A program made the translations under genes and the position numbers. Of a stretch of DNA of 64,000 nucleotides, positions 1 to 64,000 are shown piece after piece; positions within the stretch are counted from its first letter, which is position 1, and the number at the start of each line of letters is the position of its first letter. The stretch comes from Candidatus Nomurabacteria bacterium (lineage in GTDB: Bacteria; Patescibacteriota; Minisyncoccia; Phycocordibacterales; JACOZG01). The DNA lies in the NCBI GenBank assembly GCA_020847275.1, contig JADLCI010000007.1, forward strand, positions 27,814 through 91,813. Direction: 5' to 3'. The notes beneath the pieces were generated by a model that saw only the letters and a list, made by a program, of their open reading frames with translations, searched no databases and was not told the DNA's origin.

Positions 1-1159
1 TGGTGTTCCTGATCAAGCAAATCAGGGTTCTCCGCGGACTTATACTTTCTCTTGGGATACTGGGCAGCCGCCACTTCGTGGGGGAAATTATACTATTTAC
101 GTTTCAGCCACTGACCACTTCGGTAACACCGTTAATTCAGAGCCTTACTCCGTTACGGTAAAGATTACGGAAAACTCCATTAAATCGCTCAATTTTCTAA
201 CTCCACTGGAGGGCAACAATGTTCGGGGGACCGTGCCGGTTGTGGCGGCTTTGGTTGGTGCCGCCAATACGATTTCTATTAGGCTTGGTGATTTTACGGG
301 GCCAATCATAGGGGCCTTTACCGATGCCAATGGCTCGAATACGCCACCAAACGGAGTTGGATTGCCTAAGACGGGCTCTTCCGAGCGTTCGAAACAGCGT
401 TACTTCTCACTCAATTGGGATACCAAAAATGGGCCATTTGCTGTTCCAAATGGTCAGCGTTACTTGTCGCTAGAAGGGGTTCACACTTCAGGTCAGAGGT
501 TTTTGAGTCAGAGTATCTGGGTAAGAGTTGATAACCCTTCGGAGGGGACACCGCCGGTTAGTGGCTCTTCGGATGATCGTTTTGGTCCGGCCGTGAGAAT
601 TTGGGCTGAACCGTCAAGTTGGAATCCCGGTAGTCAGCAACTTATTTCTTTCAAAACATCGGTCCGCGATCCCGATGGGATCTCCCAGGTTAGTATCAAG
701 GTTGGCAATCTTCCTGCTGCTAATTGTCAGGGTTTCGGCCAGACGGAGTCTTCTTGTCAGGTTTCATCGGTTCGAGCCACGTCTGTGCCCGTTGGCACCA
801 CGGTGACCGTCACCGCTTGGGATAACTCGTCCGCCCGTCGACAAACAGTGTTCTCTACCGAGGTAAAGAATGGGTCGCTTGGTAGTCAATCCAGTGGTCG
901 CCAATCTTCCTCTTGCCAGTCTCAAACTTCTCAGGGACAGAGCTTGCTCCCCAAGAGTTTGTCTGGCGTTGATCGTTCAACCTTGGCAGAGATTTCAGAT
1001 CAAGGAAACTGTCTAGCTATTCTTAGTCCGGCCGAATCTCCCTCAAACATTTCTTTTCCCACCCTTGCGGCGCCAGCGTCTGCACCATCTTCTGTTCTCG
1101 ACATTGGTGGAATTATTTTCCAATTGATACTGAAGATATTAGGTCGGGGGTTGATTTAG
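1..1159 (+). CDS. Large secreted protein with Ig-like (bacterial Ig / cadherin-like) folds; 3' part only, its start lies upstream of the window
   Basis: The frame that holds ORF 233..1159 is open back to nt 2 with no stop. The translation shows repeated beta-sandwich motifs such as YTIYVSATDHFGNTVNSEPYSVTVKI. It is Ser/Thr/Gly-rich and has a C-terminal hydrophobic tail. Confidence 0.6.
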   Translation, partial: GVPDQANQGSPRTYTFSWDTGQPPLRGGNYTIYVSATDHFGNTVNSEPYSVTVKITENSIKSLNFLTPLEGNNVRGTVPVVAALVGAANTISIRLGDFTGPIIGAFTDANGSNTPPNGVGLPKTGSSERSKQRYFSLNWDTKNGPFAVPNGQRYLSLEGVHTSGQRFLSQSIWVRVDNPSEGTPPVSGSSDDRFGPAVRIWAEPSSWNPGSQQLISFKTSVRDPDGISQVSIKVGNLPAANCQGFGQTESSCQVSSVRATSVPVGTTVTVTAWDNSSARRQTVFSTEVKNGSLGSQSSGRQSSSCQSQTSQGQSLLPKSLSGVDRSTLAEISDQGNCLAILSPAESPSNISFPTLAAPASAPSSVLDIGGIIFQLILKILGRGLI

Positions 1160-1165
1160 AGCGGT

Positions 1166-1936
1166 TCATTGTGGAAATTCCATGGCCAGCTCATTGGAGT
1201 GGAAAAACTCATAGGCCAGACGCCCGAAGCTGTAATTATGACCACCAAGTTCTATCTCTGAACCACCAACTTGAGGGTTAATCTTTGGTTGAGAATTAGC
1301 GAAACCAATGTTAAAGAGGGTTGCTAGGATTTCTGGTTGATTTGAAATATCAAAGCCAGCCACTTGCCATTGAGCAATTATTTCCTTGACGTAAATGGCT
1401 GTGTAAAGGTAGGCAAAATAATGATTTTTCTCATCGGCAATTCTCGAGAAACGCTCTTGTCCATAATTTTCAGTGGCAAAGTCCAGCAGATGAGCATATT
1501 TTTCTCCGGGGAAAAAGGGCGAGCTTTTGTCTTGTAAATTTTTTTCAATTTGTTCAGCTGTTTCCGGTTTTAATCCAGCCACTCCCCAAGAAAATTGGGT
1601 TTGGTTGCCCAGAATTTTTAAGGGTAGAAAAACTTGTTTGAAGATTTCTCGCTCGTCGTTGAAGAGGCGCAATTGTTCCGGTATCACCATTGCCACGATT
1701 AGCCGTGGTGAGATGTCTGTTGCCATGGAAGCCTGTTCAATTGCCGATTTGTCTTTAATTAGAGCCACTTTTAGGGTTTGCCATTCTTCGGTATTTATCC
1801 AAATCGGCGATGGTCTGATCTCTAGCTCCACTTCGTCCACCAGGCCAGCTACATTTGTCCAGCCGAATTTCACCGCGAAGAAAACGGAAGCATAGAGAGC
1901 GATAATTGTTGTCACGATACTTATCCCCAGTTTCAT
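1166..1936 (-). CDS. Hypothetical protein with an N-terminal signal-anchor
   Basis: Long ORF 1166..2137. The likely start is the internal Met (MKLGISIVTTIIALYASVFF, nt 1936) that lies just before a TM helix. The ORF-track start at 2137 would overlap the divergent gene at 1988. I do not recognise the family. Confidence 0.5.
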   Translation of the reverse strand: MKLGISIVTTIIALYASVFFAVKFGWTNVAGLVDEVELEIRPSPIWINTEEWQTLKVALIKDKSAIEQASMATDISPRLIVAMVIPEQLRLFNDEREIFKQVFLPLKILGNQTQFSWGVAGLKPETAEQIEKNLQDKSSPFFPGEKYAHLLDFATENYGQERFSRIADEKNHYFAYLYTAIYVKEIIAQWQVAGFDISNQPEILATLFNIGFANSQPKINPQVGGSEIELGGHNYSFGRLAYEFFHSNELAMEFPQ

Positions 1937-1963
1937 GGTGGGTAGCATAACACAGACGCGCGT

Positions 1964-1973
1964 GGGGGGGGGG
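1964..1973. repeat. G10 homopolymeric tract in the divergent promoter region, directly abutting a TATAAT box
   Basis: Ten consecutive G at 1964-1973 are followed by TATAAT at 1974-1979, and the ATG of the PKD protein gene is at 1988. Confidence 0.8.
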
Positions 1974-1979
1974 TATAAT
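1974..1979 (+). promoter_or_regulatory. Candidate -10 box (TATAAT) 8 nt upstream of the start codon; implies a leaderless or near-leaderless transcript
   Basis: Perfect TATAAT at 1974-1979, ATG at 1988. No Shine-Dalgarno sequence would fit between them. Confidence 0.45.
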
Positions 1980-1987
1980 AGTGGTAT

Positions 1988-3646
1988 ATGAAAAAATATA
2001 AATTTCTGGCCAGCCTTGTATTGGCCACGGTCCTTCTTTTCAGTGGTACCCTGGCTCAAGCTCAAGCGATTCCAGCCAATAATATCTGTAGCATTATCGT
2101 TCTTCTCGGCCAGCTGAATGTCATCACACCGCAACAAATCATCACGCTCAATAATGCGCTTGGTTGCGGTAACACTCCTCAGCCACCTGGTCTTCCTCCC
2201 GGCTGTACCAGCACTAGTGGCTTCAGTCCCACGACGGGTCAGTCTTGTGGAGGTGGGTCTACTCCTGATTTAGCCTCTTTTAGTATTGTTTCACCAAATC
2301 GTGACACCATCTGGCGGAATGATACTGCCGGAGAATGGCTAACAATTAAGTGGAAATATGCTCCTGGAAGCATTGACGGATCTGCTCGAGTTCGTGTTGA
2401 TTTAGTGGGAACACGATACGGTCTCGCAAGTGGTCAGAGGGTAGATGAGGGGCAAGTGAGAATTAATATTTCTCCCGATATCCAGCCAGGCAGGTATCAG
2501 ATCAAAATCTCTGACTTCGATAACGGAAAGATTTTTGCTTACAGTGACTACTTTACTGTCACCTCTGGCGGAACGACGGGTAACCGGCCACCAGTAGTCT
2601 CTGGTGTTTCTGGGCCGACAGTCTTGCGGGTGGGGGAGACGGGCACTTGGAGTGTCCGTGCTAGCGATCCGGAGAATCAGTCCTTGAGCTACAGTGTTTT
2701 ATGGGGTGATGAGAATCTGCTTGCCTATAGCGTGGCTGGACCAAGAACAGTTTCGCAGTCAGCTACCTTCACTCACAGTTATGCAACTCCGGGTAACTAC
2801 TCCCCAAATTTCACTGTCACCGACTCTTTCGGCCAATCAGCCAGAACGAGTTTGAGTGTCCAGGTGGGTGGTGGTAATACCCCAATTCCAGCTCCGACGG
2901 TTCTCCTAAATGTAAATGGTCATGTCGCCACTGGCTACGATAGTCCGAGTGTGAATATTGGTAGCATTTCAACCGCCGTGATTAACTGGTCGAGTACTCC
3001 AAATGCCACCAGGTGCAATACTTACGGACAGGGTTCTCTTCGTCTTACTGATGGAACGATGTGGGATTTTTACAACCTGCCAGTCTCTGGTTCACGAACA
3101 TTCCAAACTTCTGGTCAGATTGATGGCTTGGGCAATACGATAACCGCCGCAACTATAGGTATACAGTGCTGGAGTAACGACTTTGCCAGCAGCGACAGTA
3201 AAGGACTCGTGGTCTCTTGGTCTGGCGGCTCGACCCCACCACCTCCGCCACTACCAACCCCACAATCTTCTACCATTTCTGTTGAGAGACCTCGTTCGGG
3301 CGATAATTGGCGCTTGGGTGAGAATAGGGAGATTACTTGGGAAGATAGCGGTTCAACCGGATTCAACTACAAAGTTTATGTTCGTGGAGACAGTCCCGCC
3401 TCCGCTTACCAACTGATTGGTCAAACAGCAACGAATAAATTACGCTGGACAGTTGGTCCTGGCGGACAATTTCCGGTTGGATCTTATAGGGTGGAGGTTA
3501 TAAAAGATGATGGTTTGGGTTACAACAAGAATCTCAGTGGCCAATTCACCATCTCTTCTGGCGGTCATGCTTCAATCTACAATGAAGGCCAGATGGCAAA
3601 CATTTCTTCATCCATTCGTTCGTTACTTCAACTTTTTGGACGGTAG
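1988..3646 (+). CDS. Secreted protein with PKD domain(s) and Ig-like domains
   Basis: Signal peptide MKKYKFLASLVLATVLLFSGTLAQAQA. PKD signature WGDEN...FTHSYATPGNYSPNFTVTDSFGQSA. Ig-like repeats and a proline-rich linker PPPPLPTP. Confidence 0.75.
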   Translation: MKKYKFLASLVLATVLLFSGTLAQAQAIPANNICSIIVLLGQLNVITPQQIITLNNALGCGNTPQPPGLPPGCTSTSGFSPTTGQSCGGGSTPDLASFSIVSPNRDTIWRNDTAGEWLTIKWKYAPGSIDGSARVRVDLVGTRYGLASGQRVDEGQVRINISPDIQPGRYQIKISDFDNGKIFAYSDYFTVTSGGTTGNRPPVVSGVSGPTVLRVGETGTWSVRASDPENQSLSYSVLWGDENLLAYSVAGPRTVSQSATFTHSYATPGNYSPNFTVTDSFGQSARTSLSVQVGGGNTPIPAPTVLLNVNGHVATGYDSPSVNIGSISTAVINWSSTPNATRCNTYGQGSLRLTDGTMWDFYNLPVSGSRTFQTSGQIDGLGNTITAATIGIQCWSNDFASSDSKGLVVSWSGGSTPPPPPLPTPQSSTISVERPRSGDNWRLGENREITWEDSGSTGFNYKVYVRGDSPASAYQLIGQTATNKLRWTVGPGGQFPVGSYRVEVIKDDGLGYNKNLSGQFTISSGGHASIYNEGQMANISSSIRSLLQLFGR

Positions 3647-3652
3647 AATCTG

Positions 3653-3661
3653 TGTTATAAT
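3653..3661 (+). promoter_or_regulatory. Extended -10 promoter (TGnTATAAT) 8 nt upstream of the ATG of the TraD-like gene; leaderless architecture
   Basis: TGTTATAAT spans 3653-3661 and the ATG is at 3670. The spacing is identical to the 1974/1988 case. Confidence 0.45.
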
Positions 3662-3669
3662 CTGGCAAT

Positions 3670-5307
3670 ATGGCGGAAATGCCGATTGTCAAAGATAGAA
3701 CTTACTTTGCCGAAACTGATTTCCGAGGCAAGCGAACGAAGTTTGGCATTAAGTTTGAAGACCGTGCTCGGCATGTCTATGTGATTGGAAAGACAGGCAT
3801 GGGAAAAAGTACCATGCTGGAGAATATGGCCGTCCAAGATATCGCCGATGGGCACGGTATGGCTTTCATCGACCCGCACGGTAGTACGGCCGAGAAGTTA
3901 TTGGAATATGTGCCAGAGCATCGCATTAAGGATGTGATCTATTTTGCACCGTTCGATTTAGAGAATCCGATTTCTTTCAATGTTATGGAGGACGTGGGGG
4001 CCGACCAACGACACTTGGTGGTGAATGGTTTGATGAGCGCGTTTAAGAAACTCTGGGTAGATGCCTGGAGTGCGCGCATGGAATATATTCTAACCAACAC
4101 CTTGCTTGCCTTACTTGAGTATCCCAACTCCACCCTGCTTGGAGTGAATCGGATGCTTGCCGACAAGGTTTATCGCCAGAAAGTGGTGGATAATATCAAG
4201 GATCCCACCGTCCGTTCTTTCTGGGTTGATGAATTTGCCAAGTACACAGAGCGTTTCGCGGCCGAAGCCACGCCGGCGATTCAGAATAAAATCGGGCAAT
4301 TTACGGGGAATCCGCTGATTCGCAATATCATTGGGCAAACAAAATCGTCTTTCAGTTTTCGTCAAGCAATGGACGAACGAAAAATTTTAATCATCAATCT
4401 ATCCAAAGGCAGAATGGGCGAGGGGAATGCCAATCTACTTGGCTCAATGATTATCACTAAGATTTATCTAGCGGCGATGAGCCGAGCCAACTTGTCGCCA
4501 GCCGAGATGCGCTTGGTGCCCCCGTTCTATTTCTATGTCGATGAATTTCAATCCTTTGCCAACGAATCCTTTGCCAACATTCTTTCTGAGGCAAGGAAAT
4601 ATAAATTATCTCTGACAATCGCCCATCAGTATGTAGAGCAGATGTCGGAAGAGGTACAGGCGGCCGTTTTTGGTAACGTTGGGACGACGGTGGCTTTCCG
4701 GGTTGGTCCGCTTGATGCCGAAATTTTCGAGAAGATTTTTGCTCCCACTTTTAGTATGGAGGATATGGTTAATCTCGGCTTCGCTCAGATCTATTTAACG
4801 ATGATGATCGACGGGGTGGGCTCCCAACCATTTTCGGCGATTACTTTACCACCGATCACACCTCTAGCACGTTCCTATCACGATGAAATTATTTCTTGGA
4901 CACGAAAAACCTATGCGCGGCCTCGGGACATGGTTGAGAAGGACATCGGTAATTGGCATGCGACGCCATCTACGCCAAAGACGTTTGTTCCACCTCTTCC
5001 GCCGAGAACGGCTCAAGTTTCACGACCAAATCCACCAGTTTCTCGAGTGGACGCAGTGACGCCAAAAAAATTTATTGAACCGGAGAAGGTTGTTTCCCTC
5101 AAATCGCTTGAGCAGAAGGTGGAGACAAGAGAGAAGAGTACTGGGCGACACAGTGCTGATTTACGTGATGTGATTGCATCGGTTCAGAAGGAAGTTGCCG
5201 GGGGTCAAGCAAAAACCTTAGAAGAAAAAGCGCCAGAGAAGACAGCTGAAAAAAGACCAAGAAACGAAATTCCCGAAAATGAACTGAAGAAGATGTTGGA
5301 AGTATGA
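3670..5307 (+). CDS. P-loop ATPase of the type IV secretion coupling-protein superfamily (TraD/TraG/VirD4-like, DUF87/HerA-like), stand-alone
   Basis: Walker A motif VIGKTGMGKST. The overall layout matches the T4SS DNA-transfer family proteins that are common as orphans in CPR genomes. The C-terminal tail is charged and low-complexity. Confidence 0.6.
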   Translation: MAEMPIVKDRTYFAETDFRGKRTKFGIKFEDRARHVYVIGKTGMGKSTMLENMAVQDIADGHGMAFIDPHGSTAEKLLEYVPEHRIKDVIYFAPFDLENPISFNVMEDVGADQRHLVVNGLMSAFKKLWVDAWSARMEYILTNTLLALLEYPNSTLLGVNRMLADKVYRQKVVDNIKDPTVRSFWVDEFAKYTERFAAEATPAIQNKIGQFTGNPLIRNIIGQTKSSFSFRQAMDERKILIINLSKGRMGEGNANLLGSMIITKIYLAAMSRANLSPAEMRLVPPFYFYVDEFQSFANESFANILSEARKYKLSLTIAHQYVEQMSEEVQAAVFGNVGTTVAFRVGPLDAEIFEKIFAPTFSMEDMVNLGFAQIYLTMMIDGVGSQPFSAITLPPITPLARSYHDEIISWTRKTYARPRDMVEKDIGNWHATPSTPKTFVPPLPPRTAQVSRPNPPVSRVDAVTPKKFIEPEKVVSLKSLEQKVETREKSTGRHSADLRDVIASVQKEVAGGQAKTLEEKAPEKTAEKRPRNEIPENELKKMLEV

Positions 5308-6350
5308 ATCGTCCACGAGTCCTCATTTTTTCACTAGCTTATTTCCCCTTTGTCGGTGGGGCGGAGGTTGCGGTCAAGGAATTAACTGATCGTTTGGGTG
5401 GATATTTTGAATTCGAGATAATTTCAGCTGATATCAAAAACTTCTGGTCAAAATATTTTTTCCCTTTCTGGGCTTCTCGGCAGGCTAAGCGGCAACACAG
5501 GCTAAGAAAATACGATTTAGTCTGGTCGATCATGGCGAATCAGGCAGGGATGGCCGGTGCTTTGTTCAAAAAGTATCATCCGGGGATCCCTTTTCTGCTT
5601 ACCCTCCAAGAGGGGGATGATTTGGACAGTTTTTTTTACCGTCTGCGTTTGCTTGCCCCTAGGTTGTTTGGGGTTTTTGCTCGCCCAGACCAGATTCAGG
5701 TGATTTCAAACTATCTAGCAGGTTGGGCAAAGAAAATGGGTGCCCGTTGTCCCATTGTGGTTATTCCAAATGGAGTTGATCTGAGCAAGTTTGGAAATCG
5801 AGAGGGTAATCTTGAGAAAGTGATTATTACAACATCACGGTTGGTGAAGAAAAACGGAATAGATTCTTTGGTCCGCTCACTCGCTTTTTTACCAGACGAT
5901 GTTAAACTGCAAATCCTTGGCCTTGGGCCAGAGGAGAAAGCGTTGAGGCGCCTGGTTACCAGTCTTCAACTGTCCGCCAGAGTCTCATTTTTGGGCCAGA
6001 TTGAGAGTAAGAACGTGGGTCAATACTTATCTCATGCCACTGTTTTTGCGCGTCCTTCGCGCTCGGAGGGGCTGGGGAACTCCTTTCTTGAGGCGATGGC
6101 GGCTGGATTGCCTGTTATTGCCACACCGGTTGGTGGAATCACTGATTTTTTGAGAGAAGGGGAGACAGGCTGGTTTTGCGAGGTCAACAACCCAAGATCC
6201 ATTTCTGAAAAGGTGAAATTCATTTTAGCGCCAGAGAATCAAGAACAAGTTACTCGGATAGTTAGCAATGCGCGGAAAATGGTTTATGAAAATTACGATT
6301 GGAATAAATTAGCGGAGAGATTTACTGGCTTATTGAAACAAATGTTATGA
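5304..6350 (+). CDS. Glycosyltransferase family 4 (GT-B)
   Basis: C-terminal GT4 signature EGLGNSFLEAMAAGLPVIATPVGGITDFL...GETGWF. The ATGA overlaps the upstream stop. Confidence 0.8.
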   Translation: MNRPRVLIFSLAYFPFVGGAEVAVKELTDRLGGYFEFEIISADIKNFWSKYFFPFWASRQAKRQHRLRKYDLVWSIMANQAGMAGALFKKYHPGIPFLLTLQEGDDLDSFFYRLRLLAPRLFGVFARPDQIQVISNYLAGWAKKMGARCPIVVIPNGVDLSKFGNREGNLEKVIITTSRLVKKNGIDSLVRSLAFLPDDVKLQILGLGPEEKALRRLVTSLQLSARVSFLGQIESKNVGQYLSHATVFARPSRSEGLGNSFLEAMAAGLPVIATPVGGITDFLREGETGWFCEVNNPRSISEKVKFILAPENQEQVTRIVSNARKMVYENYDWNKLAERFTGLLKQML

Positions 6351-6889
6351 GAATAGTAATCGCTACGGGAATTTATCCGCCCCAGATTGGAGGACCAGCG
6401 CAATATGCGAAAAATTTGGCCGAAGAGTTCATCAAAAAGGGACACAGGGTTAAAATTTTGACTTACCGGCTGGAGAAGCACTTACCTTCTGGAGTTAGAC
6501 ATTTTTATTTTTTTGCCAAGTTGATATTTGCCCTCTGGCGAGTTGATTTTATTTTAGCGCTAGATACTTTTTCCGTTGGGTTGCCAGCCGTTTTGGCGGC
6601 TAGATTGGTTGGTAAAAAGATAATGATTAGGACAGGCGGGGATTTTCTTTGGGAAGGTTACGTGGAACGGACTGGTCATTTGGTTTTATTGCGGGAGTTT
6701 TATGAGAATGTTCGGGGAGGGTCAGTCAGGCTAAATTTCAAAGAGAAGGCTATTTTTGGTTTGACAAAATGGGTAATACATAAAGCTCAAATGATAGTGT
6801 TTAGTACCGAATGGCAAAGGGATATTTGGTCTAAACCGTATCAGTTGAGCCGACAGAAGACGAAAATTATTGAAAATTATTATGGCTAA
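6347..6889 (+). CDS. GT4 glycosyltransferase, N-terminal (acceptor) Rossmann half only; split gene
   Basis: MRIVIATGIYPPQIGGPAQYAKNLAEEF is a typical GT4 N-terminus. The ORF ends after 180 aa, where the next ORF continues the same protein family. Confidence 0.55.
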   Translation: MRIVIATGIYPPQIGGPAQYAKNLAEEFIKKGHRVKILTYRLEKHLPSGVRHFYFFAKLIFALWRVDFILALDTFSVGLPAVLAARLVGKKIMIRTGGDFLWEGYVERTGHLVLLREFYENVRGGSVRLNFKEKAIFGLTKWVIHKAQMIVFSTEWQRDIWSKPYQLSRQKTKIIENYYG

Positions 6890-7331
6890 AATATTCATTG
6901 CTGGTACTAGGAAATTAAAATGGAAAAATTTATCTCTACTTGAGCGCGCTTTCGCTTTGGCCCAGAAGGCTCAACCAGAGCTTGTTCTTGATCTTAATAA
7001 CTGGCCTTACGAAGAATTTTTACAGAAAATAGCAGAGGCCTATGCCGTGATTCTTGTCTCACTCGGAGATATTAGTCCTAATTTGGTTTTGGATGCATTA
7101 CGTTTAGGGAAACCGGTTATTTTGACCACAGAAACAGGATTACGGCAGAGGTTGGGGGAGTCAGTAATTTGGGTGAATCCAGAAGACGAGAAAGATATTT
7201 CACAAAAGATCATCTGGTTGTCCGATCCCGAGAATTATCAACACTCTTGCCAACGCGCAAAGATGTTTGATTTGAAGCATTCGTGGTCGGACATTGCCGA
7301 TGAATTTTTAGACCTAGCTAAAGGTTTATGA
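6882..7331 (+). CDS. GT4 glycosyltransferase, C-terminal (donor) half only; split gene, possibly an authentic frameshift or pseudogene
   Basis: KPVILTTETGLRQRLGESVIWVNP is a GT4 C-terminal motif. The ATG at 6882 overlaps the upstream TAA (6887-6889) by 8 nt. The track start is a TTG at 6870. Confidence 0.5.
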   Translation: MAKIFIAGTRKLKWKNLSLLERAFALAQKAQPELVLDLNNWPYEEFLQKIAEAYAVILVSLGDISPNLVLDALRLGKPVILTTETGLRQRLGESVIWVNPEDEKDISQKIIWLSDPENYQHSCQRAKMFDLKHSWSDIADEFLDLAKGL

Positions 7332-8281
7332 AGGTTTTAATGATTTCCACTGATTCAAAAATTTTCGAACCCCTGAGCGAGGTTCGGTTACGGATGATTA
7401 GTCAGGCCGAAAGTTTTGGCAAGCTCACAATTGCGATTATCGGCAAGAAAAGTTTTTTACCACAAGTAATTAACGACAAGCTGACGGTGTTTTCTCTCGG
7501 ACGTCTGGAGTCTTTTTTCTGGTGCCCGATGAGGGATTATGAACTAGTTACGAGTCAAAACCCCTTCGAGCACGGCTTAATTGGCTGGCTGTGGGCCGGG
7601 AAAATAAATGCCAAATTACAGCTTCAGATTCATACAGATTTTCTCAATCCTTATTTTGCCCAGGAGTCTCTTCTGAACAAAATACGGTTGCGACTAGCAA
7701 AGTTTTTATTGCCACGGGCTGACAGCGTTCGAGTTGTTAGCCAGCGAATTGCTGATTCGCTTGTTGGCGCAGGAATCAGATTAAGACAGAAACCGGTGGT
7801 TCAGCCAGTCAAGATTGATCTCGAAAAAATCAAAAATGAACCGATAAAAATAGATTTACATGACAGATATTCGCAGTTTAAGAAAATAGTTTTAATGGCA
7901 TCTCGTCTGACACGAGAAAAAAATATTGACCTAGCCATTCGGGCGATGAATTCGATTATTAAATCAAGGCCTGGCACCGGTCTGGTCATTGTTGGTTCTG
8001 GACCGGAAGAGGGGAGACTAAAACAACTGGTGAAACAACTGAAGCTAGAAAAAAATGTTTTTTTTGAGTCGTGGACCAACAATCTATCGTCTTTTTATAA
8101 AACAGCCGACCTGTTTCTTTTGACTTCATTTTATGAGGGATATGGAAGGACAATTGTGGAAGCAATGGCTTGTGGTTGTGTTGTTGTTTCGACCGACGTT
8201 GGAGTGGCGAGGGAAGTGGGGGCGATTATCTCTGGGGACAACATTACTGACTTGGTGGAGACACTGGAAAAAATATTATGA
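7328..8281 (+). CDS. Glycosyltransferase family 4
   Basis: LTSFYEGYGRTIVEAMACGCVVVSTDVGVAREV is an E-x7-E-type GT4 motif. Confidence 0.8.
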   Translation: MKVLMISTDSKIFEPLSEVRLRMISQAESFGKLTIAIIGKKSFLPQVINDKLTVFSLGRLESFFWCPMRDYELVTSQNPFEHGLIGWLWAGKINAKLQLQIHTDFLNPYFAQESLLNKIRLRLAKFLLPRADSVRVVSQRIADSLVGAGIRLRQKPVVQPVKIDLEKIKNEPIKIDLHDRYSQFKKIVLMASRLTREKNIDLAIRAMNSIIKSRPGTGLVIVGSGPEEGRLKQLVKQLKLEKNVFFESWTNNLSSFYKTADLFLLTSFYEGYGRTIVEAMACGCVVVSTDVGVAREVGAIISGDNITDLVETLEKIL

Positions 8282-10257
8282 AATTACTAATTGTCACGCA
8301 GGTGGTGGATGAGTCGGATTCGATTTTGGGGTTTTTCCACCGTTGGATTGAAGAGTTTTCTAAACATTACGAAAAGGTTACCGTAATTTGTTTGAAAAAA
8401 GGCGAGTACCATCTACCGGTCAATGTCGAGGTGCTAACTCTTGGTAAAGAGGATGGGGCTTCAAGATCCAAGTATCTCTGGCGTTTTTATAAATATATTT
8501 GGAGTGAGCGGAATAATTACGACACGGTATTTGTGCACATGAATCAAGAGTATGTCCTATTGGGTGGTCTTTTCTGGCGTTTTTGGGGTAAACGCGTTCA
8601 TTTGTGGTACACGCACAAGATGGTTAGCGTAAAATTACGTCTGGCCACTCTTCTATCAGACAAGGTCTTCACTGCGTCCGAAGAAAGTTTCAGATTCGAT
8701 ACACCAAAACTACGTATCGCAGGGCATGGCATAGACACAGACTTTTTTTCTCCTGATTCGAGCGTGGTGCGTTCTGATCACGTTCTCTCCGTTGGACGTT
8801 TGATGAAAAGTAAACGCCATGATCTCATCATTCGTGCTGTGGCATTTGCAGGTAAAGAGCTTCGGATCATTGGCGACGGGCCGGAGCGTAAAAATCTTGA
8901 GGCACTCGCCCATATGATTGGGGCAAGGGTTTATTTTCTGGGTGGGCTTAATCAGTCGCAGGTGCGGGATCAATATCAGAAAGCTGCTTTTTTTGTACAC
9001 ACCAGTGAGACCGGAAGCTTGGATAAGGTGACACTTGAAGCCCTTGCGTGTGGCTTATCTGTAGTTACAACAAGTGATGCGTATAGAAATTTTCCAGTAC
9101 GTAAAGTACAGGCAACACCGGAGGCTATTGCCGCGGGGCTGGAAACAACACAAGACGGAAGCGAAAATGCAAAGTTTGTTCGAGAGCACCATAATCTTCG
9201 TCGTTTGATCGTCTATCTATCACGGGAGATGAGTGTATTGGGACCACGTGTCGCTTTTATTTTTACACGATCTCGGAAGGAAATTATACGTGGCGTACAG
9301 ACCGGTCAGTGTGCGGATACGCCCCTTTATGGCATGAATCATATACCCCATGCTGACTATTTTACCTTGGCGTCTAAATCGATGCGCGCCGTGTTTATCA
9401 TTCTGCATCTTTTCCGGTATGACTTTGTTATTGCGCAGGACAATCTCTTACTTGGTTACATTGTTTCTATTTGTTCTCGGACGTTTAATCTTAAGACTCG
9501 GTGGTTGTATGTGGCGATAAATTCTTCCACTCTCATGCGACGACACGCCAAGCATCCGATACGGCTTTTTATCCTTAAAAAGTTTTGGTCGAGTTACTCG
9601 CATATCATCTGCCTTTCTTTCGATCAGCTTAATGATTTTATCCAAATCGGTCTCCCTCAAGCACAACTTTCATTTATTCCATTTGGTGTGGACGCCACTT
9701 TTTTTCAACCTACCGACATTCATCATGATGAAAATTTAATTGTAAGTGTCGGGCGTGACGGTGGCCGTGATTACCGTACACTTTTTTATGTCGCTGGACT
9801 GGTCGGACATCGATTCGTTGTTGTCGCTGGACAGAAAAATATTCCGCATGATGTTTCGATTCCTCCAAATATGTCGATAGTTTATGACCGGAGCATTGTT
9901 GAAGTTCGAGATTTATATACTCGGGCTCGACTCATTGTCGTTGTTTCAAAGGATGCTAGAATTCCGGATGGTTCGGACTGCTCGGGACAGACGGTAATAC
10001 TTGACGCTCTTGCTGCTGGCAAAACCGTAGTTGCAACGCATCGTTCTTGGATTGCGGACTATTTTGTTCCTGGGCGGGATCTTATTGTGGTTGAGCCTGG
10101 TAATTCCGAAGCTGTTGCGACCGCGATTACCACTCTTTGGAACGACGCTGAAAGACGGGGGGAATTATCCGCCTCCGGACGTAACAAGGTGTCTATGTGC
10201 TACACGACAAAAATTTTTGCCACAGCCCTCCTTAAGCTTATGGAATCTATAAAATGA
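8278..10257 (+). CDS. Two-module glycosyltransferase, a fusion of two complete GT4 units
   Basis: N-module motif GSLDKVTLEALACGLSVVTT. C-module motif GQTVILDALAAGKTVVATHRSWIADYF...GRDLIVVEPGN. The ORF is continuous over 659 aa. Confidence 0.7.
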   Translation: MKLLIVTQVVDESDSILGFFHRWIEEFSKHYEKVTVICLKKGEYHLPVNVEVLTLGKEDGASRSKYLWRFYKYIWSERNNYDTVFVHMNQEYVLLGGLFWRFWGKRVHLWYTHKMVSVKLRLATLLSDKVFTASEESFRFDTPKLRIAGHGIDTDFFSPDSSVVRSDHVLSVGRLMKSKRHDLIIRAVAFAGKELRIIGDGPERKNLEALAHMIGARVYFLGGLNQSQVRDQYQKAAFFVHTSETGSLDKVTLEALACGLSVVTTSDAYRNFPVRKVQATPEAIAAGLETTQDGSENAKFVREHHNLRRLIVYLSREMSVLGPRVAFIFTRSRKEIIRGVQTGQCADTPLYGMNHIPHADYFTLASKSMRAVFIILHLFRYDFVIAQDNLLLGYIVSICSRTFNLKTRWLYVAINSSTLMRRHAKHPIRLFILKKFWSSYSHIICLSFDQLNDFIQIGLPQAQLSFIPFGVDATFFQPTDIHHDENLIVSVGRDGGRDYRTLFYVAGLVGHRFVVVAGQKNIPHDVSIPPNMSIVYDRSIVEVRDLYTRARLIVVVSKDARIPDGSDCSGQTVILDALAAGKTVVATHRSWIADYFVPGRDLIVVEPGNSEAVATAITTLWNDAERRGELSASGRNKVSMCYTTKIFATALLKLMESIK

Positions 10258-11372
10258 CGGCGATAAATCAACTTAGACTTTATGTTAACCCTAAGTGGCG
10301 GCGCAAGGGCATTCACACACCCCTTCTTAATCCTTGGTGGGGAAATCCACACGAGGAAGCTTCAATTTTTTCTAAGTTGATGTTCGACAGCTATTCATTT
10401 GACACTAGCCTCTATGTGGTAACTGACGATGTTTCAACAGCAGAGATGGTTTTACCGCCGTATCCGCATCAATGGTTTTTGCGCCACGATACGGAGCTAT
10501 TTGATGAGTGTGTAAAAATTGCTAGCGAATGTAACCTTCCCATTCTAATTGATGGATTGGGGGATATTGAGCACCCAATTGAAGTCAAAAATGCCTATAT
10601 CTTACGTTACGGAGGGTATCATTTTCTTCCTGAGCGCGGTCGTATTGTTGTACCACTCCATGTCGATGATTTACTTGAACGGTGTTGTGGTGGAAGGTTT
10701 GATGTTAGAAAGAAAAAAGTAGGGAAACCAATTATTGGATTTGCGGGGTGGACAGAGCTTTCCTTTTCTCAGTATTTACGTACGATAATAAAAGAGCTTC
10801 CGGTGCGGCTGCTTGGAGTTTTTGATACCCGTTATCGCGCGTGCACTAAGGGAATATTGTGGCGACAGAAGACGATTAAAATTCTTCAAAAATCAGGACA
10901 GGTAAGACTCAATCTTCGTACGCGGCGTTCTTTCTCTGCAAGTCCGAAAACAGCGGAGGGGGATATGAAAAAACTTAGAGAGGAGATGGTAGATGTAATA
11001 TTACAAAGTGATTATGCCCTTGACGTGCGCGGTGACGCAAACAATTCAGCTAGGCTTTTTGAAATACTGTCCCTTGGGCGTATACCGATTATTGTCGATA
11101 CCGAGCGCAATTTTCCCTTTAGTGATAAAATTGATTACGCGTCTTTTGCGGTCATGATTGACTTTCGTGAACTCAATAACTTACCGAGTCGGATAGCTGA
11201 GTTTCACGATAATATTTCTCCAGAACACTTTGAACAAATGCAAAAAAATGCTCGGGAAGTTTTTGTTCGTTATTTTCGTATTGATGCAATCATGCGGTCA
11301 CTCGTGGAAGATCTGCACACAAGGATTTCATCAGGGGCTGGTTCTCTCCAAGGTGAAACAAATAGACCATAA
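10254..11372 (+). CDS. Exostosin-like glycosyltransferase (GT47 family-like)
   Basis: ARLFEILSLGRIPIIVDTERNFPFSDKIDYASFAVMI resembles the exostosin C-terminal motif. Confidence 0.5.
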   Translation: MTAINQLRLYVNPKWRRKGIHTPLLNPWWGNPHEEASIFSKLMFDSYSFDTSLYVVTDDVSTAEMVLPPYPHQWFLRHDTELFDECVKIASECNLPILIDGLGDIEHPIEVKNAYILRYGGYHFLPERGRIVVPLHVDDLLERCCGGRFDVRKKKVGKPIIGFAGWTELSFSQYLRTIIKELPVRLLGVFDTRYRACTKGILWRQKTIKILQKSGQVRLNLRTRRSFSASPKTAEGDMKKLREEMVDVILQSDYALDVRGDANNSARLFEILSLGRIPIIVDTERNFPFSDKIDYASFAVMIDFRELNNLPSRIAEFHDNISPEHFEQMQKNAREVFVRYFRIDAIMRSLVEDLHTRISSGAGSLQGETNRP

Positions 11373-11381
11373 TATTGCATT

Positions 11382-11753
11382 ATGCGTGGGCTGAAATTTT
11401 TTCTCACTGGCTTAGTTGGCCTTAGTGTCAATCTCGGCGTGTTTAATTTGCTGTATCTTTTAGGGTTGCCGTATCTCTATGGGTCGGTTATGAGTTTTCT
11501 TGTTGCAATGGTCGTTGGTTTCCTACTTCAAAAGTATTGGACCTTTGAGGATTGCTCTCGTGAACGCGCATATGTTCAGTTCGCATCATATGCCGCATTG
11601 ACGTCGTGTAATCTTTTATTAAACACATTCATCGTGTACGCGCTTGTTGATTACGCCGATGTTTACTATCTTGTCGCTCAAGCCACAGGGGCAGGGCTGC
11701 TATCTCTCCTTAGTTATTTTGTCTACCGTTTCTACATTTTTAGGGGGTCTTAG
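11382..11753 (+). CDS. GtrA-family small membrane protein (polyprenol-phosphate-sugar flippase-like)
   Basis: The protein is 123 aa with four predicted TM helices. N-terminus FFLTGLVGLSVNLGVFNLL and the WTFE motif are typical of GtrA. Confidence 0.75.
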   Translation: MRGLKFFLTGLVGLSVNLGVFNLLYLLGLPYLYGSVMSFLVAMVVGFLLQKYWTFEDCSRERAYVQFASYAALTSCNLLLNTFIVYALVDYADVYYLVAQATGAGLLSLLSYFVYRFYIFRGS

Positions 11754-12467
11754 TGACATCAGGCGATAACGAAGTATTTGGAGCACCATCTTAAGGCCAA
11801 TTTTTGCTGCCTTTGCCACACTCTCCCCGGTGTACATTGAGGTACCGATGCGCTCTTTATAGATAACGGGGATCTCTATGGGTTTCCATCCGCGACGTAT
11901 TACCCAGATCATGATCTCAATGGAAAAAGCGTCTTTGCCATCAGATAAGTAAAATAAGTCAAAAATACTGTTGAGAACTCCGCGCGAGAAAAGTTTGTAT
12001 GAGCAACTCACGTCAGTCATACTGGGCCCATTATGTAAAACCTCTAGGAATTTTGCCACGGCCCAGTTACCAAGTCGAACTGGAAATGGCATGAATGCTC
12101 CTGACCAAATAGCGGCACGAGATGTCCGTGTTCCAAAAATAACCTCGAAGTCGTCTGTATACGATAGGAATTTGTGAACGTCTTGTGGTAAAAATGTACC
12201 GTCTCCCTCCACTGTTATAACAAGATCACCAGTGGCTTCGTGTAGCCCGCGCATCATGGCGTTTCCGTATCCTTGATGCTCCCTTTCCTCTACTAACCGT
12301 GCTCTTGTTTGTGCTACTTCCATTTTTGTATTGCCAAGTGCGTTGTTGTCAATTACCACAACCTCATCAACCACACCGGTGTCAAAAAGTCCATTTATGA
12401 CGGCACGGATGCTACCCTCCTCATTGTAAGTCGGGATTATAACACTTACGGTCTTACCTCTGTGCAT
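11700..12467 (-). CDS. GT2 polyprenol-phosphate glycosyltransferase (GtrB/DPM1-like)
   Basis: VSVIIPTYNEEGSI...DEVVVIDNNALGNT...GDLVITVEGDG contains DxD-type GT-A motifs. The gene converges on gtrA-like and the two 3' ends overlap by 54 nt. Confidence 0.8.
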   Translation of the reverse strand: MHRGKTVSVIIPTYNEEGSIRAVINGLFDTGVVDEVVVIDNNALGNTKMEVAQTRARLVEEREHQGYGNAMMRGLHEATGDLVITVEGDGTFLPQDVHKFLSYTDDFEVIFGTRTSRAAIWSGAFMPFPVRLGNWAVAKFLEVLHNGPSMTDVSCSYKLFSRGVLNSIFDLFYLSDGKDAFSIEIMIWVIRRGWKPIEIPVIYKERIGTSMYTGESVAKAAKIGLKMVLQILRYRLMSLRPPKNVETVDKITKER

Positions 12468-12596
12468 ACTGGTAAATTATAAGAAAACTTCCGTTTATGA
12501 TTCTTACAAAGAATAGCATGAAAGGCTGTTTTTTGATAAGATGGTTGGCTGTAGATAACAGTGAATTTTGTGACAAGGTATACTATCTTAATTGTG

Positions 12597-14375
12597 ATGA
12601 ATAGATTAAAGGGATTTCTGTTGAGATATCGCTTTTTGGTTGTTCTCGTTGTTGTCACGCTCGCTCTCACTCTTATACCAATAATCGATATTTATATTGT
12701 ACTTGGAGATAAGTGGCAAGGGGTCCCACCGACCTTCACCGATGAAACATTTTATTACGCACGGGTTCAGTCAATAGTGGAGGGGGGATTTGTTGGTGGT
12801 CATCCGTATTTTTTTGAACATCGTCATGATCCACCGCTCGTGGTTTTTGCTGGAGCGTGGGTAAATGCGATTCCTCAGTTACTTGGTCTACCACTCAATT
12901 CTGCATTGTTGGTAAACTTTATTCTGTGGAGTTTATTGTTTGTTTTGTCACTCTATTATTTGTTTAGGGAATTGCTAGTGCCACCCTCTTTATCCGTTTT
13001 TTTCACCCTTCTTATCTATGTTCAGTCGTATGCGCATGTGTGGCGTCCGGTTAATCTTCAGCCGGTGTACCCCCTTTATTTTTTGTTTTATGTCGCCCTC
13101 TTACATCTAATTTGTAAACAGAATCTCCGAAATATTATTTGTCTTGGTTTTGCCGTTGGCGCAACGTTTTATTTTTTTGCTTATCTTTGGCAAGTTGCTG
13201 TAGTGACGCTTGGGCTACTACTTTTTTATACACTTGCTCGTAGGAAGTGGCAATTATTGAAATCCACACTCCTTTCTTTAATTATCGGTGTTGTTATTGG
13301 CCTTCCAGTACTACTCTATGCACTCTGGCTTTCACACGGATCACCATATTTTTGGGAAAGTGTCGGTCGTCTCGGTCTTGTAAATACTCATCTACCTATG
13401 GCTGAAGTAATATATTCGGGCGGGTGGATCGGTCTGGTCTTCGTTTTATTGGTGGTTTTTTATTTAAACGCCCGTGAATTACGAAATGACAAAAACCTTA
13501 TAACGATAAATACGTTTATTGTTATAAGTGGAATGGGGCTTTGGTTAATGCAGGGAAGTAATCTTGTTACTGGTAAGCTACTGGAGACAGGGGAACATAT
13601 TCGCACGTTAATTCTACCGTGGCTCGTATTTTCCACCGTCAGTTTCGGTGTATTGTTCTGGAGACGACGGACACTCGTTTCAATAAGAACACGGGCGCTT
13701 CTGACCATTTCAATTGCGATATTATTTAGTGTTAGTCTGTATTATACCCACTACTATTTCCGTCCCTTTCTTCCTGGAAATGTCGACCACGGGGCATGGC
13801 AAATTGAACAGCTCTACGCCGGGCCATTTTCGTGGTTGCAAAACGAAGAGAAAAATTCTGTGGTTGTGTGGAGTGAGCCACGCGATTATTTAACGACTAA
13901 TTTGCCTATATTTACTAGACATTTCACCCTTTATAATTATTTTGGCATGTTGGAGTTGATTCCTGAGAGCGAAATACGTGAAAGGTATCTTATCTCGCAG
14001 TATTTTAATAGTCCTGCACTCACAGATTTTAAATCTGAACGAGAAATGGAGCTTTACCTTGGCCGTCATGATTTTCCTCATGCGGCGAAAACCATTGAGC
14101 GTGGAATTAAGATTTGTCGTTTACTGTCTTTTTGGAATAAGGGTAAAGATTGTGGCATACCTCCTACACCACAGAGTCTTCTTGGTGATAGGTTTTTTGT
14201 CGATCTTGAGAGTCAGTTTAAAAACGATATCGTGCCAAACATCAGGTCGTATCTTAAAAAATACAATGTTTCTTATATTCTTAAAGATAAGATACTTAAC
14301 CCAAGCTATAGACCAGAAAGCTTGGGGGCGGTACTTGTTTACAGCGACTCTCGCTATGAGATCTACCGTCTTTAG
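12597..14375 (+). CDS. Polytopic membrane protein with a C-terminal soluble domain; putative GT-C type glycosyltransferase or polymerase
   Basis: More than 10 hydrophobic helices are followed by a roughly 200-aa hydrophilic domain. The gene sits with GtrA and GT2. The track start at 12561 is an alternative upstream start. Confidence 0.5.
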   Translation: MNRLKGFLLRYRFLVVLVVVTLALTLIPIIDIYIVLGDKWQGVPPTFTDETFYYARVQSIVEGGFVGGHPYFFEHRHDPPLVVFAGAWVNAIPQLLGLPLNSALLVNFILWSLLFVLSLYYLFRELLVPPSLSVFFTLLIYVQSYAHVWRPVNLQPVYPLYFLFYVALLHLICKQNLRNIICLGFAVGATFYFFAYLWQVAVVTLGLLLFYTLARRKWQLLKSTLLSLIIGVVIGLPVLLYALWLSHGSPYFWESVGRLGLVNTHLPMAEVIYSGGWIGLVFVLLVVFYLNARELRNDKNLITINTFIVISGMGLWLMQGSNLVTGKLLETGEHIRTLILPWLVFSTVSFGVLFWRRRTLVSIRTRALLTISIAILFSVSLYYTHYYFRPFLPGNVDHGAWQIEQLYAGPFSWLQNEEKNSVVVWSEPRDYLTTNLPIFTRHFTLYNYFGMLELIPESEIRERYLISQYFNSPALTDFKSEREMELYLGRHDFPHAAKTIERGIKICRLLSFWNKGKDCGIPPTPQSLLGDRFFVDLESQFKNDIVPNIRSYLKKYNVSYILKDKILNPSYRPESLGAVLVYSDSRYEIYRL

Positions 14376-14384
14376 TCCTACGAC

Positions 14385-15095
14385 ATGAGATACTTACCCG
14401 ACATCCAACGAGATGAAATATTCAATGCTGATAAACTGCAAAGACTATATCAGTCTCGTTTTGGTGGTCGCCTTGAGTACAGAGATAAGGTATGGCGCAT
14501 TCTAGTTAAGGAATATTTTCAGCAGTGGGTTGGTGGCGGTGTCGTGTTGGACTTGGGGGCGGGGTATGGGGAGTTTCTGAATAATATTAAGTGTACAAAG
14601 AAATACGCGATGGATCTGAATCCAGAGACTTCTCTCAGGGTTAATAAAGATGTTGAGGTGTTGGTTCAAAACTGTGCCGATGCGTGGCCTCTTCTGGACG
14701 ACAGTCTCGATGTTGTCTTTACTAGTAATTTTCTGGAACATCTTCCTGACAAACAAACGCTATCAAGAGCACTTAATGAGGCAATACGTTGTTTAAAGCC
14801 AGGTGGGCGAATCGTGGCCATTGGACCTAACATCAAGTATGCCCCCGGTGCTTATTGGGATTACTGGGATCACCATGTCCCATTAACCGAGCAATCTCTT
14901 GCGGAGGCGATGAATCTTGAGGGGTTTGATATAGAAAGATGTATAGACAAATTCTTGCCGTTTACTATGGCAACGGGACCACGCTACCCGACCTTTCTTG
15001 TTGCCGTATACTTGAGATTTCCAATTGTGTGGCGTATTTTCGGGAGACAGTTTTTTGTTGTGGGAAGAAAAAAATTTGCAAGCCATAACACATAA
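14385..15095 (+). CDS. Class I SAM-dependent methyltransferase
   Basis: Motif I VVLDLGAGYGEF and post-I motif LKPGGRIVAIGPN. Confidence 0.75.
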   Translation: MRYLPDIQRDEIFNADKLQRLYQSRFGGRLEYRDKVWRILVKEYFQQWVGGGVVLDLGAGYGEFLNNIKCTKKYAMDLNPETSLRVNKDVEVLVQNCADAWPLLDDSLDVVFTSNFLEHLPDKQTLSRALNEAIRCLKPGGRIVAIGPNIKYAPGAYWDYWDHHVPLTEQSLAEAMNLEGFDIERCIDKFLPFTMATGPRYPTFLVAVYLRFPIVWRIFGRQFFVVGRKKFASHNT

Positions 15096-15099
15096 CAAT

Positions 15100-16215
15100 A
15101 TGAAAATCTATTATGTTGCAAACGCTCGTATGCCGAATGAAAAAGCGCATGGTATACAGATGGCAAAAATGTGTGAAGCGCTGGTTGAATCTGGTGTTGA
15201 CCTAACGCTACTGGTGTCAAACAGGGGATCTGGAAGCCTGAAACAGTTTTATGGTCTCACGTGTGAGATACCGACACGACGATTGCCTGTGGTGGACTTA
15301 CAATTTTTTGGTCCAATCGGTTACCGGGTTACGGCGCTACAATTTATTATCAGGGTGTTACTCTATTTATTTGTGAGATTGTTCAAAGATAAAATGTTTG
15401 TTGTCTACACAATCGACATGGATTCATTTTCTTTTGCTCCGCTAATTTGTATACCGCGCCCAGTTTTTGCAGAGATGCACAGTGTTAAGAAGGTCAACTT
15501 TCTGACAAGGACTTTTTTTAAGCGTGCAAAAATCATTGCAACAAATCAGCCAATTGCCGATGATTTATCGAAAGAATTTAACATTTCCCCACATGGTATT
15601 TCTGTTGAACCAAACGGTGTGGATGAAGCAGCCTTACGAGATTTTATTTCACAACAAGATGCTCGTAGAAAACTTAATTTGCCGTTAGATAAGTCATTTG
15701 CTCTATATGTTGGACGCTTTTACAAGTGGAAAGGCATGGAAATACTCGCAGATGCGGCCACAGATTCTATCCTTCCCATTTATGTTGTTGGTGGTGGGCG
15801 TGATGAGTATGAAAGTGTGACAGGTAGAAGTGGCGAGCGGTTACATTTTGTTGGAGGAAGACCAACTTATGAAATAGTATCGTGGCTTGCCGCGGCGGAC
15901 GTACTAATCGTACTTGGGACCGCAAATAATAAGGAGTCTTACTCTTATACATCCCCCATGAAAATATTTGAGTATCTTGCTGCTGGTAGGCCTACAGTGT
16001 CTTCACGGACGCCCGCTGTAATGAGTATCCTTAGAGAAGGCGTGACTTTTTGGTATGAACCGGACAACGCACAGTCACTGGGAAAAACCATAAGCTTGGC
16101 ATATACCAGTCCAGAATCGAAGGCTAAGGTACAGAAGGGTCGTGAATTGACAGAAAGGCATACCTGGCGTAAGCGTACGGAGCGGATTCTAAATTTTATC
16201 AAGTATGGAAATTAA
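15100..16215 (+). CDS. Glycosyltransferase family 4
   Basis: MKIYYVANARMPNEKAHGIQ is a GT4 N-terminus and GT4 motifs follow C-terminally. The track ORF starts earlier at 15025. Confidence 0.8.
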   Translation: MKIYYVANARMPNEKAHGIQMAKMCEALVESGVDLTLLVSNRGSGSLKQFYGLTCEIPTRRLPVVDLQFFGPIGYRVTALQFIIRVLLYLFVRLFKDKMFVVYTIDMDSFSFAPLICIPRPVFAEMHSVKKVNFLTRTFFKRAKIIATNQPIADDLSKEFNISPHGISVEPNGVDEAALRDFISQQDARRKLNLPLDKSFALYVGRFYKWKGMEILADAATDSILPIYVVGGGRDEYESVTGRSGERLHFVGGRPTYEIVSWLAAADVLIVLGTANNKESYSYTSPMKIFEYLAAGRPTVSSRTPAVMSILREGVTFWYEPDNAQSLGKTISLAYTSPESKAKVQKGRELTERHTWRKRTERILNFIKYGN

Positions 16216-17203
16216 AAAAGCGTTAACGTTCCGGGCATCGTCGATCGGTGATTGTCTGATGGCAAAGTATTTATTGGAAAACATTCATGCGAAGTTTCCT
16301 GGGGCACGTTGTGGGATTGTGATTGCAGGTAGGGGGGCGATGATCCGGGATTTGTTTGCCGCTTATCCGTGGATAGAAATAATTGAGGCCAACCGTCGTG
16401 ATGTGGGTGCAATAGTTCGCTTGTGGCTTAAATATCGTGGTAGTGATTTGGTCGTAACACAATATGCTGGTAAGCCTGGCGGTAGGTTCAGTCTCGCAAG
16501 CAAGCTAATGGGTAGATTGTTAGCACGCCGTGGTGGACTAGTTGGGTTTAGTGATTCTTCCACCTGGAACAAGTTTTTGTTTTCTAAAACCATTTTAGTC
16601 AGGCAAGATCAATCTGTGGTCTGGCATGAACGTGAGATCTTGCGCCTGTTTGACATACCCGTAGTGTTTTCGTTTCCCGTTCTGGTCCCGTTTAAAAATA
16701 CCAATATTCTTAAACGGTTCAACCTTGAAACAGGGCGATTTATAGTTGCACATCTTTTTTCTGGTAACACTATTCGGGGAATGTGTCCGGAGAAGAAGGG
16801 GAAATTACTTGCTACTGTATCTAAAAAATTTCCCGATTTCCAGCTCGTGATTAGTGGTGGAACACAAGACAGGGAAGAGGCATTGTCTGTTGTAGAAAAT
16901 ATCCCGGCCGTTGTTGTCGCTGGCGAGGTGACAATCCAGGAGATGATAAGCCTTATCAGCACAAGTCACGGAGTGGTGAGTCTGGATACTGGTATGGCAC
17001 ATATCGCGGCACAGCTCGGTGTTTCTCTGGTCGTCATGTGCTCGTGTTTTGGACGGAATTGGTGGTTTAGTGACCAATATGGGGTGGGGGCTAAAATTAA
17101 TGTGTTCTCTTGTGAAGAGATGTGCATTGGCGGACACGTAACTAAAAATTATCCCGACTGTATCAATGAAATTTCGATTGAACAAGTCGTGAATGTTATT
17201 TAA
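16205..17203 (+). CDS. Glycosyltransferase family 9 (heptosyltransferase-like)
   Basis: N-terminal SIGDCLMAKYLLENI and C-terminal VVSLDTGMAHIAAQLGVSLVVM match the GT9 donor-binding motif. Confidence 0.7.
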   Translation: MEIKKALTFRASSIGDCLMAKYLLENIHAKFPGARCGIVIAGRGAMIRDLFAAYPWIEIIEANRRDVGAIVRLWLKYRGSDLVVTQYAGKPGGRFSLASKLMGRLLARRGGLVGFSDSSTWNKFLFSKTILVRQDQSVVWHEREILRLFDIPVVFSFPVLVPFKNTNILKRFNLETGRFIVAHLFSGNTIRGMCPEKKGKLLATVSKKFPDFQLVISGGTQDREEALSVVENIPAVVVAGEVTIQEMISLISTSHGVVSLDTGMAHIAAQLGVSLVVMCSCFGRNWWFSDQYGVGAKINVFSCEEMCIGGHVTKNYPDCINEISIEQVVNVI

Positions 17204-17205
17204 CT

Positions 17206-19131
17206 ATGCAAAATCAGTTTAGGCAAGAGGAAAAAGATAACGCCTGCACACTGGCCCTACTCTCTGAGTTGGGACAGGTTGGGGAGTTGGAACGTTTCCT
17301 GTTGGAACAACCAGGGACGGTTACCGACTACTTGATTGTGGCGCTTTCTTTAGAAATTGAGACAAAGTTAGAAGAACGTGGGATTTCTTTTGTTTCGGTG
17401 GGTCGCTATAAAAAGATATTCCCAGATCAATTGATTGATGAAGACGTGATGATGGCGGAATTTTTCTCCGATCAACGGTGGAAAAAATTTAGTTATCGCG
17501 GGATCCCATTACTGATCACGTTCAGATTTATGTTTCGTGCCTATCTTCAGCGAGCGCGCTACTATAGTAATTTGCTTATTTCGATACTGGAAACTCATCA
17601 GGGGGTGAGTCGTCTGGTCCTGTTTTCTCCAAGCGAAAAAATATCTAATACATTTGGCAACCTCGCCAAACGTGAGATTAATGTCGTTGTAGATTGTGCA
17701 AAAACAATAGCGTCTATTCGCGGTATTTCTGTTACGGTTATACAACCCAAATCATTCGCCACACTTCGTGATTCCCTAAGGCCGGTACTTTTCTCGGCCC
17801 AACGGGCGATTTTTGGTTTTTTGTTGATTTTATGGAATGCGGTAGTTGTTACTTCACGACGGTCACGACACCCACGTTTGCTGATAAGTGATCATTGGGG
17901 AAACGTTGGTTCGTCTATAAGGTTGCTTAAATATGGCGAATGTATTTTTTTTGATCGTTCAGAGATCAAATGTATCAACTGGCGGCTACTTCTTCGTTAT
18001 CGGATGCGGTTTGTGCACTTTGAAAATTTTCTAACACATAAGATGTGTGTGCGTGCTAAGGAATGTGGACGAGAGTTTATTGATATATGGAATAAGATGC
18101 GAGGAGGTGTCCCTTCGGTTTTCTCGTTCCAGGGCCATTCCCTCGACCCTCTATTCCTTGGTGTGGTCGATGATGTGGTATATAACCTTGAAAAAACACT
18201 TTATCAGATCGAGGGCGCATATGCGATGTATGAAAAATTACAACCCGATCTGGTTATGTTACGTGCGAGTGTGAGCGGGCAGACACATTTTTCTGTTTTA
18301 CCACTGGTGGCGAAGATGTGTGGTATCCCGTCTCTTGAATTACAGCATGGACTAGAATATCTCGGACCTGGTTCTTGGTCGCGAGAGCATGTTGCTGAAT
18401 ATATTGCAGTTTATGGTTCTCTTGTGAAGAAGGAACTGGTCTCAATTGGTTGTGTGGCAGATAAAATCTGGGAAGTTGGTTCACCTCGTATGGATAATTA
18501 TCCGGTATTCAAAGAGAAAAAGATCAAGGATATTTCACGCGGAAAGTTAACATTACTTTGTATTGCGCCTGATATTCGCCCCTTTGAAATATATGATTCG
18601 TATAGTGCCGAAGAATATTTTAAGGTGATTGCGAGGGCGGTTGAGAAACTGAAGGAGAAACACATTATTGTCAAATTGCGTCCTGGTCCCGCTAATGACG
18701 GGTTGCTTCGTGCAATTATTGCTCGTGCATTTTCTCATATACCTTACACAATAGCGCAGAATGAATCTATCGCCGATTTATGTGTTCGAGCTGATGTTGT
18801 AATTTCATGTTACTCAACCACAATTCTAGAAGTGCTTAGAATTGGTTTGCCTACCATCATTCCAGTGTTGAATCGGGTTGACGCGATGGTGACAGAATTT
18901 CATTTTTCTCGGTACCATGACGCTGGTGCTTTACACATAGTGTCTAACCATCAGGGACTTACGGATATCCTCTTGAGGCTTGTTTCTCACCCGGAATTAC
19001 GTGATGAGTTACGAAAAAATGCTTATTCCTTTATTAGAAACAACTTTTGTTTTGATGGAGACTCTTCTCGTCGACTTACGACACTTGTCCTTGAATTGGC
19101 AGCCAAAAAAGCTTCTCGTAAATTAAGCTAA
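17206..19131 (+). CDS. TagB/TagF-like GT-B transferase (CDP-glycerol glycerophosphotransferase / capsule-synthesis fold)
   Basis: LLCIAPDIRP resembles the TagF AP-T-R motif. DVVISCYSTTILEVLRIGLPTI resembles the TagF ITDYSS...KP motif. The VELQH / GSPRMD motifs are shared with the downstream paralog. Confidence 0.5.
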   Translation: MQNQFRQEEKDNACTLALLSELGQVGELERFLLEQPGTVTDYLIVALSLEIETKLEERGISFVSVGRYKKIFPDQLIDEDVMMAEFFSDQRWKKFSYRGIPLLITFRFMFRAYLQRARYYSNLLISILETHQGVSRLVLFSPSEKISNTFGNLAKREINVVVDCAKTIASIRGISVTVIQPKSFATLRDSLRPVLFSAQRAIFGFLLILWNAVVVTSRRSRHPRLLISDHWGNVGSSIRLLKYGECIFFDRSEIKCINWRLLLRYRMRFVHFENFLTHKMCVRAKECGREFIDIWNKMRGGVPSVFSFQGHSLDPLFLGVVDDVVYNLEKTLYQIEGAYAMYEKLQPDLVMLRASVSGQTHFSVLPLVAKMCGIPSLELQHGLEYLGPGSWSREHVAEYIAVYGSLVKKELVSIGCVADKIWEVGSPRMDNYPVFKEKKIKDISRGKLTLLCIAPDIRPFEIYDSYSAEEYFKVIARAVEKLKEKHIIVKLRPGPANDGLLRAIIARAFSHIPYTIAQNESIADLCVRADVVISCYSTTILEVLRIGLPTIIPVLNRVDAMVTEFHFSRYHDAGALHIVSNHQGLTDILLRLVSHPELRDELRKNAYSFIRNNFCFDGDSSRRLTTLVLELAAKKASRKLS

Positions 19132-19140
19132 CATAGAATC

Positions 19141-20982
19141 ATGTCAATTTTTTCTAAAGAAATATTTGTTGTCTCGGAATTAAGACATATTGACGAAGCT
19201 TGTTTGCAATCTGGACGAGGAAAGACAATCCTCTGTTTTGACTATTTAGTTGAACAGGAACTGATAAAAAAGAATGTCCCACATCTTTCGGCGACAGATT
19301 TCGCAGACCGAGAAGGAGGCGAGGAAGAGTGGTGGAAACTTTCTCACCAGATTGCGGGTGACTGGTATCGTTTACCGACCATGAAGTTTTTCGAGTACCA
19401 GAGTATCCGAATTGCCGAAGCGCCAGAACCACTAATGCAGGCCTATCTGGCAAGGATATTTTATTATGTAAGATTATATTCTGTTCTTAAAAAAGATCGT
19501 CCAGATTCTCAATTGATTATTCCTGTCCCCACCGTCAGTGTATCATCATCACCAGACTGTTTGGCGGCGTTTCACCCGTGGGCAATTATAGACGCAGCAC
19601 GGATGGTGGGTTTGTCGGTTACAACAACAGATAATCGCACAAAAATTCGGTCATATGTATTTCCTAAAACCACGTGGAAGATTTTTATTCTGTGGCTATT
19701 CAATGTTTTTATTGGTTTCGCGCCCCCGCGACGTTTTAAGGTTTATTCCAGTGAATATTGGGCACACCTGTCCTCGGTTGTACCTTATTTAGACGACGCG
19801 GAACTTATACTTTTCGAGAGCAAGGAATTTTATAGGATACCATGGAAAAAAATTCTGAAACATCGTATTCGCGTTCGATATTCGGATGGGATAGTTAGTC
19901 GGTCGGACGAAAACAGAATTAGGAAAATCGCAGAGAAATTTGAAAGTGGTTGGAAGGATGCAAAAAAAGATATCGCACACTATCTTTCTGGTATATGTGA
20001 GAATTTAGAATGGGACCCAATACTCGAGGCCTGCGAACATATTATAACGTATGCGCCACGGGTTGTTGCCGATATAGACTCTCTGCGTAGCATTATGCTA
20101 GAAGAGAAACCAGACATCGTGCTTCAAATGGCATCGGTCGGTGGACCACAGCACTATTTCTTCCTCATGGCCTGTGTTGCGCGACAACTTGGAATAACCT
20201 CTGTTGAATTGCAACATGCGACGGCGACCATTGACCCCCGTTCCGTATTTAGCCGTCTTGAGACGGACTATTTGTTGACTTATGGCCCCGATATTAATTT
20301 GTGGCATGAACGCTTGGGACACGCCCATAATCGACTCGTTGCTGTTGGTTCACCGCGTTTTGATAAATATATTAATGAGCGTGCCCAAGGTCTTGAAAGG
20401 GGGAAAAAATTATTTAGGCAACTCGGTCTTGATGTTCGTAGGCCAGTTCTCTTCGTGGCTGTTCCTTTTTCTGACAACTTTGCGTCGGCGGTTGACTCCT
20501 ATCAGCTTGCCAGCTTTTTTAAGTCGGTCCGTGAAATACAGGACAGAATAAGCGGTCTGCAGATAATTTTTAAATGTCGTGCTCGTAGAGATGTTGCTGT
20601 TACCCAGAAATATCTATACGAATTGTTTCGAGGCGATTGGGTCGTATCTGCTAGCGAAGATATCTTTGCGCTTCTATCTGCGAGCGACGCGGTTGTTTGT
20701 AATAACTCAACGGTGATCTATCAGGCCGTCTTAACGAGAAGGCCGCTCGTTCTCTATCCTTGGAAATTTTTTGATTCATATCATGCACATGTCTACGCAC
20801 CGTTAATCCCTATTTTTTATAACCCAGAAGAGGCTGTCCTTGCGGTCTCGCGTATTTTCACAGACAAGGCATATCGTGACGATCTTCTGTTGCGTCAGGA
20901 ACAGTTTCTCGGGGGGTATTCTTTTGACGGAAAGTCTTCTCAGCGAGTAGCGAAAACTGTTAAGTTGCTTGCGAAAAGATAG
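19141..20982 (+). CDS. TagB/TagF-like GT-B transferase, paralog of the upstream gene
   Basis: VELQHATATIDP, VGSPRFDKY, VLFVAVPFSDN and DAVVCNNSTVIYQAVLTRRPLV share motifs with 17206..19131. Confidence 0.5.
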   Translation: MSIFSKEIFVVSELRHIDEACLQSGRGKTILCFDYLVEQELIKKNVPHLSATDFADREGGEEEWWKLSHQIAGDWYRLPTMKFFEYQSIRIAEAPEPLMQAYLARIFYYVRLYSVLKKDRPDSQLIIPVPTVSVSSSPDCLAAFHPWAIIDAARMVGLSVTTTDNRTKIRSYVFPKTTWKIFILWLFNVFIGFAPPRRFKVYSSEYWAHLSSVVPYLDDAELILFESKEFYRIPWKKILKHRIRVRYSDGIVSRSDENRIRKIAEKFESGWKDAKKDIAHYLSGICENLEWDPILEACEHIITYAPRVVADIDSLRSIMLEEKPDIVLQMASVGGPQHYFFLMACVARQLGITSVELQHATATIDPRSVFSRLETDYLLTYGPDINLWHERLGHAHNRLVAVGSPRFDKYINERAQGLERGKKLFRQLGLDVRRPVLFVAVPFSDNFASAVDSYQLASFFKSVREIQDRISGLQIIFKCRARRDVAVTQKYLYELFRGDWVVSASEDIFALLSASDAVVCNNSTVIYQAVLTRRPLVLYPWKFFDSYHAHVYAPLIPIFYNPEEAVLAVSRIFTDKAYRDDLLLRQEQFLGGYSFDGKSSQRVAKTVKLLAKR

Positions 20983-21034
20983 GGGCTCTCGTTCCCTTGT
21001 TGAGGTGGTATTTTTGTGTATACTTAATTCTGTG

Positions 21035-22054
21035 ATGAGTACCCAACAACTTAACGGTAAAACCGTCCTCATTACCGGAGGGACTGGTTCTTTTGGCAGG
21101 AATTTTTCTGAATATATTCTTGCGAATTCGAAGCTAAAGAAGCTTATTATTTTCTCTCGTGATGAGTTGAAACAATCAGAAATGGCCGCAGAAATGAAGG
21201 ATGAACGTTTGCGGTTTTTTATTGGTTGTGTCCGTGATCTATCTAGGCTTAGACGTGCTTTCACGGGGGTTGATATTGTTGTGCATGCGGCTGCCTTGAA
21301 ACAGGTGCCAGCACTTGAGTACAACCCCTTTGAGGCGGTGAAGACCAATATTCTCGGCAGTCAAAATGTAATTGAGGCGGCGATTGATCAGGGTGTAAAG
21401 AAAGTTCTTTTGGTTTCGACCGACAAAGCAGCAATGCCAGTTAATCTCTATGGTTCCACGAAGTTGTGCGCGGAGAAGCTTTTTATTGCTGGTAACTCCT
21501 ACAGTGCTAATGGAGATACACGTTTCAGTGCTGTTCGTTACGGAAATATTGTTGGTAGCCGGGGAAGTATCGTTGAAAAATTAGTTCTAGAGAAGGGGGC
21601 TCATACCGTTCATATTACTCACGAGAACATGACTCGTTTCTGGATGGATTTAGAACAGGCATTCCAGATTGTCCTAGCTGCGATTGATGCGATGGAAGGA
21701 GGAGAGATTTTTATACCTAAGGCTCCAGCAATGAAGTTAACTGATGTTTTTAATCTCCTGGCGCCTGGTGCTAAGCGTAACATTGTTGGCGTTCGGCCGG
21801 GAGAGAAAATGCACGAAGTTTTATTGACGAAGGAGGAAGCGCGTCACGCGGTTGAACTCAAAGAACATTTTGTTGTCTTGCCCGAAAATGTCAGTTCGTT
21901 GAGACAGAAGAAAGGACTTCAGAAATTTTTGAAACAAGGTAAGCCGCTAGCGACAGACTTTCACTTTTCAAGCAATGAGGGTGCTAGGCAGATGTCTTCA
22001 AAAGCGCTTCTCCAAATGGTGTCTCGTCTAGAAAAAACGATAAGAGACAAATGA
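21035..22054 (+). CDS. pseB: UDP-N-acetylglucosamine 4,6-dehydratase (inverting), PseB/FlaA1 family
   Basis: KTVLITGGTGSFGRNF, IIFSRDELKQSEMAAEM, DIVVHAAALKQVP...YNP, NLYGSTKLCAEKLF and RPGEKMHEVL are collinear with H. pylori FlaA1/PseB as I remember it. Confidence 0.88.
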   Translation: MSTQQLNGKTVLITGGTGSFGRNFSEYILANSKLKKLIIFSRDELKQSEMAAEMKDERLRFFIGCVRDLSRLRRAFTGVDIVVHAAALKQVPALEYNPFEAVKTNILGSQNVIEAAIDQGVKKVLLVSTDKAAMPVNLYGSTKLCAEKLFIAGNSYSANGDTRFSAVRYGNIVGSRGSIVEKLVLEKGAHTVHITHENMTRFWMDLEQAFQIVLAAIDAMEGGEIFIPKAPAMKLTDVFNLLAPGAKRNIVGVRPGEKMHEVLLTKEEARHAVELKEHFVVLPENVSSLRQKKGLQKFLKQGKPLATDFHFSSNEGARQMSSKALLQMVSRLEKTIRDK

Positions 22055-23193
22055 TCCCCTATTCCACCCAAGATATTAATGGGTCTGATATTCGGGCGGT
22101 TGTGAGGGTGTTACGCTCGGGATGGTTGACCCAGGGTCCAGCGGTGGTTAAATTTGAGAAAGCTATTGCAGAGAAGGTTGGTGTGCGCTTTGCTGTAGCG
22201 TTCAATTCTGGTACTGCCGCACTTCACGCAGCATATTTTGCTGCTGGTGTAGGTGGTGGTGATGAGGTTATTGTGTCCGCTCTTTCGTTTGCTGCCACGG
22301 CCAACGCGGCCCTGTATCTTAATGCGAAGCCAATTTTTGTTGATTCTGATATCGTGACTGGCAATATGAGTGTCGCTGATGCTATCAAAAAAATAACAAA
22401 TAAAACTAAGGCAATTGTCCCCGTTGACTATGCTGGTCGACCGGTTGATTTACGGGCATTTCGATTATTGGCAAGGAAACATGGGATAACTTTGATAGAA
22501 GATGCCGCGCAGGCGCTTGGATCAAAGTACGGTGGAAAATTGGTGGGGGTTCAAGCCGACATGACCATGTTCAGTTTCCATCCAGTGAAGTCAATTACCA
22601 CGGGCGAAGGGGGAGTAATTGTCACCGATAATCAGAAATTTGACAAGGCAATGCGCCTGTTCCGTAGTCACGGTATTAGCAGAGATGTAAAAACATTTTC
22701 ACGAAAAAACAACGGGGAATGGTACCAGGAGATGAAAGAACTTGGGTTTAATTATCGCATGCCAGAGATGTCGGCGGCGCTTGGTTGGAGTCAGTTGAAA
22801 CGTCTAGATTCTTTTATTTTAAAACGCCAGCTTGCGGCGGATCGATATCGTAAGTTGTTTGCCGGAGTAAGTAACATCATCATTCCACCAGTTGAGGGTA
22901 TTTATGAAAAGTCGGCATGGCATCTGTATCCTGTTAGACTGTCTCCATCTATTGCAAATAGGCGCGATGAAGTTTTTGCTAAGATGCGCAAGGCCGGAAT
23001 TGGTGTGCAGGTTCATCACCTTCCGATTTATCGCCACCTCTATTACGAGAGATTGGGTTATAAAAAAGGGTCTTGCCCAAATGCGGAAGAGTTTGTTGCT
23101 TCAGAAATATCCATCCCGCTATTTCCAAAGATAACTTTTCAACAGCAGAAATTCATTTCAGTTACACTAAAGAACATAATTGCTTCATTATGA
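22051..23193 (+). CDS. pseC: DegT/DnrJ/EryC1 family PLP-dependent sugar aminotransferase (PseC-like)
   Basis: LTQGPAVVKFEKAIAE...FNSGTAALH. A PLP lysine lies in the SFHPVKSITTGEGG context. The gene follows pseB with an ATGA overlap. Confidence 0.82.
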   Translation: MIPYSTQDINGSDIRAVVRVLRSGWLTQGPAVVKFEKAIAEKVGVRFAVAFNSGTAALHAAYFAAGVGGGDEVIVSALSFAATANAALYLNAKPIFVDSDIVTGNMSVADAIKKITNKTKAIVPVDYAGRPVDLRAFRLLARKHGITLIEDAAQALGSKYGGKLVGVQADMTMFSFHPVKSITTGEGGVIVTDNQKFDKAMRLFRSHGISRDVKTFSRKNNGEWYQEMKELGFNYRMPEMSAALGWSQLKRLDSFILKRQLAADRYRKLFAGVSNIIIPPVEGIYEKSAWHLYPVRLSPSIANRRDEVFAKMRKAGIGVQVHHLPIYRHLYYERLGYKKGSCPNAEEFVASEISIPLFPKITFQQQKFISVTLKNIIASL

Positions 23194-24521
23194 AGAGAGA
23201 TTTCAGAAAAGGCGGGGGACAAAAGCTTTGGCGGAAAGCGAAAGGTCTTATACCTGGTGGAAATCAACTTTTATCAAAAAGAAGTGAAATGTTTTTACCT
23301 GAACAATGGCCTTCCTATTACTCAAAAGCAAAAGGCATTGAGGTCTGGGATTTAGATGGTAACCGCTTTGTTGACATGTCTATTATGGGTGTTGGGGCGT
23401 GTCTTCTTGGCTACGGTGATCCTGATGTTGATCGCGCCGTAAAGAGGGCCGTAGAAACTGGTGTCGCGTCTACTCTCAATGCGCCAGAAGAAGTTGAACT
23501 TGCCGAACTGTTGTGTAAAATCCATCCTTGGGCTGATATGGTTCGTTATGCACGTTCTGGAGGAGAGGCGATGGCAATTGCCATCCGAATTGCGAGGGCG
23601 TCAACGGGCAGGGATGTGATTGCTTTTTGTGGTTATCATGGTTGGTCGGACTGGTATTTATCAGCAAATTTATCTGATGATGACAAGCTCGACGGCCACC
23701 TGCTTCCCGGTCTTGAGCCGAAGGGTGTGCCGCGTGGTCTTAAGGGAACACTCTTTCCATTTCACTATAATTCGATTGAGGAATTGGAAAAAATCGTAGC
23801 AGAACAGGGGCGTAGACTTGCGGCAATTGTGATGGAGCCAATGAAGGGAGAGGAGCCCAAGAATCATTTTTTGCATCAAGTGCGAGATTTGGCAGACAAG
23901 GTGGGCGCTGTCCTTATTTTCGATGAGATTACAATTGGCTTTAAAATGACATATGGTGGCGCTCACTTGCTCTGTGGTGTGAATCCAGATATTGCCGTGT
24001 TTGCTAAGGCGATTAGTAATGGTTATGCCATGGCGGCAATTATCGGGAATAAGAAAGTTATGCAGGCAACACAGACCACCTTTATTTCAAGTACTAATTG
24101 GACGGAACGTATTGGGCCTGTCGCGGCTCTGGCGACTCTTAAAAAAATGAAAAAATTAAATGTTTCTCGACGACTTAAGGAGGTGGGGGAACGTGTTCTG
24201 GAGATTTGGATTAATGCGGCAACACGACACAACCTTGCCATCGCAACCGGTGGCCTCCCGCCCCTGAGAAGTTTTTCTTTTAAATACGGTGAGGATAGTC
24301 AGGCACTGAAGACACTTTTTGTGCAGGAAATGTTACAGAGGGGATTTTTAGCAACCAACATGCTCTTTGCTTCGTATGCCCACACCGACATTTTTTTGGA
24401 TAAGTATGAAAAAGCGATAGACAGAGTTTTTGCTTACATTAAGGATACCCTTGATACTGGAACATTGAAAAAGAGACTCAGGAGCCCTGTAGCCCATACC
24501 GGGTTTTCTCGGCTCAATTAA
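23190..24521 (+). CDS. Class III aminotransferase (glutamate-1-semialdehyde 2,1-aminomutase-like)
   Basis: GSRLWDLDGNRFVDMS-type N-terminus, ARSGGEAMAIAIRIARASTGRD and IFDEITIGFKMTYGGA. The ATGA overlaps the pseC stop. The track start is at 23073. Confidence 0.75.
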   Translation: MKRDFRKGGGQKLWRKAKGLIPGGNQLLSKRSEMFLPEQWPSYYSKAKGIEVWDLDGNRFVDMSIMGVGACLLGYGDPDVDRAVKRAVETGVASTLNAPEEVELAELLCKIHPWADMVRYARSGGEAMAIAIRIARASTGRDVIAFCGYHGWSDWYLSANLSDDDKLDGHLLPGLEPKGVPRGLKGTLFPFHYNSIEELEKIVAEQGRRLAAIVMEPMKGEEPKNHFLHQVRDLADKVGAVLIFDEITIGFKMTYGGAHLLCGVNPDIAVFAKAISNGYAMAAIIGNKKVMQATQTTFISSTNWTERIGPVAALATLKKMKKLNVSRRLKEVGERVLEIWINAATRHNLAIATGGLPPLRSFSFKYGEDSQALKTLFVQEMLQRGFLATNMLFASYAHTDIFLDKYEKAIDRVFAYIKDTLDTGTLKKRLRSPVAHTGFSRLN

Positions 24522-24525
24522 CATC

Positions 24526-25302
24526 ATGATCGCTTCAATCATCCAAGCACGAGTGGGTTCAACAAGATTGCCTGGCAAGATATTAAAGCCAATCTTGGGT
24601 GTGTCGATGCTTGGGCGAATGATTGAGCGAGTAAAGCGTGCGAAAAGGCCTGATGTGATAATCGTTGCGACAACCGAAAAACCAGAGGATGATGTAACGG
24701 TCCGATTGGCGAAGAAATGTGGCGTCATGGTTTTTCGTGGTAGCGAACGGGACGTATTAGATAGGTTTTATGGGGCGGCCAAGGAAGTGGGTGCGGACAT
24801 GGTAGTGCGCCTTACGGGGGATTGCCCCCTTATGGATCCAGCGGTGATTGATTTGGTCATTGATAGTTTTCAAGAATCGAGAAAAATATTCGACTATTGC
24901 AGTACACCAAGCAATTATCCCGAAGGTCTTGATGTGGAGATCTTTACTTTTTCCACGCTTGAAGAAATGGCTCACGAAGCTAGACTACCTTCGGAGCGTG
25001 AACACGTTTCCCTTTTTATTAAGAATCATTCGGACCGCTTCACGAGTAAATCATTGCGCGATGGTGATTCTGATAATTCTTCTATGCACTGGTCGGTTGA
25101 CACTCAAGCGGACTTTGACTTTGTAACGAAAATTTTTGAACGACTTTACCCAACCAATCCTTTTTTCGACAGAGAGGATATTCTTGCATTACTTACAAAA
25201 CATCAGGAAATTTTGGAGATAAATAAAGGCGGGACTGGTTATGAGGGTTTAGCAAAGTCTTTAAGGGAGGATGAAGAAGCCGAGAATAAATTGAAAGTAT
25301 GA
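24526..25302 (+). CDS. Acylneuraminate-type cytidylyltransferase (CMP-nonulosonate synthetase, PseF/SpsF-like)
   Basis: IIQARVGSTRLPGKILKPI is the CTP_transf_3 signature. LTGDCPLMDP is the second family motif. Confidence 0.75.
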   Translation: MIASIIQARVGSTRLPGKILKPILGVSMLGRMIERVKRAKRPDVIIVATTEKPEDDVTVRLAKKCGVMVFRGSERDVLDRFYGAAKEVGADMVVRLTGDCPLMDPAVIDLVIDSFQESRKIFDYCSTPSNYPEGLDVEIFTFSTLEEMAHEARLPSEREHVSLFIKNHSDRFTSKSLRDGDSDNSSMHWSVDTQADFDFVTKIFERLYPTNPFFDREDILALLTKHQEILEINKGGTGYEGLAKSLREDEEAENKLKV

Positions 25303-26225
25303 CCTTGGGGAAAAATAAATTGGTACTTGGTACAGCACAGCTTGGCATGAATTATGGACTTCATAATTCTCATGGGCAACCCTCAAAGGAAGAGTCTTTT
25401 TCTATTTTGGATAGAGCTTTTTCTGTCCATATAAACACTTTTGATACTGCGCATTCTTATGGCGCATCCGAAGATGTAATCGGTGCTTGGGTGCAGGACC
25501 GATCTATGGCTAACAGGGTTAAGTTAATTTCTAAGATGAAACCAGACGCTATAAATGATTACCCTGATGGAATAAAATTCGTAGACGTTGTGCGACGGGA
25601 ATTGGATAAATCTCTCGCACGACTTCAGGTGGAAACTCTCGATGGTTATTTGTTCCATTCGCCACACTATATATATTTTGATCACATGATGGATGGACTA
25701 CAAAAGGTTCAAGATGCTGGGCTAGTGAAAAATATCGGGGTTTCTGTCTATAACGAATTAGACGCATTGCGGGCTGTTGAGCTGGGTGTAAATTATGTGC
25801 AGGTTCCCTACAATGTATTTGATCAACGGCTCCACCGTACCGATTTTTTTGATATTGCAAAAAATAATAAGATCACCATCTTCGCTCGCAGCCCGTTCCT
25901 ACAGGGTCTTTTGCTAATGCAACCCAGTGAATTACCAGGCCATCTTTCTTATTTCTCTTCCCACCTCGAACAGTTCATTGCTCTCACTAAACGCTATAAT
26001 TTGACACAGGTTGAGTGTGCGCTCCGATTCGTCGATGTTATGTGTCCCGCTGAGCACATTGTATTTGGTGTTGATACATTAACACAACTTGACGAGGGTG
26101 TTCGCGTTATGGGGGCGACTACTTCAGGTGCGGACGATGAATGGGTGATTGAAGCGCGGGATATTTTTAAAGACCTTAATTCCGGAATGATTAACCCAAG
26201 TTTGTGGGGTAAAATAAAGCGATAA
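25299..26225 (+). CDS. Aldo/keto reductase
   Basis: LVLGTAQLGMNYG...FDTAHSYGASE is the AKR N-terminal consensus. Confidence 0.8.
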   Translation: MTLGKNKLVLGTAQLGMNYGLHNSHGQPSKEESFSILDRAFSVHINTFDTAHSYGASEDVIGAWVQDRSMANRVKLISKMKPDAINDYPDGIKFVDVVRRELDKSLARLQVETLDGYLFHSPHYIYFDHMMDGLQKVQDAGLVKNIGVSVYNELDALRAVELGVNYVQVPYNVFDQRLHRTDFFDIAKNNKITIFARSPFLQGLLLMQPSELPGHLSYFSSHLEQFIALTKRYNLTQVECALRFVDVMCPAEHIVFGVDTLTQLDEGVRVMGATTSGADDEWVIEARDIFKDLNSGMINPSLWGKIKR

Positions 26226-26296
26226 TTAATTGAAATAGGATGAGACGGTGTAGCCGAAGACAAAAGACGGCTATCGGTGTAAAATGAAACAACGTT

Positions 26297-27331
26297 ATGA
26301 ACAACAAGACTGTCAACATTGGAGGTCGCTGTGTAGGAGAAGGTCAACCTGTTTTTATTATCGCAGAGGTTAGCGCAAACCATCGCGGGAAGATTGAAAC
26401 CGCACTATCTGCTATTGACATAGCGGCAGATGCTGGTGCGGATGCAGTGAAGTTTCAACACCTAACCCATAATAAAATTGCCGCTGAACCGCTTTCTGAT
26501 TTTTATAAGTCTGCAGAATTGCCAGACGGTTGGACAGAAAAACTTGTTGAACGGTCAAAGAAAAAAAATATTTTTTTTCTATCAACGCCATTTGACCTAG
26601 AAGCCGTGGATCTTCTCGATGAAATTGGGGTCCCAGCTTTTAAGGTCGCGTCTTATGAGATGACCGACGATGTTTTGTTGCGACATATTTCTAGAAAGGG
26701 GAAACCGATTATACTTTCTACTGGTATGGCTTATCTTGAAGAAGTTAAACACGCGATTAACGTTATTAAGCAAGAAGATAATGAACAGGTAATTGCGCTC
26801 CATTGCGTTTCTCTCTACCCCCCTGAGTTTAGAGACCTGAATCTCCGAGTAATAGAAACAATGCGTCGAGAATTGGGCTGTCCAATCGGGTATTCTGATC
26901 ATGCGAATCCGTCATCGAATGTGGCAACTCTTGGCGCAATTGCTCTTGGTGCTTGCGTGATTGAACGTCACATAACCGACTCACAAGAAGGTGGCAGTAA
27001 TGATGATAAAAATTCAATGACGCCAGAGCAACTGAAACAAATGGTCATAGAGATTCGTGATCTTTCGGCGGCTCTCTCTGGTGCGGGAGTTAAGGCACCA
27101 GTGTCTGATCCTGGTCGTGGCGTGGACGAGATAAGAGAGCGTAGTACACGTCGTTCACTCTATGCTGTACGCGATATTGTTGAAGGGGAAGCTATGTCTG
27201 CAGACATGATTGTCACATTGAGGCCCATGAAAGGCATTGAACCAAAGGATTTTCAGCAAGTCATGGGTCGAAAGACGCTTCGTGCTATTTCAGCACGTTC
27301 GCCGATTACCTGGCAAGATATAGAGAGATGA
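26297..27331 (+). CDS. Nonulosonic acid synthase (NeuB/PseI/LegI family) with C-terminal SAF domain
   Basis: PVFIIAEVSANHRGKIETAL, AGADAVKFQ, GYSDH and a C-terminal SAF-like domain. Confidence 0.9.
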   Translation: MNNKTVNIGGRCVGEGQPVFIIAEVSANHRGKIETALSAIDIAADAGADAVKFQHLTHNKIAAEPLSDFYKSAELPDGWTEKLVERSKKKNIFFLSTPFDLEAVDLLDEIGVPAFKVASYEMTDDVLLRHISRKGKPIILSTGMAYLEEVKHAINVIKQEDNEQVIALHCVSLYPPEFRDLNLRVIETMRRELGCPIGYSDHANPSSNVATLGAIALGACVIERHITDSQEGGSNDDKNSMTPEQLKQMVIEIRDLSAALSGAGVKAPVSDPGRGVDEIRERSTRRSLYAVRDIVEGEAMSADMIVTLRPMKGIEPKDFQQVMGRKTLRAISARSPITWQDIER

Positions 27332-28215
27332 AAAAACATTCTGGAGAAATTTTAGACAAAAAGGACGGGGCGAAAGTGATTGATTGCGGTCTGTGTGGTT
27401 TTGCTCACGTTTTACCAATTCCCAGTGATGAGAAGCTTAAACATTTTTACGAAAAAGAATTTTATCAACACGAGAGGCCAAATTATTTCAAGGAAACTAA
27501 GGAAGATTTATCTTGGTGGATGTCCACTTATAATAACTATTACCAGCTTTTTGAGCTTAGGACCAAGGGCCGTAAACTTCTTGACATTGGATCTGGACCA
27601 GGACATTTCTTGATGTGTGGCAAAAAACGCGGCTGGGAGACAACCGGGATAGAGCCATCTACTTCGGCAGCCCGCTACAGTCAGAAGCGTGGCCTCGTTA
27701 CATACAATGATTTTTTTAATTATGATCATGTAAAAAACCTGGGATTCTTTGATGTTGTGCATGCGGCGATGGTCCTTGAACACGTGCCACATCCTACGGG
27801 ATTTATTAATGACATGAAAAAAATGTTGAAACATAATGGTCTCATTGCTATTTTTTCTCCCAACGACTATAATCCTCTCCAGACTGTTTTACGTACAGAG
27901 CATAAATTCAAGCCATGGTGGGTTGTACCGAGACATCACCTTAACTACTTTACCGTGAAGAGTATGGCTCATCTGTTGCAACGGCTTGGATTTGTAATTG
28001 AGGATGTCCTTGGAACCTATCCCCTTGAAACTTTTTTACTGGCTGGAAAGAACTACGTTGGTAATCACGGGGTAGGGCGTGCTTGTCACGCGAAGCGTAA
28101 AATTTTTGAGATGGGACTTTATAAAAAAGATCCCACGCTGATTAATGATCTCTATAGAGGGCTGGCCACTGTTGGTCTCGGACGAGAGTTTCTGATTATT
28201 GCCAGAAAGAAATAA
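27328..28215 (+). CDS. Class I SAM-dependent methyltransferase with N-terminal Cys-rich region
   Basis: Motif I LLDIGSGPGHF. An acidic region DVVHAAMVLEHVPHP follows. N-terminal CGLCGF Zn-ribbon-like segment. Confidence 0.7.
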   Translation: MKKHSGEILDKKDGAKVIDCGLCGFAHVLPIPSDEKLKHFYEKEFYQHERPNYFKETKEDLSWWMSTYNNYYQLFELRTKGRKLLDIGSGPGHFLMCGKKRGWETTGIEPSTSAARYSQKRGLVTYNDFFNYDHVKNLGFFDVVHAAMVLEHVPHPTGFINDMKKMLKHNGLIAIFSPNDYNPLQTVLRTEHKFKPWWVVPRHHLNYFTVKSMAHLLQRLGFVIEDVLGTYPLETFLLAGKNYVGNHGVGRACHAKRKIFEMGLYKKDPTLINDLYRGLATVGLGREFLIIARKK

Positions 28216-28221
28216 TAAAAA

Positions 28222-29427
28222 ATGAAAATTTCGACAGACAATAAACCGCCCGCGATATGGTTGATTACTGGAGGGACAATGCAAAGGCCAGTGGTTGAGA
28301 GGGTAAAAAATCGTGGCTATAAACTTATAGTAAGCGACGGTTCTTCGGAGTGCGCACTCCGTTCTTTTGCGGATGAATTTTTGCACCTCGATATTTTTGC
28401 AATCAAAGAGAATGTCGCCGCATCAGATGAACTGAAGAAACGTTACGACATTTGTGCGGTCTTTACATCAGCGTCAGATTGTCACGAAACTGTCGCTACT
28501 GTGGCTCGACACCTGGGACTTCCTGGCATTGATCCCAGTATTTCGCGCGTATGCAGATATAAATATGAGACACGTAGTATTTTTACGAAAGCAGGGATTC
28601 CTCAGCCGAAGTTTAGAATTGTTGGAACATATGATGACGCGCTGAAAGCTCTAGACGATATCGGTATTCCTGCGGCGCTAAAGGCGACAAACAATGCCGG
28701 TAGTCGCGGTTTTGCTCAGATTATGTCGGAATCGGACTTAACCCCAGAAGCGTTTGCGCATTCCGTTAAGAATGGAACAACTGGCTCAGCTATCATCGAG
28801 GAGCTTCTTATCCCCGTGAAAGACGAGATTGCAGAACAATCGGTCGAAACACTTTGGTTTGGTGGGCGAATGTATTGGCTAAATTGGGTTGATAGGATGT
28901 TCCGTCAGGATATGGGGTTTTTTCCAGAGTTTGACGCAGGTGTGTACGGTAATCTTCCTTGGGCGGTGGAAATAGGGCATCTAAATCCAGCGGTACACGG
29001 CTTCGAAACAACAGCAGCCGTGCAGGATATGGTAGAAAAAGCCGGTAAAGCGCTCGGTTTAGATAAACAAAAAGGGGGACACATATTAAAGCACGACATT
29101 ATGCTTACTGAAAAAGGGCCATATATTATTGAGTCTACACCACGTTTATCTGGTGGATGGGATTCTAGTGGCTCGACTCTAATGCGCGGTGCAGACTTTA
29201 TTGATGGTGCAATAGAGATGGCACTAGGTGGTCAGCTGACAGCAGAAATCTTCTACAAATATTTCGTGTACAAGTACCCACAGACATATGTGGCGATGCT
29301 TTCTGAAATACCCAAAGACCCAAAAGATTGTATTGGTAGACGTTTTGCTTTTGATGGTGGTCTCGATCCAGATGAAGCAGTGGCGAAAGCATATGAAAAA
29401 ATAAAAAAAGGAGAATTTATTACATGA
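28222..29427 (+). CDS. ATP-grasp domain ligase
   Basis: The pre-ATP-grasp N-terminus is followed by GIPQPKF...ALKATNNAGSRG, consistent with the ATP-grasp fold. Confidence 0.65.
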   Translation: MKISTDNKPPAIWLITGGTMQRPVVERVKNRGYKLIVSDGSSECALRSFADEFLHLDIFAIKENVAASDELKKRYDICAVFTSASDCHETVATVARHLGLPGIDPSISRVCRYKYETRSIFTKAGIPQPKFRIVGTYDDALKALDDIGIPAALKATNNAGSRGFAQIMSESDLTPEAFAHSVKNGTTGSAIIEELLIPVKDEIAEQSVETLWFGGRMYWLNWVDRMFRQDMGFFPEFDAGVYGNLPWAVEIGHLNPAVHGFETTAAVQDMVEKAGKALGLDKQKGGHILKHDIMLTEKGPYIIESTPRLSGGWDSSGSTLMRGADFIDGAIEMALGGQLTAEIFYKYFVYKYPQTYVAMLSEIPKDPKDCIGRRFAFDGGLDPDEAVAKAYEKIKKGEFIT

Positions 29428-30278
29428 TGAATTTTATGAAATGTGTTTGGTGTGGTAAAACTGGAAAAAAGAACTATCACGCACGTGTCCGGTGGAAAGA
29501 CCTTGATTCTAAATGGTATCGGTGTTCCAGTTGCAGTAGTTTAATGATTTTACCACTCCCGTCCAAGAAGTTAATAAAAAAAGTTTACGAGAACGACTAT
29601 TTGTGTAAAAAATTACAACCACACATTGGCGTAGATAGCAGGGTTAGATATTCGAAAGAATATCGTCCTACGGTTTTTGCTGAGTATGCCATGTCTCTCG
29701 AGGATTTAGGGGTCAAACCCTCAGAGGTAAAATCAATATTAGATTTTGGGTGTGCTGATGGTATTTTTCTTGAATTTTGTGAGAAATACTTTAGCCCAAA
29801 AACCGTGCTTTATGGCGCAGATATCTCGAAAGACATGCTCGAACAGGCAAAAAGAAAGGCTTGGAATGTGGTGCATATCGATGATATTAAAAAACTTAAA
29901 AAGAAATTTGATCTCATTACTCTTTGGGATGTTATAGAGCACGTCGAGGCCCCCGCTGTGGTAATATCTAGCCTGAAGAAGTTTCTTAACCCCAAGGGGA
30001 AAATCTTATTAGAAACACCACGTTTCGGTGTTTTGGCTGAGTTTTCAGGGGAAAATTGGCCGCATCTTTTACCCGTTCAACACCTGAGTGTCGCATCGAA
30101 AGAGGGTATGCAAAAACTTGCTCGGAGAACCGGTTTTAAAATAGATAGACATTGTAGCTTTGGCGCAAATGCGCCAAGTGCCGTCATACCCCAACCATAC
30201 AAAAAAATCTTTGATCAGATGGCCAAAAAACTAGATTTTGGAGATGTGCAAATTTTAACACTAAAACTGGAGAAATAA
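29424..30278 (+). CDS. Class I SAM-dependent methyltransferase with N-terminal CxxC...CxxC zinc ribbon
   Basis: CVWCGK...CSSCSS Zn-ribbon. Motif I ILDFGCADGIF. LITLWDVIEHVEAP. Confidence 0.72.
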   Translation: MMNFMKCVWCGKTGKKNYHARVRWKDLDSKWYRCSSCSSLMILPLPSKKLIKKVYENDYLCKKLQPHIGVDSRVRYSKEYRPTVFAEYAMSLEDLGVKPSEVKSILDFGCADGIFLEFCEKYFSPKTVLYGADISKDMLEQAKRKAWNVVHIDDIKKLKKKFDLITLWDVIEHVEAPAVVISSLKKFLNPKGKILLETPRFGVLAEFSGENWPHLLPVQHLSVASKEGMQKLARRTGFKIDRHCSFGANAPSAVIPQPYKKIFDQMAKKLDFGDVQILTLKLEK

Positions 30279-30280
30279 TT

Positions 30281-31045
30281 ATGAGTTTTTACAAACCAGG
30301 AAACCAAGAGCTTTCTCTCCTAGATTTTGAGTTGTTACAGTTGACGAAGGGGGAGAGTTTAGAGTGGGTGTCGAATGATTTTGAGGTTGTTGCTGTCATA
30401 ATTGAGGGTGAGTGTTCCGTCTCGTCGGAGATGCAGACCTGGAAGTTATCTCGGCAAACGGTGTTTAAGGATGCGGCTTCTGCTGTTTTTGCTTCACCCG
30501 GAGTTAAACTATCCATTATTGCTAACGAGAAAACTACTCTTGCGATGTGTAAGGCGCGCGCAGAGAAAAGATTTCAGACAACTTTTATTCCACCAGAGAA
30601 TGTTAATAGCGAATGGCGAGGTAGGGAAGGTTACAGAAGAAGAGTCTCGAATATTTTAAATACGGAGACGCAAACACAAAGGATTGCGGTGGGTGAGACG
30701 ATCAATGAGCCTGGACAGTGGTCATCTTTTCCCTCACATAAGCACGATACTTACGAAAAGAGTGGAGACAGGACGGTGGAGGTTCCACTTGAAGAAATTT
30801 ATTATTTTAGGTTGGAACCAAAAACTGGTTTTGGTCTCCAGCGTCTATATACCAAGGACGGTTCCTTTGACGAGGCACGCGTGATAAAAGATGGCGATGT
30901 AGTTCAAATTCCCAAGGGCTACCACCCGGTCGCTAGCATTCCTGGCCATAGCTTATATTATCTTTGGATGCTTGGAGGAGAAAATAGAGTCTATATATGG
31001 AACACTGATCCAGGATTACGTTGGTTGGAAAGAAATGGTAATTAA
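30281..31045 (+). CDS. Cupin-fold sugar isomerase of the KduI/IolB family (5-dehydro-4-deoxyglucuronate / 5-deoxyglucuronate isomerase-like)
   Basis: DGDVVQIPKGYHPVASIPGHSLYYLWMLGGEN is the KduI/IolB C-terminal cupin motif. Confidence 0.55.
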   Translation: MSFYKPGNQELSLLDFELLQLTKGESLEWVSNDFEVVAVIIEGECSVSSEMQTWKLSRQTVFKDAASAVFASPGVKLSIIANEKTTLAMCKARAEKRFQTTFIPPENVNSEWRGREGYRRRVSNILNTETQTQRIAVGETINEPGQWSSFPSHKHDTYEKSGDRTVEVPLEEIYYFRLEPKTGFGLQRLYTKDGSFDEARVIKDGDVVQIPKGYHPVASIPGHSLYYLWMLGGENRVYIWNTDPGLRWLERNGN

Positions 31046-31094
31046 AGTTCAGCGTGCTAGTATTTAATCTTATTAATGCGTAATTAATGACCAC

Positions 31095-31673
31095 ATGGCG
31101 TATTCTTGGGTGAATGAAATAAGGTTAGATAATCTTTGTGCCAGCGGTAACGACGAAGTGCTGGTATTTGAGTCATTGGGAGAATGTGCCAAGGTGTATC
31201 TTAAGGGCAACACGATTGAACGGGTTGTTTTTACTCTAGGTGGTGAGGCGCCAGTTACCATTGAGTCTGATAGTGCGCAAGCGATAGTGGTGGGAAATGG
31301 CAATACACAGCGGGATGTTTTTCACTACATAAGACCTGGTGGCCCAGCTCCCACACTACGTCTTGGTATCACGGTTCATCGTGGAGAAGGTTCGTGGTCT
31401 AGTCTGCCACATAATTTTGAACTAAACACGGAGTCTGGATTTGAGGAGGTTTTCTTTTACCTTCTCGAAAACTCAAGTAGACGTGGCATTCAGGTCGGAA
31501 AGGGTGTCTGGTTTGATAACACTCCCGTGGATACGGTTTGGCCAATTAAGGATCGCGCATTTGGCACTGTGCCCATGGGATATCATCCGGTTGTTGGTGA
31601 GCCGGGTGTTAAGGTTTCGTATGTTTGGGCCTATCTTGCAAAGAAGAAGGAATGGGAAAAGGTAAGACAATAG
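31095..31673 (+). CDS. Second cupin-fold protein, related to the upstream KduI/IolB-like gene
   Basis: TVPMGYHPVVGEPGVKVSYVWAY parallels the upstream IPKGYHPVASIPGHSLYYLWML motif. Confidence 0.45.
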   Translation: MAYSWVNEIRLDNLCASGNDEVLVFESLGECAKVYLKGNTIERVVFTLGGEAPVTIESDSAQAIVVGNGNTQRDVFHYIRPGGPAPTLRLGITVHRGEGSWSSLPHNFELNTESGFEEVFFYLLENSSRRGIQVGKGVWFDNTPVDTVWPIKDRAFGTVPMGYHPVVGEPGVKVSYVWAYLAKKKEWEKVRQ

Positions 31674-31687
31674 AACTAAGATAAAAT

Positions 31688-32368
31688 ATGAAAATAAAAA
31701 AAACAGCTGTTGTGGTTGGTGCTACTGGAAACATTGGCACGGCGCTCGTTCAGGCACTTTCAGAAGATGGTTATTTTGTCGATCCAACTTGGCTCGGGGC
31801 CGACCGTCCAGATGTTCGGAATTCGTCGTCATATGATCATTTGCCACCCAAGATTGATCTCGCGGTTTATCTCGCGGGAATAACTCATAACGATGTTGCG
31901 GATGAACTGGACGAAGAAAAATGGGATGAAGTCCTAGACATAAATCTCAAAGGAGCTTTTCTTTTCGCCAAGGCTGCCTTTCCCTCAATGAAAGAGGCGG
32001 GGCAGGCGACGTTTGTTGCAATGTCATCGATAAATGCAACTCATCCCTATCCGCGTCGTGTTGCTTATTCGGCATCAAAAGCTGGTATTGAGGGACTGAT
32101 CCGTCAACTGGCGATAGAGTGGGGAAAATATAATATAGCATCTCATGCTATCCGACTCGGACATCTTTCTGGGGTCATGAAGTCTTCGGTTATGAATATG
32201 GCTGTTCTTGACGCGGTTAAAGCAAAAATTCCCTCTGGCCGATTGATTCCACCCAAGGCGGTTGCCGACTACATCGTTTGGTTGGGGAAGGGAAACGCAC
32301 AATATGTTTCAGGAGGTGTTATTGATTTTGACCCCGCCTATATGATTAACCGTAACCCGTTGATCTGA
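31688..32368 (+). CDS. Short-chain dehydrogenase/reductase (SDR), KduD-like
   Basis: TGATGNIGTAL glycine motif. Catalytic YSASKAG (YxxxK). Confidence 0.8.
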   Translation: MKIKKTAVVVGATGNIGTALVQALSEDGYFVDPTWLGADRPDVRNSSSYDHLPPKIDLAVYLAGITHNDVADELDEEKWDEVLDINLKGAFLFAKAAFPSMKEAGQATFVAMSSINATHPYPRRVAYSASKAGIEGLIRQLAIEWGKYNIASHAIRLGHLSGVMKSSVMNMAVLDAVKAKIPSGRLIPPKAVADYIVWLGKGNAQYVSGGVIDFDPAYMINRNPLI

Positions 32369-32386
32369 TTCATTCTTTCATCCAAC

Positions 32387-33151
32387 ATGCAACAGAGATT
32401 TGGTATCGCGACTCGTTTCTATGGCCTCTCAGAAAAAGATGTGCAACGTCTTGGGGCTTGGGTTGACGCTGCTCTAGGGGTTGTATCTCCAGAAAATGTG
32501 TATGTGGCTATACGTTCAGAATTAGATCTCTCTGGAAGTCAGGACTTTATGCGTCGGAGTTATCCAGGAGTCAATATGTTTCCGGTGACACCTTGGGGCA
32601 AGGTCGTTCAGGCACCAAACGCCCTTCTTCTCAAGTGTGCAGAGCAAAGAATGAGCCATATCCTTTTCGCAAGCACAGAATATACGGTAACAAAGTCCCT
32701 TACCGCACTTCTCATGTCACACCTTGATGAGCAAACGCTGGTCGTTGGCGCGCGTCTGCCCTCACATGACTTTAAGGCTTCATCGGGGGAGAGAATTTTG
32801 GTGAAAAACGCTAGCGGACTCCAGATTCCCTGGAATACCTGTGCCTTGTGGTCTCTTGAACATCTTGTTCACACTGGTTTCGTACTTGCCGCTGACTCAC
32901 TTCATGATCCTGACAATGCGGGAATGGAGGAAATGGGAACCATCGCCGCGCAACAGATTCTGTGGCCAGGTTCGGCCTTGGCCAAACTAGTTTCTCCTCT
33001 CAGTGGAGATATTGTAATGAACACGTACGGATGGGACGTCAAACGACAAGAACGTTATGTTCATAATCTGGAATCAAAGAATTCCCGTTCTACGACCCAA
33101 CTCGAACGTTTAGCCATGTCAGCTCCAGATGTTTATCATATCGACGTGTGA
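32387..33151 (+). CDS. Hypothetical protein; GC is noticeably higher than its neighbours
   Basis: Clean 254-aa ORF with no motif I can assign. The run of 4-nt overlaps ends here. Confidence 0.45.
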   Translation: MQQRFGIATRFYGLSEKDVQRLGAWVDAALGVVSPENVYVAIRSELDLSGSQDFMRRSYPGVNMFPVTPWGKVVQAPNALLLKCAEQRMSHILFASTEYTVTKSLTALLMSHLDEQTLVVGARLPSHDFKASSGERILVKNASGLQIPWNTCALWSLEHLVHTGFVLAADSLHDPDNAGMEEMGTIAAQQILWPGSALAKLVSPLSGDIVMNTYGWDVKRQERYVHNLESKNSRSTTQLERLAMSAPDVYHIDV

Positions 33152-33184
33152 GCACGGGAGATTCCAAGGCCGAAGAGCCCACTA

Positions 33185-33214
33185 TTGACAAGATAGACAT
33201 AATATGCATATACT
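33185..33214 (+). promoter_or_regulatory. Sigma70-like promoter TTGACA-18-TATACT
   Basis: TTGACA at 33185-33190 and TATACT at 33209-33214. Downstream are an AAGGAGA RBS and the ATG at 33288. Confidence 0.5.
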
Positions 33215-33287
33215 TAAGCGGGTGTTTGGGTGAAATGTGAGTAGCCTTGCTTCTGGTCTTTGGAATTGAAAAAAAGGAGATAGTCTT

Positions 33288-33989
33288 ATGGCTGATGACC
33301 AACTTTTCGTGTTGGCCAAGAAACTTCAAGCGGTGTGCATTTTCACGGGTGATATTGTCCCCACAGACGAACCGAGGTACAAAGAGGTCGGTGGTTTTCG
33401 CTCATCGTATGGACTTGAGTCCGATGCAACCGGACCAGTGTTTAGCTACCAACGTGTTCTTGCTGCCGCTAACCTCTGGGATCTAAATCGTCTTCTCAAG
33501 ATTGTTCCTTCAGGAGGGCCCACCAATATTGCGGGTAAGGAGAATGTGACCATCAGTGACGTGGTCTCGTTCGAGCTTACACGGATGCTGGGTGTATCGC
33601 GGGATTCAATCGTAGAAGAGCCGCGGGCTTCCAATACCATGGAGCAAGTGATGTATTGCGGGGACAAGGTTCTAGAACAAGGTTGGTCTTCGCCACGAGT
33701 GGCTATCCTTGCTCCTTGCTGGCAGTTTCCTCGGATCAGTGCGATGCTCACACTGACGAGACACCACCGTTCGCCCCTTCTCCCTGGTGTGACTCAGTTC
33801 GTTTCGATGGAAAGAGTGCTTGCGGCCTTTGATCCAAAGTGGAACGACATTTTCGTCGAATGGTACTCTGATTCGAAAGCAAGAGAAATGTTTGCTAAGG
33901 AGGCGTTGGGTACCGGTCAGCTTTGGACTGGACACCAACCCCAGTATCCGGGGCCATTTCGTGGTTTCGACGATCCGTTGACCATTTAG
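33288..33989 (+). CDS. Hypothetical protein, possibly DUF218/YdcF-ElyC-like
   Basis: EEPRASNTMEQ and VAILAPCWQFPRIS loosely match DUF218 motifs. It has its own promoter and RBS. GC is higher than the flanks. Confidence 0.4.
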   Translation: MADDQLFVLAKKLQAVCIFTGDIVPTDEPRYKEVGGFRSSYGLESDATGPVFSYQRVLAAANLWDLNRLLKIVPSGGPTNIAGKENVTISDVVSFELTRMLGVSRDSIVEEPRASNTMEQVMYCGDKVLEQGWSSPRVAILAPCWQFPRISAMLTLTRHHRSPLLPGVTQFVSMERVLAAFDPKWNDIFVEWYSDSKAREMFAKEALGTGQLWTGHQPQYPGPFRGFDDPLTI

Positions 33990-34069
33990 AGACTGTTCGC
34001 TCACTGGCTCCCAGAAATGGGGGCCAGTTTTTTTAATACCTTATCCAGGTTATAATCAGAATCACCGCC

Positions 34070-35830
34070 ATGAATGGTACGATAAGGACGCTTTGGGGTA
34101 CATTTAGTAGATATCGCTGGCATGTTATCGCGCTGGTTCTTTTTGCTGTGCTAAGCCCCCTTCTTGAGGGTATTGGCATCAACGCTGTTATTCCACTCAT
34201 GTCTTTTTTTATGGGTGGTGGCGTGGCGTCCAACTTCATTACAGAGATGATTCAGGGGTTTTTTGTTTTTTTACACATACCGTTCAGCTTTCGTTATCTG
34301 CTCGGCTTCATTTTTGGTCTCTTCATACTTCGAGCAGTTTCTGTTGTCGTGTTCGGATATATTAGGGGTTGGATAAATGCCGACTTTCTTGGCAAGGAAA
34401 GCGAAGATATTATGCAACGAGCACTCCGGTCTTCTTGGTCTTTTTCGCGAAAGCAAGAAATGGGCACGATGCACAATACACTTGTGCGCGATGTTCAGCA
34501 AACCGGTGGCCTCTTGGGGGCAATAGTTCAGGTTATCCAGTCTTTTAGCGGTTTTCTCATGTATTTTCTTGTGGCAATAAATATTTCAGCCGTAATGACC
34601 TTATATGCTGTTGGCGGTGGAATCATTTTACTCCTTGTTTTGTGGCCACTCATCCGTCGCACAGAGCATATCGGGCAGCAAACCTCTGGAGTAGAGAAAC
34701 AGTTCGCTCAATTTTTGAGTGAACATATGGTTGGTATGAAGTCCATTAAAGCCGCGGGTGTTGAGAGTAGCGCCATTAGAAACGGTGCAATGCACATTAG
34801 ACTTCTTCGTCACCTCTCAATTCGACAATCTCTTGTGGGGACGGTGAGTACAAGCTTTTTCCAGCCATTTGCAATCGTTCTTGTTGTTTTGCTTTTCTTT
34901 CTGACATATCATACGCCTGGATTCAATATAATTTCCTTTACCGCTTCTTTGTATTTGATACAAAAAATTTTTACTTATATTGAGTCTGGGCAAAACGCCA
35001 TGCAATCGGTGAGCGGACTACTACCATATGCTAAAAATTTAGCAAGACTTAAACACAGTCTTCAGACTCATCGTGAGCCATCTGGGGGGACAATGCCATT
35101 TGTTTTCAATAAAGAACTTTCATTTAAAGAAGTTTCATTTGGATATGATGATGGCAGACCAGTTATTGATGGAATCGATTTCTCAATTCGTGTCGGAGAA
35201 ACAGTTGGACTTATCGGTCCATCCGGTGCGGGGAAGACATCGATTGCCGATCTTCTTTTGCGTCTCTTTAGACCAGATCGTGGCGCCGTACTCTTAGATG
35301 GTGTATCTAGTGATTTAATTAGTCTTGAGGAGTGGCGAGCACGCATTGGTTACGTATCTCAAGATGTCTTTCTTCTGAATGGTACGATTGAAGAAAATAT
35401 TAGGTTTTATAACAAAACATTGACGACAGAAGATATCGAGCTTGCCTCCAAACAAGCAAATATCTACGACTTCATAATGGGTTTACCTGAAGGTTTCCAA
35501 ACAAAGACTGGTGACAGGGGAGTGATGCTCTCTGGCGGACAACGCCAACGTATTGCGCTCGCCCGCGCGCTCGCTAGCAAACCATCACTTATCATTCTTG
35601 ATGAAGCCACGAGCGCTCTTGATTCAGTCTCAGAGAAACTAGTACGGGAGTCTATCCGAGATCTACACGGTTCTGCGACGGTACTAATTATTACGCACAG
35701 ATTGAATACCGTAGAACATGCAGACCGTCTGTTGGTACTCAGTGATGGGAAGATTATTGAACGTGGCACACCACAAGAGCTCTTGGCGCGGTCTGACTCC
35801 TATTTCTCGAGACACTTTGGGAACCGATGA
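34070..35830 (+). CDS. ABC transporter, fused permease-ATPase exporter (MsbA/type I exporter-like)
   Basis: Six N-terminal TM helices. Walker A GPSGAGKTS, signature LSGGQRQRIALARAL, Walker B IILDEATSALD. Confidence 0.9.
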   Translation: MNGTIRTLWGTFSRYRWHVIALVLFAVLSPLLEGIGINAVIPLMSFFMGGGVASNFITEMIQGFFVFLHIPFSFRYLLGFIFGLFILRAVSVVVFGYIRGWINADFLGKESEDIMQRALRSSWSFSRKQEMGTMHNTLVRDVQQTGGLLGAIVQVIQSFSGFLMYFLVAINISAVMTLYAVGGGIILLLVLWPLIRRTEHIGQQTSGVEKQFAQFLSEHMVGMKSIKAAGVESSAIRNGAMHIRLLRHLSIRQSLVGTVSTSFFQPFAIVLVVLLFFLTYHTPGFNIISFTASLYLIQKIFTYIESGQNAMQSVSGLLPYAKNLARLKHSLQTHREPSGGTMPFVFNKELSFKEVSFGYDDGRPVIDGIDFSIRVGETVGLIGPSGAGKTSIADLLLRLFRPDRGAVLLDGVSSDLISLEEWRARIGYVSQDVFLLNGTIEENIRFYNKTLTTEDIELASKQANIYDFIMGLPEGFQTKTGDRGVMLSGGQRQRIALARALASKPSLIILDEATSALDSVSEKLVRESIRDLHGSATVLIITHRLNTVEHADRLLVLSDGKIIERGTPQELLARSDSYFSRHFGNR

Positions 35831-35905
35831 TTGTTTGTGTAGCATTTACTGGCGGTTATTTTTTTCGGACAAATCTTGTTCTGGTCTTGCTAAATCATCC
35901 AGATC

Positions 35906-38029
35906 TTGCTTGAATTATCTATTATTGATATGGCACTAAATAAAATCTTTTCTTTGGCCGTCATTTCTGGTCTCTTCTTGCTTCTGCTAACGCCGTTGCT
36001 AATCTCTCGCTCGCTCCTCTTTCCATTCATCACAGGGAAGGCTTTCTTTTTTAGGATATTGATTGAGGTTGTTTTTTTTCTCTGGATCGTGCTTCTGTGG
36101 CGTGAGCCAACCTATCGCCCAAGAAAGTCTTGGTTGCTTTTGAGTGTTGTCGGGTTGGTCGCGGTAAGTGCTCTAGCGACAATTTTTGGTCAGAATCCTT
36201 ATCACAGCTTCTGGTCCAATTTTGAACGGATGGACGGGCTGATCAGTTATCTTCATTTGTCTGCTTACTTTTTGGTTATCGCAAGCACATTTAGAACAGA
36301 AAAGATCTGGCAGTGGTTTTTTCATTCATCAATTGGCGTTAGTTTGGTCGTTGCGTTTTATTCGCTCGCTCAAATTGCCGGTGCCATACCGATTAGTCAG
36401 GGGCGTTTGGACTCAACGCTTGGTAATGCGATTTATCTGGCTGTCTATATGCTTTTTCATGTTTTTCTAACGACCTTTCTTCTCGTTAAGCATTGGCGGC
36501 ATTTTTGGTTACGGTTTGTTTATGTCCCTATTATAATTTTACAGACTTTTATTCTTTATAAAACAGCGACAAGGGGGGCCATCATCGGTTTTTTGGTCGG
36601 CATTGGAGTTTCAACCCTGCTTATTATGATCAAGAAATGGTCGGACAGGAGGATTCGTGTGATCACTCTTGGTGTAGTTGGGGCCTTCGTTTTACTGGTT
36701 GGCGGTTTCTGGTTTAGTCGCCATTCCGATTTTGTCGTCAAGAGTCCGGTTCTTTCTCGCTTTGCCAGCATTTCCCTTACTGACGCCACGACGGATTCTC
36801 GTCTGACTATCTGGCAGATGAGCCTACGTGGATTCCGCGAGCATCCAATTCTTGGTTGGGGCCCAGAAAACTATAACTTGGTTTTTAATAAATATTTTGA
36901 ACCAAAGCTCTGGCGACAGGAACAATGGTTTGACCGTTCGCACAATATTTTCTTAGATTGGATGATTGATGCGGGTGTTCTTGGCCTACTTTCATATCTA
37001 TCACTTTTTGTCACGGCAATCTATTATCTCTGGCGGTCTCGTCAAACGGTGATAATTAAGAGTTTGTTTACTGGTCTTCTCGTGGCTTATTTGGTCAATA
37101 ATTTCTTTGCCTTCGACAATCTCACAAGTTATCTAGTTTTCTTTTCTTTTCTGGCGTATTTGCATTATCTGAACTTCTCGGAAGATGCTGTGGCTGTTGG
37201 TAAGTTTTCAAGGTACTTATCATGGAACAATGGTCACACGGCGGGGGTGATTATTTTGGTTTTCCTGCTCTCTGGGTCACTTTATTATTTCAACCTCCGA
37301 CCAATTTCGGCTAGCACGACGCTGATTCAGGCTATTGGTGATAGTGGTTCTGGTCTTCAACCAGAAAATGTGGCGAGTAGAAGACTGGCTTTGTTTAAGA
37401 AGGTTTTTGCTGCGGGGACTTTTGCTAATCGTGAAAGTACAGAACAACTTTTTGGCCAGGTGATGAATATTGTTGGTAACCCCATTGTTTCGGACACAAC
37501 TAAACAAGAGTTTGTTAACCTAACAGTTGATGAGATGAAGAAAGAAATTAAGACGGCCCCGGAAGATGCTCGTGCACATCTCTTGCTTGGCTCGATGTTG
37601 GTAAATATTGGAAAGTTTCCTGATGCTTTACCGGTTCTTGTTCGAGCAAGTGAGTTGTCGCCCAAAAAACAAACAATTCGTTTTCAACTCGCATCGGCCT
37701 ATTTGAACAGTGGCGAAAAAAAGAAAGCATTGGATATTGCCGAAGAAACCTTCCGTTTGGATGAGAATTTTCCAGAAGCAAGAAAATTATATGCGCTTAT
37801 TGCTCTCTACAACAATGATATTAAGTTGGCGAACGCTTTACTCGAGTCGTTTGTGACCTCTTTTCCGTCAGAACTTTTAGACGAGAGACTGGTACAAGCT
37901 TATGGAGTTGTTCGTGATGCAAATTCTTTGGGTCTTTTGTGGCAGAGAGCGGTTCAGCGTGACCCACTGTTCGAGCAAGATGTTAATACTTTTTTAGTGA
38001 GACTCAGGAAAGAGGGTGTTATTGAGTAA
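35906..38029 (+). CDS. O-antigen ligase/polymerase family membrane protein (Wzy_C-like) with C-terminal TPR repeats
   Basis: About 12 TM helices are followed by TPR-like repeats (ASAYLNSGEKKKALDIAEETFRLDENFPEARKLYA). Confidence 0.72.
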   Translation: MLELSIIDMALNKIFSLAVISGLFLLLLTPLLISRSLLFPFITGKAFFFRILIEVVFFLWIVLLWREPTYRPRKSWLLLSVVGLVAVSALATIFGQNPYHSFWSNFERMDGLISYLHLSAYFLVIASTFRTEKIWQWFFHSSIGVSLVVAFYSLAQIAGAIPISQGRLDSTLGNAIYLAVYMLFHVFLTTFLLVKHWRHFWLRFVYVPIIILQTFILYKTATRGAIIGFLVGIGVSTLLIMIKKWSDRRIRVITLGVVGAFVLLVGGFWFSRHSDFVVKSPVLSRFASISLTDATTDSRLTIWQMSLRGFREHPILGWGPENYNLVFNKYFEPKLWRQEQWFDRSHNIFLDWMIDAGVLGLLSYLSLFVTAIYYLWRSRQTVIIKSLFTGLLVAYLVNNFFAFDNLTSYLVFFSFLAYLHYLNFSEDAVAVGKFSRYLSWNNGHTAGVIILVFLLSGSLYYFNLRPISASTTLIQAIGDSGSGLQPENVASRRLALFKKVFAAGTFANRESTEQLFGQVMNIVGNPIVSDTTKQEFVNLTVDEMKKEIKTAPEDARAHLLLGSMLVNIGKFPDALPVLVRASELSPKKQTIRFQLASAYLNSGEKKKALDIAEETFRLDENFPEARKLYALIALYNNDIKLANALLESFVTSFPSELLDERLVQAYGVVRDANSLGLLWQRAVQRDPLFEQDVNTFLVRLRKEGVIE

Positions 38030-38206
38030 GTCATATTTGACTTTTGGGATCAGTTTCGATAAACTACTTTTTGTGGGTGCGATGTTGGCTTCGGTCAGCA
38101 CTGCTCCGCTAAATGTAAATGTCTGCGTAAGTCCCGTCCAGCTTTATTGTTGCGACGGGATTTGCGTGTCCATTGGTTTCATAATAAACTAAAAAAAGTT
38201 TATGCC

Positions 38207-38277
38207 CAGTTGTGGTCAGCGGTCGCACTCACATAGACATTTAGTTTTTTGGAGACAGCACCCGCTGACCACAACTG
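38207..38277. repeat. Perfect 16-bp inverted repeat (stem) with a 39-nt loop in the secA upstream region
   Basis: CAGTTGTGGTCAGCGG at 38207-38222 and its exact reverse complement CCGCTGACCACAACTG at 38262-38277. Confidence 0.8.
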
Positions 38278-38423
38278 AGTGGAAACATTTTTTGAAAAAG
38301 TTATCCACATTTTTCTGAAAAAGTAATTGTATCGCGCACATTTTTGTCCGATAATTATATGGAAGAACAACAACCAGTAGTCGAGGATGTTGTATTAGCT
38401 TTTAAAAATAATTTTTACGGTTC

Positions 38424-38519
38424 ATGAAGAAAAAGAAAAAAGCGGTAGCAAAGAAGCGCAAGACCACGAAGCGCAAGACCACGAAGAAGGCGACGAAGAG
38501 AAAGAAATCTCGCCGATAG
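38424..38519 (+). CDS. Candidate micro-ORF encoding a 31-aa extremely basic Lys/Arg-rich peptide
   Basis: Translates to MKKKKKAVAKKRKTTKRKTTKKATKRKKSRR. It contains a 15-nt tandem repeat (GCGCAAGACCACGAA twice). No obvious SD is present. It is shorter than the ORF-track cutoff. Confidence 0.3.
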   Translation: MKKKKKAVAKKRKTTKRKTTKKATKRKKSRR

Positions 38520-38566
38520 TCTTGTAATTGTTTTTTCGCTTCAAAAAAGGCATAATGCTATGCATT

Positions 38567-40966
38567 ATGCCTTTTTGGTCGAAAATTTTCGGAGATCAGA
38601 GTACTGGTTATATTAAGACACTTGGGCCGATTGTTGCGCGCATTAATGAGTTGGAGGCGGAATTTTCCACGCTTGATTTAGCTGGTTTCCCTTCAAAAAC
38701 TGCCGCTTTTAGGCAGCGCCTCACTGACGGGGAAACTTTAGATGATCTTTTACCAGAAGCGTTTGCGTTGGTGCGGGAAGCGTCTCGTCGTACTCTCAAT
38801 CAGCGTCATTACGATGTTCAGTTGCTTGGAGGGGTAATTCTTCATCAGGGTAAAATTGCTGAAATGAAAACTGGTGAAGGTAAGACTTTGGTTTCTACAC
38901 TGCCAGCTTATCTAAACGCGCTCACCGGACGCGGGGTTCATTTGGTGACAGTTAATGATTATCTCTCTCGGCGTGATGCTGTTTGGATGGGACAGATCTA
39001 TGCTGCCCTGGGGTTATCGGTTGGCGTTATCAATCATGAGACCTCTTTTCTCTACGACCCAGGACATAAGGAGGTAGACGAGAAAAGAGATGCAGAAGGT
39101 TTGTTTCGAGTTTTTTATGAATTCTTAAAACCGTGTTCAAGGCGTGAAGCTTACGCTGCGGATATTACTTACGGGACCAACAATGAGTTTGGTTTTGACT
39201 ATCTGCGTGACAACCTATCTCGTAACCCTGAACAGGTGTCACAGATTAGTTTACCAGAACGATCATATCACAATTTTGCCATTGTTGACGAAGTGGATTC
39301 TATTCTAATTGACGAAGCACGAACGCCACTCATTATATCCGCACCAGTTGCTGACGCGGATTCTCTCTACATGCAATTTGCTCAAATTGCCAAAGGTTTT
39401 ACTCGTGACACTGATTACACCACTGAAGAGAAGAGTAAGACGATCGCTCTCTTGGATGAGGGAATATCGAGGGCCGAAAAATCTTTGGGAGTAGAAAACA
39501 TCTATACGGATAAGGGTATCAAGTACGTTCATCATTTAGAAACGGCTGTTCGTGCTCAAGCATTGTTTGAACGAGACCGCGATTACGTGGTGCGCGGGGG
39601 TGAGGTGGTGATTGTTGATGAATTCACTGGACGCCTTCAACCTGGGCGACGCTGGAGTGAGGGTTTGCACCAAGCAATCGAAGCCAAGGAGGGCGTGATG
39701 GTGAAGCAAGAATCGAGAACACTAGCCAGCGTTACATTCCAAAATTATTTCAAGCTCTATCGGAAAGTGGCGGGGATGACTGGCACGGCGCTAACTTCTG
39801 CCGAGGAGTTTCTCAGGGTATATGGTTTGGACACAATCGCCGTTCCCACCCATCGATCGAATGCGCGACGCGACCTAAACGATCTAATATTTCAAACCGA
39901 GAAAGGTAAAATTCAGGCAGTGGTGCGGAAAATTAAGGCGATTAATGAGACGGGGCAACCAGTTTTGGTGGGGACGATTTCTATCGAAAAAAACGAAATG
40001 CTCGCGGCTTATCTAAAGCGCGAGGGAATTGCTCACAACCTACTTAATGCTAAAAATAATGAGCAAGAGGGAGCGATTATTGCTGAAGCTGGCCGTCGAG
40101 GGAGTGTTGTCATTGCCACCAACATGGCTGGTCGTGGTGTGGATATTAAGCTCGGTGGACCGAGTGCGAGTGAAATGGAACGCGAAGAGATTAAGAAACT
40201 CGGTGGTTTGTATGTTATTGGAACGGAGAGACATGAGGCCAGACGCATTGATAATCAGCTTCGTGGGCGCGCTGGGCGGCAAGGTGATCCTGGGGTAACC
40301 CAATTTTTTATCTCACTTGAGGATGATCTGGCACGCGTTTTTGCTGCCGAGAGAATTAAGGGCATGATGGGACGGTTTGGCATTCCAGAAGATGAACCAA
40401 TTGAGGCACGTTTGGTCTCGCGGGCAATTGAGGGGGCGCAGGGGAAAATTGAGGGTTTAAATTTTGACGTCCGTAAACATTTGCTTGATTACGATAATGT
40501 TCTAAACCATCAACGCACGACCATTTATGAGCGTCGTCGTCGCCTGCTTTTTGGGGATATTGTTTTTCTTGATGAGTGGCTATTGAATAGCCTTCCAGAA
40601 GCACAAGTACTTGATCAGGAGAAAAAGTTACTTCTTTGCCGAGCAATTTTGCAGGTGATCGATCTAAATTGGTTGGAACATCTGGAGGCGATGGAATATA
40701 TGCGCAGTAGTGTTGGTTTGCGGGCTTATGGTCAGCGTGATCCGTTGGTGGAGTACAAACGCGAGGGCTTAAAAATGTTTAAAGAAATGGAGTCGAATAT
40801 CTTGGAAGAAATCAAACGTCTTCTGCCGAACATTGGTGAAGGTTTCAAGGATGAGGTAACGGTGCCACTTGCGACCGTTGCATCGGGTAATCCCACCGAA
40901 GTTGGACGGAATGACCTCTGCCCCTGTGGCTCTGGTAAAAAATATAAAAAATGTCATGGAAAATAA
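38567..40966 (+). CDS. secA: Preprotein translocase ATPase SecA
   Basis: DEAD-like motor motifs MKTGEGKTLV and DEVDSILIDEARTPLIIS. HWD and scaffold domains. C-terminal zinc-binding tail CPCGSGKKYKKCHGK. An alternative in-frame ATG lies at 38555 and the track start at 38528. Confidence 0.95.
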   Translation: MPFWSKIFGDQSTGYIKTLGPIVARINELEAEFSTLDLAGFPSKTAAFRQRLTDGETLDDLLPEAFALVREASRRTLNQRHYDVQLLGGVILHQGKIAEMKTGEGKTLVSTLPAYLNALTGRGVHLVTVNDYLSRRDAVWMGQIYAALGLSVGVINHETSFLYDPGHKEVDEKRDAEGLFRVFYEFLKPCSRREAYAADITYGTNNEFGFDYLRDNLSRNPEQVSQISLPERSYHNFAIVDEVDSILIDEARTPLIISAPVADADSLYMQFAQIAKGFTRDTDYTTEEKSKTIALLDEGISRAEKSLGVENIYTDKGIKYVHHLETAVRAQALFERDRDYVVRGGEVVIVDEFTGRLQPGRRWSEGLHQAIEAKEGVMVKQESRTLASVTFQNYFKLYRKVAGMTGTALTSAEEFLRVYGLDTIAVPTHRSNARRDLNDLIFQTEKGKIQAVVRKIKAINETGQPVLVGTISIEKNEMLAAYLKREGIAHNLLNAKNNEQEGAIIAEAGRRGSVVIATNMAGRGVDIKLGGPSASEMEREEIKKLGGLYVIGTERHEARRIDNQLRGRAGRQGDPGVTQFFISLEDDLARVFAAERIKGMMGRFGIPEDEPIEARLVSRAIEGAQGKIEGLNFDVRKHLLDYDNVLNHQRTTIYERRRRLLFGDIVFLDEWLLNSLPEAQVLDQEKKLLLCRAILQVIDLNWLEHLEAMEYMRSSVGLRAYGQRDPLVEYKREGLKMFKEMESNILEEIKRLLPNIGEGFKDEVTVPLATVASGNPTEVGRNDLCPCGSGKKYKKCHGK

Positions 40967-41429
40967 ATATCTACACGAAGTAGCTATTACCGCGATAATC
41001 TTGAAGGATGGTAAGTATCTAATCACCAGACGTTCGGTAAATAAGAAACGCTGGCCGGGGATGTGGACGGTGCCGGGCGGTAAACTAGAAACAGGAGACT
41101 ATATTAATTCACCGAAGGATACGCACGGATATTGGTACAATGTTTTAGAAAAAGTTTTACGACGAGAAGTAAAGGAAGAGGTTGGTTTGGAGATCTCTAA
41201 TATCGAGTATCTAACTAGTCTCGCCACAATTCACGAAGGGAATAATCCTTCTCTCGTAATATCATGTATTGCCGACTACGCTGGGGGGGAAGTGGTCTTG
41301 CAGGAGGAAGAGGCAGACCTTTTTTCTTGGGTTAATCTCGATGAGGCCAGGGAATATGAATTAATTGATGGCATCTATGATGAGCTTATTCTCGCCGAGA
41401 ATAGGAGATTGGGTATTAAAAACGAGTAG
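40956..41429 (+). CDS. NUDIX hydrolase
   Basis: Nudix box GGKLETGDY...LRREVKEEVGLEI. The ATG overlaps the secA 3' end by 11 nt. Confidence 0.85.
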   Translation: MENKYLHEVAITAIILKDGKYLITRRSVNKKRWPGMWTVPGGKLETGDYINSPKDTHGYWYNVLEKVLRREVKEEVGLEISNIEYLTSLATIHEGNNPSLVISCIADYAGGEVVLQEEEADLFSWVNLDEAREYELIDGIYDELILAENRRLGIKNE

Positions 41430-41441
41430 TCGCCCGGGGTT

Positions 41442-41470
41442 CTAAAGGACAAGCCGTCCTTGTCCTTTAG
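41442..41470. terminator. Perfect 12-bp hairpin (loop 5 nt) after the NUDIX gene; atypical terminator with no T-tract
   Basis: CTAAAGGACAAG-CCGTC-CTTGTCCTTTAG. Confidence 0.4.
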
Positions 41471-41613
41471 AAAGTGGGCCCAAAAACCGACCGTTTGGTC
41501 TAGGCTTTAGTCTCAGTTACTTGCTTTTTTGGGCTCATTGTGATAGTTGTGAGGGTAGTTATTGCACATTGACTGGCTCTTTTGGTTTGTGAATTCTTTA
41601 TTCAGTTAATTCC

Positions 41614-42987
41614 ATGTCCACAAAGAGCTGTCGTCTAGCGACAATTACTCCAATTGTGATTACCCTAGCTTTGCTCGGGTTCTTTTTCGTGGCAGGAACT
41701 CGTTCGGTAGGTGCCGAGGAAATTGTAACGGAAACTGTATCTGAGGTTAAGGAAATTGTGATTGAGGAGGAAAACACAGTGATCGAAACAATACCGGCGC
41801 CGATAATCGAAGAGATAAAGGTCGAGGCAGAAGACGCTACTGCGACTGAAGAAACAGCGACTGACACCGGTGACTCAGACCAGAGTCCGGTGACAGAGGT
41901 TATTCCCGAAACTATTGTCGAGACTGGTTTGCCTGCCGGCCCTGTTTCTGAGGTCACAACAGTAGTGTCGTCACTTGCTATTAGTGACGAGTTCGGTGGT
42001 AATTCGGCGGGTGTTACTAGTTCTAGTTCTGGTGGTGGACTCGCAATCAGTGACGAATTTGGCGGTAGTTCATCCATTCCTGCAGTATCTGAGGGGTCGT
42101 TTACTACCGGTAGTACGAGTGAAGGGACTTTCAGTACAACATCTCTGGGTGAAAATACCTTCACGACGCTATCTAACGGCGGTGAGCCTGGCTGTACTGT
42201 AAATTGCGGCGGTGGTGGAGGAGGAGGAAGTACTGGAGGCAATCGTAGTGGTGGTGGCTTCGTGCCCGCATCTACGATAACGGTTGTGCCATCACCTTGT
42301 CCTCTCTATCTCAAGGAGTTCATTCGTCTTGGACAAACAAATGATTCATTTGAGGTGCGCAAGCTTCAGGCTTTCTTGAATGTTTTCATGGGGGAAAGTT
42401 TACCAATCACCGGATTCTATAGTCAGGCGGACTTTGAGGCGGTGTCACGAATGCAAGCTCGGTATTTGTCAGATGTCCTAACTCCATGGGGGATTGATGA
42501 ATCTACCGGCTACGTCTTTATTACTACTCGTCTGGCGATTAACAATATTTATTGCAACCGTAGCACCGCCAATGATCTTGATTTGCGGAACTATTATCCA
42601 GAAATTGGTGGCGAAATTACTTTGAATCAAACTGACGAGCCGTCTGGTTTGGTGCTTGGTGTCGAGGGGGGAGATTTTGTCGCCACGTCCAGTCTGGCTG
42701 TTGCTACCAGTTCGAATATTTTCCAAACCGCGATGGTTGGTTTACTTAATTTTTTCAAACTTAATCCGGGTAGTGTTCTAGTTAGCTTACTTTCTCTGGC
42801 CATTCTTTTCATGTTTTTCCTTGTTTGGAAGCTTAGCGGTTACGATGATACAAAGGAACCAGAATCTGATGATTTCTGGCCACCGGTCGGTGGTGAGCCG
42901 GAGGAAGAGGTTATTATTGAAGATGATATGAACTCAGAACTTGATACCTCGGACGAAGATCCTACCCAACCGCCATTGACAGTATAG
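41614..42987 (+). CDS. Acidic low-complexity surface protein with N-terminal signal/TM, Gly-rich region and C-terminal TM anchor
   Basis: N-terminal hydrophobic segment ITPIVITLALLGFFFVAG. Glu/Thr/Ser-rich repeats such as AISDEFGG. A GGGGGGSTGG tract. C-terminal helix LLSLAILFMFFLVW and an acidic tail. Confidence 0.55.
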   Translation: MSTKSCRLATITPIVITLALLGFFFVAGTRSVGAEEIVTETVSEVKEIVIEEENTVIETIPAPIIEEIKVEAEDATATEETATDTGDSDQSPVTEVIPETIVETGLPAGPVSEVTTVVSSLAISDEFGGNSAGVTSSSSGGGLAISDEFGGSSSIPAVSEGSFTTGSTSEGTFSTTSLGENTFTTLSNGGEPGCTVNCGGGGGGGSTGGNRSGGGFVPASTITVVPSPCPLYLKEFIRLGQTNDSFEVRKLQAFLNVFMGESLPITGFYSQADFEAVSRMQARYLSDVLTPWGIDESTGYVFITTRLAINNIYCNRSTANDLDLRNYYPEIGGEITLNQTDEPSGLVLGVEGGDFVATSSLAVATSSNIFQTAMVGLLNFFKLNPGSVLVSLLSLAILFMFFLVWKLSGYDDTKEPESDDFWPPVGGEPEEEVIIEDDMNSELDTSDEDPTQPPLTV

Positions 42988-43087
42988 GCTTGTTCTGATA
43001 GATGTTAATTTGATAGGTCTTTGAGTTTGTAAATTGAGTTGTTGAACTAATTAGACCGCTTCGCCGGTCAGAGAGGAGCAGTTTATT

Positions 43088-43867
43088 ATGCTTCAGAGAG
43101 GTTTGTTTGTCTTGGGGGCTGCCGTACTCTGTGGTGGGATGATGGGAACAAGTTGTGGGGTCACTCCTGTTGGCGGCTTCACCAGTGGTCAAGAAGGTTC
43201 TTGCATTGTCAGCCCACTTGGTATTGTCTGTTGGTCTGACGAGGGTCAGACAAATGGGAGCGGGCAACATGGGCCAGTGGTCTCGGGTGGAACAGTTGGT
43301 CCCGATGGTTCAATTACGGTTGTTGCGGATGGGTCGTTGATGTTGGATTGGTCCAGCTTTAACTTCTCTAGTTTCTGGCCAAGCGCAGTTCCACCGTTTC
43401 GTCTCGAGATTGAAGGGCCGAGTGGACTTGTGGTCATCCAACCAGTTTCTGTTGGGAATGGACTTGTATTCATCTGGACACCGAATGTCTCTGGTACATT
43501 TACGATTTGGTTGGTGGATAGAGATGGACGTCGTTTCCAGTTACCACCAATCGTAATTGTGGTACTGGGTGTTGAGCCACCAGCACCCAGTGTTAGTCCT
43601 CTTGCTCTCAGTTTGGTTACTCCGAGCGATGGGGCGACACTGGTTTCTGGGACAACGCAAGTGCCTTTCACCATTGCGGTTTCTGGCGGAACGGGACCCT
43701 ATCAGTTCGTCTTCCATTTTTACGATGGACAGATCATTCCCAGCGTAGGACCAACCGTTTATCGGTCACTGGTTACTACTGGCGGTCAGTTGATGTCTAA
43801 CCTGGTCCGGGTTACCTCTTCGGATGGCCAAGTTCGTGACATCAGTTTCGGTATCCGGGTTAACTGA
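43088..43867 (+). CDS. Secreted hypothetical protein (Ig-like/beta-rich)
   Basis: Signal peptide MLQRGLFVLGAAVLCGGMMG. The protein is Gly/Ser/Thr/Val-rich and beta-strand-like. Confidence 0.5.
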   Translation: MLQRGLFVLGAAVLCGGMMGTSCGVTPVGGFTSGQEGSCIVSPLGIVCWSDEGQTNGSGQHGPVVSGGTVGPDGSITVVADGSLMLDWSSFNFSSFWPSAVPPFRLEIEGPSGLVVIQPVSVGNGLVFIWTPNVSGTFTIWLVDRDGRRFQLPPIVIVVLGVEPPAPSVSPLALSLVTPSDGATLVSGTTQVPFTIAVSGGTGPYQFVFHFYDGQIIPSVGPTVYRSLVTTGGQLMSNLVRVTSSDGQVRDISFGIRVN

Positions 43868-43960
43868 CAAGTATGGGAATCACCAAAGCCGTTCTTTCCA
43901 CCAAGTGTGGGGGAGCGGCTTTTTATAACCCTTGCTTTTTTGCCAGGGATATGATAGTTA

Positions 43961-44863
43961 ATGAGTTATATGAAAAATTATATGATTCGTTTGGTGTTTC
44001 TGGGCCTGGTTTTAGGTGGGCTTGTTAATGTTGGGTATACAGAAGTTTATGCCCAGATGGCCCTAACTTCAGTGATCAATTCTCCAACCGAAGGGCAAAC
44101 TGTTCTTGTCAACCAGCCGTTAACATTTTCTGGTTCGGCGACGGGTGGCAACCCCACTTTCTATGGTTATCTGTGGAATTTTGGGGATGGAACTTTTGCT
44201 GGTGCTACCAATTTTAGTAAAACCTACAACACCGCGGGCCCCAAGACAGTTTCTTTGACGGTCACTGATTTCACTGGCGCTCAAGCGATTACCACACGAC
44301 ACATTATTGTGAACCCCGTTGTTAATCCTGATGCACCGACAGTAGACCTTATGGTGAATGGCGGCAATGGCCCCTTAACTGTTGATACCGGCGCTAGTCC
44401 CACCCTTACCTGGACATCGACGAACGCAACTTCCTGCACTGCCTCCAGTGCTTGGTCTGGGAGTAGGGAATTAAATGGTAGTGAGTCAGTTGGCCCACTT
44501 AGTACCAGCGGTACGTTTGTTTATACGCTTTCTTGTGCTGGCGCAGGAGGGTCAGCTTCCGATAGTGTTACCGTTAATGTTGGTACACCGGGTGGTCCCG
44601 TTACGCCTGTTATCAGTAATATTCAGGTAACGAATGTTACCCAGACGGGAGCCACGATTACCTGGGATACTAATATTTTGGCTGACAGTCGTGTAATCTA
44701 TGATACTGTTTCTCACCCCACACTTGGAACAGCGCCTAACTTTGGTTACGCATTCACTACCGACACTCTCAATGTCAGTCCAAAAGTGACCGCACACTCA
44801 GTGTCTGTCACTGGTCTTACACCCAATACCCAGTATTTTTTCCGAGTACTGTCCCAATCATAA
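43961..44863 (+). CDS. Secreted protein with PKD domain and a fibronectin-III-like C-terminal domain
   Basis: Signal/TM MIRLVFLGLVLGGLVNV. PKD motif GYLWNFGDGTFAGATNFSKTYNTAGPKTVSLTVTD. Fn3-like segment ITWDTNILADSRVIYD...TPNTQYFFRV. Confidence 0.65.
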   Translation: MSYMKNYMIRLVFLGLVLGGLVNVGYTEVYAQMALTSVINSPTEGQTVLVNQPLTFSGSATGGNPTFYGYLWNFGDGTFAGATNFSKTYNTAGPKTVSLTVTDFTGAQAITTRHIIVNPVVNPDAPTVDLMVNGGNGPLTVDTGASPTLTWTSTNATSCTASSAWSGSRELNGSESVGPLSTSGTFVYTLSCAGAGGSASDSVTVNVGTPGGPVTPVISNIQVTNVTQTGATITWDTNILADSRVIYDTVSHPTLGTAPNFGYAFTTDTLNVSPKVTAHSVSVTGLTPNTQYFFRVLSQS

Positions 44864-44890
44864 ACTGTTGTAATTTGTCTGATTTTGGGA

Positions 44891-44945
44891 GAAAATAGCG
44901 CTGATGTTGTTTATTCAAGTCAGCGCTATTTTCTTGTCACTTTTG
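44891..44945 (+). terminator. Rho-independent terminator (14-bp perfect stem, T-rich tail)
   Basis: GAAAATAGCGCTGA at 44891-44904 pairs with TCAGCGCTATTTTC at 44920-44933, followed by TTGTCACTTTTGG. Confidence 0.7.
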
Positions 44946-45015
44946 GTTATTATCGGCCTAATTTACGGTTACGCCCACCATTTTTAATTTTAAAAAAAAT
45001 GTTCCCCTTGGGAAG

Positions 45016-45903
45016 TTGACCACCTTTGGTATTGGTGGTTACGCTGCCTACTATATTCGTGTCGTTGAGCCAGAAGAACTAGCTTTTGTGGTTCGTGAGA
45101 CGCGTAAATTGCGGATTCCATTTCGTCTGATTGCGGGTGGAAGCAATGTTGTTTTCTCGGATGAAACTTTTGTCGGCCTAATAATTCATTTTGTTCAAAA
45201 TAACTCCAAAATTTTTAGTAAAAAAGGAACTTTGGATGTGGCCGCTAATCTTGGTTTGATGAAGTTGATTCAAAGTAGCATCAAGGATGGGTTGGCGGGA
45301 TTGGAATCATTGTCTGGGATTCCTGGTTCCGTGGGCGGTGCGATTGTCGGTAATGCTGGCGCATACGGTCAAAGTATCTCGGATCATCTTACCGAGGTCC
45401 AGATTTTTGACGGAAGGAACGTGCGGTGGTTGAAAAAGAGCGAGTGCCACTTTGCTTATCGTGATAGCGCCTTTAAACGAGAAAAGAGAAAATGGTTGGT
45501 TCTGCGTGCCAGGTTTAAATTGAAGAATGGCGATAGTAAGAAGTTGCTGAAGAAATCGCAACAAATTATCACCACGAGAAATATGAAATATAATCCAAGC
45601 ATGAAGTGTCCTGGGAGTTTCTTTAAGAATGTGCAAGTGAAGAACATTTCTACGTCTGCTTTAAATAAGATAGATAAAAATAAAATTCGGGACGGGAAGA
45701 TTCCTGCCGGGTACTTATTAGAAGTGGTTGGCGCTTGTGGTATGAAAATGGGTAAAATTGAAGTAGCAAGTTTCCACGGCAATTTACTGATAAACAGGGG
45801 CGGAGGTAAATTTGCTGATGTGAAAAAGTTGTCTAGGGCACTTAAAAATAGGGTTTATAAAAAATTTGGCATAAGATTAGAAGAAGAAGTGAGATATCTG
45901 TAA
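45016..45903 (+). CDS. murB: UDP-N-acetylenolpyruvoylglucosamine reductase MurB (short form, apparent TTG start)
   Basis: TTFGIGGYAAY FAD-binding motif and GGSNVVFSD. MurB C-terminal domain. There is no in-frame ATG upstream; the ATG at 44999 is out of frame. Confidence 0.75.
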   Translation: MTTFGIGGYAAYYIRVVEPEELAFVVRETRKLRIPFRLIAGGSNVVFSDETFVGLIIHFVQNNSKIFSKKGTLDVAANLGLMKLIQSSIKDGLAGLESLSGIPGSVGGAIVGNAGAYGQSISDHLTEVQIFDGRNVRWLKKSECHFAYRDSAFKREKRKWLVLRARFKLKNGDSKKLLKKSQQIITTRNMKYNPSMKCPGSFFKNVQVKNISTSALNKIDKNKIRDGKIPAGYLLEVVGACGMKMGKIEVASFHGNLLINRGGGKFADVKKLSRALKNRVYKKFGIRLEEEVRYL

Positions 45904-45944
45904 TCTTTTTTTATCCCAAAAATCGTGGTAGAGTTGGAGGTCAA

Positions 45945-47339
45945 ATGTCCGAATTAATTCCTACAATTGGGCTAGAAATTCATGCCGAGCTGAAGACGCA
46001 AACTAAGATGTTTTGCCGTTCCAGGAATGACCCAGATGAGAATCGGCCGAATGTGAATGTTTGTCCAGTTTGTCTCGCGCATCCTGGGGTTCTTCCGACC
46101 ATTAATAAGAAGGCGGTTGAGCATGTTTTACGCACGGGTGTGGCGCTCGGCGGGACGCTCGCTGATTACACGGAGTTTGATCGCAAGAACTATTTCTATC
46201 CCGACATTCCTAAGGGTTATCAGATTAGTCAGTATCAGTTTCCCCTCATTTCTGGTGGTGCTTTGCAGGGGGTTCAGTTGACTCGGATTCATCTAGAAGA
46301 AGACACAGCTAGTAATCAGCACTCGGATTCCGCTGATGAGAGTTTGGTGGATTTCAACCGTGCGGGTGTTCCACTAATGGAGCTGGTAACCGAGCCGGTG
46401 ATAACTTCCGCAAAACAGGCCGTGGATTTTTCACGGGAGTTACAATTATTATTACGTTATCTCAATGTAAGCGAGGCGAATATGGAGAAAGGTGAGATGC
46501 GGGTGGAGGCGAATATTTCTATCGCCCGAGCTGGAGAGAGGGGGACGAAGGTAGAAGTAAAAAATCTAAACTCATTCCGTGCAGTGGAAAGGGCGATTGA
46601 TTATGAGTTATTGAGACAGAGGAAGATTGTCGAATCTGGCGAAAGGGTGGCTCAAGAGACTCGAGGGTGGGATGAGGTCAAACAAAATACTTTCTCGCAG
46701 AGGAAAAAAGAATCATCTCATGACTATCGTTATTTTCCAGATCCAGATTTACCAAAACTGAGGATTTCTGAAATCCCAGGATTTAGTAAAGATAATTTAC
46801 AAAAGACAATTCCTGAATTACCGTGGCAGAGGAGAGAGAAATTGTTGGGGTTGGGGATCCAGAGACAGGACGCGGAACAGTATGTGGCTGATTTGGGGCT
46901 GGGTAACTATTTTGAGAAAGTGGTTAATGAGCTGGGAGAAGCGAGTTTGCTGAAAATAGCGTCTAATTTTATCTCAAACGACATTGTTGGTTTATTGAAA
47001 AGGGAGAAGAATCTCAAATTGCCGACGGTTTCCAGTTTTGTGAAGATTGTGAGATTGTTTAGTGAAAAGAAATTTAATTCGCGACAGGCGAAAGATGCGA
47101 TCGAAAGTCTGGTGAAAGAGGGGAAGGAAGCGGAAGAGGTGCGCGGCACTGATTTAAGCGAAGTTGTTGCAAAAGTGATTGCCGATAATCCTAACGTGGT
47201 TACTGACTACAAAAGCGGCAAGGAGTCAGCCCTGCAGTTTCTCATTGGTCGGGGGATGAAAGAAAGTAAGGGCAGCGCAAACCCTGAGGCGTTGAAGGAG
47301 TCACTTATCAACTCTTTATCCACTGGTTCTGCACTTTAA
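45945..47339 (+). CDS. gatB: Asp-tRNA(Asn)/Glu-tRNA(Gln) amidotransferase subunit B
   Basis: IGLEIHAELKTQTKMFC...VCPVCLAHPGVLP N-terminus. C-terminal GatB/YqeY domain. Confidence 0.95.
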   Translation: MSELIPTIGLEIHAELKTQTKMFCRSRNDPDENRPNVNVCPVCLAHPGVLPTINKKAVEHVLRTGVALGGTLADYTEFDRKNYFYPDIPKGYQISQYQFPLISGGALQGVQLTRIHLEEDTASNQHSDSADESLVDFNRAGVPLMELVTEPVITSAKQAVDFSRELQLLLRYLNVSEANMEKGEMRVEANISIARAGERGTKVEVKNLNSFRAVERAIDYELLRQRKIVESGERVAQETRGWDEVKQNTFSQRKKESSHDYRYFPDPDLPKLRISEIPGFSKDNLQKTIPELPWQRREKLLGLGIQRQDAEQYVADLGLGNYFEKVVNELGEASLLKIASNFISNDIVGLLKREKNLKLPTVSSFVKIVRLFSEKKFNSRQAKDAIESLVKEGKEAEEVRGTDLSEVVAKVIADNPNVVTDYKSGKESALQFLIGRGMKESKGSANPEALKESLINSLSTGSAL

Positions 47340-47590
47340 GCCAGATTTTGTCTCTTGACGTCTAGAATGGCGGCGCGATAATTGGGACAGTTCACTGGAG
47401 TGGTAGGGGACATTCCTAGCATAGAAAATAAAAAGGTTCCCAAATCGTCACGTTGTAGCTTTGGTTGCAACGCGTCTGCAGGAACCAACTTGTCTAAACG
47501 AGGACATTCCTCCACTTCACTCTGGTGAGCGAGGTAACGCACCAAGATCTGGCCTTTGGGCCGGGTCTTGGTGTCTCTTTGTCTTCGCAC
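47336..47590 (-). CDS. Orphan 84-aa ORF in the gatB-RRM intergenic region; doubtful
   Basis: ORF-track entry only. No recognisable motif. It is antisense to the promoter/5' UTR region of the RRM gene. Confidence 0.2.
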   Translation of the reverse strand: MRRQRDTKTRPKGQILVRYLAHQSEVEECPRLDKLVPADALQPKLQRDDLGTFLFSMLGMSPTTPVNCPNYRAAILDVKRQNLA

Positions 47591-47598
47591 TAATTCGC

Positions 47599-47626
47599 TT
47601 GACTTTTTCTTTCACCTGTGTATACT
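47599..47626 (+). promoter_or_regulatory. Sigma70-like promoter TTGACT-16-TATACT upstream of the RRM protein gene
   Basis: TTGACT at 47599-47604 and TATACT at 47621-47626. The leader to the ATG at 47706 is about 75 nt. Confidence 0.5.
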
Positions 47627-47705
47627 TGATAGCGTAAGTGTTTTCTCTCGCGATCTTCGCGGGGAAGGTCGCCCTTACACAAGCTAGTGAAAGAATAGAA
47701 GATCA

Positions 47706-48008
47706 ATGGCTAAGAAATTGTATGTTGGCGGGTTGCCTTACACAACCACTGAAGATGCGCTGAAGAGTGCATTCGCTCAGGCTGGTGCTGTGGAGACAGC
47801 CAACATCATCATGGATCGTATGACCGGTCGCTCTAAGGGCTTCGGGTTCGTGCAGATGACTGATGATGCTGAAGCTGACAAAGCGATTGAGATGTGGAAT
47901 GGGAAAGAATTTGAGGGTCGTAAACTGACCGTCAATGAAGCTCGTCCGCTGGAGGCTCGTCCTCCTCGCCGAAATGGCGGTTTCGATCGCGGTGGCAACA
48001 ACTGGTAA
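47706..48008 (+). CDS. RRM-type RNA-binding protein (glycine-rich C-terminus)
   Basis: RNP2 KLYVGGL and RNP1 KGFGFVQM. C-terminal RRNGGFDRGGNNW. Confidence 0.85.
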   Translation: MAKKLYVGGLPYTTTEDALKSAFAQAGAVETANIIMDRMTGRSKGFGFVQMTDDAEADKAIEMWNGKEFEGRKLTVNEARPLEARPPRRNGGFDRGGNNW

Positions 48009-48028
48009 TTAATCAGTTTTGCTGAAGA

Positions 48029-48058
48029 AAAGCCCCGCCTTACGGCGGGGCTTTTCTG
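48029..48058 (+). terminator. Rho-independent terminator
   Basis: AGCCCCGCC-TTAC-GGCGGGGCT followed by TTTCT. Confidence 0.75.
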
Positions 48059-48105
48059 TGCTAGAGTTAATTTCGGTTGTTCTTTCTATACAAGGAGAAA
48101 ATGAT

Positions 48106-48972
48106 ATGAGTAAGTCAGCACAGGTTTTCGTTTTTTTTGTCGTCGTCGTCCCGTTCGTTGCACTTGGTCTGGCGGTTTGGCTCTGGTTAAGTCGGGGGTT
48201 AGACTCATTCTATCTCTGGCTGTTTCTTGGGAGGTATCTGGCTACTGGTTTTGGGATTACAGTTGGGTTTCACCGATTGTTTACACACCGTTCTTTCGAG
48301 ACCACCAAGGTAATTAGATTTCTGCTAGCCGTCCTTGGATCAATGTCGGTTCAGGGTCCGATCATTCAGTGGGTGGCTGCGCACCGCAGACATCATGAAC
48401 ACAGCGATAAGGAGGGTGATCCACATTCTCCCAATCTTCACGCGAAAGGTTTATGGGGATTTCTTGGTGGTCTGTGGCACGCCCACACTGGATGGCTTTT
48501 CACTTTTCCAGCCCAGAAGTATCAACGGTACGCCAATGATTTGGTGAAGGATAGGATGATAAATCGGATTAGTCGACTTTTTCCGCTGTGGGTTGTGCTT
48601 GGTCTCGTCATACCGGCAGCAATCGGTGGCTTGGTCAGTAGCACTTGGCAAGGCGTAGGTCTCGGTTTCCTTTGGGGTGGATTGGTGGGGGTTTTCTTCG
48701 TCCATCATGTCACCTGGAGCGTAAACTCGGTCTGCCATTTATGGGGGACACGACCTCATGAAACAACAGATAAGAGTCGCAACAACCCAATCTTTGCGCC
48801 ACTGGCTTGGGGCGAGGGTGCTCATAACACCCATCATGCTTTTCCCCAATCTGCGCGCCACGGCTTTCGTTGGTGGGAGTTTGATTCTAGTTACCTTATA
48901 ATTAAGTTGCTTGCTTATCTCAAGCTTGCCTGGGATATTAAATTACCCCGACAAGCGACCCCGCCCAACTAG
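48106..48972 (+). CDS. Membrane fatty-acid desaturase (acyl-lipid/acyl-CoA delta-9 type)
   Basis: Three His boxes: HRLFTHRSF, HRRHHEHSD and HNTHHAFP. AAGGAG RBS at 48092-48097. The track ORF starts at 48019. Confidence 0.85.
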   Translation: MSKSAQVFVFFVVVVPFVALGLAVWLWLSRGLDSFYLWLFLGRYLATGFGITVGFHRLFTHRSFETTKVIRFLLAVLGSMSVQGPIIQWVAAHRRHHEHSDKEGDPHSPNLHAKGLWGFLGGLWHAHTGWLFTFPAQKYQRYANDLVKDRMINRISRLFPLWVVLGLVIPAAIGGLVSSTWQGVGLGFLWGGLVGVFFVHHVTWSVNSVCHLWGTRPHETTDKSRNNPIFAPLAWGEGAHNTHHAFPQSARHGFRWWEFDSSYLIIKLLAYLKLAWDIKLPRQATPPN

Positions 48973-48990
48973 GGCGGGGTTCTTATTTGC
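48957..48990 (+). terminator. Rho-independent terminator overlapping the desaturase stop codon
   Basis: ACCCCGCCC-AACTAG-GGCGGGGT followed by TCTTATTTG. Confidence 0.65.
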
Positions 48991-49045
48991 CAAAAATATT
49001 TTTATCTGCTATATTTTACGTTCGCCTATTTCTGGCGAAATTTTT

Positions 49046-50863
49046 ATGAAAATTAGGAATGTCGCAATTATCGCCCACGTCGACCACGGCAAGACCACAC
49101 TTGTGGACGCTCTTTTACGCCAGTCAAAAACGAAAATTTCTAAGGAAACCGTGGAGAAGGGTGACCTGATCATGGATTCCAATGATCTAGAGCGGGAGCG
49201 GGGTATTACAATTTTTTCAAAAAACGCGAGTGTTAATTGGGACGGAGTGAAGATAAACATCATTGATACTCCTGGTCACGCGGATTTCGGTGGAGAGGTG
49301 GAACGCGTTTTAAAAATGGCGGATGGAGCACTTCTTCTAGTCGACGCAAAAGAGGGCCCAATGCCCCAAACAAGGTTTGTTCTTAAGAAAGCCCTCAACC
49401 TCGGTTTAAAGGTCATTGTCGTTGTGAATAAGATTGATAAACCCGGAAGTCGTCCAGATTGGGCTCTAGAAGAGACGCTCGGTCTTTTCTTGGATCTGGG
49501 TGCAAACGATGAGCAGGCGGACTTTCCGGTACTTTATGCCTCTGGGCGTGCCGGCGTGGCAGGTGTGACACCAAAACTAGAAGAGATGAAGGATATCGCG
49601 CCTGTTTTTGATACGATCTTGAAGGAAATTAAAGCGCCGGAGGGTGATGTTGACGGGTCGCTCCAAATGCTTGTCACCACCGTCTTTGCTGATGAATGGA
49701 AGGGGCGTATTGCTACGGGTCGTATCTATCGTGGAACGATTCGGGCCGGACAAGAAGTTGCGCATATCAATCGAGAGGGCTTGGTTTCGAAAGAGCGCCT
49801 GGTTTCTCTTATGACATTCGATGGTCTTGGCCGTATTGAAACGGCAGAGGCGCAGGTGGGAGATATTGTCGCGATTGCTGGGTTGCCGGATGTGACGATT
49901 GGTGAAACGATTGCTGATATTGCTAACCCAGAGGCGCTACCATTGTTATCGATTGAAGAGCCAACTGTGAAAGTAACTTTTCTGCCTAACGATTCACCTT
50001 GGGCTGGTCGCGAAGGTCAATTTACCACTTCGCGTGAACTGCGTGAACGACTTTATAAAGAGTTGGAGAATGATATGGCGTTAAGGGTTGACGATATTGC
50101 TGGCGGTAAGGGTTGGATTGTGTCTGGAAGAGGGGAACTACATCTTGCGATTTTAATAGAAAGATTGCGTCGGGAGGGCTATGAGTTGCAGGTTTCCCGA
50201 CCACAAGTAATTACAAAGGTGGAGAATGGTGTAGAGGTTGTACCGTTTGAAGAAGTGTTTGTCGAAACACCGGAGGCCTATTCTGGCGTGGTGATTGAGA
50301 AGATGGGTAAACGGCATGGACAGATGGCAGACTTCCGACTAGAGAACGGAATTGCTCATCTCAAATTTACCATTCCCACCCGCGGACTTTTTGGCTATCG
50401 AAATGAGTTTCTCACCGACACCAAGGGTTTGGGGATTATGAATACTCTTTTTCTCGATTATCGTGAAGATAAGCAAACCTGGAGTGAGAAGGAGCGTGGC
50501 TCTCTGGTGGCGAGCGACGCGGGACAGACGCTTCTCTATTCGCTTGTTAGTCTTCAGGAACGGGGAACCCTTTTCTATGGCCCTGGGGCGCAGGTTTATG
50601 TGGGTCAAGTGGTGGGCGAGCATTCACGGTCGGGGGATTTACGGGTGAATCCATGTAAAGCTAAACAATTATCTAATATGCGGTCCAAAGGTGATGGTGG
50701 GACGGAACACTTTGACAAGCCACATACGATGAATCTGGAAGAAGCTCTAGAGTATATCGGGGGCGATGAATTGGTGGAGGTAACTCCCAAGAATGTTCGT
50801 ATTCGCAAGATAATTCTTGATGAAGCTGAGGCGCGTCGCTTGGCGAGAGGAATTAAGAATTAA
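49046..50863 (+). CDS. typA: Translational GTPase TypA/BipA
   Basis: IRNVAIIAHVDHGKTTLVDALL, DTPGHADFGGEVER, NKIDK. BipA-type C-terminal domain. The track ORF starts at 48911. Confidence 0.93.
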   Translation: MKIRNVAIIAHVDHGKTTLVDALLRQSKTKISKETVEKGDLIMDSNDLERERGITIFSKNASVNWDGVKINIIDTPGHADFGGEVERVLKMADGALLLVDAKEGPMPQTRFVLKKALNLGLKVIVVVNKIDKPGSRPDWALEETLGLFLDLGANDEQADFPVLYASGRAGVAGVTPKLEEMKDIAPVFDTILKEIKAPEGDVDGSLQMLVTTVFADEWKGRIATGRIYRGTIRAGQEVAHINREGLVSKERLVSLMTFDGLGRIETAEAQVGDIVAIAGLPDVTIGETIADIANPEALPLLSIEEPTVKVTFLPNDSPWAGREGQFTTSRELRERLYKELENDMALRVDDIAGGKGWIVSGRGELHLAILIERLRREGYELQVSRPQVITKVENGVEVVPFEEVFVETPEAYSGVVIEKMGKRHGQMADFRLENGIAHLKFTIPTRGLFGYRNEFLTDTKGLGIMNTLFLDYREDKQTWSEKERGSLVASDAGQTLLYSLVSLQERGTLFYGPGAQVYVGQVVGEHSRSGDLRVNPCKAKQLSNMRSKGDGGTEHFDKPHTMNLEEALEYIGGDELVEVTPKNVRIRKIILDEAEARRLARGIKN

Positions 50864-50878
50864 TTTTTTCAAAAAAAG

Positions 50879-50915
50879 AACCGCCACGGTGAAGACCGGG
50901 GCGGTTTTAGTTTGA
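50879..50915 (+). terminator. Probable rho-independent terminator after typA
   Basis: AACCGCC...GGCGGTT stem followed by TTAGTTTG. Confidence 0.5.
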
Positions 50916-50930
50916 TGCCGGGGTTAACTG

Positions 50931-51281
50931 TTAGTCAACACAGACAAGACAATCGACAGGAACGTGAGTTGTTTGGTTCGGGTGTACGCCCTCGATTCTT
51001 GCGTCGTCTCCCAAGAAGCCAATAAGGCAGAAAACGCCACCCGGAGACTTTCCTGGTAAGTTCGCCAGAATTTTTGCTCTGGCCTCAGCTGTCCTGGGGT
51101 GCTTTTGGTCTAATCTAACCACAAATGGACTCGGGGCAAAATCACGAAGTTCTGTTCTCTCTTGTCCAGCAAGCATCAGCATCTGCCTCCATAAAAGAAA
51201 ATAAGGAACTCCCCAATGGGAGATATTATCATATGGTATAATAAAGTCCAATATGGATGAACAAATTAAGGATTTCAGCAA
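50931..51281 (-). CDS. Orphan 116-aa ORF between typA and the PGI/PMI gene; doubtful
   Basis: ORF-track entry only. Its 5' end overlaps the divergent PGI/PMI start by 29 nt. No recognisable family. Confidence 0.25.
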   Translation of the reverse strand: MLKSLICSSILDFIIPYDNISHWGVPYFLLWRQMLMLAGQERTELRDFAPSPFVVRLDQKHPRTAEARAKILANLPGKSPGGVFCLIGFLGDDARIEGVHPNQTTHVPVDCLVCVD

Positions 51282-52188
51282 GCAGTTGGCCTGGCGACCG
51301 GAAATTGTAAATCATGATAGATTGGAGAAGAGAACAAAATTTATTCTTTGTGGTATGGGCGGGTCGACATTGGCCGCTGGCTTATTGAAGGTTGCTGAAC
51401 CCAAGTTGGATCTATTGATCCACCGCGATTATGGCTTGCCACGTGTACCAGATTATTTTCTCCACGAGAGTGTAATCATTTTGAGTTCTTACTCTGGTAA
51501 TACTGTGGAGGTGCTAGATGTTGGACGAGAAGCATTAGAATTCGGCTTACATCTCGCCGTCGTCACTAGCGGTGGAAAGTTATTGGATTGGGCGAAGAAA
51601 AATGATTTGCCCTACATTGTTTTGCCGTCCGGTTCACAACCACGGATGGCGCTGGGGTATTTCTGTAAAGCTTTAGCCATGTTGTTGGGCGACAGTCGTC
51701 TATTGGCGACATTGGGCACGACGACGATTTCTTCTGCGTTGCTTGAGGCGGCCGGGGAGACATTGGCCAATAAATTGAGAAATAAAATTCCCGTTATTTA
51801 TTCTTCGACACTAAACTACCCACTTGCCTATCACTGGAAAATTTCTTTCAACGAGACGGCGAAGGTCTCTGCCTTCGCCAACGCTTTCCCCGAACTCAAC
51901 CATAATGAAATGCAAAGTCAGTTTGACCCGAATCAATTCAGTTTCATTTTCTTACGCGACGGCAGTCATGACCCCAGAATTGAAGACCGGCTGGATAAGC
52001 TCAAGGTGCTTTATGAGCGCGCGGGTCTGGGAGTTGAAGTGATTCAAATCACCGGCACGACGGTCTGGGAAAAAATTTTCCACTCCGTTATTCTTGCCGA
52101 ATGGACGGTGCTTCACCTTGCCCGCGTCCGCCAAGTTGATCCCGAAACCGTGCCGTTGATTGAGGAGTTTAAGAAGTCGCTGGTGTAG
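51253..52188 (+). CDS. Bifunctional phosphoglucose/phosphomannose isomerase (SIS domain, archaeal-type PGI/PMI)
   Basis: FILCGMGGSTLAAGLL and SYSGNTVE SIS motifs. Length about 310 aa, typical of the family. Confidence 0.72.
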   Translation: MDEQIKDFSKQLAWRPEIVNHDRLEKRTKFILCGMGGSTLAAGLLKVAEPKLDLLIHRDYGLPRVPDYFLHESVIILSSYSGNTVEVLDVGREALEFGLHLAVVTSGGKLLDWAKKNDLPYIVLPSGSQPRMALGYFCKALAMLLGDSRLLATLGTTTISSALLEAAGETLANKLRNKIPVIYSSTLNYPLAYHWKISFNETAKVSAFANAFPELNHNEMQSQFDPNQFSFIFLRDGSHDPRIEDRLDKLKVLYERAGLGVEVIQITGTTVWEKIFHSVILAEWTVLHLARVRQVDPETVPLIEEFKKSLV

Positions 52189-52978
52189 AAGTAGCGGTGA
52201 GGCGAAAGGTGGAGAGGATTTTGTTGAATATCTCTTCTTTCTCCTCCAGCTCAGTCTCATTTGTGTAGCCCGCAACTATAATCTGATTCTCGTTTAGATT
52301 AAAGACAGACAAGAATACATAATTGTCATGACCATCTGAGTATTCTGTGCCTTCTGCGTATTTCAAATACTGGATTGACGTTTCGACACCAAACACAACT
52401 ATTTGTTTTCTGGGTTTATAGTCTATCCACCCAGCGAATCCTATCGCAGCTAGATCAATTTCCAAGTTCACCGAGAGGTTGGGTTCTTGACTTTTTATTT
52501 TTAATCCAAATTTCCTAATCATCACAGGAGATGGTTCCATTAACGCAATCTCACCCGGATACTCGAATTCAAATCCGTACTCTTCGTTGCGATAAGTCTG
52601 CCAACCCGCCGTCTCGTCAATAACTGGTTCTGGTAGATAAGTTGTTGGTTCGGTGGTCACAGTTATGTCTTGGAAGGTTTCTGGATTGTTACCTAGCCAC
52701 CTGCTCAATAAATTCGGCTGATAGAACGCGACATAAGCACCCGCACCAGAAGCAAGCAAGAGTAGGACAAGGAAGGTAATCAAAACGGGGTGAGACTTAC
52801 TCGTCCGGATGGTGGGCGAGGGAACATTTTGTTCTTTTTGCCATTCGGCCGCATTGAAGGCAATCGCAATTTCCTTCTCGTTAATATTATTAAGCCGAAG
52901 GATCTGCTCAATTTCCACCCGACTCTTGCCCTGAATAAGTTGCGAGCGGATAAACTCAATTAGTTGTTCGGGGTTCAT
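52169..52978 (-). CDS. Hypothetical membrane-anchored protein
   Basis: Start MNPEQLIEFIRSQL. A single TM helix VLITFLVLLLLASGAGAYVAF. The 3' end overlaps the PGI/PMI 3' end by 20 nt. The track start is at 53014. Confidence 0.5.
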   Translation of the reverse strand: MNPEQLIEFIRSQLIQGKSRVEIEQILRLNNINEKEIAIAFNAAEWQKEQNVPSPTIRTSKSHPVLITFLVLLLLASGAGAYVAFYQPNLLSRWLGNNPETFQDITVTTEPTTYLPEPVIDETAGWQTYRNEEYGFEFEYPGEIALMEPSPVMIRKFGLKIKSQEPNLSVNLEIDLAAIGFAGWIDYKPRKQIVVFGVETSIQYLKYAEGTEYSDGHDNYVFLSVFNLNENQIIVAGYTNETELEEKEEIFNKILSTFRLTATSTPATS

Positions 52979-53027
52979 TTTTTTGGTTTTATTATTTCTA
53001 ATTCTATTATACACTTAAAACAAGTTT

Positions 53028-53798
53028 ATGTATCTAATATTCGATATTGGGGCGACAAAGATGCGCATTGCCGTTTCCGCAGATGGGGCGAGTTTCTCTG
53101 AACCGAAAGTGTTACCGAGTCCTGAGGGGGCAGCAGAATTGGTGTCGACTTTTGCGGATGTGGCGCAAGAATTGCTTGGGGGAAAAAAGCCAAAAGCAAT
53201 TTGTGGTGGCGTGACGCGTAAACACTACGACGCAAGAAAGGGGTTAGCAGAAATTTTTGATTGCCCGACTTATTTTGAGAACGATGCCGCCTTGGCGGCT
53301 TTGGGTGAAGCGCGCGTAGGTGCTGGTAGGGGAAAAAATATTGTTGTGTACCTGACGATCTCAACCGGTGTCGGCGGTGCACGCGTGACGAATGGACGAA
53401 TCGATGAGTCGGCTAATGGTTTTGAGCCTGGTTCGCAGATATTAAATCTAGATAATGAACAGAAAACACTGGAACAACTAGTTTCTGGTCGGAGTCTGGC
53501 AAAGAGATTTGGTAAATCACCCAAAGAGGTTTCGGATCCGGTCATTTGGGATGAGTTGGCCAGATTATTGGCACACGGTTTATACAACACCGCTGTTCAC
53601 TGGTCACCGGAGGTCATTATTTTGGGCGGGAGTATGATTCTCGGTGACCCGCGTATTGATTTGATTACGCTTGAGAAACATTTACGAGGAATTCCAAGTA
53701 TATTTTCAGATTTTCCCACTATTGCCTCGGCAGAGCTCGGTGATTTTAATGGTTTACACGGCGCTCTTCACTTTCTTCAACAAAAGCTTTCTAATTAA
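53028..53798 (+). CDS. ROK-family / BadF-type sugar kinase (glucokinase-like)
   Basis: LIFDIGATKMRIAV is the phosphate-1 motif and ISTGVGGARV is the phosphate-2-like motif. Confidence 0.65.
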   Translation: MYLIFDIGATKMRIAVSADGASFSEPKVLPSPEGAAELVSTFADVAQELLGGKKPKAICGGVTRKHYDARKGLAEIFDCPTYFENDAALAALGEARVGAGRGKNIVVYLTISTGVGGARVTNGRIDESANGFEPGSQILNLDNEQKTLEQLVSGRSLAKRFGKSPKEVSDPVIWDELARLLAHGLYNTAVHWSPEVIILGGSMILGDPRIDLITLEKHLRGIPSIFSDFPTIASAELGDFNGLHGALHFLQQKLSN

Positions 53799-53861
53799 CA
53801 GTTATCCACTGTTTTCTGCTGTTTTATTTTTTGTTGTTTTTGGTCTAAAATAGAGTCTTCT

Positions 53862-56150
53862 ATGACCGCTGCCAAAAATTCACTAAAACAAATTAAGAAA
53901 CGTGATGGCTCGGTTGTCCCTTTCGATCAGTCTCGTATTGTAATTGCCGTACAGAAGGCCATGAGAGCCTCTGGTGAGGGTGACGAGGGGGTTGCGGTTA
54001 AACTGGCCACCGCTGTTACCCGCGATCTTGAAAAACAAATGAAAAAGGCCGGGAGAGAATATGTTCCTGCGGTGGAGGAAGCTCAAGATTTGGTTGAGAA
54101 ACAGTTAATTGCTCACAATCTTGCTGCCGTGGCAAAAGCGTACATCCTCTATCGCCAGCGTCGTACCGAATTGCGTCAGGAGAAAGGAGAAGTTCCTAAG
54201 GAGGTGAGAGAGTTGTCGGCTAAGAGTAAGCAATATTTCCGTAACCAACTTTCGGAGTTTGTTTATCACACTACCTACTCGAAATGGATTCCAGAAAAAA
54301 GACGTCGTGAGACCTGGGTGGAGACGGTTGAGCGTTATATGAGTTTCATGCGGGAGAATCTGGGTAATAAGTTGAAGGAAAGTGAGTACGCTGAAATTCA
54401 ACAATCAATACTAGAGATGAAGGCGCTTGGTTCCATGAGACTTCTTTGGTCAGCTGGTTCTGCGGCACGCAAAACCAATGTGGCCGCCTATAATTGCTCT
54501 TTCACGGCACCATCGAAGTGGCAGGATTTCGCCGAAGTGATGTATATCTTGATGTGTGGCACTGGGGTCGGTTTTTCCGTAGAACATCAAACGGTCGAAA
54601 TGCTACCAATGATCAAGCGACAGACGGGTAAAAAAATATCAACTTTCACCATCCCCGATTCAAAGGAGGGTTGGTGCGATGCCTTTTCTCTTGGTCTGGA
54701 GACTTGGTCCTCGGGGCAGGATATCGAATTTGATTATTCCGCAATTAGACCTCAAGGTTCGCGTTTGGTTACCATGGGTGGGCGTGCTTCGGGGCCAGCG
54801 CCGCTCCGGGCCCTCTTGGATTTCTCACGGGAAAAGATGTTAGCACGCCAAGGTCGCCGACTTTCCACTCTTGATGTCCACGATATTCTTTGTAAGACCG
54901 GTGAAGTTGTGGTGATGGGGGGCGTTCGTCGTTCAGCTCTAATATCCCTCTCGGATGTTGATGATCAAGATATGCGTGAAGCAAAGAATGGACAGTTTTA
55001 TCTTAATCAGCCACAGCGAAGCATGGCCAATAATTCAGCTGTTTATAATGAAAAACCGACGGTGCCACAGTTCTTGGACGAGTGGGTCAATTTGGTTAAA
55101 TCAGGTTCTGGCGAGCGGGGTGTTTTCAATCGCGGTAGCTTGAAGCAGCAGTTGCCAGATAGACGTTGGAAGGTTTTCGAGAAAGATGCTTGGTCTTCAG
55201 GTACTAATCCTTGTGGTGAAATAATTTTGAAATCTAAACAATTTTGTAATCTGTCAGAGGTTGTGGCTCGCGCAGAAGATACGGAGGCGACCCTGGTGAA
55301 GAAGGTTCGTGTGGCTACAATTCTCGGTACTTATCAAGCTACTCTGACTAAGTTTCCTTATTTGTCTAAAGAATGGAAGAAAAATTGCGAGGAGGAGGCC
55401 TTGCTTGGTGTTTCCATCACGGGGCAGTTTGATTCTAAGGTTGTCCGCAATCCAGATGTTTTGCGAAAATTGAAGGAGGTGGCGATTGAAACAAATCGTG
55501 AATATGCCTCTCGCTTTGGTATCAATCCATCCACCTGTATTACCTGTGTTAAGCCATCCGGTAATGGCTCACAACTCTTCGATTCCTCTTCGGGAATGCA
55601 TCCGCGTCATGCGCCCTACTACATTCGCCGTATTCGGATTGAGAATCACAATCCACTTTTCCATATGCTCCGCGATCTTGGAGTGCCGCATCAACCAGAA
55701 GTAGGACAAACTCACGAAACAGCGACAACCTATGTACTGGAGTTCCCGGTGAAAGCGCCAAAAGGGTCTGTCTATAAAGATGAGATTAGCGCCCTTGCTC
55801 AGTTGGAGCACTGGAAGATGCTGAAAGAAAATTTTACCGAACACAATCCATCGACCACGATTTCTGTAGGGGAGGATGAGTGGTTGCAAGTCGGCAACTG
55901 GGTTTATCACCATTGGGATATTGTTGGTGGACTTTCTTTTTTGCCACGGAGCGAGCATGTTTATCGGTTAGCTCCATACGAGGCAATTACCGAGGAACAT
56001 TACACTAAACTAGTAAAAAGTTTTCCGCAGATTGATTTTTCTAAGGTTGTACTTTACGAGTATGATGACGAGACTAGTGGTTCTAAAGAATTGGCCTGCG
56101 TTGCTGGAACCTGCGAGATTGATTTGACTCCAAAAGAGAAGGTTGTATAA
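53862..56150 (+). CDS. nrdJ: Adenosylcobalamin-dependent (class II) ribonucleotide reductase with N-terminal ATP-cone
   Basis: ATP-cone VIKRDGSVVPFDQSRI. The class II core has active-site Cys in NPCGEIIL and FCNLSEV contexts. Confidence 0.88.
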   Translation: MTAAKNSLKQIKKRDGSVVPFDQSRIVIAVQKAMRASGEGDEGVAVKLATAVTRDLEKQMKKAGREYVPAVEEAQDLVEKQLIAHNLAAVAKAYILYRQRRTELRQEKGEVPKEVRELSAKSKQYFRNQLSEFVYHTTYSKWIPEKRRRETWVETVERYMSFMRENLGNKLKESEYAEIQQSILEMKALGSMRLLWSAGSAARKTNVAAYNCSFTAPSKWQDFAEVMYILMCGTGVGFSVEHQTVEMLPMIKRQTGKKISTFTIPDSKEGWCDAFSLGLETWSSGQDIEFDYSAIRPQGSRLVTMGGRASGPAPLRALLDFSREKMLARQGRRLSTLDVHDILCKTGEVVVMGGVRRSALISLSDVDDQDMREAKNGQFYLNQPQRSMANNSAVYNEKPTVPQFLDEWVNLVKSGSGERGVFNRGSLKQQLPDRRWKVFEKDAWSSGTNPCGEIILKSKQFCNLSEVVARAEDTEATLVKKVRVATILGTYQATLTKFPYLSKEWKKNCEEEALLGVSITGQFDSKVVRNPDVLRKLKEVAIETNREYASRFGINPSTCITCVKPSGNGSQLFDSSSGMHPRHAPYYIRRIRIENHNPLFHMLRDLGVPHQPEVGQTHETATTYVLEFPVKAPKGSVYKDEISALAQLEHWKMLKENFTEHNPSTTISVGEDEWLQVGNWVYHHWDIVGGLSFLPRSEHVYRLAPYEAITEEHYTKLVKSFPQIDFSKVVLYEYDDETSGSKELACVAGTCEIDLTPKEKVV

Positions 56151-56158
56151 TCAGAGTA

Positions 56159-56463
56159 GTCTGGTGTCGGGTAGTTGCTCTCGTTTCGGAATTTGAGACG
56201 GGAGAGGAAAGTCCGAACACTTATCCATCAAAAGGTGGATTAAAATGGTAGCGGGTAATGCCCGTCCGGAGCAATCCGTGAGGTGCGAACAGAGACGAGC
56301 TCCTTCAGTGGAGGTGAAACGGCTAAATCCTTACCCAAGTGCAAGGTCGTGCCCCGCTATTTGCGGGGAGTGCCGCTAGAGGCTAATGGTGACATTAGTC
56401 CCAGATAAATAACTATCTCCTTGTCTAAGATAGGGAACAGAATTCGGCTTATAGACACCAGAC
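56159..56463 (+). ncRNA. rnpB: RNase P RNA (bacterial type A-like, reduced)
   Basis: P4 strands GGAAAGTCCGAAC (about 56208) and ACAGAATTCGGCTTATAG (about 56437). Conserved AGTGGAGGTGAAACGGCTAAATCC... region. P1 helix GTCTGGTGTC at 56159-56168 pairs with GACACCAGAC at 56454-56463. Confidence 0.85.
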
Positions 56464-56474
56464 AAAGAGTCAAA

Positions 56475-56502
56475 AATCCTCGCCACAAGCGGGGATTTTT
56501 GC
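56475..56502 (+). terminator. Rho-independent terminator after the RNase P RNA
   Basis: AATCCTCGC-CACAA-GCGGGGATT followed by TTTT, with one G-U pair in the stem. Confidence 0.6.
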
Positions 56503-56524
56503 TACGATTAGAGACTAAATTATA

Positions 56525-58204
56525 ATGGTCAAACACGTTTGGCGATTACTCAATAAGGAATGGTCCGGCCTGCACGAGGCGGCATATCTCCTTGGTTTTT
56601 TTGCCCTTTTTTCGCAAATGCTTGCCCTTGTGCGGGATCGTTTATTTGCCTACACCTTTGGCGCTTCGCACACGCTTGATCTTTATTACGCCGCTTTTCG
56701 GATTCCTGATTTCATCTTTGTTTCACTTGGCTCGTTAGTTTCCCTTTCTGTCCTCATCCCTTTTTTGTTGGAGAAAATTGATCAATCAGACAGCGAGGCG
56801 CGCTCTTTTCTCAGTCAACTTTTTTCGTTCTTTCTTATCCTAATGGTTGTTGTTGGTGTGACTGCCTGGTTTCTCACACCTCGTTTATTGCCATGGCTAT
56901 TCCCAAGCTACGTTGGTGGAGAATTTTATTCGGAATTGGTCGCAATGAGTCGGATTCTACTGCTCTCGCCGATTTTGCTTGGTCTCTCAAACTTTCTTGC
57001 AAGCATTACCCAGATCTATAAGAGGTTTTTCATCTATGCGATTTCGCCACTGCTCTATAACCTTGGAATTATTATCGGTATTCTCTTCCTCTATCCATTT
57101 TTTGGACTTAGTGGTCTTGCTTGGGGTGTTGTGCTTGGGGCATTTTGCCACCTGCTGATTCAAGTTCCTTTTGTGATCCAACAAGGACTATGGCCACGTT
57201 TCCGTTTTCGGGTTGATTTTCGATCCATTAGACGGGTCATGACCGTCTCGCTGCCTCGCACTATCACTCTTTCGGCAAACGAGCTGTCAAAGCTCTTTTT
57301 AATAGCACTTGCTGCCACTCTTGCGACCGGCTCGATATCTGTTTTCAGTTTTGCCTTCAATCTTCAGGCGGTGCCACTATCTATTATTGGTGTTTCTTAT
57401 TCTCTCGCCGCCTTCCCGTCACTTACGCGATTCTTTTTGCGGGGAGAACATGAGCAGTTTATCAAACAGATGATCACTTCGGCCCAACACATTATTTTCT
57501 GGATCCTACCAGCCACGGTGCTTTTCATCGTTCTTCGGGCGCAGATTGTTCGTACCATTCTCGGTTCTGGTCAATTTGATTGGTCTGATACACGTCTCAC
57601 GGCAGCCACACTTGCTCTTTTCGCGGTGTCGCTCGTTCCCCAGGCATTAGCACTTCTTTTTGTCCGGTCCTATTATGCTCGCGGCAAAACTTGGCAACCG
57701 CTTCTTTGGAATAGTGTTGCTTCCGCGGTCGTTATCATTGGGAGTTACATTTTAATTCAAGTCTTTCAACAGGCACCGATTTTTCGTTATTTTATAGAGT
57801 CTCTTTTCAAGGTTGATGATATTTCTGGTGGAGAAGTCTTAATGCTTCCGCTTGCCTTTTCTTTCGGGCTTTTTGTTAATCTGTTTGCGCACTGGCGTTC
57901 TTTCCATTATGACTTCCCGAGCTTTTCTCGTCCGGTTTTGCGTACATTTTGGCACAGTTTTTCTGCTTCTGTTCTTGCGGGCGGTGTGGCTTACCTGGGT
58001 CTAAATCTTTTCAGCACCGTTTTTGACCTCAACACCTTCTGGGGGATTTTCTTGCAAGGACTGCTGTCCGGGATTATGGGTATTATTGCAGCGATTATCG
58101 TTCTTGGTTTAATGAAAAGTCATGAGTTGAAAGAGATTTGGCAAACACTTCACCGTCGGATCTGGGGGGTGCAGATTATTGGTCCCGACCCTGATATGAT
58201 TTAG
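56525..58204 (+). CDS. murJ: Lipid II flippase MurJ (MviN)
   Basis: About 14 TM helices. N-terminal LALVRDRLFAYTFGAS...DLYYAAFRIPDF is the MurJ signature. Confidence 0.9.
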   Translation: MVKHVWRLLNKEWSGLHEAAYLLGFFALFSQMLALVRDRLFAYTFGASHTLDLYYAAFRIPDFIFVSLGSLVSLSVLIPFLLEKIDQSDSEARSFLSQLFSFFLILMVVVGVTAWFLTPRLLPWLFPSYVGGEFYSELVAMSRILLLSPILLGLSNFLASITQIYKRFFIYAISPLLYNLGIIIGILFLYPFFGLSGLAWGVVLGAFCHLLIQVPFVIQQGLWPRFRFRVDFRSIRRVMTVSLPRTITLSANELSKLFLIALAATLATGSISVFSFAFNLQAVPLSIIGVSYSLAAFPSLTRFFLRGEHEQFIKQMITSAQHIIFWILPATVLFIVLRAQIVRTILGSGQFDWSDTRLTAATLALFAVSLVPQALALLFVRSYYARGKTWQPLLWNSVASAVVIIGSYILIQVFQQAPIFRYFIESLFKVDDISGGEVLMLPLAFSFGLFVNLFAHWRSFHYDFPSFSRPVLRTFWHSFSASVLAGGVAYLGLNLFSTVFDLNTFWGIFLQGLLSGIMGIIAAIIVLGLMKSHELKEIWQTLHRRIWGVQIIGPDPDMI

Positions 58205-58272
58205 GCTCCATTCTAGAAAATGCGACCAGGTGTTTTTTTGCGTTTTATCAGATTTACTATAGAGTTTAACAA

Positions 58273-60072
58273 ATGGATTTATCCCACATCAGAAACTTTT
58301 CAATTATTGCCCATATTGATCACGGCAAGTCTACTCTGGCGGATAGGTTGTTGGAGTTAACGAATACGGTTGAGAAACGTAAGATGCGAGCGCAGGTGTT
58401 GGATATGATGGAGCTTGAACGGGAACGGGGAATTACCATCAAGATGCAACCCGTTCGAATGAAGTATCAAACTGGCGGTGGGGATTATTTATTGAATTTA
58501 ATTGATACGCCCGGGCATATCGACTTCTCCTACGAAGTTTCGCGGGCGCTTCAGGCGGTGGAGGGGGTTCTTCTGCTTGTGGACGCCACTCAGGGTGTGC
58601 AGGCGCAGACTTTCACTGTTTTGAACATGGCTCGTGAGTTCAATCTTGTGATTATTCCAGTAATCAACAAAATTGATTCACCAATCGCCCGGCTTCATGA
58701 GACCGAACAAGAAATCATGGAATTGTTAAAGTGCTCATCGGCGGAAATTTTGCGGGTGTCGGGAAAGACGGGTGAGGGGGTGGGCGAGTTGTTGGAAAAA
58801 ATTGTGACGAGAATTCCTGCGCCCAAAACAGAGTTTGTTGGTAACGATCCTCGTGCCCTAGTTTTTGATTATTCTTACTCAAACCACCAGGGTGTTATTA
58901 TTTACGCCAGAGTGTTTGATGGCGAAATTAGGAGGGGGTCGGAGCTAAGCTTTAGTGCTACGGGTGACAAGTTCGTGGTGCTAGAGGTCGGGTCTTTTTT
59001 ACCGGAGAAGCATTCCCTTGCTAGTTTGGTGGCGGGAGAGATTGGTTATATTGTGACGGGTTTGAAGCGGGCTGGACAGGCTAAGGTGGGTGATACGGTT
59101 ACGAGTGTTTCGCGAGCGCTACCCGCTTTTCCCGGATATCGTGAACCAGAGCCGGTTGTTTGGGCCAGCGTTTATCCCGAGAATGCTGATGATTTTACAT
59201 TACTTCGGCAATCATTGGAGCGGTTACGGCTTTCCGATGCCGCTTTGTCGTTCGTCGAAGAGTCCTCTGGTTCGCTGGGGCGTGGTTTTCGAGCGGGATT
59301 CTTGGGTTTACTACATTTGGAAATTATCGTCGAAAGACTGAAGAGAGAATTTAATCTCACTCTAGTTGTTACCACCCCATCTATTGGTTATGAGGTGAAA
59401 GATTTAGCAACCGGGAAGACAACCTTAATCTACGCGCCGCATCTCTTCCCTGCCGACACACGTGGTTATGAGGTGATGGAGCCGTGGGTCAGCGCTTCCA
59501 TCATTTTGCCACCGAGCTATCTTGGGAATGTCATTAAATTATTTAACAGTCACGAAGTTTTATTACTGACAACCAATAATTTTAGCGAGGATCGTTCGGT
59601 CTTGGAGGTAGAGCTTCCTCTCCGAGAACTGATGAGGCACTTTTTTGATGAGTTGAAAAGTGTCTCATCAGGCTTCGCCTCTTTCTCCTATCAATTATGT
59701 GGGTTACGACGCGCTGAGGTGGTGAGGCTCGATGTTTTGGTCGGGGGCGAGACTGTGGCCCCCTTTGCTCGGGTGGTCTCCCGGGCCAAAATGGAAGAAG
59801 AGGCTAAGGCGGTTGTGGAAAAGTTGTTCAAAGTTTTACCACGTCAATTAATTACGATTAAAATTCAAGCTCAGGCACTGGGACGGATAATTTCCTCACG
59901 GACTATCTCTGCTCTCCGTAAGGATGTGACCGACTATCTATACGGTGGGGATATTACTCGGAAGATGAAATTGCGCGAGAAGCAGAAGAAGGGAAAGAAA
60001 AAAATGCAGAACATTGGCTCGGTGAATATTCCACCAGAAGTTTTCCTTCGGATGGTCGGTTCAGACAAATAG
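58273..60072 (+). CDS. lepA: Elongation factor 4 (LepA)
   Basis: IRNFSIIAHIDHGKSTLADRLL, DTPGHIDFSYEVSR, NKID. LepA-specific C-terminal domain. Confidence 0.95.
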   Translation: MDLSHIRNFSIIAHIDHGKSTLADRLLELTNTVEKRKMRAQVLDMMELERERGITIKMQPVRMKYQTGGGDYLLNLIDTPGHIDFSYEVSRALQAVEGVLLLVDATQGVQAQTFTVLNMAREFNLVIIPVINKIDSPIARLHETEQEIMELLKCSSAEILRVSGKTGEGVGELLEKIVTRIPAPKTEFVGNDPRALVFDYSYSNHQGVIIYARVFDGEIRRGSELSFSATGDKFVVLEVGSFLPEKHSLASLVAGEIGYIVTGLKRAGQAKVGDTVTSVSRALPAFPGYREPEPVVWASVYPENADDFTLLRQSLERLRLSDAALSFVEESSGSLGRGFRAGFLGLLHLEIIVERLKREFNLTLVVTTPSIGYEVKDLATGKTTLIYAPHLFPADTRGYEVMEPWVSASIILPPSYLGNVIKLFNSHEVLLLTTNNFSEDRSVLEVELPLRELMRHFFDELKSVSSGFASFSYQLCGLRRAEVVRLDVLVGGETVAPFARVVSRAKMEEEAKAVVEKLFKVLPRQLITIKIQAQALGRIISSRTISALRKDVTDYLYGGDITRKMKLREKQKKGKKKMQNIGSVNIPPEVFLRMVGSDK

Positions 60073-60192
60073 CGGGGAACTATAAAGTAAGACCATTCCC
60101 AAAATAACAATAATGCCCACTATCGTCCAGACTAGTTGCAATCCTTTTCGATGTCTTTTATTTAAAATCATTTCCAGTTAGTATAAAGCAGA

Positions 60193-60552
60193 ATGATTAA
60201 ACGGCCAAGTAATCTCGGTTGGCGGCGCTGGCTCTATACTCGAGTGTCAATCGTCGCTATTGCACTCGTCGCGCTTCTACTTGGACGGGCGGGCTGGCAA
60301 GTTTTCTGGAAACAGCGCCTGGTGATAAATGATCGGGCGCAGGTGGAGAGCGAGCTCTCGGCGCTAATGGCCCGAGAACAGAAATTGCGGGCGGAAATCG
60401 ACCTCTTAAAAAGCGAGTCAGGGTTAGAGGGGAAGATTCGAGAGAAATTCTCGGTTGTTAAAGAAGGAGAGAAGGTGATTGCAATCGTTGCCAGAGATAA
60501 GGCCACAACAAGCACTACGACGGCGGAGAGGAGGTCGTGGTGGCCTTTTTAG
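60193..60552 (+). CDS. FtsB/DivIC-like septum-formation initiator (single TM plus coiled coil)
   Basis: N-terminal TM VSIVAIALVALLL, then a heptad-rich segment ESELSALMAREQKLRAEIDLLKSE. Confidence 0.55.
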   Translation: MIKRPSNLGWRRWLYTRVSIVAIALVALLLGRAGWQVFWKQRLVINDRAQVESELSALMAREQKLRAEIDLLKSESGLEGKIREKFSVVKEGEKVIAIVARDKATTSTTTAERRSWWPF

Positions 60553-60562
60553 ATCTTTATTT

Positions 60563-60633
60563 GCGGGGTTAGTTCAGTGGCAGAATGAGTGCTTCCCAAG
60601 CATTAGACGCGAGTTCGATTCTCGCATCCCGCA
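60563..60633 (+). tRNA. tRNA-Gly (anticodon CCC)
   Basis: Cloverleaf: acceptor GCGGGGT/ATCCCGC, D-arm GTTC-AGTGGCA-GAAT, anticodon arm AGTGC-TTCCCAA-GCATT, T-arm GCGAG-TTCGATT-CTCGC. No CCA is encoded. Confidence 0.9.
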
Positions 60634-60717
60634 CTTGCAAGTTTAGGATAACCATGTTACTTTCTTGGTAGTCGTTTTTTTGGTGTTTTCGGTGCTTTCA
60701 CGAACAGGAGAAAACAA

Positions 60718-60999
60718 ATGGAATTGAATCGGGATTCAGTCAAGGATACCGTGTTAAAGATTGTCGCTGATCATCTGGGTAAGGATAAAAATATCATTAC
60801 CGAAGAGAGCAATTTTGTCGAAGATCTTGATGCTGATTCTCTGGATACGGTTGAAATCGTCATGTCGTTTGAAGACGAGTTTGAGATTTCCGTTCCTGAC
60901 GAGGAGGCCGAAAAATTGACCACCGTTGGTTCGGTGATTGAGTACATTTGTGTCAGTCTGCGCAAGGCAGAAAATTATGAAAAGGCCGACCCGCCATAG
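60718..60999 (+). CDS. acpP: Acyl carrier protein with a roughly 15-aa C-terminal extension
   Basis: Phosphopantetheine-attachment motif DLDADSLDTVEIVM. AGGAG RBS. Confidence 0.85.
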   Translation: MELNRDSVKDTVLKIVADHLGKDKNIITEESNFVEDLDADSLDTVEIVMSFEDEFEISVPDEEAEKLTTVGSVIEYICVSLRKAENYEKADPP

Positions 61000-61012
61000 G
61001 GCGGCCTTTTTT
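60984..61012 (+). terminator. Rho-independent terminator (GC hairpin plus T6) overlapping the ACP stop
   Basis: GGCCGACCCGCC-ATAG-GGCGGCC followed by TTTTTT. Confidence 0.75.
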
Positions 61013-61055
61013 CTTGCAAAATCAAATTTTTCTGTTAGAATTGGTTTCTTAAATT

Positions 61056-62969
61056 ATGCCCCCCCTTTCTACTAAACCAAACCGTTCACCACGCCAGATT
61101 ATGACTCAATTCGGCGGGCAAATTATCCTGACAATTCTAATTCTGTTTGTTCTTATCGGCGCCTATTCTTCTTTGAAAAATAATGAAACCACAATACGAG
61201 AAGTACCCATCTCCGAATTGGCGAAATCAATTACAGAAGGCGTGGTTACGGAGGTCTCTGTTAGTGGCGATACACTGGAGGCGACGCTTCAGTCGGGCGA
61301 GATGGTAAGGTCCAAGAAAGAAACCGAGACCGCTCTCTCCAGCGCCCTCCAGAATTACGGCGTGACTTCAGATAAGTTGGCCGCGGTAACAGTGAACGTG
61401 AAAGAGCCCAGCGGCCTTTCTTTCTGGGTCGCAAATCTATTACCGTTTCTTATTCCTCTGGTTTTTATCCTTTTTTTGTTTTGGTATATTTCGCGTCAGG
61501 TGAAGGGGGCTTCAATGCAGGCACTCTCTTTCGGCCAGTCGAAGGCGAAGATTATTGACCCGAACGATTCTGGGCAGCGCATCACTTTCAAGGATGTCGC
61601 TGGTGTTCGTGAGGCCAAGGAGGAACTTCTAGAGATTGTCGACTTTTTGAAAAATCCAAAGAAGTTTCTAGATATTGGGGCTCGGATTCCAAAAGGGGTC
61701 CTTTTGATGGGTGCCCCCGGTACTGGTAAAACTTTGCTTGCTCGAGCGGTGGCTGGTGAGGCGCAGGTTCCTTTTCTCTATCTTTCTGGCTCCGACTTCG
61801 TGGAGATGTTTGTGGGTGTTGGTGCTTCTCGGGTGCGTGATTTATTTCGTCTGGCGAAGAAGTTGGCCCCGTCAATTATTTTCATTGATGAAATTGATGC
61901 CATTGGTCGACATCGGGGGAGTGGCATGGGTGGAGGCAACGATGAACGAGAGCAAACCCTTAATCAAATTTTGGTCGAGATGGACGGTTTTGAGCCAAAT
62001 GAGAAATTGATTGTAATGGCGGCCACCAACCGACCGGATGTTCTTGACCCAGCTTTGCTTCGTCCGGGGCGCTTTGATCGACGTGTTGTTCTGGATAATC
62101 CAGACATCCGTGACCGAGAGGAAATTCTTCAAATCTACGCGCGACAGAAACCACTTGGGCCAGATGTTAACTTGCGCATTATTGCTGAGCGGACACCGGG
62201 GTTTTCTGGTGCCGATCTTGCGAACCTAATGAATGAGGGAGCAATTCTGGCGGCCCGGGAGAGTCGTTCGGAGATTACCCAGTTTGATTTAATCAGAAGT
62301 GTGGAGAAGGTGATGCTTGGCCCAGAACGCAAGAGCCACATTCTTTCCATTAAGGAAAAGAAAATTACCGCTTATCACGAAATGGGGCATGCTTTGGTTG
62401 CGAGTGTTCTGCCTGACGCTGACCCGGTTCATAAAGTTTCAATTATTTCTCGTGGGCATGCCGCTGGATATACCCTCAAGCTTCCACTAGAAGATCGCAA
62501 ATTACAGTCGCGCCAGGAATTCTTGGATGATATCGCGATGTCGCTTGGTGGTTACGCCGCCGAGCAGCTCATTTTCGGTGATATTACCACTGGAGCCTCT
62601 AACGATATTGCGGTGTCCACATCTCTGGCCAGAAGCATGGTGACGAAATATGGAATGAGCGATAAACTTGGACCAATCGCTTTTGACTCCGGTGGAAGTA
62701 AAATGTGGTGGGGTGGGGCGACGGGGAGTGAGACTTATTCGTCAGAGACTGTCCAGACGGCCATTGATGGTGAGGTGGCCAAGATTATGACCGAAGCCCT
62801 CACGCGGGCGAAAAAAGTTTTAAACGAAAATCGCAAGGCGCTAGATAAGATGTCGGAGGAGTTAATTAAGGTGGAGACGATTGATCGGGAGGATTTCGAC
62901 AAACTCCTTATCCTCAATGGCATCAAGCCGAAAGTCGCCGATCTCGCCGATGGTGCTAAAATAGGTTAG
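61056..62969 (+). CDS. ftsH: ATP-dependent zinc metalloprotease FtsH
   Basis: Walker [22 protein letters not shown] region. HEMGHAL zinc-binding motif. Confidence 0.95.
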
Positions 62970-62979
62970 CCTCGGCCCG

Positions 62980-63053
62980 GCACGCGTAGCTCAGTTGGTT
63001 AGAGCACCGAGCTTATACCTCGGCGGTCCTTGGTTCGAATCCAAGCGCGTGCA
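62980..63053 (+). tRNA. tRNA-Ile with genomically encoded UAU anticodon
   Basis: Acceptor GCACGCG/CGCGTGC, D-arm GCTC-AGTTGGTTA-GAGC, anticodon arm CCGAG-CTTATAC-CTCGG (U33, TAT at 63014-63016, A37), T-arm CTTGG-TTCGAAT-CCAAG. Confidence 0.82.
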
Positions 63054-63072
63054 CAGAGTCTCTTTTCCCCTA

Positions 63073-63101
63073 TTGACAAACAGTTTCCACTATGCTAGAC
63101 T
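63073..63101 (+). promoter_or_regulatory. Strong sigma70-like promoter TTGACA-17-TAGACT downstream of tRNA-Ile
   Basis: TTGACA at 63073-63078 and TAGACT at 63096-63101. Confidence 0.5.
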
Positions 63102-63256
63102 CTAGCCAGTAGTCCTTTTACACCTAACTTGCATTTCGCCATAGCAGAAAGTGGCTCAACCCAGGGCTATTCTCTGCTGTGGCGAAGAACCCAGCGAACA
63201 ATAAACCAGAGCATGCTGCGTAGTCAGCGAGCTCACAACACGAAAGGACATGCTAT

Positions 63257-63979
63257 ATGAATAGCGAGTTCACACTCAGTCAGGGATCAGGACAGAAACT
63301 GGAGTTTGCCGTTCAGCGTAACGGCGGCACCACCGAAGACATCGAATACTTGAGCACCGGCGACAACTTCCGTGCGGTCTCACTGCTGCGGACAGGGAAA
63401 GCCAAACTCGTCGAAGTCTCCGAGAACGGGTCCGAAGGCGCGGTCATTCCGACTGCTCCGACACTCGTCGAATGGACCACCGACAGCGACGGCATCATCC
63501 ACTTCACGCTCATCTCAAATGGCCTTACCCGCAAACAGTGGGAACGTCACCTCGAAAGCCGTGGCTTCCGTCTCTCCGATTGGGCTCGCAATGTGCTCCG
63601 TCGCGCGAGCGAAGCTCCGACCAACGGCGTGGCCTATCACATCGTCGTTCGCCCCGGCAGCAAGATCGCTTCACGCAATCGCGTCACGAAGAAGATTCGT
63701 GCTCACGCTGCCGACAAGGGCTGGAAGACTCCCCATTGGGAAGTCGCTTGCCTCATCCGCGATAGGTTCTCGGATGAACAGCTCGAGAAGATGGGACTGT
63801 GGTGGATCGTCACCATGCACGAACCCATCACTGATTCCGACGGCGATCCGTACTTGCTCTACTCCTGCCGGCTCGCTGGTGGTCGTTGGCTCTTCGCCCA
63901 CTATTTCAGGCCTGACGTCGAGTGGGATGCCCCCGGTGGGTTTGCGTTCGTTGTCTCGCAAGTCAGTCCTCAAACCTAA
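63257..63979 (+). CDS. Hypothetical protein, GC-rich (about 58 to 60 %), likely horizontally acquired
   Basis: 240-aa ORF with codon usage and GC clearly different from the rest of the window. It lies directly downstream of a tRNA gene with its own promoter and a long structured 5' UTR. Confidence 0.55.
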   Translation: MNSEFTLSQGSGQKLEFAVQRNGGTTEDIEYLSTGDNFRAVSLLRTGKAKLVEVSENGSEGAVIPTAPTLVEWTTDSDGIIHFTLISNGLTRKQWERHLESRGFRLSDWARNVLRRASEAPTNGVAYHIVVRPGSKIASRNRVTKKIRAHAADKGWKTPHWEVACLIRDRFSDEQLEKMGLWWIVTMHEPITDSDGDPYLLYSCRLAGGRWLFAHYFRPDVEWDAPGGFAFVVSQVSPQT

Positions 63980-64000
63980 GCAACTTTGGACTCCGGTCCT

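Follow-up and report, generated by a model that had tools for sequence, protein, structure and literature searches.

A G10 tract abutting the −10 hexamer of a probable leaderless promoter in Candidatus Nomurabacteria, a candidate modulator of the expression of a secreted PKD protein

The Patescibacteria, a vast radiation of ultra-small bacteria with hardly any cultured members, are believed to live attached to the cells of a host and, to our knowledge, essentially nothing is known about how their attachment proteins are regulated and varied. In other bacteria, homopolymers located in promoter spacers result in phase variation of surface proteins, as for porA, opc and fetA in Neisseria, fim in Bordetella and vlp in Mycoplasma hyorhinis, and G/C runs of eight or more nucleotides are intrinsically hypermutable. 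The window analyzed here, a 64-kb stretch of DNA from a Candidatus Nomurabacteria bacterium of the Paceibacteria type, contains ten consecutive G directly upstream of a −10 hexamer and of a gene encoding a secreted protein. This raises the question whether the tract modulates the expression of this protein by changes in its length, whether it is a static part of the promoter or whether it has accumulated without any function.

The G10 tract and its promoter

The coordinates reported in the initial annotation are exact. The G10 homopolymer occupies positions 1964–1973 of the plus strand and is directly followed by the consensus −10 hexamer TATAAT (1974–1979), by the 8-nt discriminator and start region agtggtat (1980–1987), which is devoid of a Shine-Dalgarno sequence (no GGAGG present), and by the ATG at position 1988, which opens an ORF of 552 amino acids (1988–3646, plus strand). 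The designation of its product as a secreted PKD protein is justified by an N-terminus, MKKYKFLASLVLATVLLFSGTLAQAQA, representing a classical signal peptide (residues 1–27), and by above-cutoff Pfam matches to PKD_4 (38.3 bits; cutoff 27) and to the Ig-like Kre9_KNH domain (37.4 bits; cutoff 24.6). The protein is 100% identical to the NCBI entry [quoted passage not shown] A homologue search returned only the protein of the source metagenome-assembled genome (MAG), resulting in a cluster of one, a metagenome scan yielded no relative above 57% local identity and exact-protein look-ups for the PKD protein and its divergent neighbor found nothing on record. The gene is followed by a gene encoding a VirD4/TrwB-like ATPase (3670–5307, plus strand).

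The divergent neighbor (1166–1936, minus strand) encodes a protein of 256 amino acids with an N-terminal transmembrane helix and a weak, sub-threshold match to DUF1402. Its start is the ATG at position 1936 or the in-frame ATG at position 1948, not the TTG of the mechanically called ORF, and the divergent intergenic region therefore comprises only 39–51 bp. As G10 lies within this stretch, the earlier view that the tract is located in a region shared by both genes is correct. A candidate extended −10 element, TGtTATGCT (1944–1952, minus strand), was predicted from the sequence 7 nt before the ATG at position 1936, which would be a leaderless geometry as well. The distance between this element and the plus-strand hexamer is 24 bp and, counted from this candidate promoter, the tract corresponds to approximately −27 to −36.

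The G10 tract is the sole run of at least 9 nt of any base in the 64-kb window, as had been noted for homopolymers of its length; the next-longest are one G7 (41283–41289), one C7 (61059–61065), three A8 and six T8 runs. By chance, 0.05 (iid) to 0.11 (first-order Markov) G/C runs of at least 10 nt are expected per 64 kb, corresponding to approximately one to two such runs per 1-Mb genome. The window alone leaves the non-randomness of the tract unproven, and it is the comparative data described below that establish it. Tandem Repeats Finder was used to look for further contingency-type repeats in the window and gave two-copy repeats only; the second PKD gene (43961–44863) lacks a tract and no mismatch-repair genes are encoded within the 64 kb. 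Formation of a G-quadruplex was ruled out, the tract being a lone G run with no further G blocks, and the same applies to a known structured RNA, for which Rfam gave chance-level matches only (E ≥ 0.23).

The proposal of a leaderless transcript is well supported by the promoter architecture of the clade. Among 959 ORF starts, the distance from the −10 hexamer to the ATG shows a sharp peak at 6–9 nt comprising 139 genes, compared to approximately six per offset elsewhere, and TATAAT-N8-ATG of the PKD gene falls into this peak. The same arrangement is found in the window at 3656/3670 and at 12481/12467 (minus strand), and three window genes other than the PKD gene carry TATAAT-N8/N10-ATG. The 139 leaderless promoters share the consensus T-17 n T-15 G-14 n TAtAAT, where −14 is G in 63% and −13 is G in 32% of cases. 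As judged from this spacing, leaderless initiation is common in the Paceibacteria-type clade, and TATAAT at 1974–1979 very probably belongs to the genuine promoter, which would give rise to an mRNA that is leaderless or has a leader of 2 nt and for which transcription is predicted to start at A1988 (true leaderless) or at A1986 (2-nt leader), respectively.

The tract had furthermore been assigned to the spacer/−35 region of this promoter. The first part of the assignment holds, since G10 covers positions −13 to −22 and thereby forms the spacer, whereas the −35 position is not reached. Neither a −35-like hexamer nor a TTG is present anywhere in 1937–1963, at any spacing, so that the tract does not set the distance between two promoter elements at this locus and the suggested alteration of promoter geometry by changes in length has no obvious target. 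The promoter also deviates from the extended −10 motif of the clade, of which only G-14 is present, positions −15 and −17 being G. As the hexamer directly adjoins the tract, positions −13/−14 would be G whatever the tract length. In contrast, the neighboring promoters at 3653 and 51234 have TGn; the former, TGtTATAAT (3653–3661, plus strand), located 8 nt before the ATG at position 3670, represents the promoter type that is normal for this genome and has no G tract. Reiterative transcription does not apply to the PKD gene, as the run is located upstream of the −10 hexamer and hence outside of the transcript.

G runs next to −10 hexamers in related Patescibacteria

Comparison with approximately 1.1 Mb of related Patescibacteria DNA revealed that every non-coding G run of at least 7 nt sits 0–4 nt upstream of a −10-like hexamer. 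For G runs of at least 8 nt, a hexamer matching TATAAT in at least five of six positions follows within 0–5 nt in five of six cases, compared to baselines of 3.0% (overall) and 4.8% (non-coding DNA) for such an adjacent hexamer; C runs taken in the same orientation gave 0/6. G runs of at least 8 nt are absent from the coding DNA of the set, the G7 runs located within genes all lack an adjacent hexamer and G4–G6 runs show no enrichment beside −10 hexamers.

The unique G runs of at least 8 nt, i.e., those of the window and of the loci L022, L084, L090 and L100, all precede genes for large proteins combining a signal peptide or membrane anchor with PKD, TIG or Ig-like domains (5/5, of which three loci were ascertained through PKD homology), and a signal-peptide-like N-terminus is found in only about 13% of ORFs. 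A looser test of G5 or longer runs against signal-peptide genes was weakly significant (p = 0.012). The distance between tract and hexamer varies from 0 to 4 nt between the loci, being 3–4 nt in L022, L084 and L100, and in relatives TTG-type hexamers are found 15–19 bp upstream (L084: TTGTGT-17-TAAAAT), unlike at the window locus.

L022 has the gene order of the window, i.e., G10, a secreted protein (MKKY...) and a VirD4-like ATPase. In a set of 80 VirD4-like loci taken from GTDB species it is the only one having a secreted-protein gene with an upstream G tract, and most of these loci instead carry an unrelated membrane protein of approximately 400 amino acids at this place. The closest full-length homologues of the PKD protein, P0010 and P0002, are encoded in the secY-adk ribosomal region and lack the tract. 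Shared ancestry of the promoter regions was considered and rejected, as homology in an alignment was limited to the run, the hexamer and ATGAAAAAATA; without further DNA homology, the tracts are convergent. As read from these alignments and positions, G(n) plus TAnnnT promoters constitute a recurrent class at large secreted Ig-like genes with several independent origins. The tract is a selected, non-chance feature, its placement and its association with this type of gene being non-random.

Tract length and competing explanations

The explanation as a whole that we favor, and that we hold tentatively, with somewhat less than even confidence, is that G10 is the spacer of a −35-less leaderless promoter and acts as a slippage-prone modulator of the expression of a surface protein. 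In a minority of cells, replication slippage would lengthen or shorten the tract and thereby displace the entire upstream DNA, together with the divergent promoter located back to back at a distance of 24 bp, with respect to the −10 hexamer. The amount of surface protein that is made would change as a consequence. Three features of contingency loci are found here, namely a homopolymer abutting the core promoter, a secreted product and an over-representation compared to the background, and the G10 promoter is a plausible contingency or rheostat promoter. Whereas the anatomy, the leaderless geometry and the non-random placement of such tracts are read from the sequences, it is inferred that the length varies and that this variation would alter expression. 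In 32 assembly records across four comparable loci no change in length was observed: the L022-type G10 is found in 5/5, the L084-type G8 in 14/14, the L102-type G6 in 10/10 and the L100-type G8 in 3/3 records. These records are near-clonal, with flanks 99.2–100% identical, and minority alleles are invisible in them because each record is the consensus of such a population. The G10 locus of the window itself is represented in one assembly only.

The constant consensus length in these 32 records would also be expected if the poly-G/poly-C block were a fixed promoter element of set length, a static feature, which we regard as possible though rather doubtful. Such a block might lower the activity of the promoter or insulate it, as the A/T-rich spacer and T-17/T-15 that are usual in the clade would be missing, and the tract indeed takes the place of both. 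Alternatively, it might stop divergent transcription by providing a C-rich start region for the mirror-image −10-like hexamer TATTAT on the minus strand (1975–1980). The −10 hexamer is nearly symmetric, and a consensus scan gave this minus-strand hexamer together with TTTATA 16 bp upstream (2002–1997), which would put the start site inside the C10 run. As a third variant, it might be the binding site of a regulator dedicated to surface-protein genes. In L057, a perfect palindrome of 27 nt, with a G7-TATAAT as one of its arms, precedes a gene for an ArsR-like regulator, looking like an operator and not like a switch, and an ECF sigma/anti-sigma pair adjoins the tract of L084. However, a spacer that is GC-rich and static would not have to consist of a pure and mutagenic homopolymer, yet pure runs of 8–10 nt arose independently at least five times. 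A candidate binding protein or a common flanking motif was not found, and the different lengths (G6, G8, G10) and offsets of the tracts argue against one precise binding site.

The tract might also be a neutral by-product, in which a short G run was seeded at −14/−13, grew by slippage and persisted because it is located in one of the few non-coding stretches and is harmless to a promoter that needs no −35 element; we judge this to be unlikely. The frequent G at −14 and −13 in the leaderless promoters of the clade would supply the seed, coding DNA, where frameshifts would result, is free of long runs, there is no upstream promoter element to be disturbed and close homologues do without a tract. 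Yet a G run of at least 4 nt ending at −13 is found in only one of the 139 leaderless promoters, which is the G10 locus itself, and in L022, L084 and L100 the nucleotides between run and hexamer show that these runs were not seeded by G-14/−13. Moreover, a neutral origin leaves unexplained why all five runs of at least 8 nt precede secreted Ig-like proteins, although three of these loci were ascertained through PKD homology.

Two further explanations are far less probable. It is very unlikely that the other strand is the relevant one, with C10 serving the promoter or the 5′ end of the divergent 256-amino-acid gene, for example as a run containing the start site and leading to reiterative transcription or as the −35 region of TGtTATGCT-N7-ATG. 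Such roles would be consistent with the minus-strand TTTATA-16-TATTAT, which would start transcription within the C run, and with the −27 to −36 position of C10 relative to the candidate leaderless promoter. However, the consensus scan gave no more hits in this region than expected from shuffled sequence, a same-strand −10 hexamer follows C runs of at least 7 nt in 0/24 cases and at all other loci the G run and the secreted-protein gene downstream of it are read on the same strand, including L090, which has no divergent gene at all. Still less probable, and close to negligible, is an artefact of sequencing or assembly such as a poly-G no-signal read, a chimeric join or an error in homopolymer length. 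The locus is present in one MAG contig only and its exact length (±1) is not guaranteed, but both flanking genes are intact and start 14–28 nt from the run, ten G are too short for joining contigs at the usual k-mer sizes, the gene order agrees with L022 and equivalent G10/G8 tracts recur in independent assemblies (5, 14 and 3) that stem from different projects.

Relation to known systems and meaning for Patescibacteria

The slippage-prone spacer favored here resembles, in its position, the porA, fetA and opc promoters of Neisseria meningitidis, where a G/C homopolymer of about 9–11 nt, the only long run in the neighborhood, directly precedes the −10 element of a surface-protein gene. In Neisseria, however, the tract separates the −10 from a recognizable −35 element and its length varies between isolates, whereas G10 has no −35 element, belongs to a leaderless mRNA and has shown no change in length so far. 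The TA repeats of hifA/hifB in Haemophilus influenzae, part of overlapping divergent promoters, are likewise located in a very short region common to both genes, and in Bordetella pertussis the poly-C tract of fim2/fim3 lies between an activator site and the −10 element, the likeness being a position between −10 and an upstream-acting factor. In both systems, as for G10, the product is a surface structure; repeat type and dependence on an activator differ, and the candidate −10 hexamers at G10 are only 24 bp apart. The poly-A spacer of vlp in Mycoplasma hyorhinis provides the parallel of a promoter homopolymer at a surface-protein gene family in a host-dependent bacterium with a reduced genome, and the poly-T “rheostat” of sabA in Helicobacter pylori makes a graded effect, other than on/off, conceivable for G10. 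These are A/T tracts for which variation was demonstrated experimentally, whereas G10 is a G tract known from its sequence.

As for the promoter itself, the −10 element 6–9 nt from the ATG and the missing Shine-Dalgarno sequence are shared by the PKD gene and leaderless promoters of the Actinobacteria/Deinococcus type. The clade motif TnTGnTAtAAT resembles the extended −10 element TRTGn of Gram-positive bacteria, of which the PKD promoter keeps only G-14, the remainder being the G run. Independent of the role of the tract, the analysis provides a usable promoter model for Paceibacteria, namely TnTGnTAtAAT followed by 6–9 nt and the ATG.

In a genome of the Gracilibacteria, which belong to the Candidate Phyla Radiation (CPR), a gene with a hypervariable 9-mer repeat was described, for which variation was demonstrated at the level of reads (PMC6851277). 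This is the only case of repeat-driven local hypervariation in a CPR bacterium found in our literature search, and it concerns an intragenic tandem repeat, not a promoter homopolymer (PMC6851277). For Patescibacteria, the search yielded no description of phase variation mediated by repeats.

The large secreted Ig-like/PKD proteins are likely host-attachment factors. It is conceivable, though on balance rather improbable, that G(n)-TAnnnT represents a phylum-wide contingency system of the Patescibacteria, by which obligate episymbionts would vary their surface stochastically using convergent poly-G spacers. If this is true, it would represent the first case of transcriptional phase variation mediated by repeats to be described in the CPR; as it would act on leaderless promoters devoid of a −35 element, its mechanism would be one other than −35/−10 spacing. 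If the tracts are switches, existing metagenomic read sets would allow a direct test, and poly-G promoters would mark those surface proteins that are under fluctuating selection, as exerted by host range or by phage or immune pressure.

Anatomy of the tract and its promoter

The run of ten G (1964–1973) directly precedes a TATAAT hexamer (1974–1979), which is separated by 8 nt (agtggtat) from the ATG at 1988 of the PKD protein gene (1988–3646); all are read from the plus strand and lie exactly where the initial annotation had placed them. The description of the 552-aa product as a secreted PKD protein was borne out by a textbook signal peptide (MKKYKFLASLVLATVLLFSGTLAQAQA) and by Kre9/KNH-like Ig and PKD_4 domains, each above the Pfam threshold. 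At 100% identity it matches [quoted passage not shown], which is encoded on one 296-kb contig and has no other member in its cluster. A mechanical minus-strand ORF crosses the region (1166–2137). Its translation plausibly begins at the ATG at 1936, giving an N-terminal TM helix (MKLGISIV...), or else at 1948, where a further ATG lies in frame, so that just 39–51 bp separate the divergent genes and the tract indeed lies in a region shared by both. No base forms a longer homopolymer anywhere in the 64 kb, as had been claimed; G7, C7, A8 and T8 come next. By chance 0.05–0.11 G/C runs of at least ten are expected per window, but as this amounts to about one to two per 1-Mb genome, rarity in the window alone is not decisive.

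The geometry of the hexamer recurs in the window. TGtTATAAT-N8-ATG before the VirD4-like gene and TATAAT-N8-ATG before the minus-strand glycosyltransferase gene at 12467 match the PKD gene, TGgTATAAT-N10-ATG is found at 51253, and several further operon-first genes have a -10-like hexamer 5–14 nt before the ATG; operon-internal genes carry GGAG-type ribosome-binding sites instead. Among 959 non-redundant ORF starts from the window and about 1 Mb of related loci (hexamer match at least 5/6), the distances to the ATG peak sharply at 6, 7, 8 and 9 nt (51, 28, 28 and 32 cases) over a background of about 6 per offset. These comparative statistics lend good support to the annotated perfect -10 box and leaderless transcript of the PKD gene, with transcription predicted to start at A1986 (2-nt leader) or A1988. 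The 139 peak promoters share the consensus T-17, n, T-15, G-14, n, TAtAAT with A/T-rich spacers and a weakly T-rich -35 region. Across the clade (window and L001–L104, the related Patescibacteria loci, about 1.1 Mb) this leaderless design, with 6–9 nt before the ATG, thus describes 139 of the 959 ORF starts.

From this motif the PKD promoter retains just G-14, G's replacing T-15, T-17 and the A/T-rich spacer, and it alone among the 139 has a G run of at least 4 ending at -13. Upstream of the run, as far as the divergent start codon, there is neither a TTG nor any other -35-like hexamer, which excludes the textbook change of -35/-10 spacing as the mechanism. On the minus strand, TGtTATGCT is a candidate -10 that precedes the ATG at 1936 by 7 nt, a leaderless-type spacing. 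The two candidate -10 hexamers stand back to back, 24 bp apart, and the G/C run makes up 10 of these 24 bp.

Genomic surroundings

Downstream of the PKD gene lies a VirD4/TrwB-like ATPase gene (3670–5307), whose best relatives (58–79% identity) all come from Paceibacteria-group Patescibacteria MAGs (Zambryski-, Vogel-, Kaiser- and Nomurabacteria). The remainder of the window comprises a large surface-glycan locus and then housekeeping genes, including secA, gatB, typA, lepA, ftsH and murJ. The glycan genes span about 30 kb (5304–38029) with more than 10 glycosyltransferases, two CDP-glycerol glycerophosphotransferase-like genes, methyltransferases, an ABC exporter, a Wzy-like ligase with TPR repeats and a nonulosonic-acid-type pathway (Polysacc_synt_2, DegT, CTP_transf_3 and NeuB; 20969–27331). 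Within this locus a perfect 10-bp tandem duplication (GAAAATTATT twice; 6862–6881) sits exactly at the join of two short ORFs (6347–6889 and 6870/6882–7331), which jointly correspond to one GT4-family glycosyltransferase; removing one GAAAATTATT copy yields an uninterrupted 324-aa ORF. A frameshifted pseudogene, a reversible switch by duplication and an assembly error are all conceivable. The window has one more gene for a secreted PKD protein (43961–44863), which is smaller and combines PKD_4 with fn3; its promoter, ggaTATGAT-N5-ATG, is ordinary and free of a G tract. A tRNA-Ile (62980–63054) has the anticodon UAU, which is uncommon in bacteria and would read AUA without lysidine modification.

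G tracts at related loci

Related DNA was drawn from 80 VirD4-like loci (GTDB species) and from metagenomes (24 loci with PKD homologues). Just four further unique G runs of at least 8 occur there: G10-tga-TATACT before a 389-aa TIG protein (L022), G10-TATCAT before a PKD protein (L090), G8-agag-TAAAAT before a 1290-aa PKD protein (L084) and G8-ttg-TACTAT before a 1111-aa PKD/PG-binding protein, with pilC and a pilin gene next in line (L100). A hexamer matching TATAAT in at least 5/6 positions follows within 0–5 nt in five of the six runs of at least 8 (one duplicate record counted), compared to a baseline of 3.0% overall and 4.8% in non-coding DNA. The sole non-coding G7 (L057) reads G7-TATAAT. 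None of the intragenic G7 runs adjoins a hexamer, and no C run of at least 7 has one in the same orientation. Shorter runs occur at PKD-family genes as G6-TATAAT (L102) and G5-tta-TACAAT (L097).

Every protein behind a run of at least 8 is large, begins with a signal peptide or N-terminal anchor and carries Ig-like domains. Three of the five G-run loci were ascertained via PKD homology, which inflates this association with gene function; the association with the -10 position is unaffected. L022 derives from the VirD4 set rather than the PKD set, carries the sole G run of at least 8 in about 900 kb and has the gene order of the window (G10, secreted MKKY... protein, VirD4-like ATPase). These comparisons mark the G10 tract as a real, non-random promoter feature. 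Alignment of the promoter regions revealed no homology outside the run and the hexamer, and the closest full-length homologues of the PKD protein lack a G run; therefore, the tracts arose by convergence, not by descent.

The G-tract secreted proteins share an N-terminal pattern past the signal peptide, MKKY and a hydrophobic core followed by a short helical stretch of the form Q(I/V)xxLLxxxG...I (window 1988–2170, L022 2976–3150, L100 625–800 and L088, another related locus, 3554–3670), after which the domains differ (PKD, TIG or PG-binding). In L057 (7751–7825) an ArsR-like HTH gene is set apart from the VirD4-like gene by a perfect 27-nt inverted repeat, ATTATA-CCCCCACAACATTCCAACATTC / GAATGTTGGAATGTTGTGGGGG(GG)-TATAAT, which resembles an operator or a bidirectional terminator with mirror-image -10 boxes. 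In L084 and L108, a record of the same type, the G8 promoter for the 1290-aa PKD protein has two divergently transcribed neighbours, which encode an ECF sigma factor and a putative anti-sigma protein of 401 aa (L108: 1–1194, minus strand; the tract precedes the gene start at 1501 by about 106 nt), and an ISL3 transposase lies downstream.

No second strain of the window locus was found in any searchable collection, so tract length was compared at analogous loci with proteins encoded on many contigs. Length was G10 in 5/5 L022-type, G8 in 14/14 L084-type, G6 in 10/10 L102-type and G8 in 3/3 L100-type records, i.e., no difference at consensus level in 32 assembly records from several projects. 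Flanks are 99.2–100% identical between records, which represent repeated sampling of near-clonal populations and give the majority allele only. A dominant allele that often changes from sample to sample is ruled out at these loci; minority variants at the 0.1–10% level are compatible with the invariance. An ERZ1426737 metagenome contig (1672 bp, carrying protein record P0109) has only 81 nt ahead of the L022-type gene, which puts its first base about 17 nt before the G10 tract; its end there may be an assembly break adjoining the tract.

Explanations and likeness to known systems

Pure G runs of 8–10 are intrinsically unstable. Since such runs are otherwise purged from these genomes and yet arose repeatedly, as pure homopolymers, at one kind of site and one kind of gene, a pattern that is the signature of contingency loci, a slippage-prone expression modulator is the leading, though tentative, explanation of the G10 tract. 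A change in tract length would move the DNA upstream of the hexamer, and with it the back-to-back divergent promoter, closer or farther away; alternatively, an effect might arise from the properties of the spacer itself. As evidence against a classical fast on/off switch the consensus invariance is of moderate weight, and it fits a fixed element. Together with the palindromic L057 case it speaks for a static spacer that tunes, insulates or is bound by a factor, a reading somewhat less probable than slippage. Neutral expansion seeded by G-14/G-13 is unlikely, and a function on the minus strand is far less probable still. A consensus scan finds on that strand a mirror-image TATTAT that would start transcription inside the C run, but such hits are no more numerous than in the shuffled expectation. 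An artefact is the least credible explanation, as equivalent tracts recur in many independent assemblies.

Promoter homopolymers of Neisseria (porA, opc, fetA), Bordetella (fim) and Mycoplasma hyorhinis (vlp) are functionally closest to the window locus; the divergent-promoter TA repeats of Haemophilus hifA/B and the poly-T rheostat of H. pylori sabA are also close. Tract position, gene class and over-representation agree with the defining features of phase variation, the tract does not space two promoter elements, and polymorphism was not seen at the analogues; hence, the window locus works like a promoter-homopolymer phase-variation locus, with membership unproven. The phase-variation reading of the initial annotation is thus partly supported; a variable tract length that changes expression, its key property, is a prediction for this locus, and the comparison of analogues was negative at consensus level. 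Full-text searches of the literature yielded no report tying phase variation, slipped-strand mispairing or homopolymeric tracts to promoters of Patescibacteria/CPR, the nearest published case being an intragenic hypervariable 9-mer repeat of a Gracilibacterium (PMC6851277). The G tract is a good candidate for promoter-repeat contingency, and such loci would be the first of their kind in Patescibacteria.

Follow-up and report, generated by a model that had tools for sequence, protein, structure and literature searches.

What does an ultra-small bacterium make with a run of glycan genes nearly 28 kb long, and does the run belong to its genome? The genes in question occupy positions 5304-33151 of a 64,000-nucleotide stretch of DNA (the window) from a 296-kb contig of a MAG filed in NCBI as 'Candidatus Nomurabacteria' (locus tags IT398_015xx-016xx). 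The original prediction described them as a super-operon encoding a complete system for the synthesis, export and ligation of a glycan. We consider it rather probable that the window carries one copy of a ~34-kb locus (3670-38029) of many Patescibacteria (Paceibacteria-type CPR bacteria), which would make a complex surface glycoconjugate with a modified pseudaminic-type nonulosonic acid; the glycan probably coats the cell surface. Family calls were made at Pfam gathering thresholds, at which all of those proposed earlier hold, and equivalog calls at NCBIfam cut-offs.

A gene run of this kind could have arisen as a chimera in assembly or binning, or be a recently acquired horizontal island foreign to the genome, and the GC content of 5304-33151, ~3 points below that of the flanks, is in line with such an origin. 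However, in tetranucleotide signature the cluster agrees with the remainder of the window (r = 0.88) as well as one half of that remainder agrees with the other (r = 0.895). Moreover, the gene order recurs, both flanks included, in two independent SRA assemblies of a 71-94% identical relative, the shared flanks being a TrwB-like gene upstream and the DUF218, ABC exporter and Wzy_C-TPR genes downstream. It is also kept in several more distant Patescibacteria, and no fewer than seven independent assemblies of related Patescibacteria show it. Divergence from the close relative is even along the locus, with dS of ~0.8-1.45 in every gene. Given a composition without breaks and a gene order repeated in at least seven independent assemblies, chimerism, the flaw against which the original prediction had warned, is refuted, and a foreign origin of either kind is to be regarded as effectively refuted.

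The comparative genomics that had been proposed as a check thus reproduced the gene order in related Patescibacteria, and whole-locus synteny was found in L081/82/85, L083, L084/86, L087, L088, L089, L093, L125, L134 and L138 (locus identifiers of this analysis). In all 26 gene pairs with the 71-94% identical relative, dN/dS was 0.03-0.22; by this measure every gene of the locus is under purifying selection. Judged by synteny, the locus is a trait common to many Patescibacteria and not an oddity of this bin, so the view that it is extraordinary for this genome is not sustained.

The ORF listing of the window contains 27 ORFs in 5304-33151, 26 of them on the + strand, close to the ~28 consecutive + strand genes counted earlier; the sole − strand ORF is the GT2 gene at 11700-12467, as had been noted (all other features below are on the + strand). 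After revision of start codons from orthologues (6882, 12597, 15100 or 15130, 21035 and 23190), overlaps occur at 13 of the 26 internal junctions; they measure 4 nt (ATGA) in 11 cases, 8 nt in one and 11 nt in another. Gaps of at most 18 nt are found at eight further junctions, and three gaps measure 49-71 nt; the convergent GtrA/GT2 pair overlaps by 54 nt, and a divergent 129-nt spacer separates GT2 from the GT-C gene. Overlap is thus a property of half of the junctions, not of most, the remainder nearly abutting. The gene run is real, but its limits were drawn too narrowly. The chain of overlapping genes begins at 3670, one gene before the first GT4, with a soluble TrwB/VirD4-like P-loop ATPase (3670-5307; Pfam TrwB_AAD_bind, 33.6 bits) whose gene overlaps that of the GT4 by ATGA; the ATPase is 94% identical to its L081 counterpart (dN/dS 0.027), and a TrwB-like gene also lies upstream of the locus in L083. 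Downstream, the conserved locus reaches ~38029.

A single super-operon is not what the predicted signals point to. On the + strand, three or more transcription units are predicted from promoter-like sites and a terminator, and the locus would be transcribed from several promoters. The first unit (3670 to ~11753) is preceded by a predicted promoter of the leaderless type at 3656-3669, an extended −10 element (TGTTATAAT) followed by 8 nt and the ATG; the 18 nt upstream of ATG 3670 are identical in L081, though dS of the flanking genes is ~1.2. The GT2 gene is predicted to form a − strand unit by itself, with its own TATAAT-N8-ATG promoter-like site, and a further unit would extend from 12597 to 33151. 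The best sigma-70-like promoter match of the region (TTGACA-18-TATACT, 11/12 positions) lies at 33185-33214. The predicted DUF218 unit ends in a strong intrinsic terminator at 34003-34028 (an 11-bp stem followed by T7), the hairpin and T-run of which are kept in L085; inside 5304-33151, no site resembling a terminator has a stem of more than 8 pairs. The ABC exporter would be a unit under its own conserved TTATAAT promoter-like site at 34050-34056. In relatives, signals of both kinds, promoter and terminator, are conserved.

The locus contains ~12 glycosyltransferase domains, and Pfam upholds its description as a large glycan locus, co-directional and rich in GT4s, with GT47-like and GT9-like genes. 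GT4a (5304-6350; Glycos_transf_1, 125 bits; dN/dS 0.08) is followed by a GT4 split into two separate ORFs recognised by Pfam, an N-terminal half (6347-6889; Glyco_transf_4; dN/dS 0.10) and a C-terminal half (6882-7331; dN/dS 0.05) whose start overlaps the stop of the former (ATGGCTAA). The split is kept in L081 and L082; L083 encodes the enzyme in one ORF, and in L084 it is fused to the preceding GT4. Next come GT4b (7328-8281; Pfam), a 659-aa double-domain GT4 with two GT-B modules (8278-10257; two Glycos_transf_1 stretches) and a GT47 (exostosin)-like enzyme (10254-11372; PF03016, 43.7 bits vs a cut-off of 33.4) conserved in L081-L089. Beyond the cassette described below lie GT4c (15100-16215; Pfam; start ATG 15100 or 15130) and a GT9 (heptosyltransferase-family)-like GT-B protein (16205-17203; PF01075, 33.3 bits vs a cut-off of 22), which scores far under the heptosyltransferase equivalog cut-offs and is present in 16 of 25 related loci (here and below, non-redundant loci of at least 15 kb).

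Between these genes is a cassette of four. A GtrA-family small membrane protein (11382-11753; PF04138, 76.7 bits) is followed by the − strand GT2 (11700-12467; PF00535), a predicted polyprenyl-phosphate sugar synthase (GtrB/DPM1/AglJ-like) whose best NCBIfam matches, AglJ and dolichyl-phosphate hexose transferase, are both under cut-off; its reversed orientation is the same in L087 and L088. The third member, a 592-aa integral-membrane protein with ~9-11 transmembrane segments (12597-14375), has no Pfam match, and its AF2 model (pLDDT 87, pTM 0.86) has a GT-C glycosyltransferase fold, matching DPY19, STT3, AftA, PglB and ArnT in Foldseek at probability 1.0; among its homologues, one carries a fused GT2 domain and another goes by the name DUF2029. 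The Gtr trio proposed earlier is therefore borne out by Pfam, by nearest matches and by the model, respectively. A class I SAM methyltransferase (14385-15095; profile match) accompanies the cassette in L087, L088, L090 and L092. The cassette is an optional module of the locus.

The nonulosonate pathway recognised in the original prediction is anchored by two enzymes that exceed NCBIfam equivalog cut-offs, the inverting UDP-GlcNAc 4,6-dehydratase PseB (21035-22054; TIGR03589, 424 bits vs 407.75) and the aminotransferase PseC (22051-23193; TIGR03588, 463 bits vs 423.5). They are followed by a class-III, glutamate-1-semialdehyde aminomutase-like aminotransferase (23190-24521; profile match) with a 443-aa orthologue in all relatives, and by a PF02348 cytidylyltransferase (24526-25302) that scores 26.9 bits with the PseF model, under cut-off, its nearest solved structure being 6OEW (E = 9e-46). 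No other cytidylyltransferase is encoded in the locus, and this one is therefore presumed to be the CMP-nonulosonate synthetase. After an aldo-keto reductase (25299-26225; profile match) comes a NeuB-family nonulosonate synthase (26297-27331; Pfam NeuB, 244.7 bits), which matches PseI best (293.5 bits vs a cut-off of 340) and reaches 279.8 bits with the NeuB equivalog (cut-off 399.65).

Then follow genes with predicted tailoring roles: two SAM methyltransferases (27328-28215 and 29424-30278; profile matches) flanking a BacD/L-amino-acid-ligase-like ATP-grasp ligase (28222-29427; profile match), a predicted amide-forming modifier from a family 50-87% identical over many loci; an IolB/KduI-family cupin isomerase (30281-31045; TIGR04378, 223.8 bits vs 205), of which a 50-aa remnant is found in L085; a 192-aa KduI/IolB-like cupin (31095-31673; profile match); and a 226-aa short-chain dehydrogenase (31688-32368; profile match; dN/dS 0.04). 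The short cupin was considered as a gene fragment, a possibility rejected on its conservation in relatives and dN/dS of 0.12. The last gene (32387-33151; dN/dS 0.07) encodes a conserved 254-aa protein of unknown family, which has no match in Pfam, NCBIfam or PDB searches and is 87% identical to its counterpart in L085 and 64% in L086.

Neither PseG nor PseH homologues, nor a priming phosphoglycosyltransferase (PglC/WbaP/WecA type), nor Wzx, were found by Pfam and NCBIfam, either within the locus or elsewhere in the window. Because it is without the priming enzyme, PseG and PseH, the locus is, by its gene content, an incomplete system, and the claim of completeness fails. We count these absences, together with the NeuB-type synthase and cytidylyltransferase scoring under the PseI and PseF cut-offs, against our preferred explanation.

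Between GT4c/GT9 and PseB are two TagF-like GT-B proteins, of 641 aa (17206-19131; PF04464, 25 bits) and 613 aa (19141-20982; PF04464). These paralogues are 24% identical, have a GT-B fold in the structure model and both pass the Pfam Glyphos_transf gathering score, as the earlier family call implied. That score, taken at face value, would suit a teichoic-acid-like or phosphate-containing polymer, in which the pair would be CDP-alditol-phosphate transferases or polymerases and the nonulosonate no more than a minor constituent or a cap; a CDP-activated (amino)alditol donor would come from the cytidylyltransferase, aldo-keto reductase and class-III aminotransferase, and the polymer would leave by an ABC-transporter route. 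The distance of the cytidylyltransferase from PseF is consistent with this, as are the conservation of the aminotransferase-cytidylyltransferase-reductase trio, for which the canonical Pse pathway has no use, an extra kinase and an inositol-monophosphatase-family gene at the trio position in L083, and the presence of an ABC exporter with Wzx absent. However, PF02348 is the ulosonate-activating family (KdsB/NeuA/PseF), not that of TagD or TarI, and if the only cytidylyltransferase of the locus served to make a CDP-alditol, none would remain to activate the nonulosonate. TagO/TagA-type linkage-unit genes were not found in a Pfam search. Moreover, in 23 of the 25 loci a TagF-like homologue lies co-directionally within 10 kb of NeuB, PseB, PseC or the cytidylyltransferase. 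We therefore regard such a polymer as improbable. The same association makes the TagF-like pair candidate nonulosonate transferases, by analogy with TagB-like proteins of Tannerella forsythia, which are proven Pse/Leg transferases (PMC5420450); this precedent also speaks against the polymer. The pair weakly matches the family of BFO_1060, the orthologue of those genetically proven enzymes (PMC5420450), and distant homologues carry the LIC12162 domain, whose family adjoins neuABC in Herbaspirillum (PMC6679464).

Downstream of the run, a DUF218 protein (33288-33989; profile match) is syntenic with the locus in relatives. The MsbA-like exporter and Wzy_C-TPR protein expected after the cluster were both found. 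The former, a fused TMD-NBD, MsbA/PglK/HepA-like ABC exporter (34070-35830; profile match), is syntenic in eight loci at 56-90% identity and, at 56-68%, adjoins TagF-like/NeuB genes in six more distant loci; on this synteny it is a conserved partner of the locus. The latter (35930-38029; Pfam) is a Wzy_C membrane protein of the O-antigen ligase/polymerase/O-OTase superfamily with C-terminal TPR. It would be central to strict protein O-glycosylation, the version first preferred, in which the exporter flips a Pse-capped lipid-linked oligosaccharide and the Wzy_C-TPR protein, as a PglL/TfpO-like O-oligosaccharyltransferase, transfers it en bloc to pilins, S-layer proteins or Ser/Thr-rich PKD proteins. 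PglL and TfpO share the Wzy_C domain, the order exporter to Wzy_C-TPR downstream of the locus is kept in L085, L086 and L123, and secreted proteins with 19-26% Ser+Thr are encoded in the window. The closest characterised Pse-capped glycans are protein-bound, on T. forsythia S-layer proteins and P. aeruginosa 1244 pilin.

The Wzy_C-TPR protein, however, matches neither the PglL nor the WaaL equivalog model of NCBIfam, and its gene belongs to a core syntenic block (Wzy_C-TPR, MurB, SecA, GatB). In five related Paceibacteria it stands by MurB and SecA, and the 4-7.5 kb of sequence available upstream of it contains no gene of the cluster. It is thus a core gene, present also without the cluster, so that what links it to the glycan is adjacency, and its inclusion in the system as a ligase is not supported. 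The locus is also without a priming enzyme for a lipid-linked oligosaccharide, and the PKD gene adjoining it is not there in the closest relative. Strict protein O-glycosylation is a doubtful reading, if a slightly better one than the teichoic-acid-like polymer.

According to the preferred reading, a surface glycoconjugate with a modified pseudaminic-type acid, PseB and PseC would convert UDP-GlcNAc to UDP-4-amino-4,6-dideoxy-beta-L-AltNAc, a step shown at family level because both exceed equivalog cut-offs. The amino sugar would then receive an N-acyl group and be freed from UDP, after which the NeuB-type synthase would condense it with PEP and the only cytidylyltransferase of the locus would activate the product with CMP, with tailoring by the class-III aminotransferase, aldo-keto reductase, ATP-grasp ligase, two methyltransferases, two cupins and SDR. 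At the cytoplasmic face, soluble GT-B enzymes (~six GT4 domains, including the split GT4, with the GT47-like and GT9-like proteins) would build an oligosaccharide backbone on a lipid or other acceptor primed by an enzyme encoded elsewhere, and one or both TagF-like paralogues may transfer the CMP-nonulosonate to it. The PglK/MsbA-like exporter would carry the product over the membrane. In cassette-bearing genomes, GT2 would make a polyprenyl-phosphate sugar, GtrA would aid its translocation and the GT-C protein would add the sugar to the glycan outside; the methyltransferase at 14385-15095 is a member of the same cassette. Finally, in the least supported step, the glycan may be joined to its acceptor, whether protein, lipid or wall, by the core Wzy_C-TPR protein. 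As a system, the locus is of a standard kind; the lineage of ultra-small Patescibacteria that carries it is under-studied.

The window is coding nearly throughout on the plus strand, and its housekeeping genes (SecA, GatB, MurB, MurJ, BipA, LepA, FtsH, RNR, and the RNase P RNA) are CPR-like. Between positions 5304 and 33151 we found 27 ORFs, 26 on the plus strand and one on the minus strand, where the original prediction had counted about 28, and every family that it had named was confirmed by Pfam. The GT4 ORFs as called start at 5304, 6347/6870, 7328, 8278 (a double-domain protein), and 15025 on the plus strand; some start codons were corrected by comparison with orthologues. Also on this strand are the GT47-like (10254), GtrA (11382), and GT9-like (16205) genes and two Glyphos_transf (TagF-like) genes (17206 and 19141); the GT2 gene (11700–12467) is on the minus strand. 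The TagF-like pair is followed by Polysacc_synt_2, DegT, Aminotran_3, CTP_transf_3, aldo-keto reductase (AKR), and NeuB genes, by an ATP-grasp gene flanked by two methyltransferase genes, and then by two KduI/IolB cupin genes, an SDR gene, and a gene for a 254-aa orphan protein (32387–33151). DUF218, ABC exporter, and Wzy_C+TPR genes lie downstream of 33151. With corrected starts, half of the 26 internal junctions (13) are overlaps, 11 of them of the ATGA type, and eight more have gaps of 18 nt or less. The tight chain does not begin at the proposed 5304: it can be followed from 3670, where a TrwB/VirD4-like gene (3670–5307) begins that overlaps the first GT4 gene by an ATGA.

Outside the glycan genes, the window contains a class A bacterial RNase P RNA (56159–56467, 128.7 bits), tRNA-Gly(CCC) (60563–60634), and a tRNA-Ile with a UAU anticodon (62980–63054). 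A 100-aa RRM_1 RNA-binding protein (47706–48008) is followed by a membrane protein of the fatty-acid desaturase family (48019–48972), which is unexpected, as the lineage is generally thought to lack lipid biosynthesis.

Assembly chimerism, the objection that the original prediction had raised against itself, is refuted because the gene order is the same in independent assemblies of a relative. The contigs of this close relative (L081/L085 and L082; 71–94% protein identity) come from independent assemblies of two SRA runs, and keep the order of the TrwB-like gene, glycosyltransferases, TagF-like pair, pseudaminic acid (Pse) genes, DUF218, ABC exporter, and Wzy_C-TPR. Synteny is the decisive evidence; in addition, there is no signature break, with a tetranucleotide correlation of 0.88 between the cluster and the rest of the window, compared to 0.895 between the two halves of the rest. 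The GC content is ~3 points lower inside the cluster. Three proteins of the window match NCBI proteins of a Candidatus Nomurabacteria bacterium at 100% identity, encoded on a contig of 296,217 bp (IT398_01590, IT398_01655). When compared with GTDB species representatives, SecA has its best matches in Patescibacteria, at identities of no more than ~61%.

The same backbone is present in more distant contigs: L083 (JGI 3300037810), L084/L086 (JGI 3300011416), L087, L088 (GCA_028866135.1), and L089. Its first half comprises GT4s, the GT47-like gene, in some loci a cassette of GtrA, inverted GT2, GT-C, and methyltransferase genes, then GT4, GT9, one or two TagF-like genes, PseB, and PseC; its second half comprises a class-III aminotransferase, the cytidylyltransferase, AKR, NeuB, methyltransferase, ATP-grasp, methyltransferase, two cupins, SDR, the orphan, DUF218, and the ABC exporter. 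A scan of JGI metagenomes with the TagF-like protein encoded at 17206 as a single sequence returned no match, and an alignment-based scan found 50 further loci, many of them from groundwater. Statistics were collected for 25 loci, non-redundant and each 15 kb or longer. A gene for NeuB, PseB, PseC, or the cytidylyltransferase lies within 10 kb of the TagF-like gene in 23 of these 25, the GT9-like gene is present in 16, the aminotransferase gene in 14, and the ABC exporter gene in six (56–68% identity). All 26 genes compared with the close relative have dN/dS values of 0.03–0.22 at dS of ~0.8–1.45. These data show that a locus of ~30–34 kb, with a Pse-type nonulosonate pathway, is common to many Patescibacteria and is under purifying selection. 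Among the genes held in common are those for the conserved ABC exporter and for a family of TagF-like proteins, the candidate transferases.

Several ORFs resemble fragments yet are under purifying selection: both halves of a split GT4, a 192-aa cupin, a 226-aa SDR, and the 254-aa orphan. The possibility that the split GT4, the short cupin, and the short SDR are pseudogene fragments was rejected, since relatives have all three in the same form, and their dN/dS values are 0.04–0.12. The two ORFs of the split GT4 (6347–6889 and 6882–7331) correspond to the N-terminal and C-terminal Rossmann halves, each under purifying selection, and are joined by an 8-nt stop/start overlap, ATGGCTAA, which is kept in L081. 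L083 has one ORF in their place, and in L084 this gene is joined to the preceding GT4. In the closest relative, all that is left of the IolB-equivalog cupin (30281–31045) is a remnant of 50 aa (L085, 12003–12155), and the short cupin paralogue is retained; the first of the two cupins can thus be dispensed with. The TrwB/VirD4/TraD-like P-loop ATPase (94% identity, dN/dS 0.027), a soluble protein without a transmembrane segment encoded at the head of the glycan gene chain (3670–5307), is the region's most conserved protein; a TrwB-like gene is upstream of the locus in L083 too.

Two enzymes of the nonulosonate module are equivalogs of known Pse enzymes: PseB, an inverting UDP-GlcNAc 4,6-dehydratase (TIGR03589, 424 bits with a cut-off of 407.75), and the PseC aminotransferase (TIGR03588, 463.3 bits with a cut-off of 423.5). 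The synthase belongs to the NeuB family (Pfam NeuB, 244.7 bits), and its best NCBIfam match is PseI at 293.5 bits (cut-off 340.25); the NeuB model gives 279.8 bits (cut-off 399.65). The sole cytidylyltransferase of the locus matches PF02348 with 111.5 bits and the PseF model with only 26.9 bits (cut-off 205.7); KdsB-like models come closer, and its nearest solved structure is PDB 6OEW. No GNAT protein that could correspond to PseH and no PseG-like match were found in any ORF of the window; a GNAT protein is present in the distant relative L089. Further conserved enzymes of the module are a GSA-aminomutase-like aminotransferase, AKR, a BacD-like ATP-grasp ligase, two methyltransferases, SDR, and two cupins (the IolB equivalog and its short paralogue). 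These extra enzymes indicate that the product is probably a non-canonical, modified Pse-type sugar.

The GT9-like protein was considered as a candidate PseG, and the idea found no support: it has only weak heptosyltransferase matches and is absent from L084. The orphan gave no match in searches of Pfam at E ≤ 1 and of PDB sequences. The genes pseG and pseH are usually found just before NeuB. A DUF218 gene, located at 33288–33989 in the window, is directly upstream of NeuB in three divergent loci (L084, 19016–19636; L089, 20358–20933; and L138), and PseG is absent from these three loci as well as from the window. From gene position, one may speculate that DUF218 is a non-orthologous replacement. 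In L089, genes resembling ATP-citrate lyase/succinyl-CoA ligase and citrate synthase are inserted between PseC and the class-III aminotransferase (14085–16736), and the cytidylyltransferase is fused to a GFO_IDH_MocA oxidoreductase, which suggests that N-acyl modifications of the nonulosonate may be lineage-specific.

Both TagF-like proteins pass the gathering score of Glyphos_transf (PF04464), the family of the TagF/TarL CDP-alditol-phosphate transferases, and are paralogues with 24% identity. The structural model has a GT-B fold (pLDDT 88.5) with generic matches only (MurG, the CMP-Kdo domain of WaaA, NeuC, TagF, and TarL), and the N-terminal 370 aa gave no match in searches of Pfam at E ≤ 1 and of PDB sequences. 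With scores of 31.7 and 28.4 bits against the BFO_1060 family model (NF046086, cut-off 200 bits), they are distant relatives rather than members of this family. Their distant homologues carry the LIC12162 domain, which elsewhere adjoins neuABC (PMC6679464). As for a CDP-alditol donor pathway, neither a PF01467 (TagD-type) nor an IspD-type cytidylyltransferase was found in the window. From their association with nonulosonate genes, we infer that the TagF-like proteins are putative nonulosonate transferases.

The GtrA protein of the cassette matches PF04138 with 76.7 bits (cut-off 26.1). The GT2 protein (PF00535, 71.8 bits) is 255 aa long, has no predicted transmembrane helices, and best matches, among NCBIfam models, AglJ (85 bits, cut-off 325) and dolichyl-phosphate hexose transferase (69 bits, cut-off 375). 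The 592-aa membrane protein encoded at 12597 has no Pfam match; its AF2 model (pLDDT 87) matches DPY19, STT3, AftA, PglB, and ArnT with a Foldseek probability of 1.0, which shows a GT-C fold. Conservation of this protein is 55–66% over more than 120 protein clusters from Patescibacteria, and one homologue is fused with a GT2 domain. The window, L087, and L088 carry the cassette, and L081, L083, and L084 lack it, which makes it an accessory step of decoration. That it was recently inserted in this genome alone was considered and rejected, since it has the same position and orientation in L087 and L088; the arrangement is thus old, and the patchy spread of the cassette stems from loss or gain within it.

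The original prediction described the cluster as a unidirectional super-operon, a description that finds no support: one gene is inverted, in a divergent promoter region, and conserved −10 elements and a terminator predict several units. Generic σ70 promoter and terminator scans showed no enrichment over shuffled sequences, and only sites that are individually strong or conserved were used. Conserved −10 elements are predicted at 3656, 12481 (minus strand), ~12579, 33185–33214, and 34051. The first, ahead of the TrwB-like gene, is a TGTTATAAT-N8-ATG element found unchanged in L081. The inverted GT2 gene has a TATAAT-N8-ATG element, and a TATACT/TATGAT element common to relatives lies ~12 nt upstream of the GT-C gene. 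Between 12597 and 33151, all gaps are 71 nt or shorter, and terminator-like sites of more than 8 stem pairs are absent. The best −35/−10 match (33185–33214) is upstream of DUF218; ahead of the ABC exporter gene, an 11-bp terminator (34003–34028) is followed by a TTATAAT element, both kept in L085. An Rfam scan of the locus revealed no regulatory RNA. Together, the promoter-like elements, the terminator, and the inverted GT2 gene predict at least three plus-strand units and one minus-strand gene, rather than a single operon. At several genes, a perfect TATAAT precedes the ATG by 8–13 nt with no Shine-Dalgarno sequence (1974–1987, 3656–3669, 12468–12486 on the minus strand, 34051–34069, and 51237–51252), which suggests that their mRNAs may be leaderless or nearly so. 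Clear GGAG sites are found at other genes (29424, 30281, and 33288).

The claim that the window holds a complete synthesis, export, and ligation system finds no support either, as the window lacks a priming phosphoglycosyltransferase, Wzx, PseG, PseH, and an identifiable acceptor. The fused TMD-NBD ABC exporter scores 323 bits with the HepA family, 302 with MsbA, and 223 with PglK, below every equivalog cut-off, and is a conserved partner of the locus. Wzy_C-TPR matches PF04932 with 90.4 bits (cut-off 31.7), which places it in the superfamily of WaaL ligases, PglL/TfpO O-oligosaccharyltransferases, and Wzy polymerases; it has ~12 transmembrane segments, and gave no match to equivalog models. 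In L085, L086, and L123, too, it follows the locus. A Wzy_C-TPR–MurB–SecA–GatB block also occurs in five related genomes, with no cluster gene in the 4–7.5 kb available upstream. Wzy_C-TPR appears to be a core envelope gene that the locus either happens to precede or makes use of. The order Wzy_C-TPR, (MurB), SecA, GatB (35930–47339 in the window) forms a conserved core block of Paceibacteria-type genomes (L002, L003, L004, L007, and L008); in the window, MurB is relocated to a position downstream of SecA (45016–45903). The original prediction had suggested Ser/Thr-rich secreted proteins of the window as possible glycan targets. Five predicted secreted or membrane-anchored proteins contain 19–26% Ser+Thr (233–1159, 1988–3646, 41614–42987, 43088–43867, and 43961–44863), two of them with PKD/Ig-like domains. 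The closest relative lacks the PKD gene at 1988; there, no more than ~90 nt separate the neighboring minus-strand gene from the TrwB-like gene.

In their logic, the closest systems are Tannerella forsythia O-glycosylation with its Pse pathway, the canonical Pse pathway, Gtr/Arn-type GT-C decoration, and PglK-type export. The general protein O-glycosylation locus of T. forsythia yields glycans that end in a Pse/Leg derivative, with Tanf_01245, TFUB4_00887, and BFO_1060 as the transferases (PMC5420450, PMC5378307); its Pse/Leg transferases are genetically proven and belong to the BFO_1060 family (PMC5420450). Both loci couple multiple glycosyltransferases to a PseB/PseC/PseI-type pathway. In T. 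forsythia, the nonulosonate transferase is TagB/GT-B-like rather than a classical sialyltransferase, as the TagF-like candidates here would be, and the nonulosonate has non-acetyl modifications, as is predicted here. In contrast, the TagF-like proteins of the window are ~250 aa longer, with an N-terminal region lacking a Pfam match, and form two paralogues, and they come from a CPR bacterium, which presumably has no outer membrane. With the PseB-C-H-G-I-F pathway of Campylobacter and Helicobacter flagellin, the locus shares the PseB and PseC equivalogs, the NeuB-family synthase, and the PF02348 cytidylyltransferase. It differs in lacking PseH, PseG, and a Maf transferase, in a synthase and cytidylyltransferase below the PseI and PseF cut-offs, and in the extra conserved aminotransferase, AKR, ATP-grasp ligase, two methyltransferases, two cupins, and SDR. 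Flagellar genes were not found in the window, so flagellin is an unlikely target.

The cassette resembles the GtrA/GtrB/GtrC cassettes for O-antigen glucosylation of Shigella and Salmonella phages, ArnC/ArnT, and Ppm1/PimE in its three parts, which are a protein of the GtrA family, a GT2 that is putatively a polyprenyl-phosphate sugar synthase, and an integral-membrane GT-C transferase, and, like Gtr, it is accessory. Unlike in Gtr, the GT2 protein has no predicted C-terminal transmembrane helices, its gene is inverted, and a methyltransferase gene travels with the cassette. The absence of a Pfam family and the 55–66% conservation in Patescibacteria set the GT-C protein apart from the phage-type GtrC that converts serotypes. 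The placing of cytoplasmic GT4s (with weak PglH/PglJ-like matches) beside a fused TMD-NBD ABC exporter recalls PglA/H/J and PglK of the Campylobacter jejuni pgl system, whose PglC priming enzyme and PglB are lacking here.

The locus is probably a nonulosonate-containing surface-glycan locus, a known kind, built of standard parts and following standard glycan-locus logic; its interest lies in its conservation across an under-studied lineage. Three side features add to this: the split GT4, the TrwB-like ATPase heading the chain, and the possibility that non-orthologous proteins replace PseG and PseH. It is conceivable, though we consider it improbable, that the locus represents an undescribed glycosylation system, common to many Paceibacteria-type CPR bacteria and different from the canonical Pse route, that unites such replacements with TagF-like nonulosonate transferases and a role for the TrwB-like ATPase. 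According to this reading, the place of PseG and PseH may be taken by DUF218, the ATP-grasp ligase, or the 254-aa orphan, and the ~630-aa TagF/LIC12162-like GT-B enzymes may form a new nonulosonate transferase family. The soluble TrwB/VirD4-like ATPase, which stands at the chain head and is more conserved than any enzyme there, may for that reason act in glycoconjugate assembly or export. If this were true, cells or their pili would carry a Pse-type coat that serves host attachment or phage evasion.

Our literature search turned up no work that connects Patescibacteria or CPR bacteria with pseudaminic or nonulosonic acids, and found only general statements that their genomes encode glycosyltransferases and other surface-modification proteins. 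For this reason, the locus offers concrete targets for glycoproteomics, for lectin or metabolic labeling of enrichments, and for enzymology on a little-known family of nonulosonate transferases. Patescibacteria are mostly episymbionts of ultra-small size, which meet the host cell and phages with their surface. Assuming a typical genome size of ~0.6–1 Mb, the locus would account for a few percent of it. This points to sialic-acid-like surface decoration as a trait of the lineage and not a one-off.

Follow-up and report, generated by a model that had tools for sequence, protein, structure and literature searches.

Two adjacent genes in a 64,000-nucleotide stretch of a contig from Candidatus Nomurabacteria, an uncultured and very small member of the candidate phyla radiation (Patescibacteria; the stretch is hereafter the window), encode proteins that we regard, with moderate confidence, as membrane-associated GT-B transferases of a CMP-activated nonulosonate, most likely of the pseudaminic acid type, acting on a lipid-linked surface glycan. 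A transferase role was proposed in the initial annotation of this DNA, and is supported computationally by a precedent in the BFO_1060 family, by the neighbouring NeuB and CTP_transf_3 genes, and by the fusion of a family member to a CTP_transf_3 domain.

An ancient pair of GT-B paralogs

Both genes lie on the + strand in one operon, just upstream of genes for PseB, PseC, a CTP_transf_3 cytidylyltransferase and a NeuB/PseI-like synthase. ORF1 (17206..19131, 641 aa), a TagF-superfamily GT-B protein of the ORF1-type or LIC12162-like clade, begins 2 nt downstream of the stop codon of a GT9-like gene and is separated by 9 nt from ORF2 (19141..20982, 613 aa), which has the same fold and motif set; the two are candidate first and second CMP-nonulosonate transferases. 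They share 24% identity over 558 residues (BLASTP, E = 8e-34) and are true paralogs, matching the earlier description of two adjacent paralogs of about 615 to 640 aa. The duplication is ancient, and a search of the window for a further copy found none.

Structure prediction modelled both proteins confidently as GT-B, and fold searches with these models returned generic GT-B matches only. TagF and TarL were placed mid-table, below UDP-GlcNAc 2-epimerases, MurG and hydrolysing NeuC, a ranking that speaks against the transferase reading. The annotation had pointed to structural comparison with TagF and polysialyltransferase: the GT-B fold and the TagF/TarL matches were recovered, but neither a polysialyltransferase nor any other sialyltransferase was among the top structural matches. 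The fold searches mostly found UDP/GDP-sugar GT-B enzymes (MurG, GT4 enzymes, UGTs), as would be expected if ORF1 and ORF2 were ordinary GT-B enzymes that use NDP-hexoses (UDP-, GDP- or ADP-sugars) and extend the backbone glycan, their place among nonulosonate genes reflecting operon packing. Weak Glycos_transf_1 Pfam matches on some homologs and the other glycosyltransferases in the locus point the same way. Nevertheless, we consider this very improbable: sequence homology is specifically of the TagF/BFO_1060 type, and the link to NeuB and CTP_transf_3 outlasts extensive reshuffling of the neighbours, including as a gene fusion.

Membrane association of the proposed nonulosonate transferases is suggested by a long hydrophobic helix with basic flanks in ORF1 (residues 187-217, also a helix in the model; 17764..17856, +), which is likely a membrane-interface element, and by its counterpart in ORF2 (residues 179-195; 19675-19725, +). 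Hydropathy analysis found a 15-aa segment with KD ≥ 1.5 at this position in 65% of ORF1-type and 15% of ORF2-type members. Given the conserved hydrophobic helix, together with a family member fused to GtrA (P0094), a membrane site of action is suggested.

Family relationships and conserved residues

The TagF-like character ascribed to the pair was borne out. ORF1 and ORF2 scored 25.0 and 28.8 bits against Pfam Glyphos_transf (gathering score 22.1 bits), with the match confined to the C-terminal portion of the model, and this was the only Pfam family above threshold. Their family profiles matched TarL (PDB 8VA1), the only sequence relative with a solved structure, at E = 2e-7 and 4e-5, and hhalign probabilities against canonical TagF-family proteins were 97.4% and 96.2%. 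HMM searches with GT38, GT52, GT80 and Capsule_synth gave no match at E ≤ 1, in agreement with the earlier view that no classical sialyltransferase family is represented.

Among curated families, however, the closest is BFO_1060, not TagF. It was the top NCBIfam match for both proteins (31.7 and 28.4 bits, far under the cut-off of 200), with direct homology at E = 1e-7 to 1e-8, and the commonest curated match among their homologs (30/52 ORF1-type and 52/55 ORF2-type). Scores rose to 131.6 bits for P0289 and 121.4 bits for P0291, two bridging members that match positions 45-364 of the 365 in the model. The second commonest match for both paralog families was TIGR04396 (17.6 and 15.1 bits for the window proteins, cut-off 125), and PF27859 matches were precomputed on many ORF1-type homologs. 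The low BFO_1060 scores count against the proposed role, as does the absence from both proteins of the HP and D/E-D/E-G motifs reported for BFO_1060 and sialyltransferases.

Shared motifs were located in both proteins (all + strand), and their conservation was counted in an 80-sequence alignment of both paralog families and distant members, using ORF1 numbering. ELQH, where a beta-strand of the N-domain ends, contains the predicted catalytic-base His of ORF1 (E378-H381; 18337..18348) and its predicted equivalent in ORF2 (E356-H359; 20206..20217); the motif had been noted as a shared VELQH, but that literal string occurs only in ORF2, ORF1 having LELQH. At the domain junction, GSPRMD (ORF1 residues 425-430; 18478..18495) and GSPRFD (ORF2 403-408; 20347..20364), recognized as GSPR(M/F)D in the initial annotation, are equivalent to the TagF-family G-x-P-R-x-D, and the former aligns with TarL GVPRTD (hmmsearch, hhalign). 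The TagF-family nucleotide-binding motif DxLI(S/T)DYSS has equivalents in ORF1 (D530-VVISCYS-T538; 18793..18819), which aligns with TarL DLLISDYSS, and in ORF2 (D516-AVVCNNS-T524; 20686..20712); the pattern proposed earlier, (D/S)-x-V-x-(S/N)-x-(Y/N)-S-T, describes ORF1 but not ORF2, which has Cys at the (S/N) position. H381, G425 and S537 were invariant (80/80) and R428 and T538 nearly so (79/80 each); with columns so close to invariant, the shared motifs are not due to chance.

The catalytic His residues expected from TagF were half retained. According to the alignments, the N-domain catalytic His of TagF/TarL is apparently kept as H381/H359: restricted hhalign runs placed it opposite H300 of TarL IIQVWH300A with a probability of 55-77%, although a permissive alignment run without restriction settled on another register. 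Residue 300 of TarL is His; entry 8VA1 is the H300N mutant, the residue being named in its title. In the C-domain, where TagF/TarL have the His of K-M-H-P, both proteins carry Arg (ORF1 K490-L-R492, 18673..18681; ORF2 K478-C-R480, 20572..20580), and this column is R in 72/80 sequences, H in 5/80 (BFO_1060-like bridging members) and K in 3/80.

These relationships bear on whether ORF1 and ORF2 are instead canonical TagF-type phosphotransferases, which would move an alditol-phosphate, sugar-phosphate or phosphonate from a CDP or CMP donor into a teichoic-acid-like phosphodiester, the nonulosonate being added by another enzyme such as the GT9-like one. Glyphos_transf as the sole Pfam family above threshold, TarL as the only solved sequence relative, and the NCBI name of both proteins (CDP-glycerol glycerophosphotransferase family) would agree with this, but the C-domain catalytic His of TagF is missing, and across homologs of both families 82 match BFO_1060 compared with 16 for TarF or TarL. 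Together with the gene neighbourhoods described below, this makes the phosphotransferase reading unlikely.

Gene neighbourhood and donor supply

The genes around the pair (all + strand) are consistent with supply of a CMP-nonulosonate. Upstream lies the GT9 (heptosyltransferase-like) gene (16205..17203; TIGR02195 43 bits, below cut-off), a frequent upstream neighbour that is syntenic in many related loci and absent from two (L006 and L009). Downstream are PseB (UDP-GlcNAc 4,6-dehydratase, inverting; 20969..22054, true start probably the ATG at 21035; TIGR03589 424 bits, cut-off 407.75), the aminotransferase PseC (22051..23193; TIGR03588 463 bits, cut-off 423.5) and a class-III (GSA-like) aminotransferase (23073..24521) that accompanies the cytidylyltransferase and is kept in related loci. 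The CMP-nonulosonate synthetase placed downstream by the initial annotation is found 3.5 kb away as a CTP_transf_3 cytidylyltransferase of the KdsB/NeuA/PseF family (24526..25302; PF02348 111.5 bits), the predicted maker of the donor. An aldo-keto reductase, partner of the cytidylyltransferase (25299..26225), and a NeuB-family nonulosonate synthase follow (26297..27331); the latter matches PseI best (TIGR03586 293.5 bits, cut-off 340; NeuB 279.8 bits). Both synthase and cytidylyltransferase score under equivalog cut-offs (that of PseF for the latter), which weighs against the assignment.

Beyond the synthase are a methyltransferase, an ATP-grasp ligase and a second methyltransferase (27328..30278), in the same order in L006 and probably used for nonulosonate tailoring, and a DUF218 protein (33288..33989), a constant companion of NeuB/CTP_transf_3 in family loci that in L006 is fused to the aldo-keto reductase. 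An MsbA/PglK-type ABC transporter (ABC_membrane and ABC_tran; 34070..35830) probably exports or flips the lipid-linked glycan; in L055 an ABC transporter also follows NeuB. A membrane protein of the Wzy_C (O-antigen ligase / O-oligosaccharyltransferase) type (35906..38029; Wzy_C 90 bits, C-terminal TPR repeats, multiple TM segments) probably performs final glycan transfer. Further glycosyltransferases crowd the locus.

Across 25 distinct related loci, each with at least 8 kb downstream, a NeuB homolog was present in 17, five had PseB/PseC in a range ending before NeuB, and three had neither in range. L023 lacks PseB/PseC, and its family gene directly adjoins CTP_transf_3 with NeuB close by; the constant partners are therefore the synthase and the CMP-activating enzyme. 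An ORF1-type domain is fused to CTP_transf_3 (114 bits) in a single 877-aa ORF (P0198), whose locus has NeuB two genes away and no separate cytidylyltransferase. Both the neighbourhoods and the fusion thus associate the family with NeuB and with CMP activation rather than with the synthesis of CDP-polyols.

The same loci contain some features that a phosphotransferase would share. CTP_transf_3 is always beside an oxidoreductase, formally a TarI/TarJ-like arrangement (an aldo-keto reductase or GFO_IDH_MocA, the latter fused to CTP_transf_3 in L003); a kinase and an inositol-phosphatase-like gene adjoin the cytidylyltransferase in L001; and a GNAT-fused member of a third subfamily shares its locus with NeuB and phosphonate genes in L055 (PEP mutase fused to cytidylyltransferase), so that the superfamily may use other CMP-linked donors, a point against the favoured nonulosonate reading. 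However, tblastn with TagD and TarI/TarJ found nothing in the window, and related loci essentially lack these genes (L038 has a partial TagD-like ORF), whereas the canonical TagF-family genes examined do adjoin TarI/TarJ or TagD. CTP_transf_3 enzymes moreover activate 2-keto-3-deoxy-ulosonic acids (Kdo, Neu5Ac, Pse, Leg).

The donor pathway as annotated is incomplete, with no recognizable PseG or PseH in the locus, and this is evidence against the transferase assignment. Despite the presence of PseB, PseC, NeuB and CTP_transf_3, no homolog of PseG, NeuC or LegG was recognizable in the window or any related locus. One paralog, or the whole clade, could be the missing nucleotide-sugar hydrolase (a PseG or NeuC/LegG analog), using water as acceptor and freeing the 6-deoxy-hexose from UDP before NeuB-type condensation, and the lack of a PseG-type hydrolase keeps this idea alive. 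The GT-B fold is that of PseG and NeuC too, Epimerase_2 Pfam matches occur on several members, and GNAT-fused members (P0255 and P0266) recall the PseG-PseH fusions that occur in genome annotation. We find it quite improbable: those fused proteins form a third subfamily distinct from the two in the window, the PseG model gave 13.5 bits (E = 0.04; cut-off 153), and homology and specific motifs point to enzymes with a CMP leaving group (TagF family, BFO_1060). In addition, the large conserved N-domain with its hydrophobic helix argues for a membrane-bound glycan acceptor, the CMP-synthetase fusion links the family to a post-activation step, and the Tannerella forsythia homolog is dispensable for CMP-Pse synthesis in an organism with a separate pseG.

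Predicted reaction and related systems

For the favoured nonulosonate transferases, equivalog-level homology indicates that PseB and PseC would make UDP-4-amino-4,6-dideoxy-L-AltNAc, after which other enzymes would N-acylate the amine and free the sugar from UDP. Condensation with PEP by the NeuB/PseI-like synthase and activation by the CTP_transf_3 enzyme would then yield the CMP-sugar. By analogy with TagF/TarL, the C-terminal Rossmann domain may bind CMP through (D)xVxxxxST, with K490/R492 on the phosphate and the Arg that replaces the HP His stabilizing it, while H381 (ORF1) or H359 (ORF2) would deprotonate an acceptor hydroxyl that attacks nonulosonate C2 as CMP leaves. The ABC transporter would then export the glycan and the Wzy_C/TPR protein transfer it. 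The predicted catalytic residue set is complete in both proteins, which probably work one after the other or serve different acceptors.

The nearest studied relatives are the pseudaminic and legionaminic acid transferases of T. forsythia, which form the BFO_1060 family (NF046086) and have been described as TagB-like GT-B enzymes: GtfS/Tanf_01245 (Pse5Am7Gra transferase) and TFUB4_00887/BFO_1060 (Leg-derivative transferase). Their identification is genetic: knock-outs lack the terminal nonulosonate but go on accumulating CMP-Pse5Am7Gra. These enzymes provide a documented genetic precedent for the role proposed here; T. forsythia also carries its own pseG and pseH. The window proteins resemble them in TagB/TagF-like GT-B character and in location beside a CMP-nonulosonate biosynthesis locus. 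They differ in length (about 620-640 versus 445 aa), in an extra N-terminal region of ~330 residues with the hydrophobic helix, in Arg in place of the HP His of BFO_1060-like bridging members, in lacking D/E-D/E-G, and in being a tandem pair from Patescibacteria rather than Bacteroidota.

With TagF, TarL, TarF and TagB (PDB 3L7I, 8VA1) they share the GT-B fold, a homologous C-terminal nucleotide-binding domain, the G-x-P-R-x-D, DxxxxDYS(S/T) and C-terminal DGxSSxR motifs, an N-domain His closing a Q-x-(W)-H strand, and a presumed CMP leaving group. The paralogous pair within one pathway is also a teichoic-acid feature, as for TagB/TagF and TarF/TarL. In contrast, N-domain similarity is too weak for confident alignment, TarL H433 is replaced by Arg, a KdsB/NeuA-type cytidylyltransferase and NeuB synthase stand in place of nearby CDP-glycerol or CDP-ribitol synthesis genes, and the predicted reaction is glycosyl transfer at the ulosonic-acid C2 rather than phosphodiester formation.

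WaaA (GT30), KpsS/KpsC and the GT38/GT52/GT80 sialyltransferases are similar in outline, as GT-B enzymes that take a 2-keto-3-deoxy sugar acid from a CMP-activated donor and act on an acceptor close to the membrane, but their HMMs did not match the window proteins; one distant family member matched KpsS weakly. The uncharacterized, Leptospira-type families LIC12162 (TIGR04331 / PF27859), TIGR04326 and TIGR04396, whose TIGR-model cut-offs the window proteins do not reach, resemble them in size (~600 aa), in having a C-terminal half that is TagF-like, and in being encoded next to gene clusters of the sialic-acid type. Two such proteins are encoded side by side in Herbaspirillum AU14040, downstream of neuABC.

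Tandem TagF-like GT-B paralogs in Patescibacteria

We examined two adjacent open reading frames on a contig of an uncultured Candidatus Nomurabacteria bacterium, ORF1 (17206–19131, + strand, 641 aa) and ORF2 (19141–20982, + strand, 613 aa), whose coordinates in the initial annotation were exact and whose proposed paralogy was borne out by BLASTP (24% identity over 558 residues, E 8e-34). The two are separated by 9 nt, and the stop of an upstream GT9-like gene lies 2 nt before the start of ORF1, spacings that place both ORFs in one operon. No third paralog copy occurs in the 64-kb window. NCBI holds a 100% identical protein for each ORF, from Candidatus Nomurabacteria bacterium, and names both CDP-glycerol glycerophosphotransferase family protein. 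Among the motifs first used to describe the pair, GSPR(M/F)D is present in both proteins, VELQH is literal in ORF2 and reads LELQH in ORF1, and the TagF-like third motif fits ORF1 as written, ORF2 having Cys at one position. In an alignment of 80 sequences, H381, G425 and S537 never vary, while R428 and T538 are each kept in 79/80; judged by this conservation, the ELQH, GSPRxD and ST motifs are genuine family signatures.

A profile of both paralog families recovered 405 clusters (50% identity) at E ≤ 1e-30, near-uniform in length (~600–640 aa), within an enclosing superfamily of ~14,600 at E ≤ 1e-3. For the homologs seen in this analysis, the named source organisms were Patescibacteria in every case, labelled as Nomurabacteria, Paceibacterota, Kaiserbacteria, Parcubacteria, Minisyncoccia, Magasanikbacteria or Saccharibacteria-labelled MAGs. 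ORF1-type and ORF2-type proteins form separable clades and mostly occur in tandem, with the ORF1 type found alone in one related locus (L003) and the ORF2 type alone in three (L004, L005 and L014). The tandem pair is an ancient duplication in a large clade with only Patescibacteria among its named members.

Confident AlphaFold2 models computed on the family alignments (pLDDT 87.9 and 88.9, pTM 0.88 and 0.89 for ORF1 and ORF2, respectively) predict a two-Rossmann-domain GT-B fold for both proteins. The TagF-like character originally proposed was confirmed, if marginally: Pfam Glyphos_transf, the sole Pfam family above its gathering score, gave 25.0 bits for ORF1 and 28.8 bits for ORF2 against a gathering score of 22.1, with the match confined to the C-terminal two-thirds of the model (positions ~134/155–366). 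When compared with PDB sequences, the family profiles matched only TarL (8VA1; E 2e-7 for the ORF1 type and 4e-5 for the ORF2 type), and single-sequence phmmer searches of the same sequences with ORF1, ORF2 or an 86-aa N-domain fragment returned nothing meaningful. Alignment by hhalign to seven canonical TagF-family proteins, all plasmid-derived, covered the C-terminal domain with probabilities of 97.4% and 96.2% and a shared register through G-x-P-R-x-D, DxxxxxYS(S/T) and DGxSSxR. Membrane association may also be a feature of the pair, as suggested by a conserved, basic-flanked hydrophobic helix (ORF1 residues 187–217, ORF2 residues 179–195). The helix has a clearly hydrophobic character in 65% of the ORF1-type proteins, against just 15% of the ORF2-type ones.

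Both the Glyphos_transf match and the NCBI name would fit phosphotransfer of the TagF type, with a CDP/CMP-linked alcohol, sugar-phosphate or phosphonate as donor, which we nevertheless regard as unlikely. The canonical TagF-family examples that we fetched adjoin TarI/TarJ or TagD, whereas tblastn with TagD, TarI and TarJ gave zero matches in the 64-kb window and, among the related loci, a weak cross-match to CTP_transf_3 in L011; L015 has a TagD-like match of 38 residues and L038 a partial TagD-like ORF.

Relationship to the Tannerella nonulosonate transferases

We consider it reasonably probable that ORF1 and ORF2 are membrane-associated GT-B transferases using a CMP-activated, Pse-type nonulosonate supplied by the downstream genes. 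The top NCBIfam match of both proteins was NF046086 (BFO_1060), with 31.7 and 28.4 bits (E ~1e-7) against a cut-off of 200. BFO_1060 was likewise the commonest curated match in the family (30/52 ORF1-type and 52/55 ORF2-type proteins), followed by the TIGR04396 surface carbohydrate biosynthesis protein, with TarL and TarF far behind, a ranking that argues against phosphotransfer. Two distant but full-length family proteins that form a bridge to BFO_1060, P0289 and P0291, reached 131.6 and 121.4 bits over model positions 45–364 of 365; a homolog search with P0289 found six proteins, none with an informative name. Against TIGR04396 (cut-off 125) these two scored 87 and 78 bits, and ORF1 and ORF2 17.6 and 15.1 bits, respectively, while TIGR04331 and TIGR04326 matched neither ORF. 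The new Pfam family PF27859 'LIC12162' is precomputed on many ORF1-type homologs (32–37% identity). As the initial annotation had noted, no classical sialyltransferase was recognisable, GT38, GT52, GT80, GT42 and Capsule_synth (KpsS/KpsC) being unlisted at E ≤ 1 in Pfam and NCBIfam, nor were sialyltransferases the closest structural neighbours of the predicted models.

BFO_1060 (strain 92A2) is the ortholog of Tannerella forsythia Tanf_01245 (GtfS) and TFUB4_00887, which are TagB-like GT-B proteins adjoining CMP-Pse/CMP-Leg loci (PMC5420450, PMC6120980). Their deletion leaves the S-layer O-glycan without its terminal Pse5Am7Gra or Leg derivative, and CMP-Pse5Am7Gra still builds up; T. forsythia carries pseG and pseH genes of its own, and the evidence for transfer is genetic, with no in vitro assay reported (PMC5420450, PMC6120980). 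Literature searches on later Tanf_01245 work and on LIC12162 found no biochemical characterisation. An adjacent pair is also encoded downstream of neuABC in Herbaspirillum AU14040; it comprises a 'surface carbohydrate biosynthesis protein' and a 'LIC12162 family transferase', to which the authors suggested a role in sialic acid transfer (PMC6679464). Pairing of this kind is thus seen beyond the CPR as well.

Like BFO_1060, ORF1 and ORF2 are found at a CMP-nonulosonate locus, with PseB, PseC, CTP_transf_3 and NeuB/PseI-like genes directly downstream. Unlike the Tannerella proteins, they fall below the family cut-off, are ~200 residues longer, occur as tandem ancient duplicates and carry Arg in place of the leaving-group His. 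Of the sialyltransferase-like motifs reported for Tanf_01245, [DE][DE]G is in neither ORF, and the HP site reads RP in ORF1 and R-A in ORF2.

With regard to the catalytic histidines of TagF-type enzymes, whose absence the initial annotation had named as grounds for refutation, the outcome is split: the N-domain His is kept (80/80 sequences), but the C-domain His is replaced by a cationic residue. In Staphylococcus epidermidis TarL, whose numbering is identical to that of PDB 8VA1 (a TarL H300N mutant), these residues are H300 in 'IIQVWH300A' and H433 in 'FKMH433P'; the TarF equivalents are H118 ('QTWHG') and H258. The C-domain K-M-H-P His of TarL and TarF aligns unambiguously with R492 of ORF1 ('KLRPGP') and R480 of ORF2 ('FKCRAR'). 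Over the 80 sequences this column holds 72 R, 3 K and 5 H, and the five His, all within K-x-H-P, belong to distant members nearest BFO_1060 (P0283, P0286, P0287, P0289 and P0291). The missing C-domain His also counts against phosphotransfer.

For the N-domain residue, restricted hhalign sub-alignments that included both candidate His set 'SLELQH381G' and 'SVELQH359A' opposite 'IIQVWH300A' (probability 55–77%) and ran on in register into GSPRxD, and the predicted secondary-structure order agrees with the pairing of H381 and H300. From this register and order, H381 (ORF1) and H359 (ORF2) are predicted, with moderate confidence, to be the equivalents of the catalytic base. A different register, in which an unrestricted permissive hhalign run (mact 0.01) set H300 opposite F362, would make the H361 region the equivalent; it lies one beta-alpha unit upstream of H381 and was dropped in favour of the restricted alignments. 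H361 is not conserved in the ORF2 type, with 15 Tyr among the 80 sequences at its column.

A nonulosonate island and its counterparts in related loci

ORF1 and ORF2 lie inside a ~30-kb glycan island that is followed by SecA and housekeeping genes. The 5' part of the island holds, in order, GT4 genes, a GT47-like gene, a GT2/GtrA-like/polytopic-membrane module, a methyltransferase, a GT4 gene and the GT9-like gene. Directly 3' of ORF2 is PseB (from 20969; 424 bits) and then PseC (from 22051; 463 bits), both above cut-off, followed by a class-III aminotransferase, CTP_transf_3 (24526–25302; 111 bits), an aldo-keto reductase and a NeuB/PseI-like synthase (26297–27331; 293 bits, below the PseI cut-off). 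Next come a methyltransferase, an ATP-grasp ligase, a second methyltransferase, two IolB/KduI-like cupins, an SDR, a protein without assignment and DUF218 (33288–33989). The island ends with an MsbA/PglK-type ABC transporter and a Wzy_C-domain membrane protein bearing TPR repeats at its C-terminus (34070–38029), gene content consistent with ABC-dependent export and a subsequent ligase or O-oligosaccharyltransferase step; neither a Wzx flippase nor an initiating phosphoglycosyltransferase was recognised in the window. Membership of the cytidylyltransferase in CTP_transf_3 is a further point against phosphotransfer, and its constant pairing with an oxidoreductase is a point in favour.

The nonulosonate pathway (20969–33989) looks incomplete: PseB, PseC, the NeuB/PseI-like synthase and CTP_transf_3 are present, and PseG, PseH, NeuC and LegG were recognisable neither in the window nor in any of the related loci (L001–L055). 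Unannotated proteins of the window and of the related loci were also searched for a hidden PseG or NeuC, and none emerged. DUF218, a constant companion of NeuB and CTP_transf_3 that is fused to the aldo-keto reductase in L006, may supply a missing step. One of the paralogs could instead be a PseG/NeuC-like nucleotide-sugar hydrolase, as the unrecognised PseG, PseH and NeuC would allow and as fold searches topped by epimerases and NeuC might suggest, along with the GNAT-domain fusions carried by a third subfamily. We judge this decidedly improbable given that the PseG model (TIGR03590) reached only 13.5 bits for ORF1 (E 0.04, cut-off 153.55) with no match to ORF2, that the NeuC model (TIGR03568) matched neither protein, and that Tannerella makes CMP-Pse even without its homolog.

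To place the pair in a wider context, 55 loci were gathered; once redundancy was removed, 25 distinct loci extended 8 kb or more downstream from the family gene(s). A NeuB homolog was found in 17/25, usually with CTP_transf_3, PseB, PseC and a class-III aminotransferase; in 5/25, PseB/PseC were present and the range ended ahead of the expected NeuB. Nonulosonate genes were not in range in the remaining 3/25 (L041/L051, L052 and L034). We rejected L041/L051 and L052 as counter-examples because a ~10-kb carrier-protein N-acylation block fills their available range, and in L005 PseB comes after such a block. The constant partners of the family are the synthase and the CMP-activating enzyme rather than the Pse-specific early steps, since in L023 the family gene abuts CTP_transf_3 near NeuB without PseB or PseC. 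The GT9-like neighbour was also considered as the nonulosonate transferase or hydrolase and set aside, not being a constant partner: it is absent from L006 and L009, both of which keep the pair, and L006 retains the full pathway too.

A family member of a single 877-aa ORF (P0198, L054 8001–10634) joins an ORF1-type domain to CTP_transf_3 (114 bits), two genes from NeuB (a GT2 gene, then NeuB) in a locus without a separate cytidylyltransferase. This synthetase fusion and the large conserved N-domain point to a step after activation, contrary to a hydrolase, and the fusion, with the sequence homology to TagF/BFO_1060, makes it very unlikely that the pair are ordinary NDP-hexose glycosyltransferases. 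Other fusion partners, in ORF2-type proteins, are a GtrA membrane domain and an FkbM methyltransferase.

In L055 (5807–12370), a third-subfamily member with a C-terminal GNAT domain (P0255) lies directly 3' of a phosphonate cassette (CTP_transf_like::PEP_mutase, TPP decarboxylase, Fe-ADH and CDP-alcohol phosphatidyltransferase) and upstream of DegT, CTP_transf_3 and NeuB. The arrangement is a hint that some of the relatives may act on CMP-linked phosphonates, and the position of a GNAT-fused member amid PEP-mutase/cytidylyltransferase genes favours the phosphotransfer alternative.

Proposed reaction and associated gene content

For nonulosonate transfer, the donor, acceptor and chemistry that we infer would be as follows. 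The C-domain would hold CMP through its TagF-like motifs, with K490/R492 on the phosphate, and the invariant N-domain His would take a proton from an acceptor hydroxyl of a lipid-linked glycan; this hydroxyl would then attack C2 of the nonulosonate and CMP would depart. The ABC transporter would then export the glycan, and the Wzy_C/TPR protein would carry out its transfer. The two paralogs may serve sequential additions or different acceptors, or act as a heterodimer or a primase/polymerase pair. By analogy with the superfamily, one paralog, as a primase (TagB/TarF-like), might place the first nonulosonate on a lipid-linked primer, and the other, as a processive polymerase (TagF/TarL-like), might extend it on the cytoplasmic side of the membrane into a poly-nonulosonate chain for ABC export and Wzy_C/TPR ligation. 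Homology to this primase/polymerase superfamily, the apparent catalytic competence of both copies and the ABC exporter in the locus are compatible with this idea, to which we give a low probability; were it true, CPR episymbionts would wear a polysialic-acid-like polymer built by a TagF-type machine.

To our knowledge, transferases of pseudaminic and legionaminic acids are poorly known: Maf/FlmG flagellin and a few capsule enzymes aside, the TagB-like Tannerella proteins are almost the sole precedent, and we know of no in vitro assay of these. A search of the accessible literature found no paper tying pseudaminic or nonulosonic acids to CPR bacteria. Both proteins are TagF-superfamily members with homology to a known type of nonulosonate transferase that was defined genetically; the His-to-Arg replacement and the tandem arrangement set them apart from it, as does their place in an unstudied clade whose named members are Patescibacteria. 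The computational prediction of function appears well supported and useful, with some mechanistic oddities, and would be unsurprising to a glycobiologist. The 405 clusters represent a large sister clade consistently linked to NeuB and a CMP-activating enzyme and, if they are nonulosonate transferases, a tractable sequence set for the TagF-type GT-B switch between phosphodiester and ulosonate transfer, in which a His-to-Arg swap at the leaving-group site and a fusion of synthetase and transferase both occur naturally. If the prediction holds, ultra-small episymbionts would spend ~30 kb of a ~1-Mb genome on a sialic-acid-like surface coat relevant to host attachment or evasion.

Several further features of these loci were observed. 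A ~8–10-kb block beside the transferase (L005 12513–20082; L051/L052; L054 3056–7965) encodes ACPS, PP-binding, AMP-binding, MaoC dehydratase, KR, Antibiotic_NAT and DUF4910/DUF2172/HTH_47 proteins, presumably for carrier-protein-dependent N-acyl tailoring of the nonulosonate. The class-III (GSA-like) aminotransferase, CTP_transf_3 and an oxidoreductase form a conserved trio (23073–26225), the oxidoreductase being an aldo-keto reductase in the window and a GFO_IDH_MocA fused to CTP_transf_3 in L003 (16773–19824), which suggests oxidation/transamination of the nonulosonate and possibly an extra amino group. Further downstream (30281–32368) are a full-length IolB (5-deoxy-glucuronate isomerase; 223.8 bits, above cut-off), a truncated IolB/KduI-like cupin and the SDR; a KduI-like gene occupies the same place in L006, and IolB/KduI content is unusual for a nonulosonate cluster.

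Three genes in the 5' part of the island have the look of a GtrA/GtrB/GtrC-type module, one that would glycosylate outside the cytoplasm. They encode a 123-aa multi-TM protein of GtrA-like size (11382–11753, + strand), a GT2 polyprenyl-phosphate-hexose-synthase-like enzyme (11700–12467, − strand; 85 bits with the AglJ model) and a protein of 604 aa (12561–14375, + strand) that matches no family and has ~10 TM segments. This last protein is conserved, with 34–59% identity, in L004, L005, L006, L009 and L014. One GT4 gene appears to be divided between two overlapping ORFs (6347–6889, N-terminal Glyco_transf_4; 6870–7331, C-terminal Glycos_transf_1), and a frameshift, a pseudogene or an assembly error might explain this. 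A TrwB/TraG/VirD4-like coupling ATPase (3670–5307) lies directly 5' of the island, with the same synteny in a Paceibacterota locus (L001). Proteins with PKD, Kre9/KNH-like Ig and fibronectin-III domains on either side of the island (1988–3646 and 43961–44863) may sit at the cell surface, and they are candidate targets of glycosylation.
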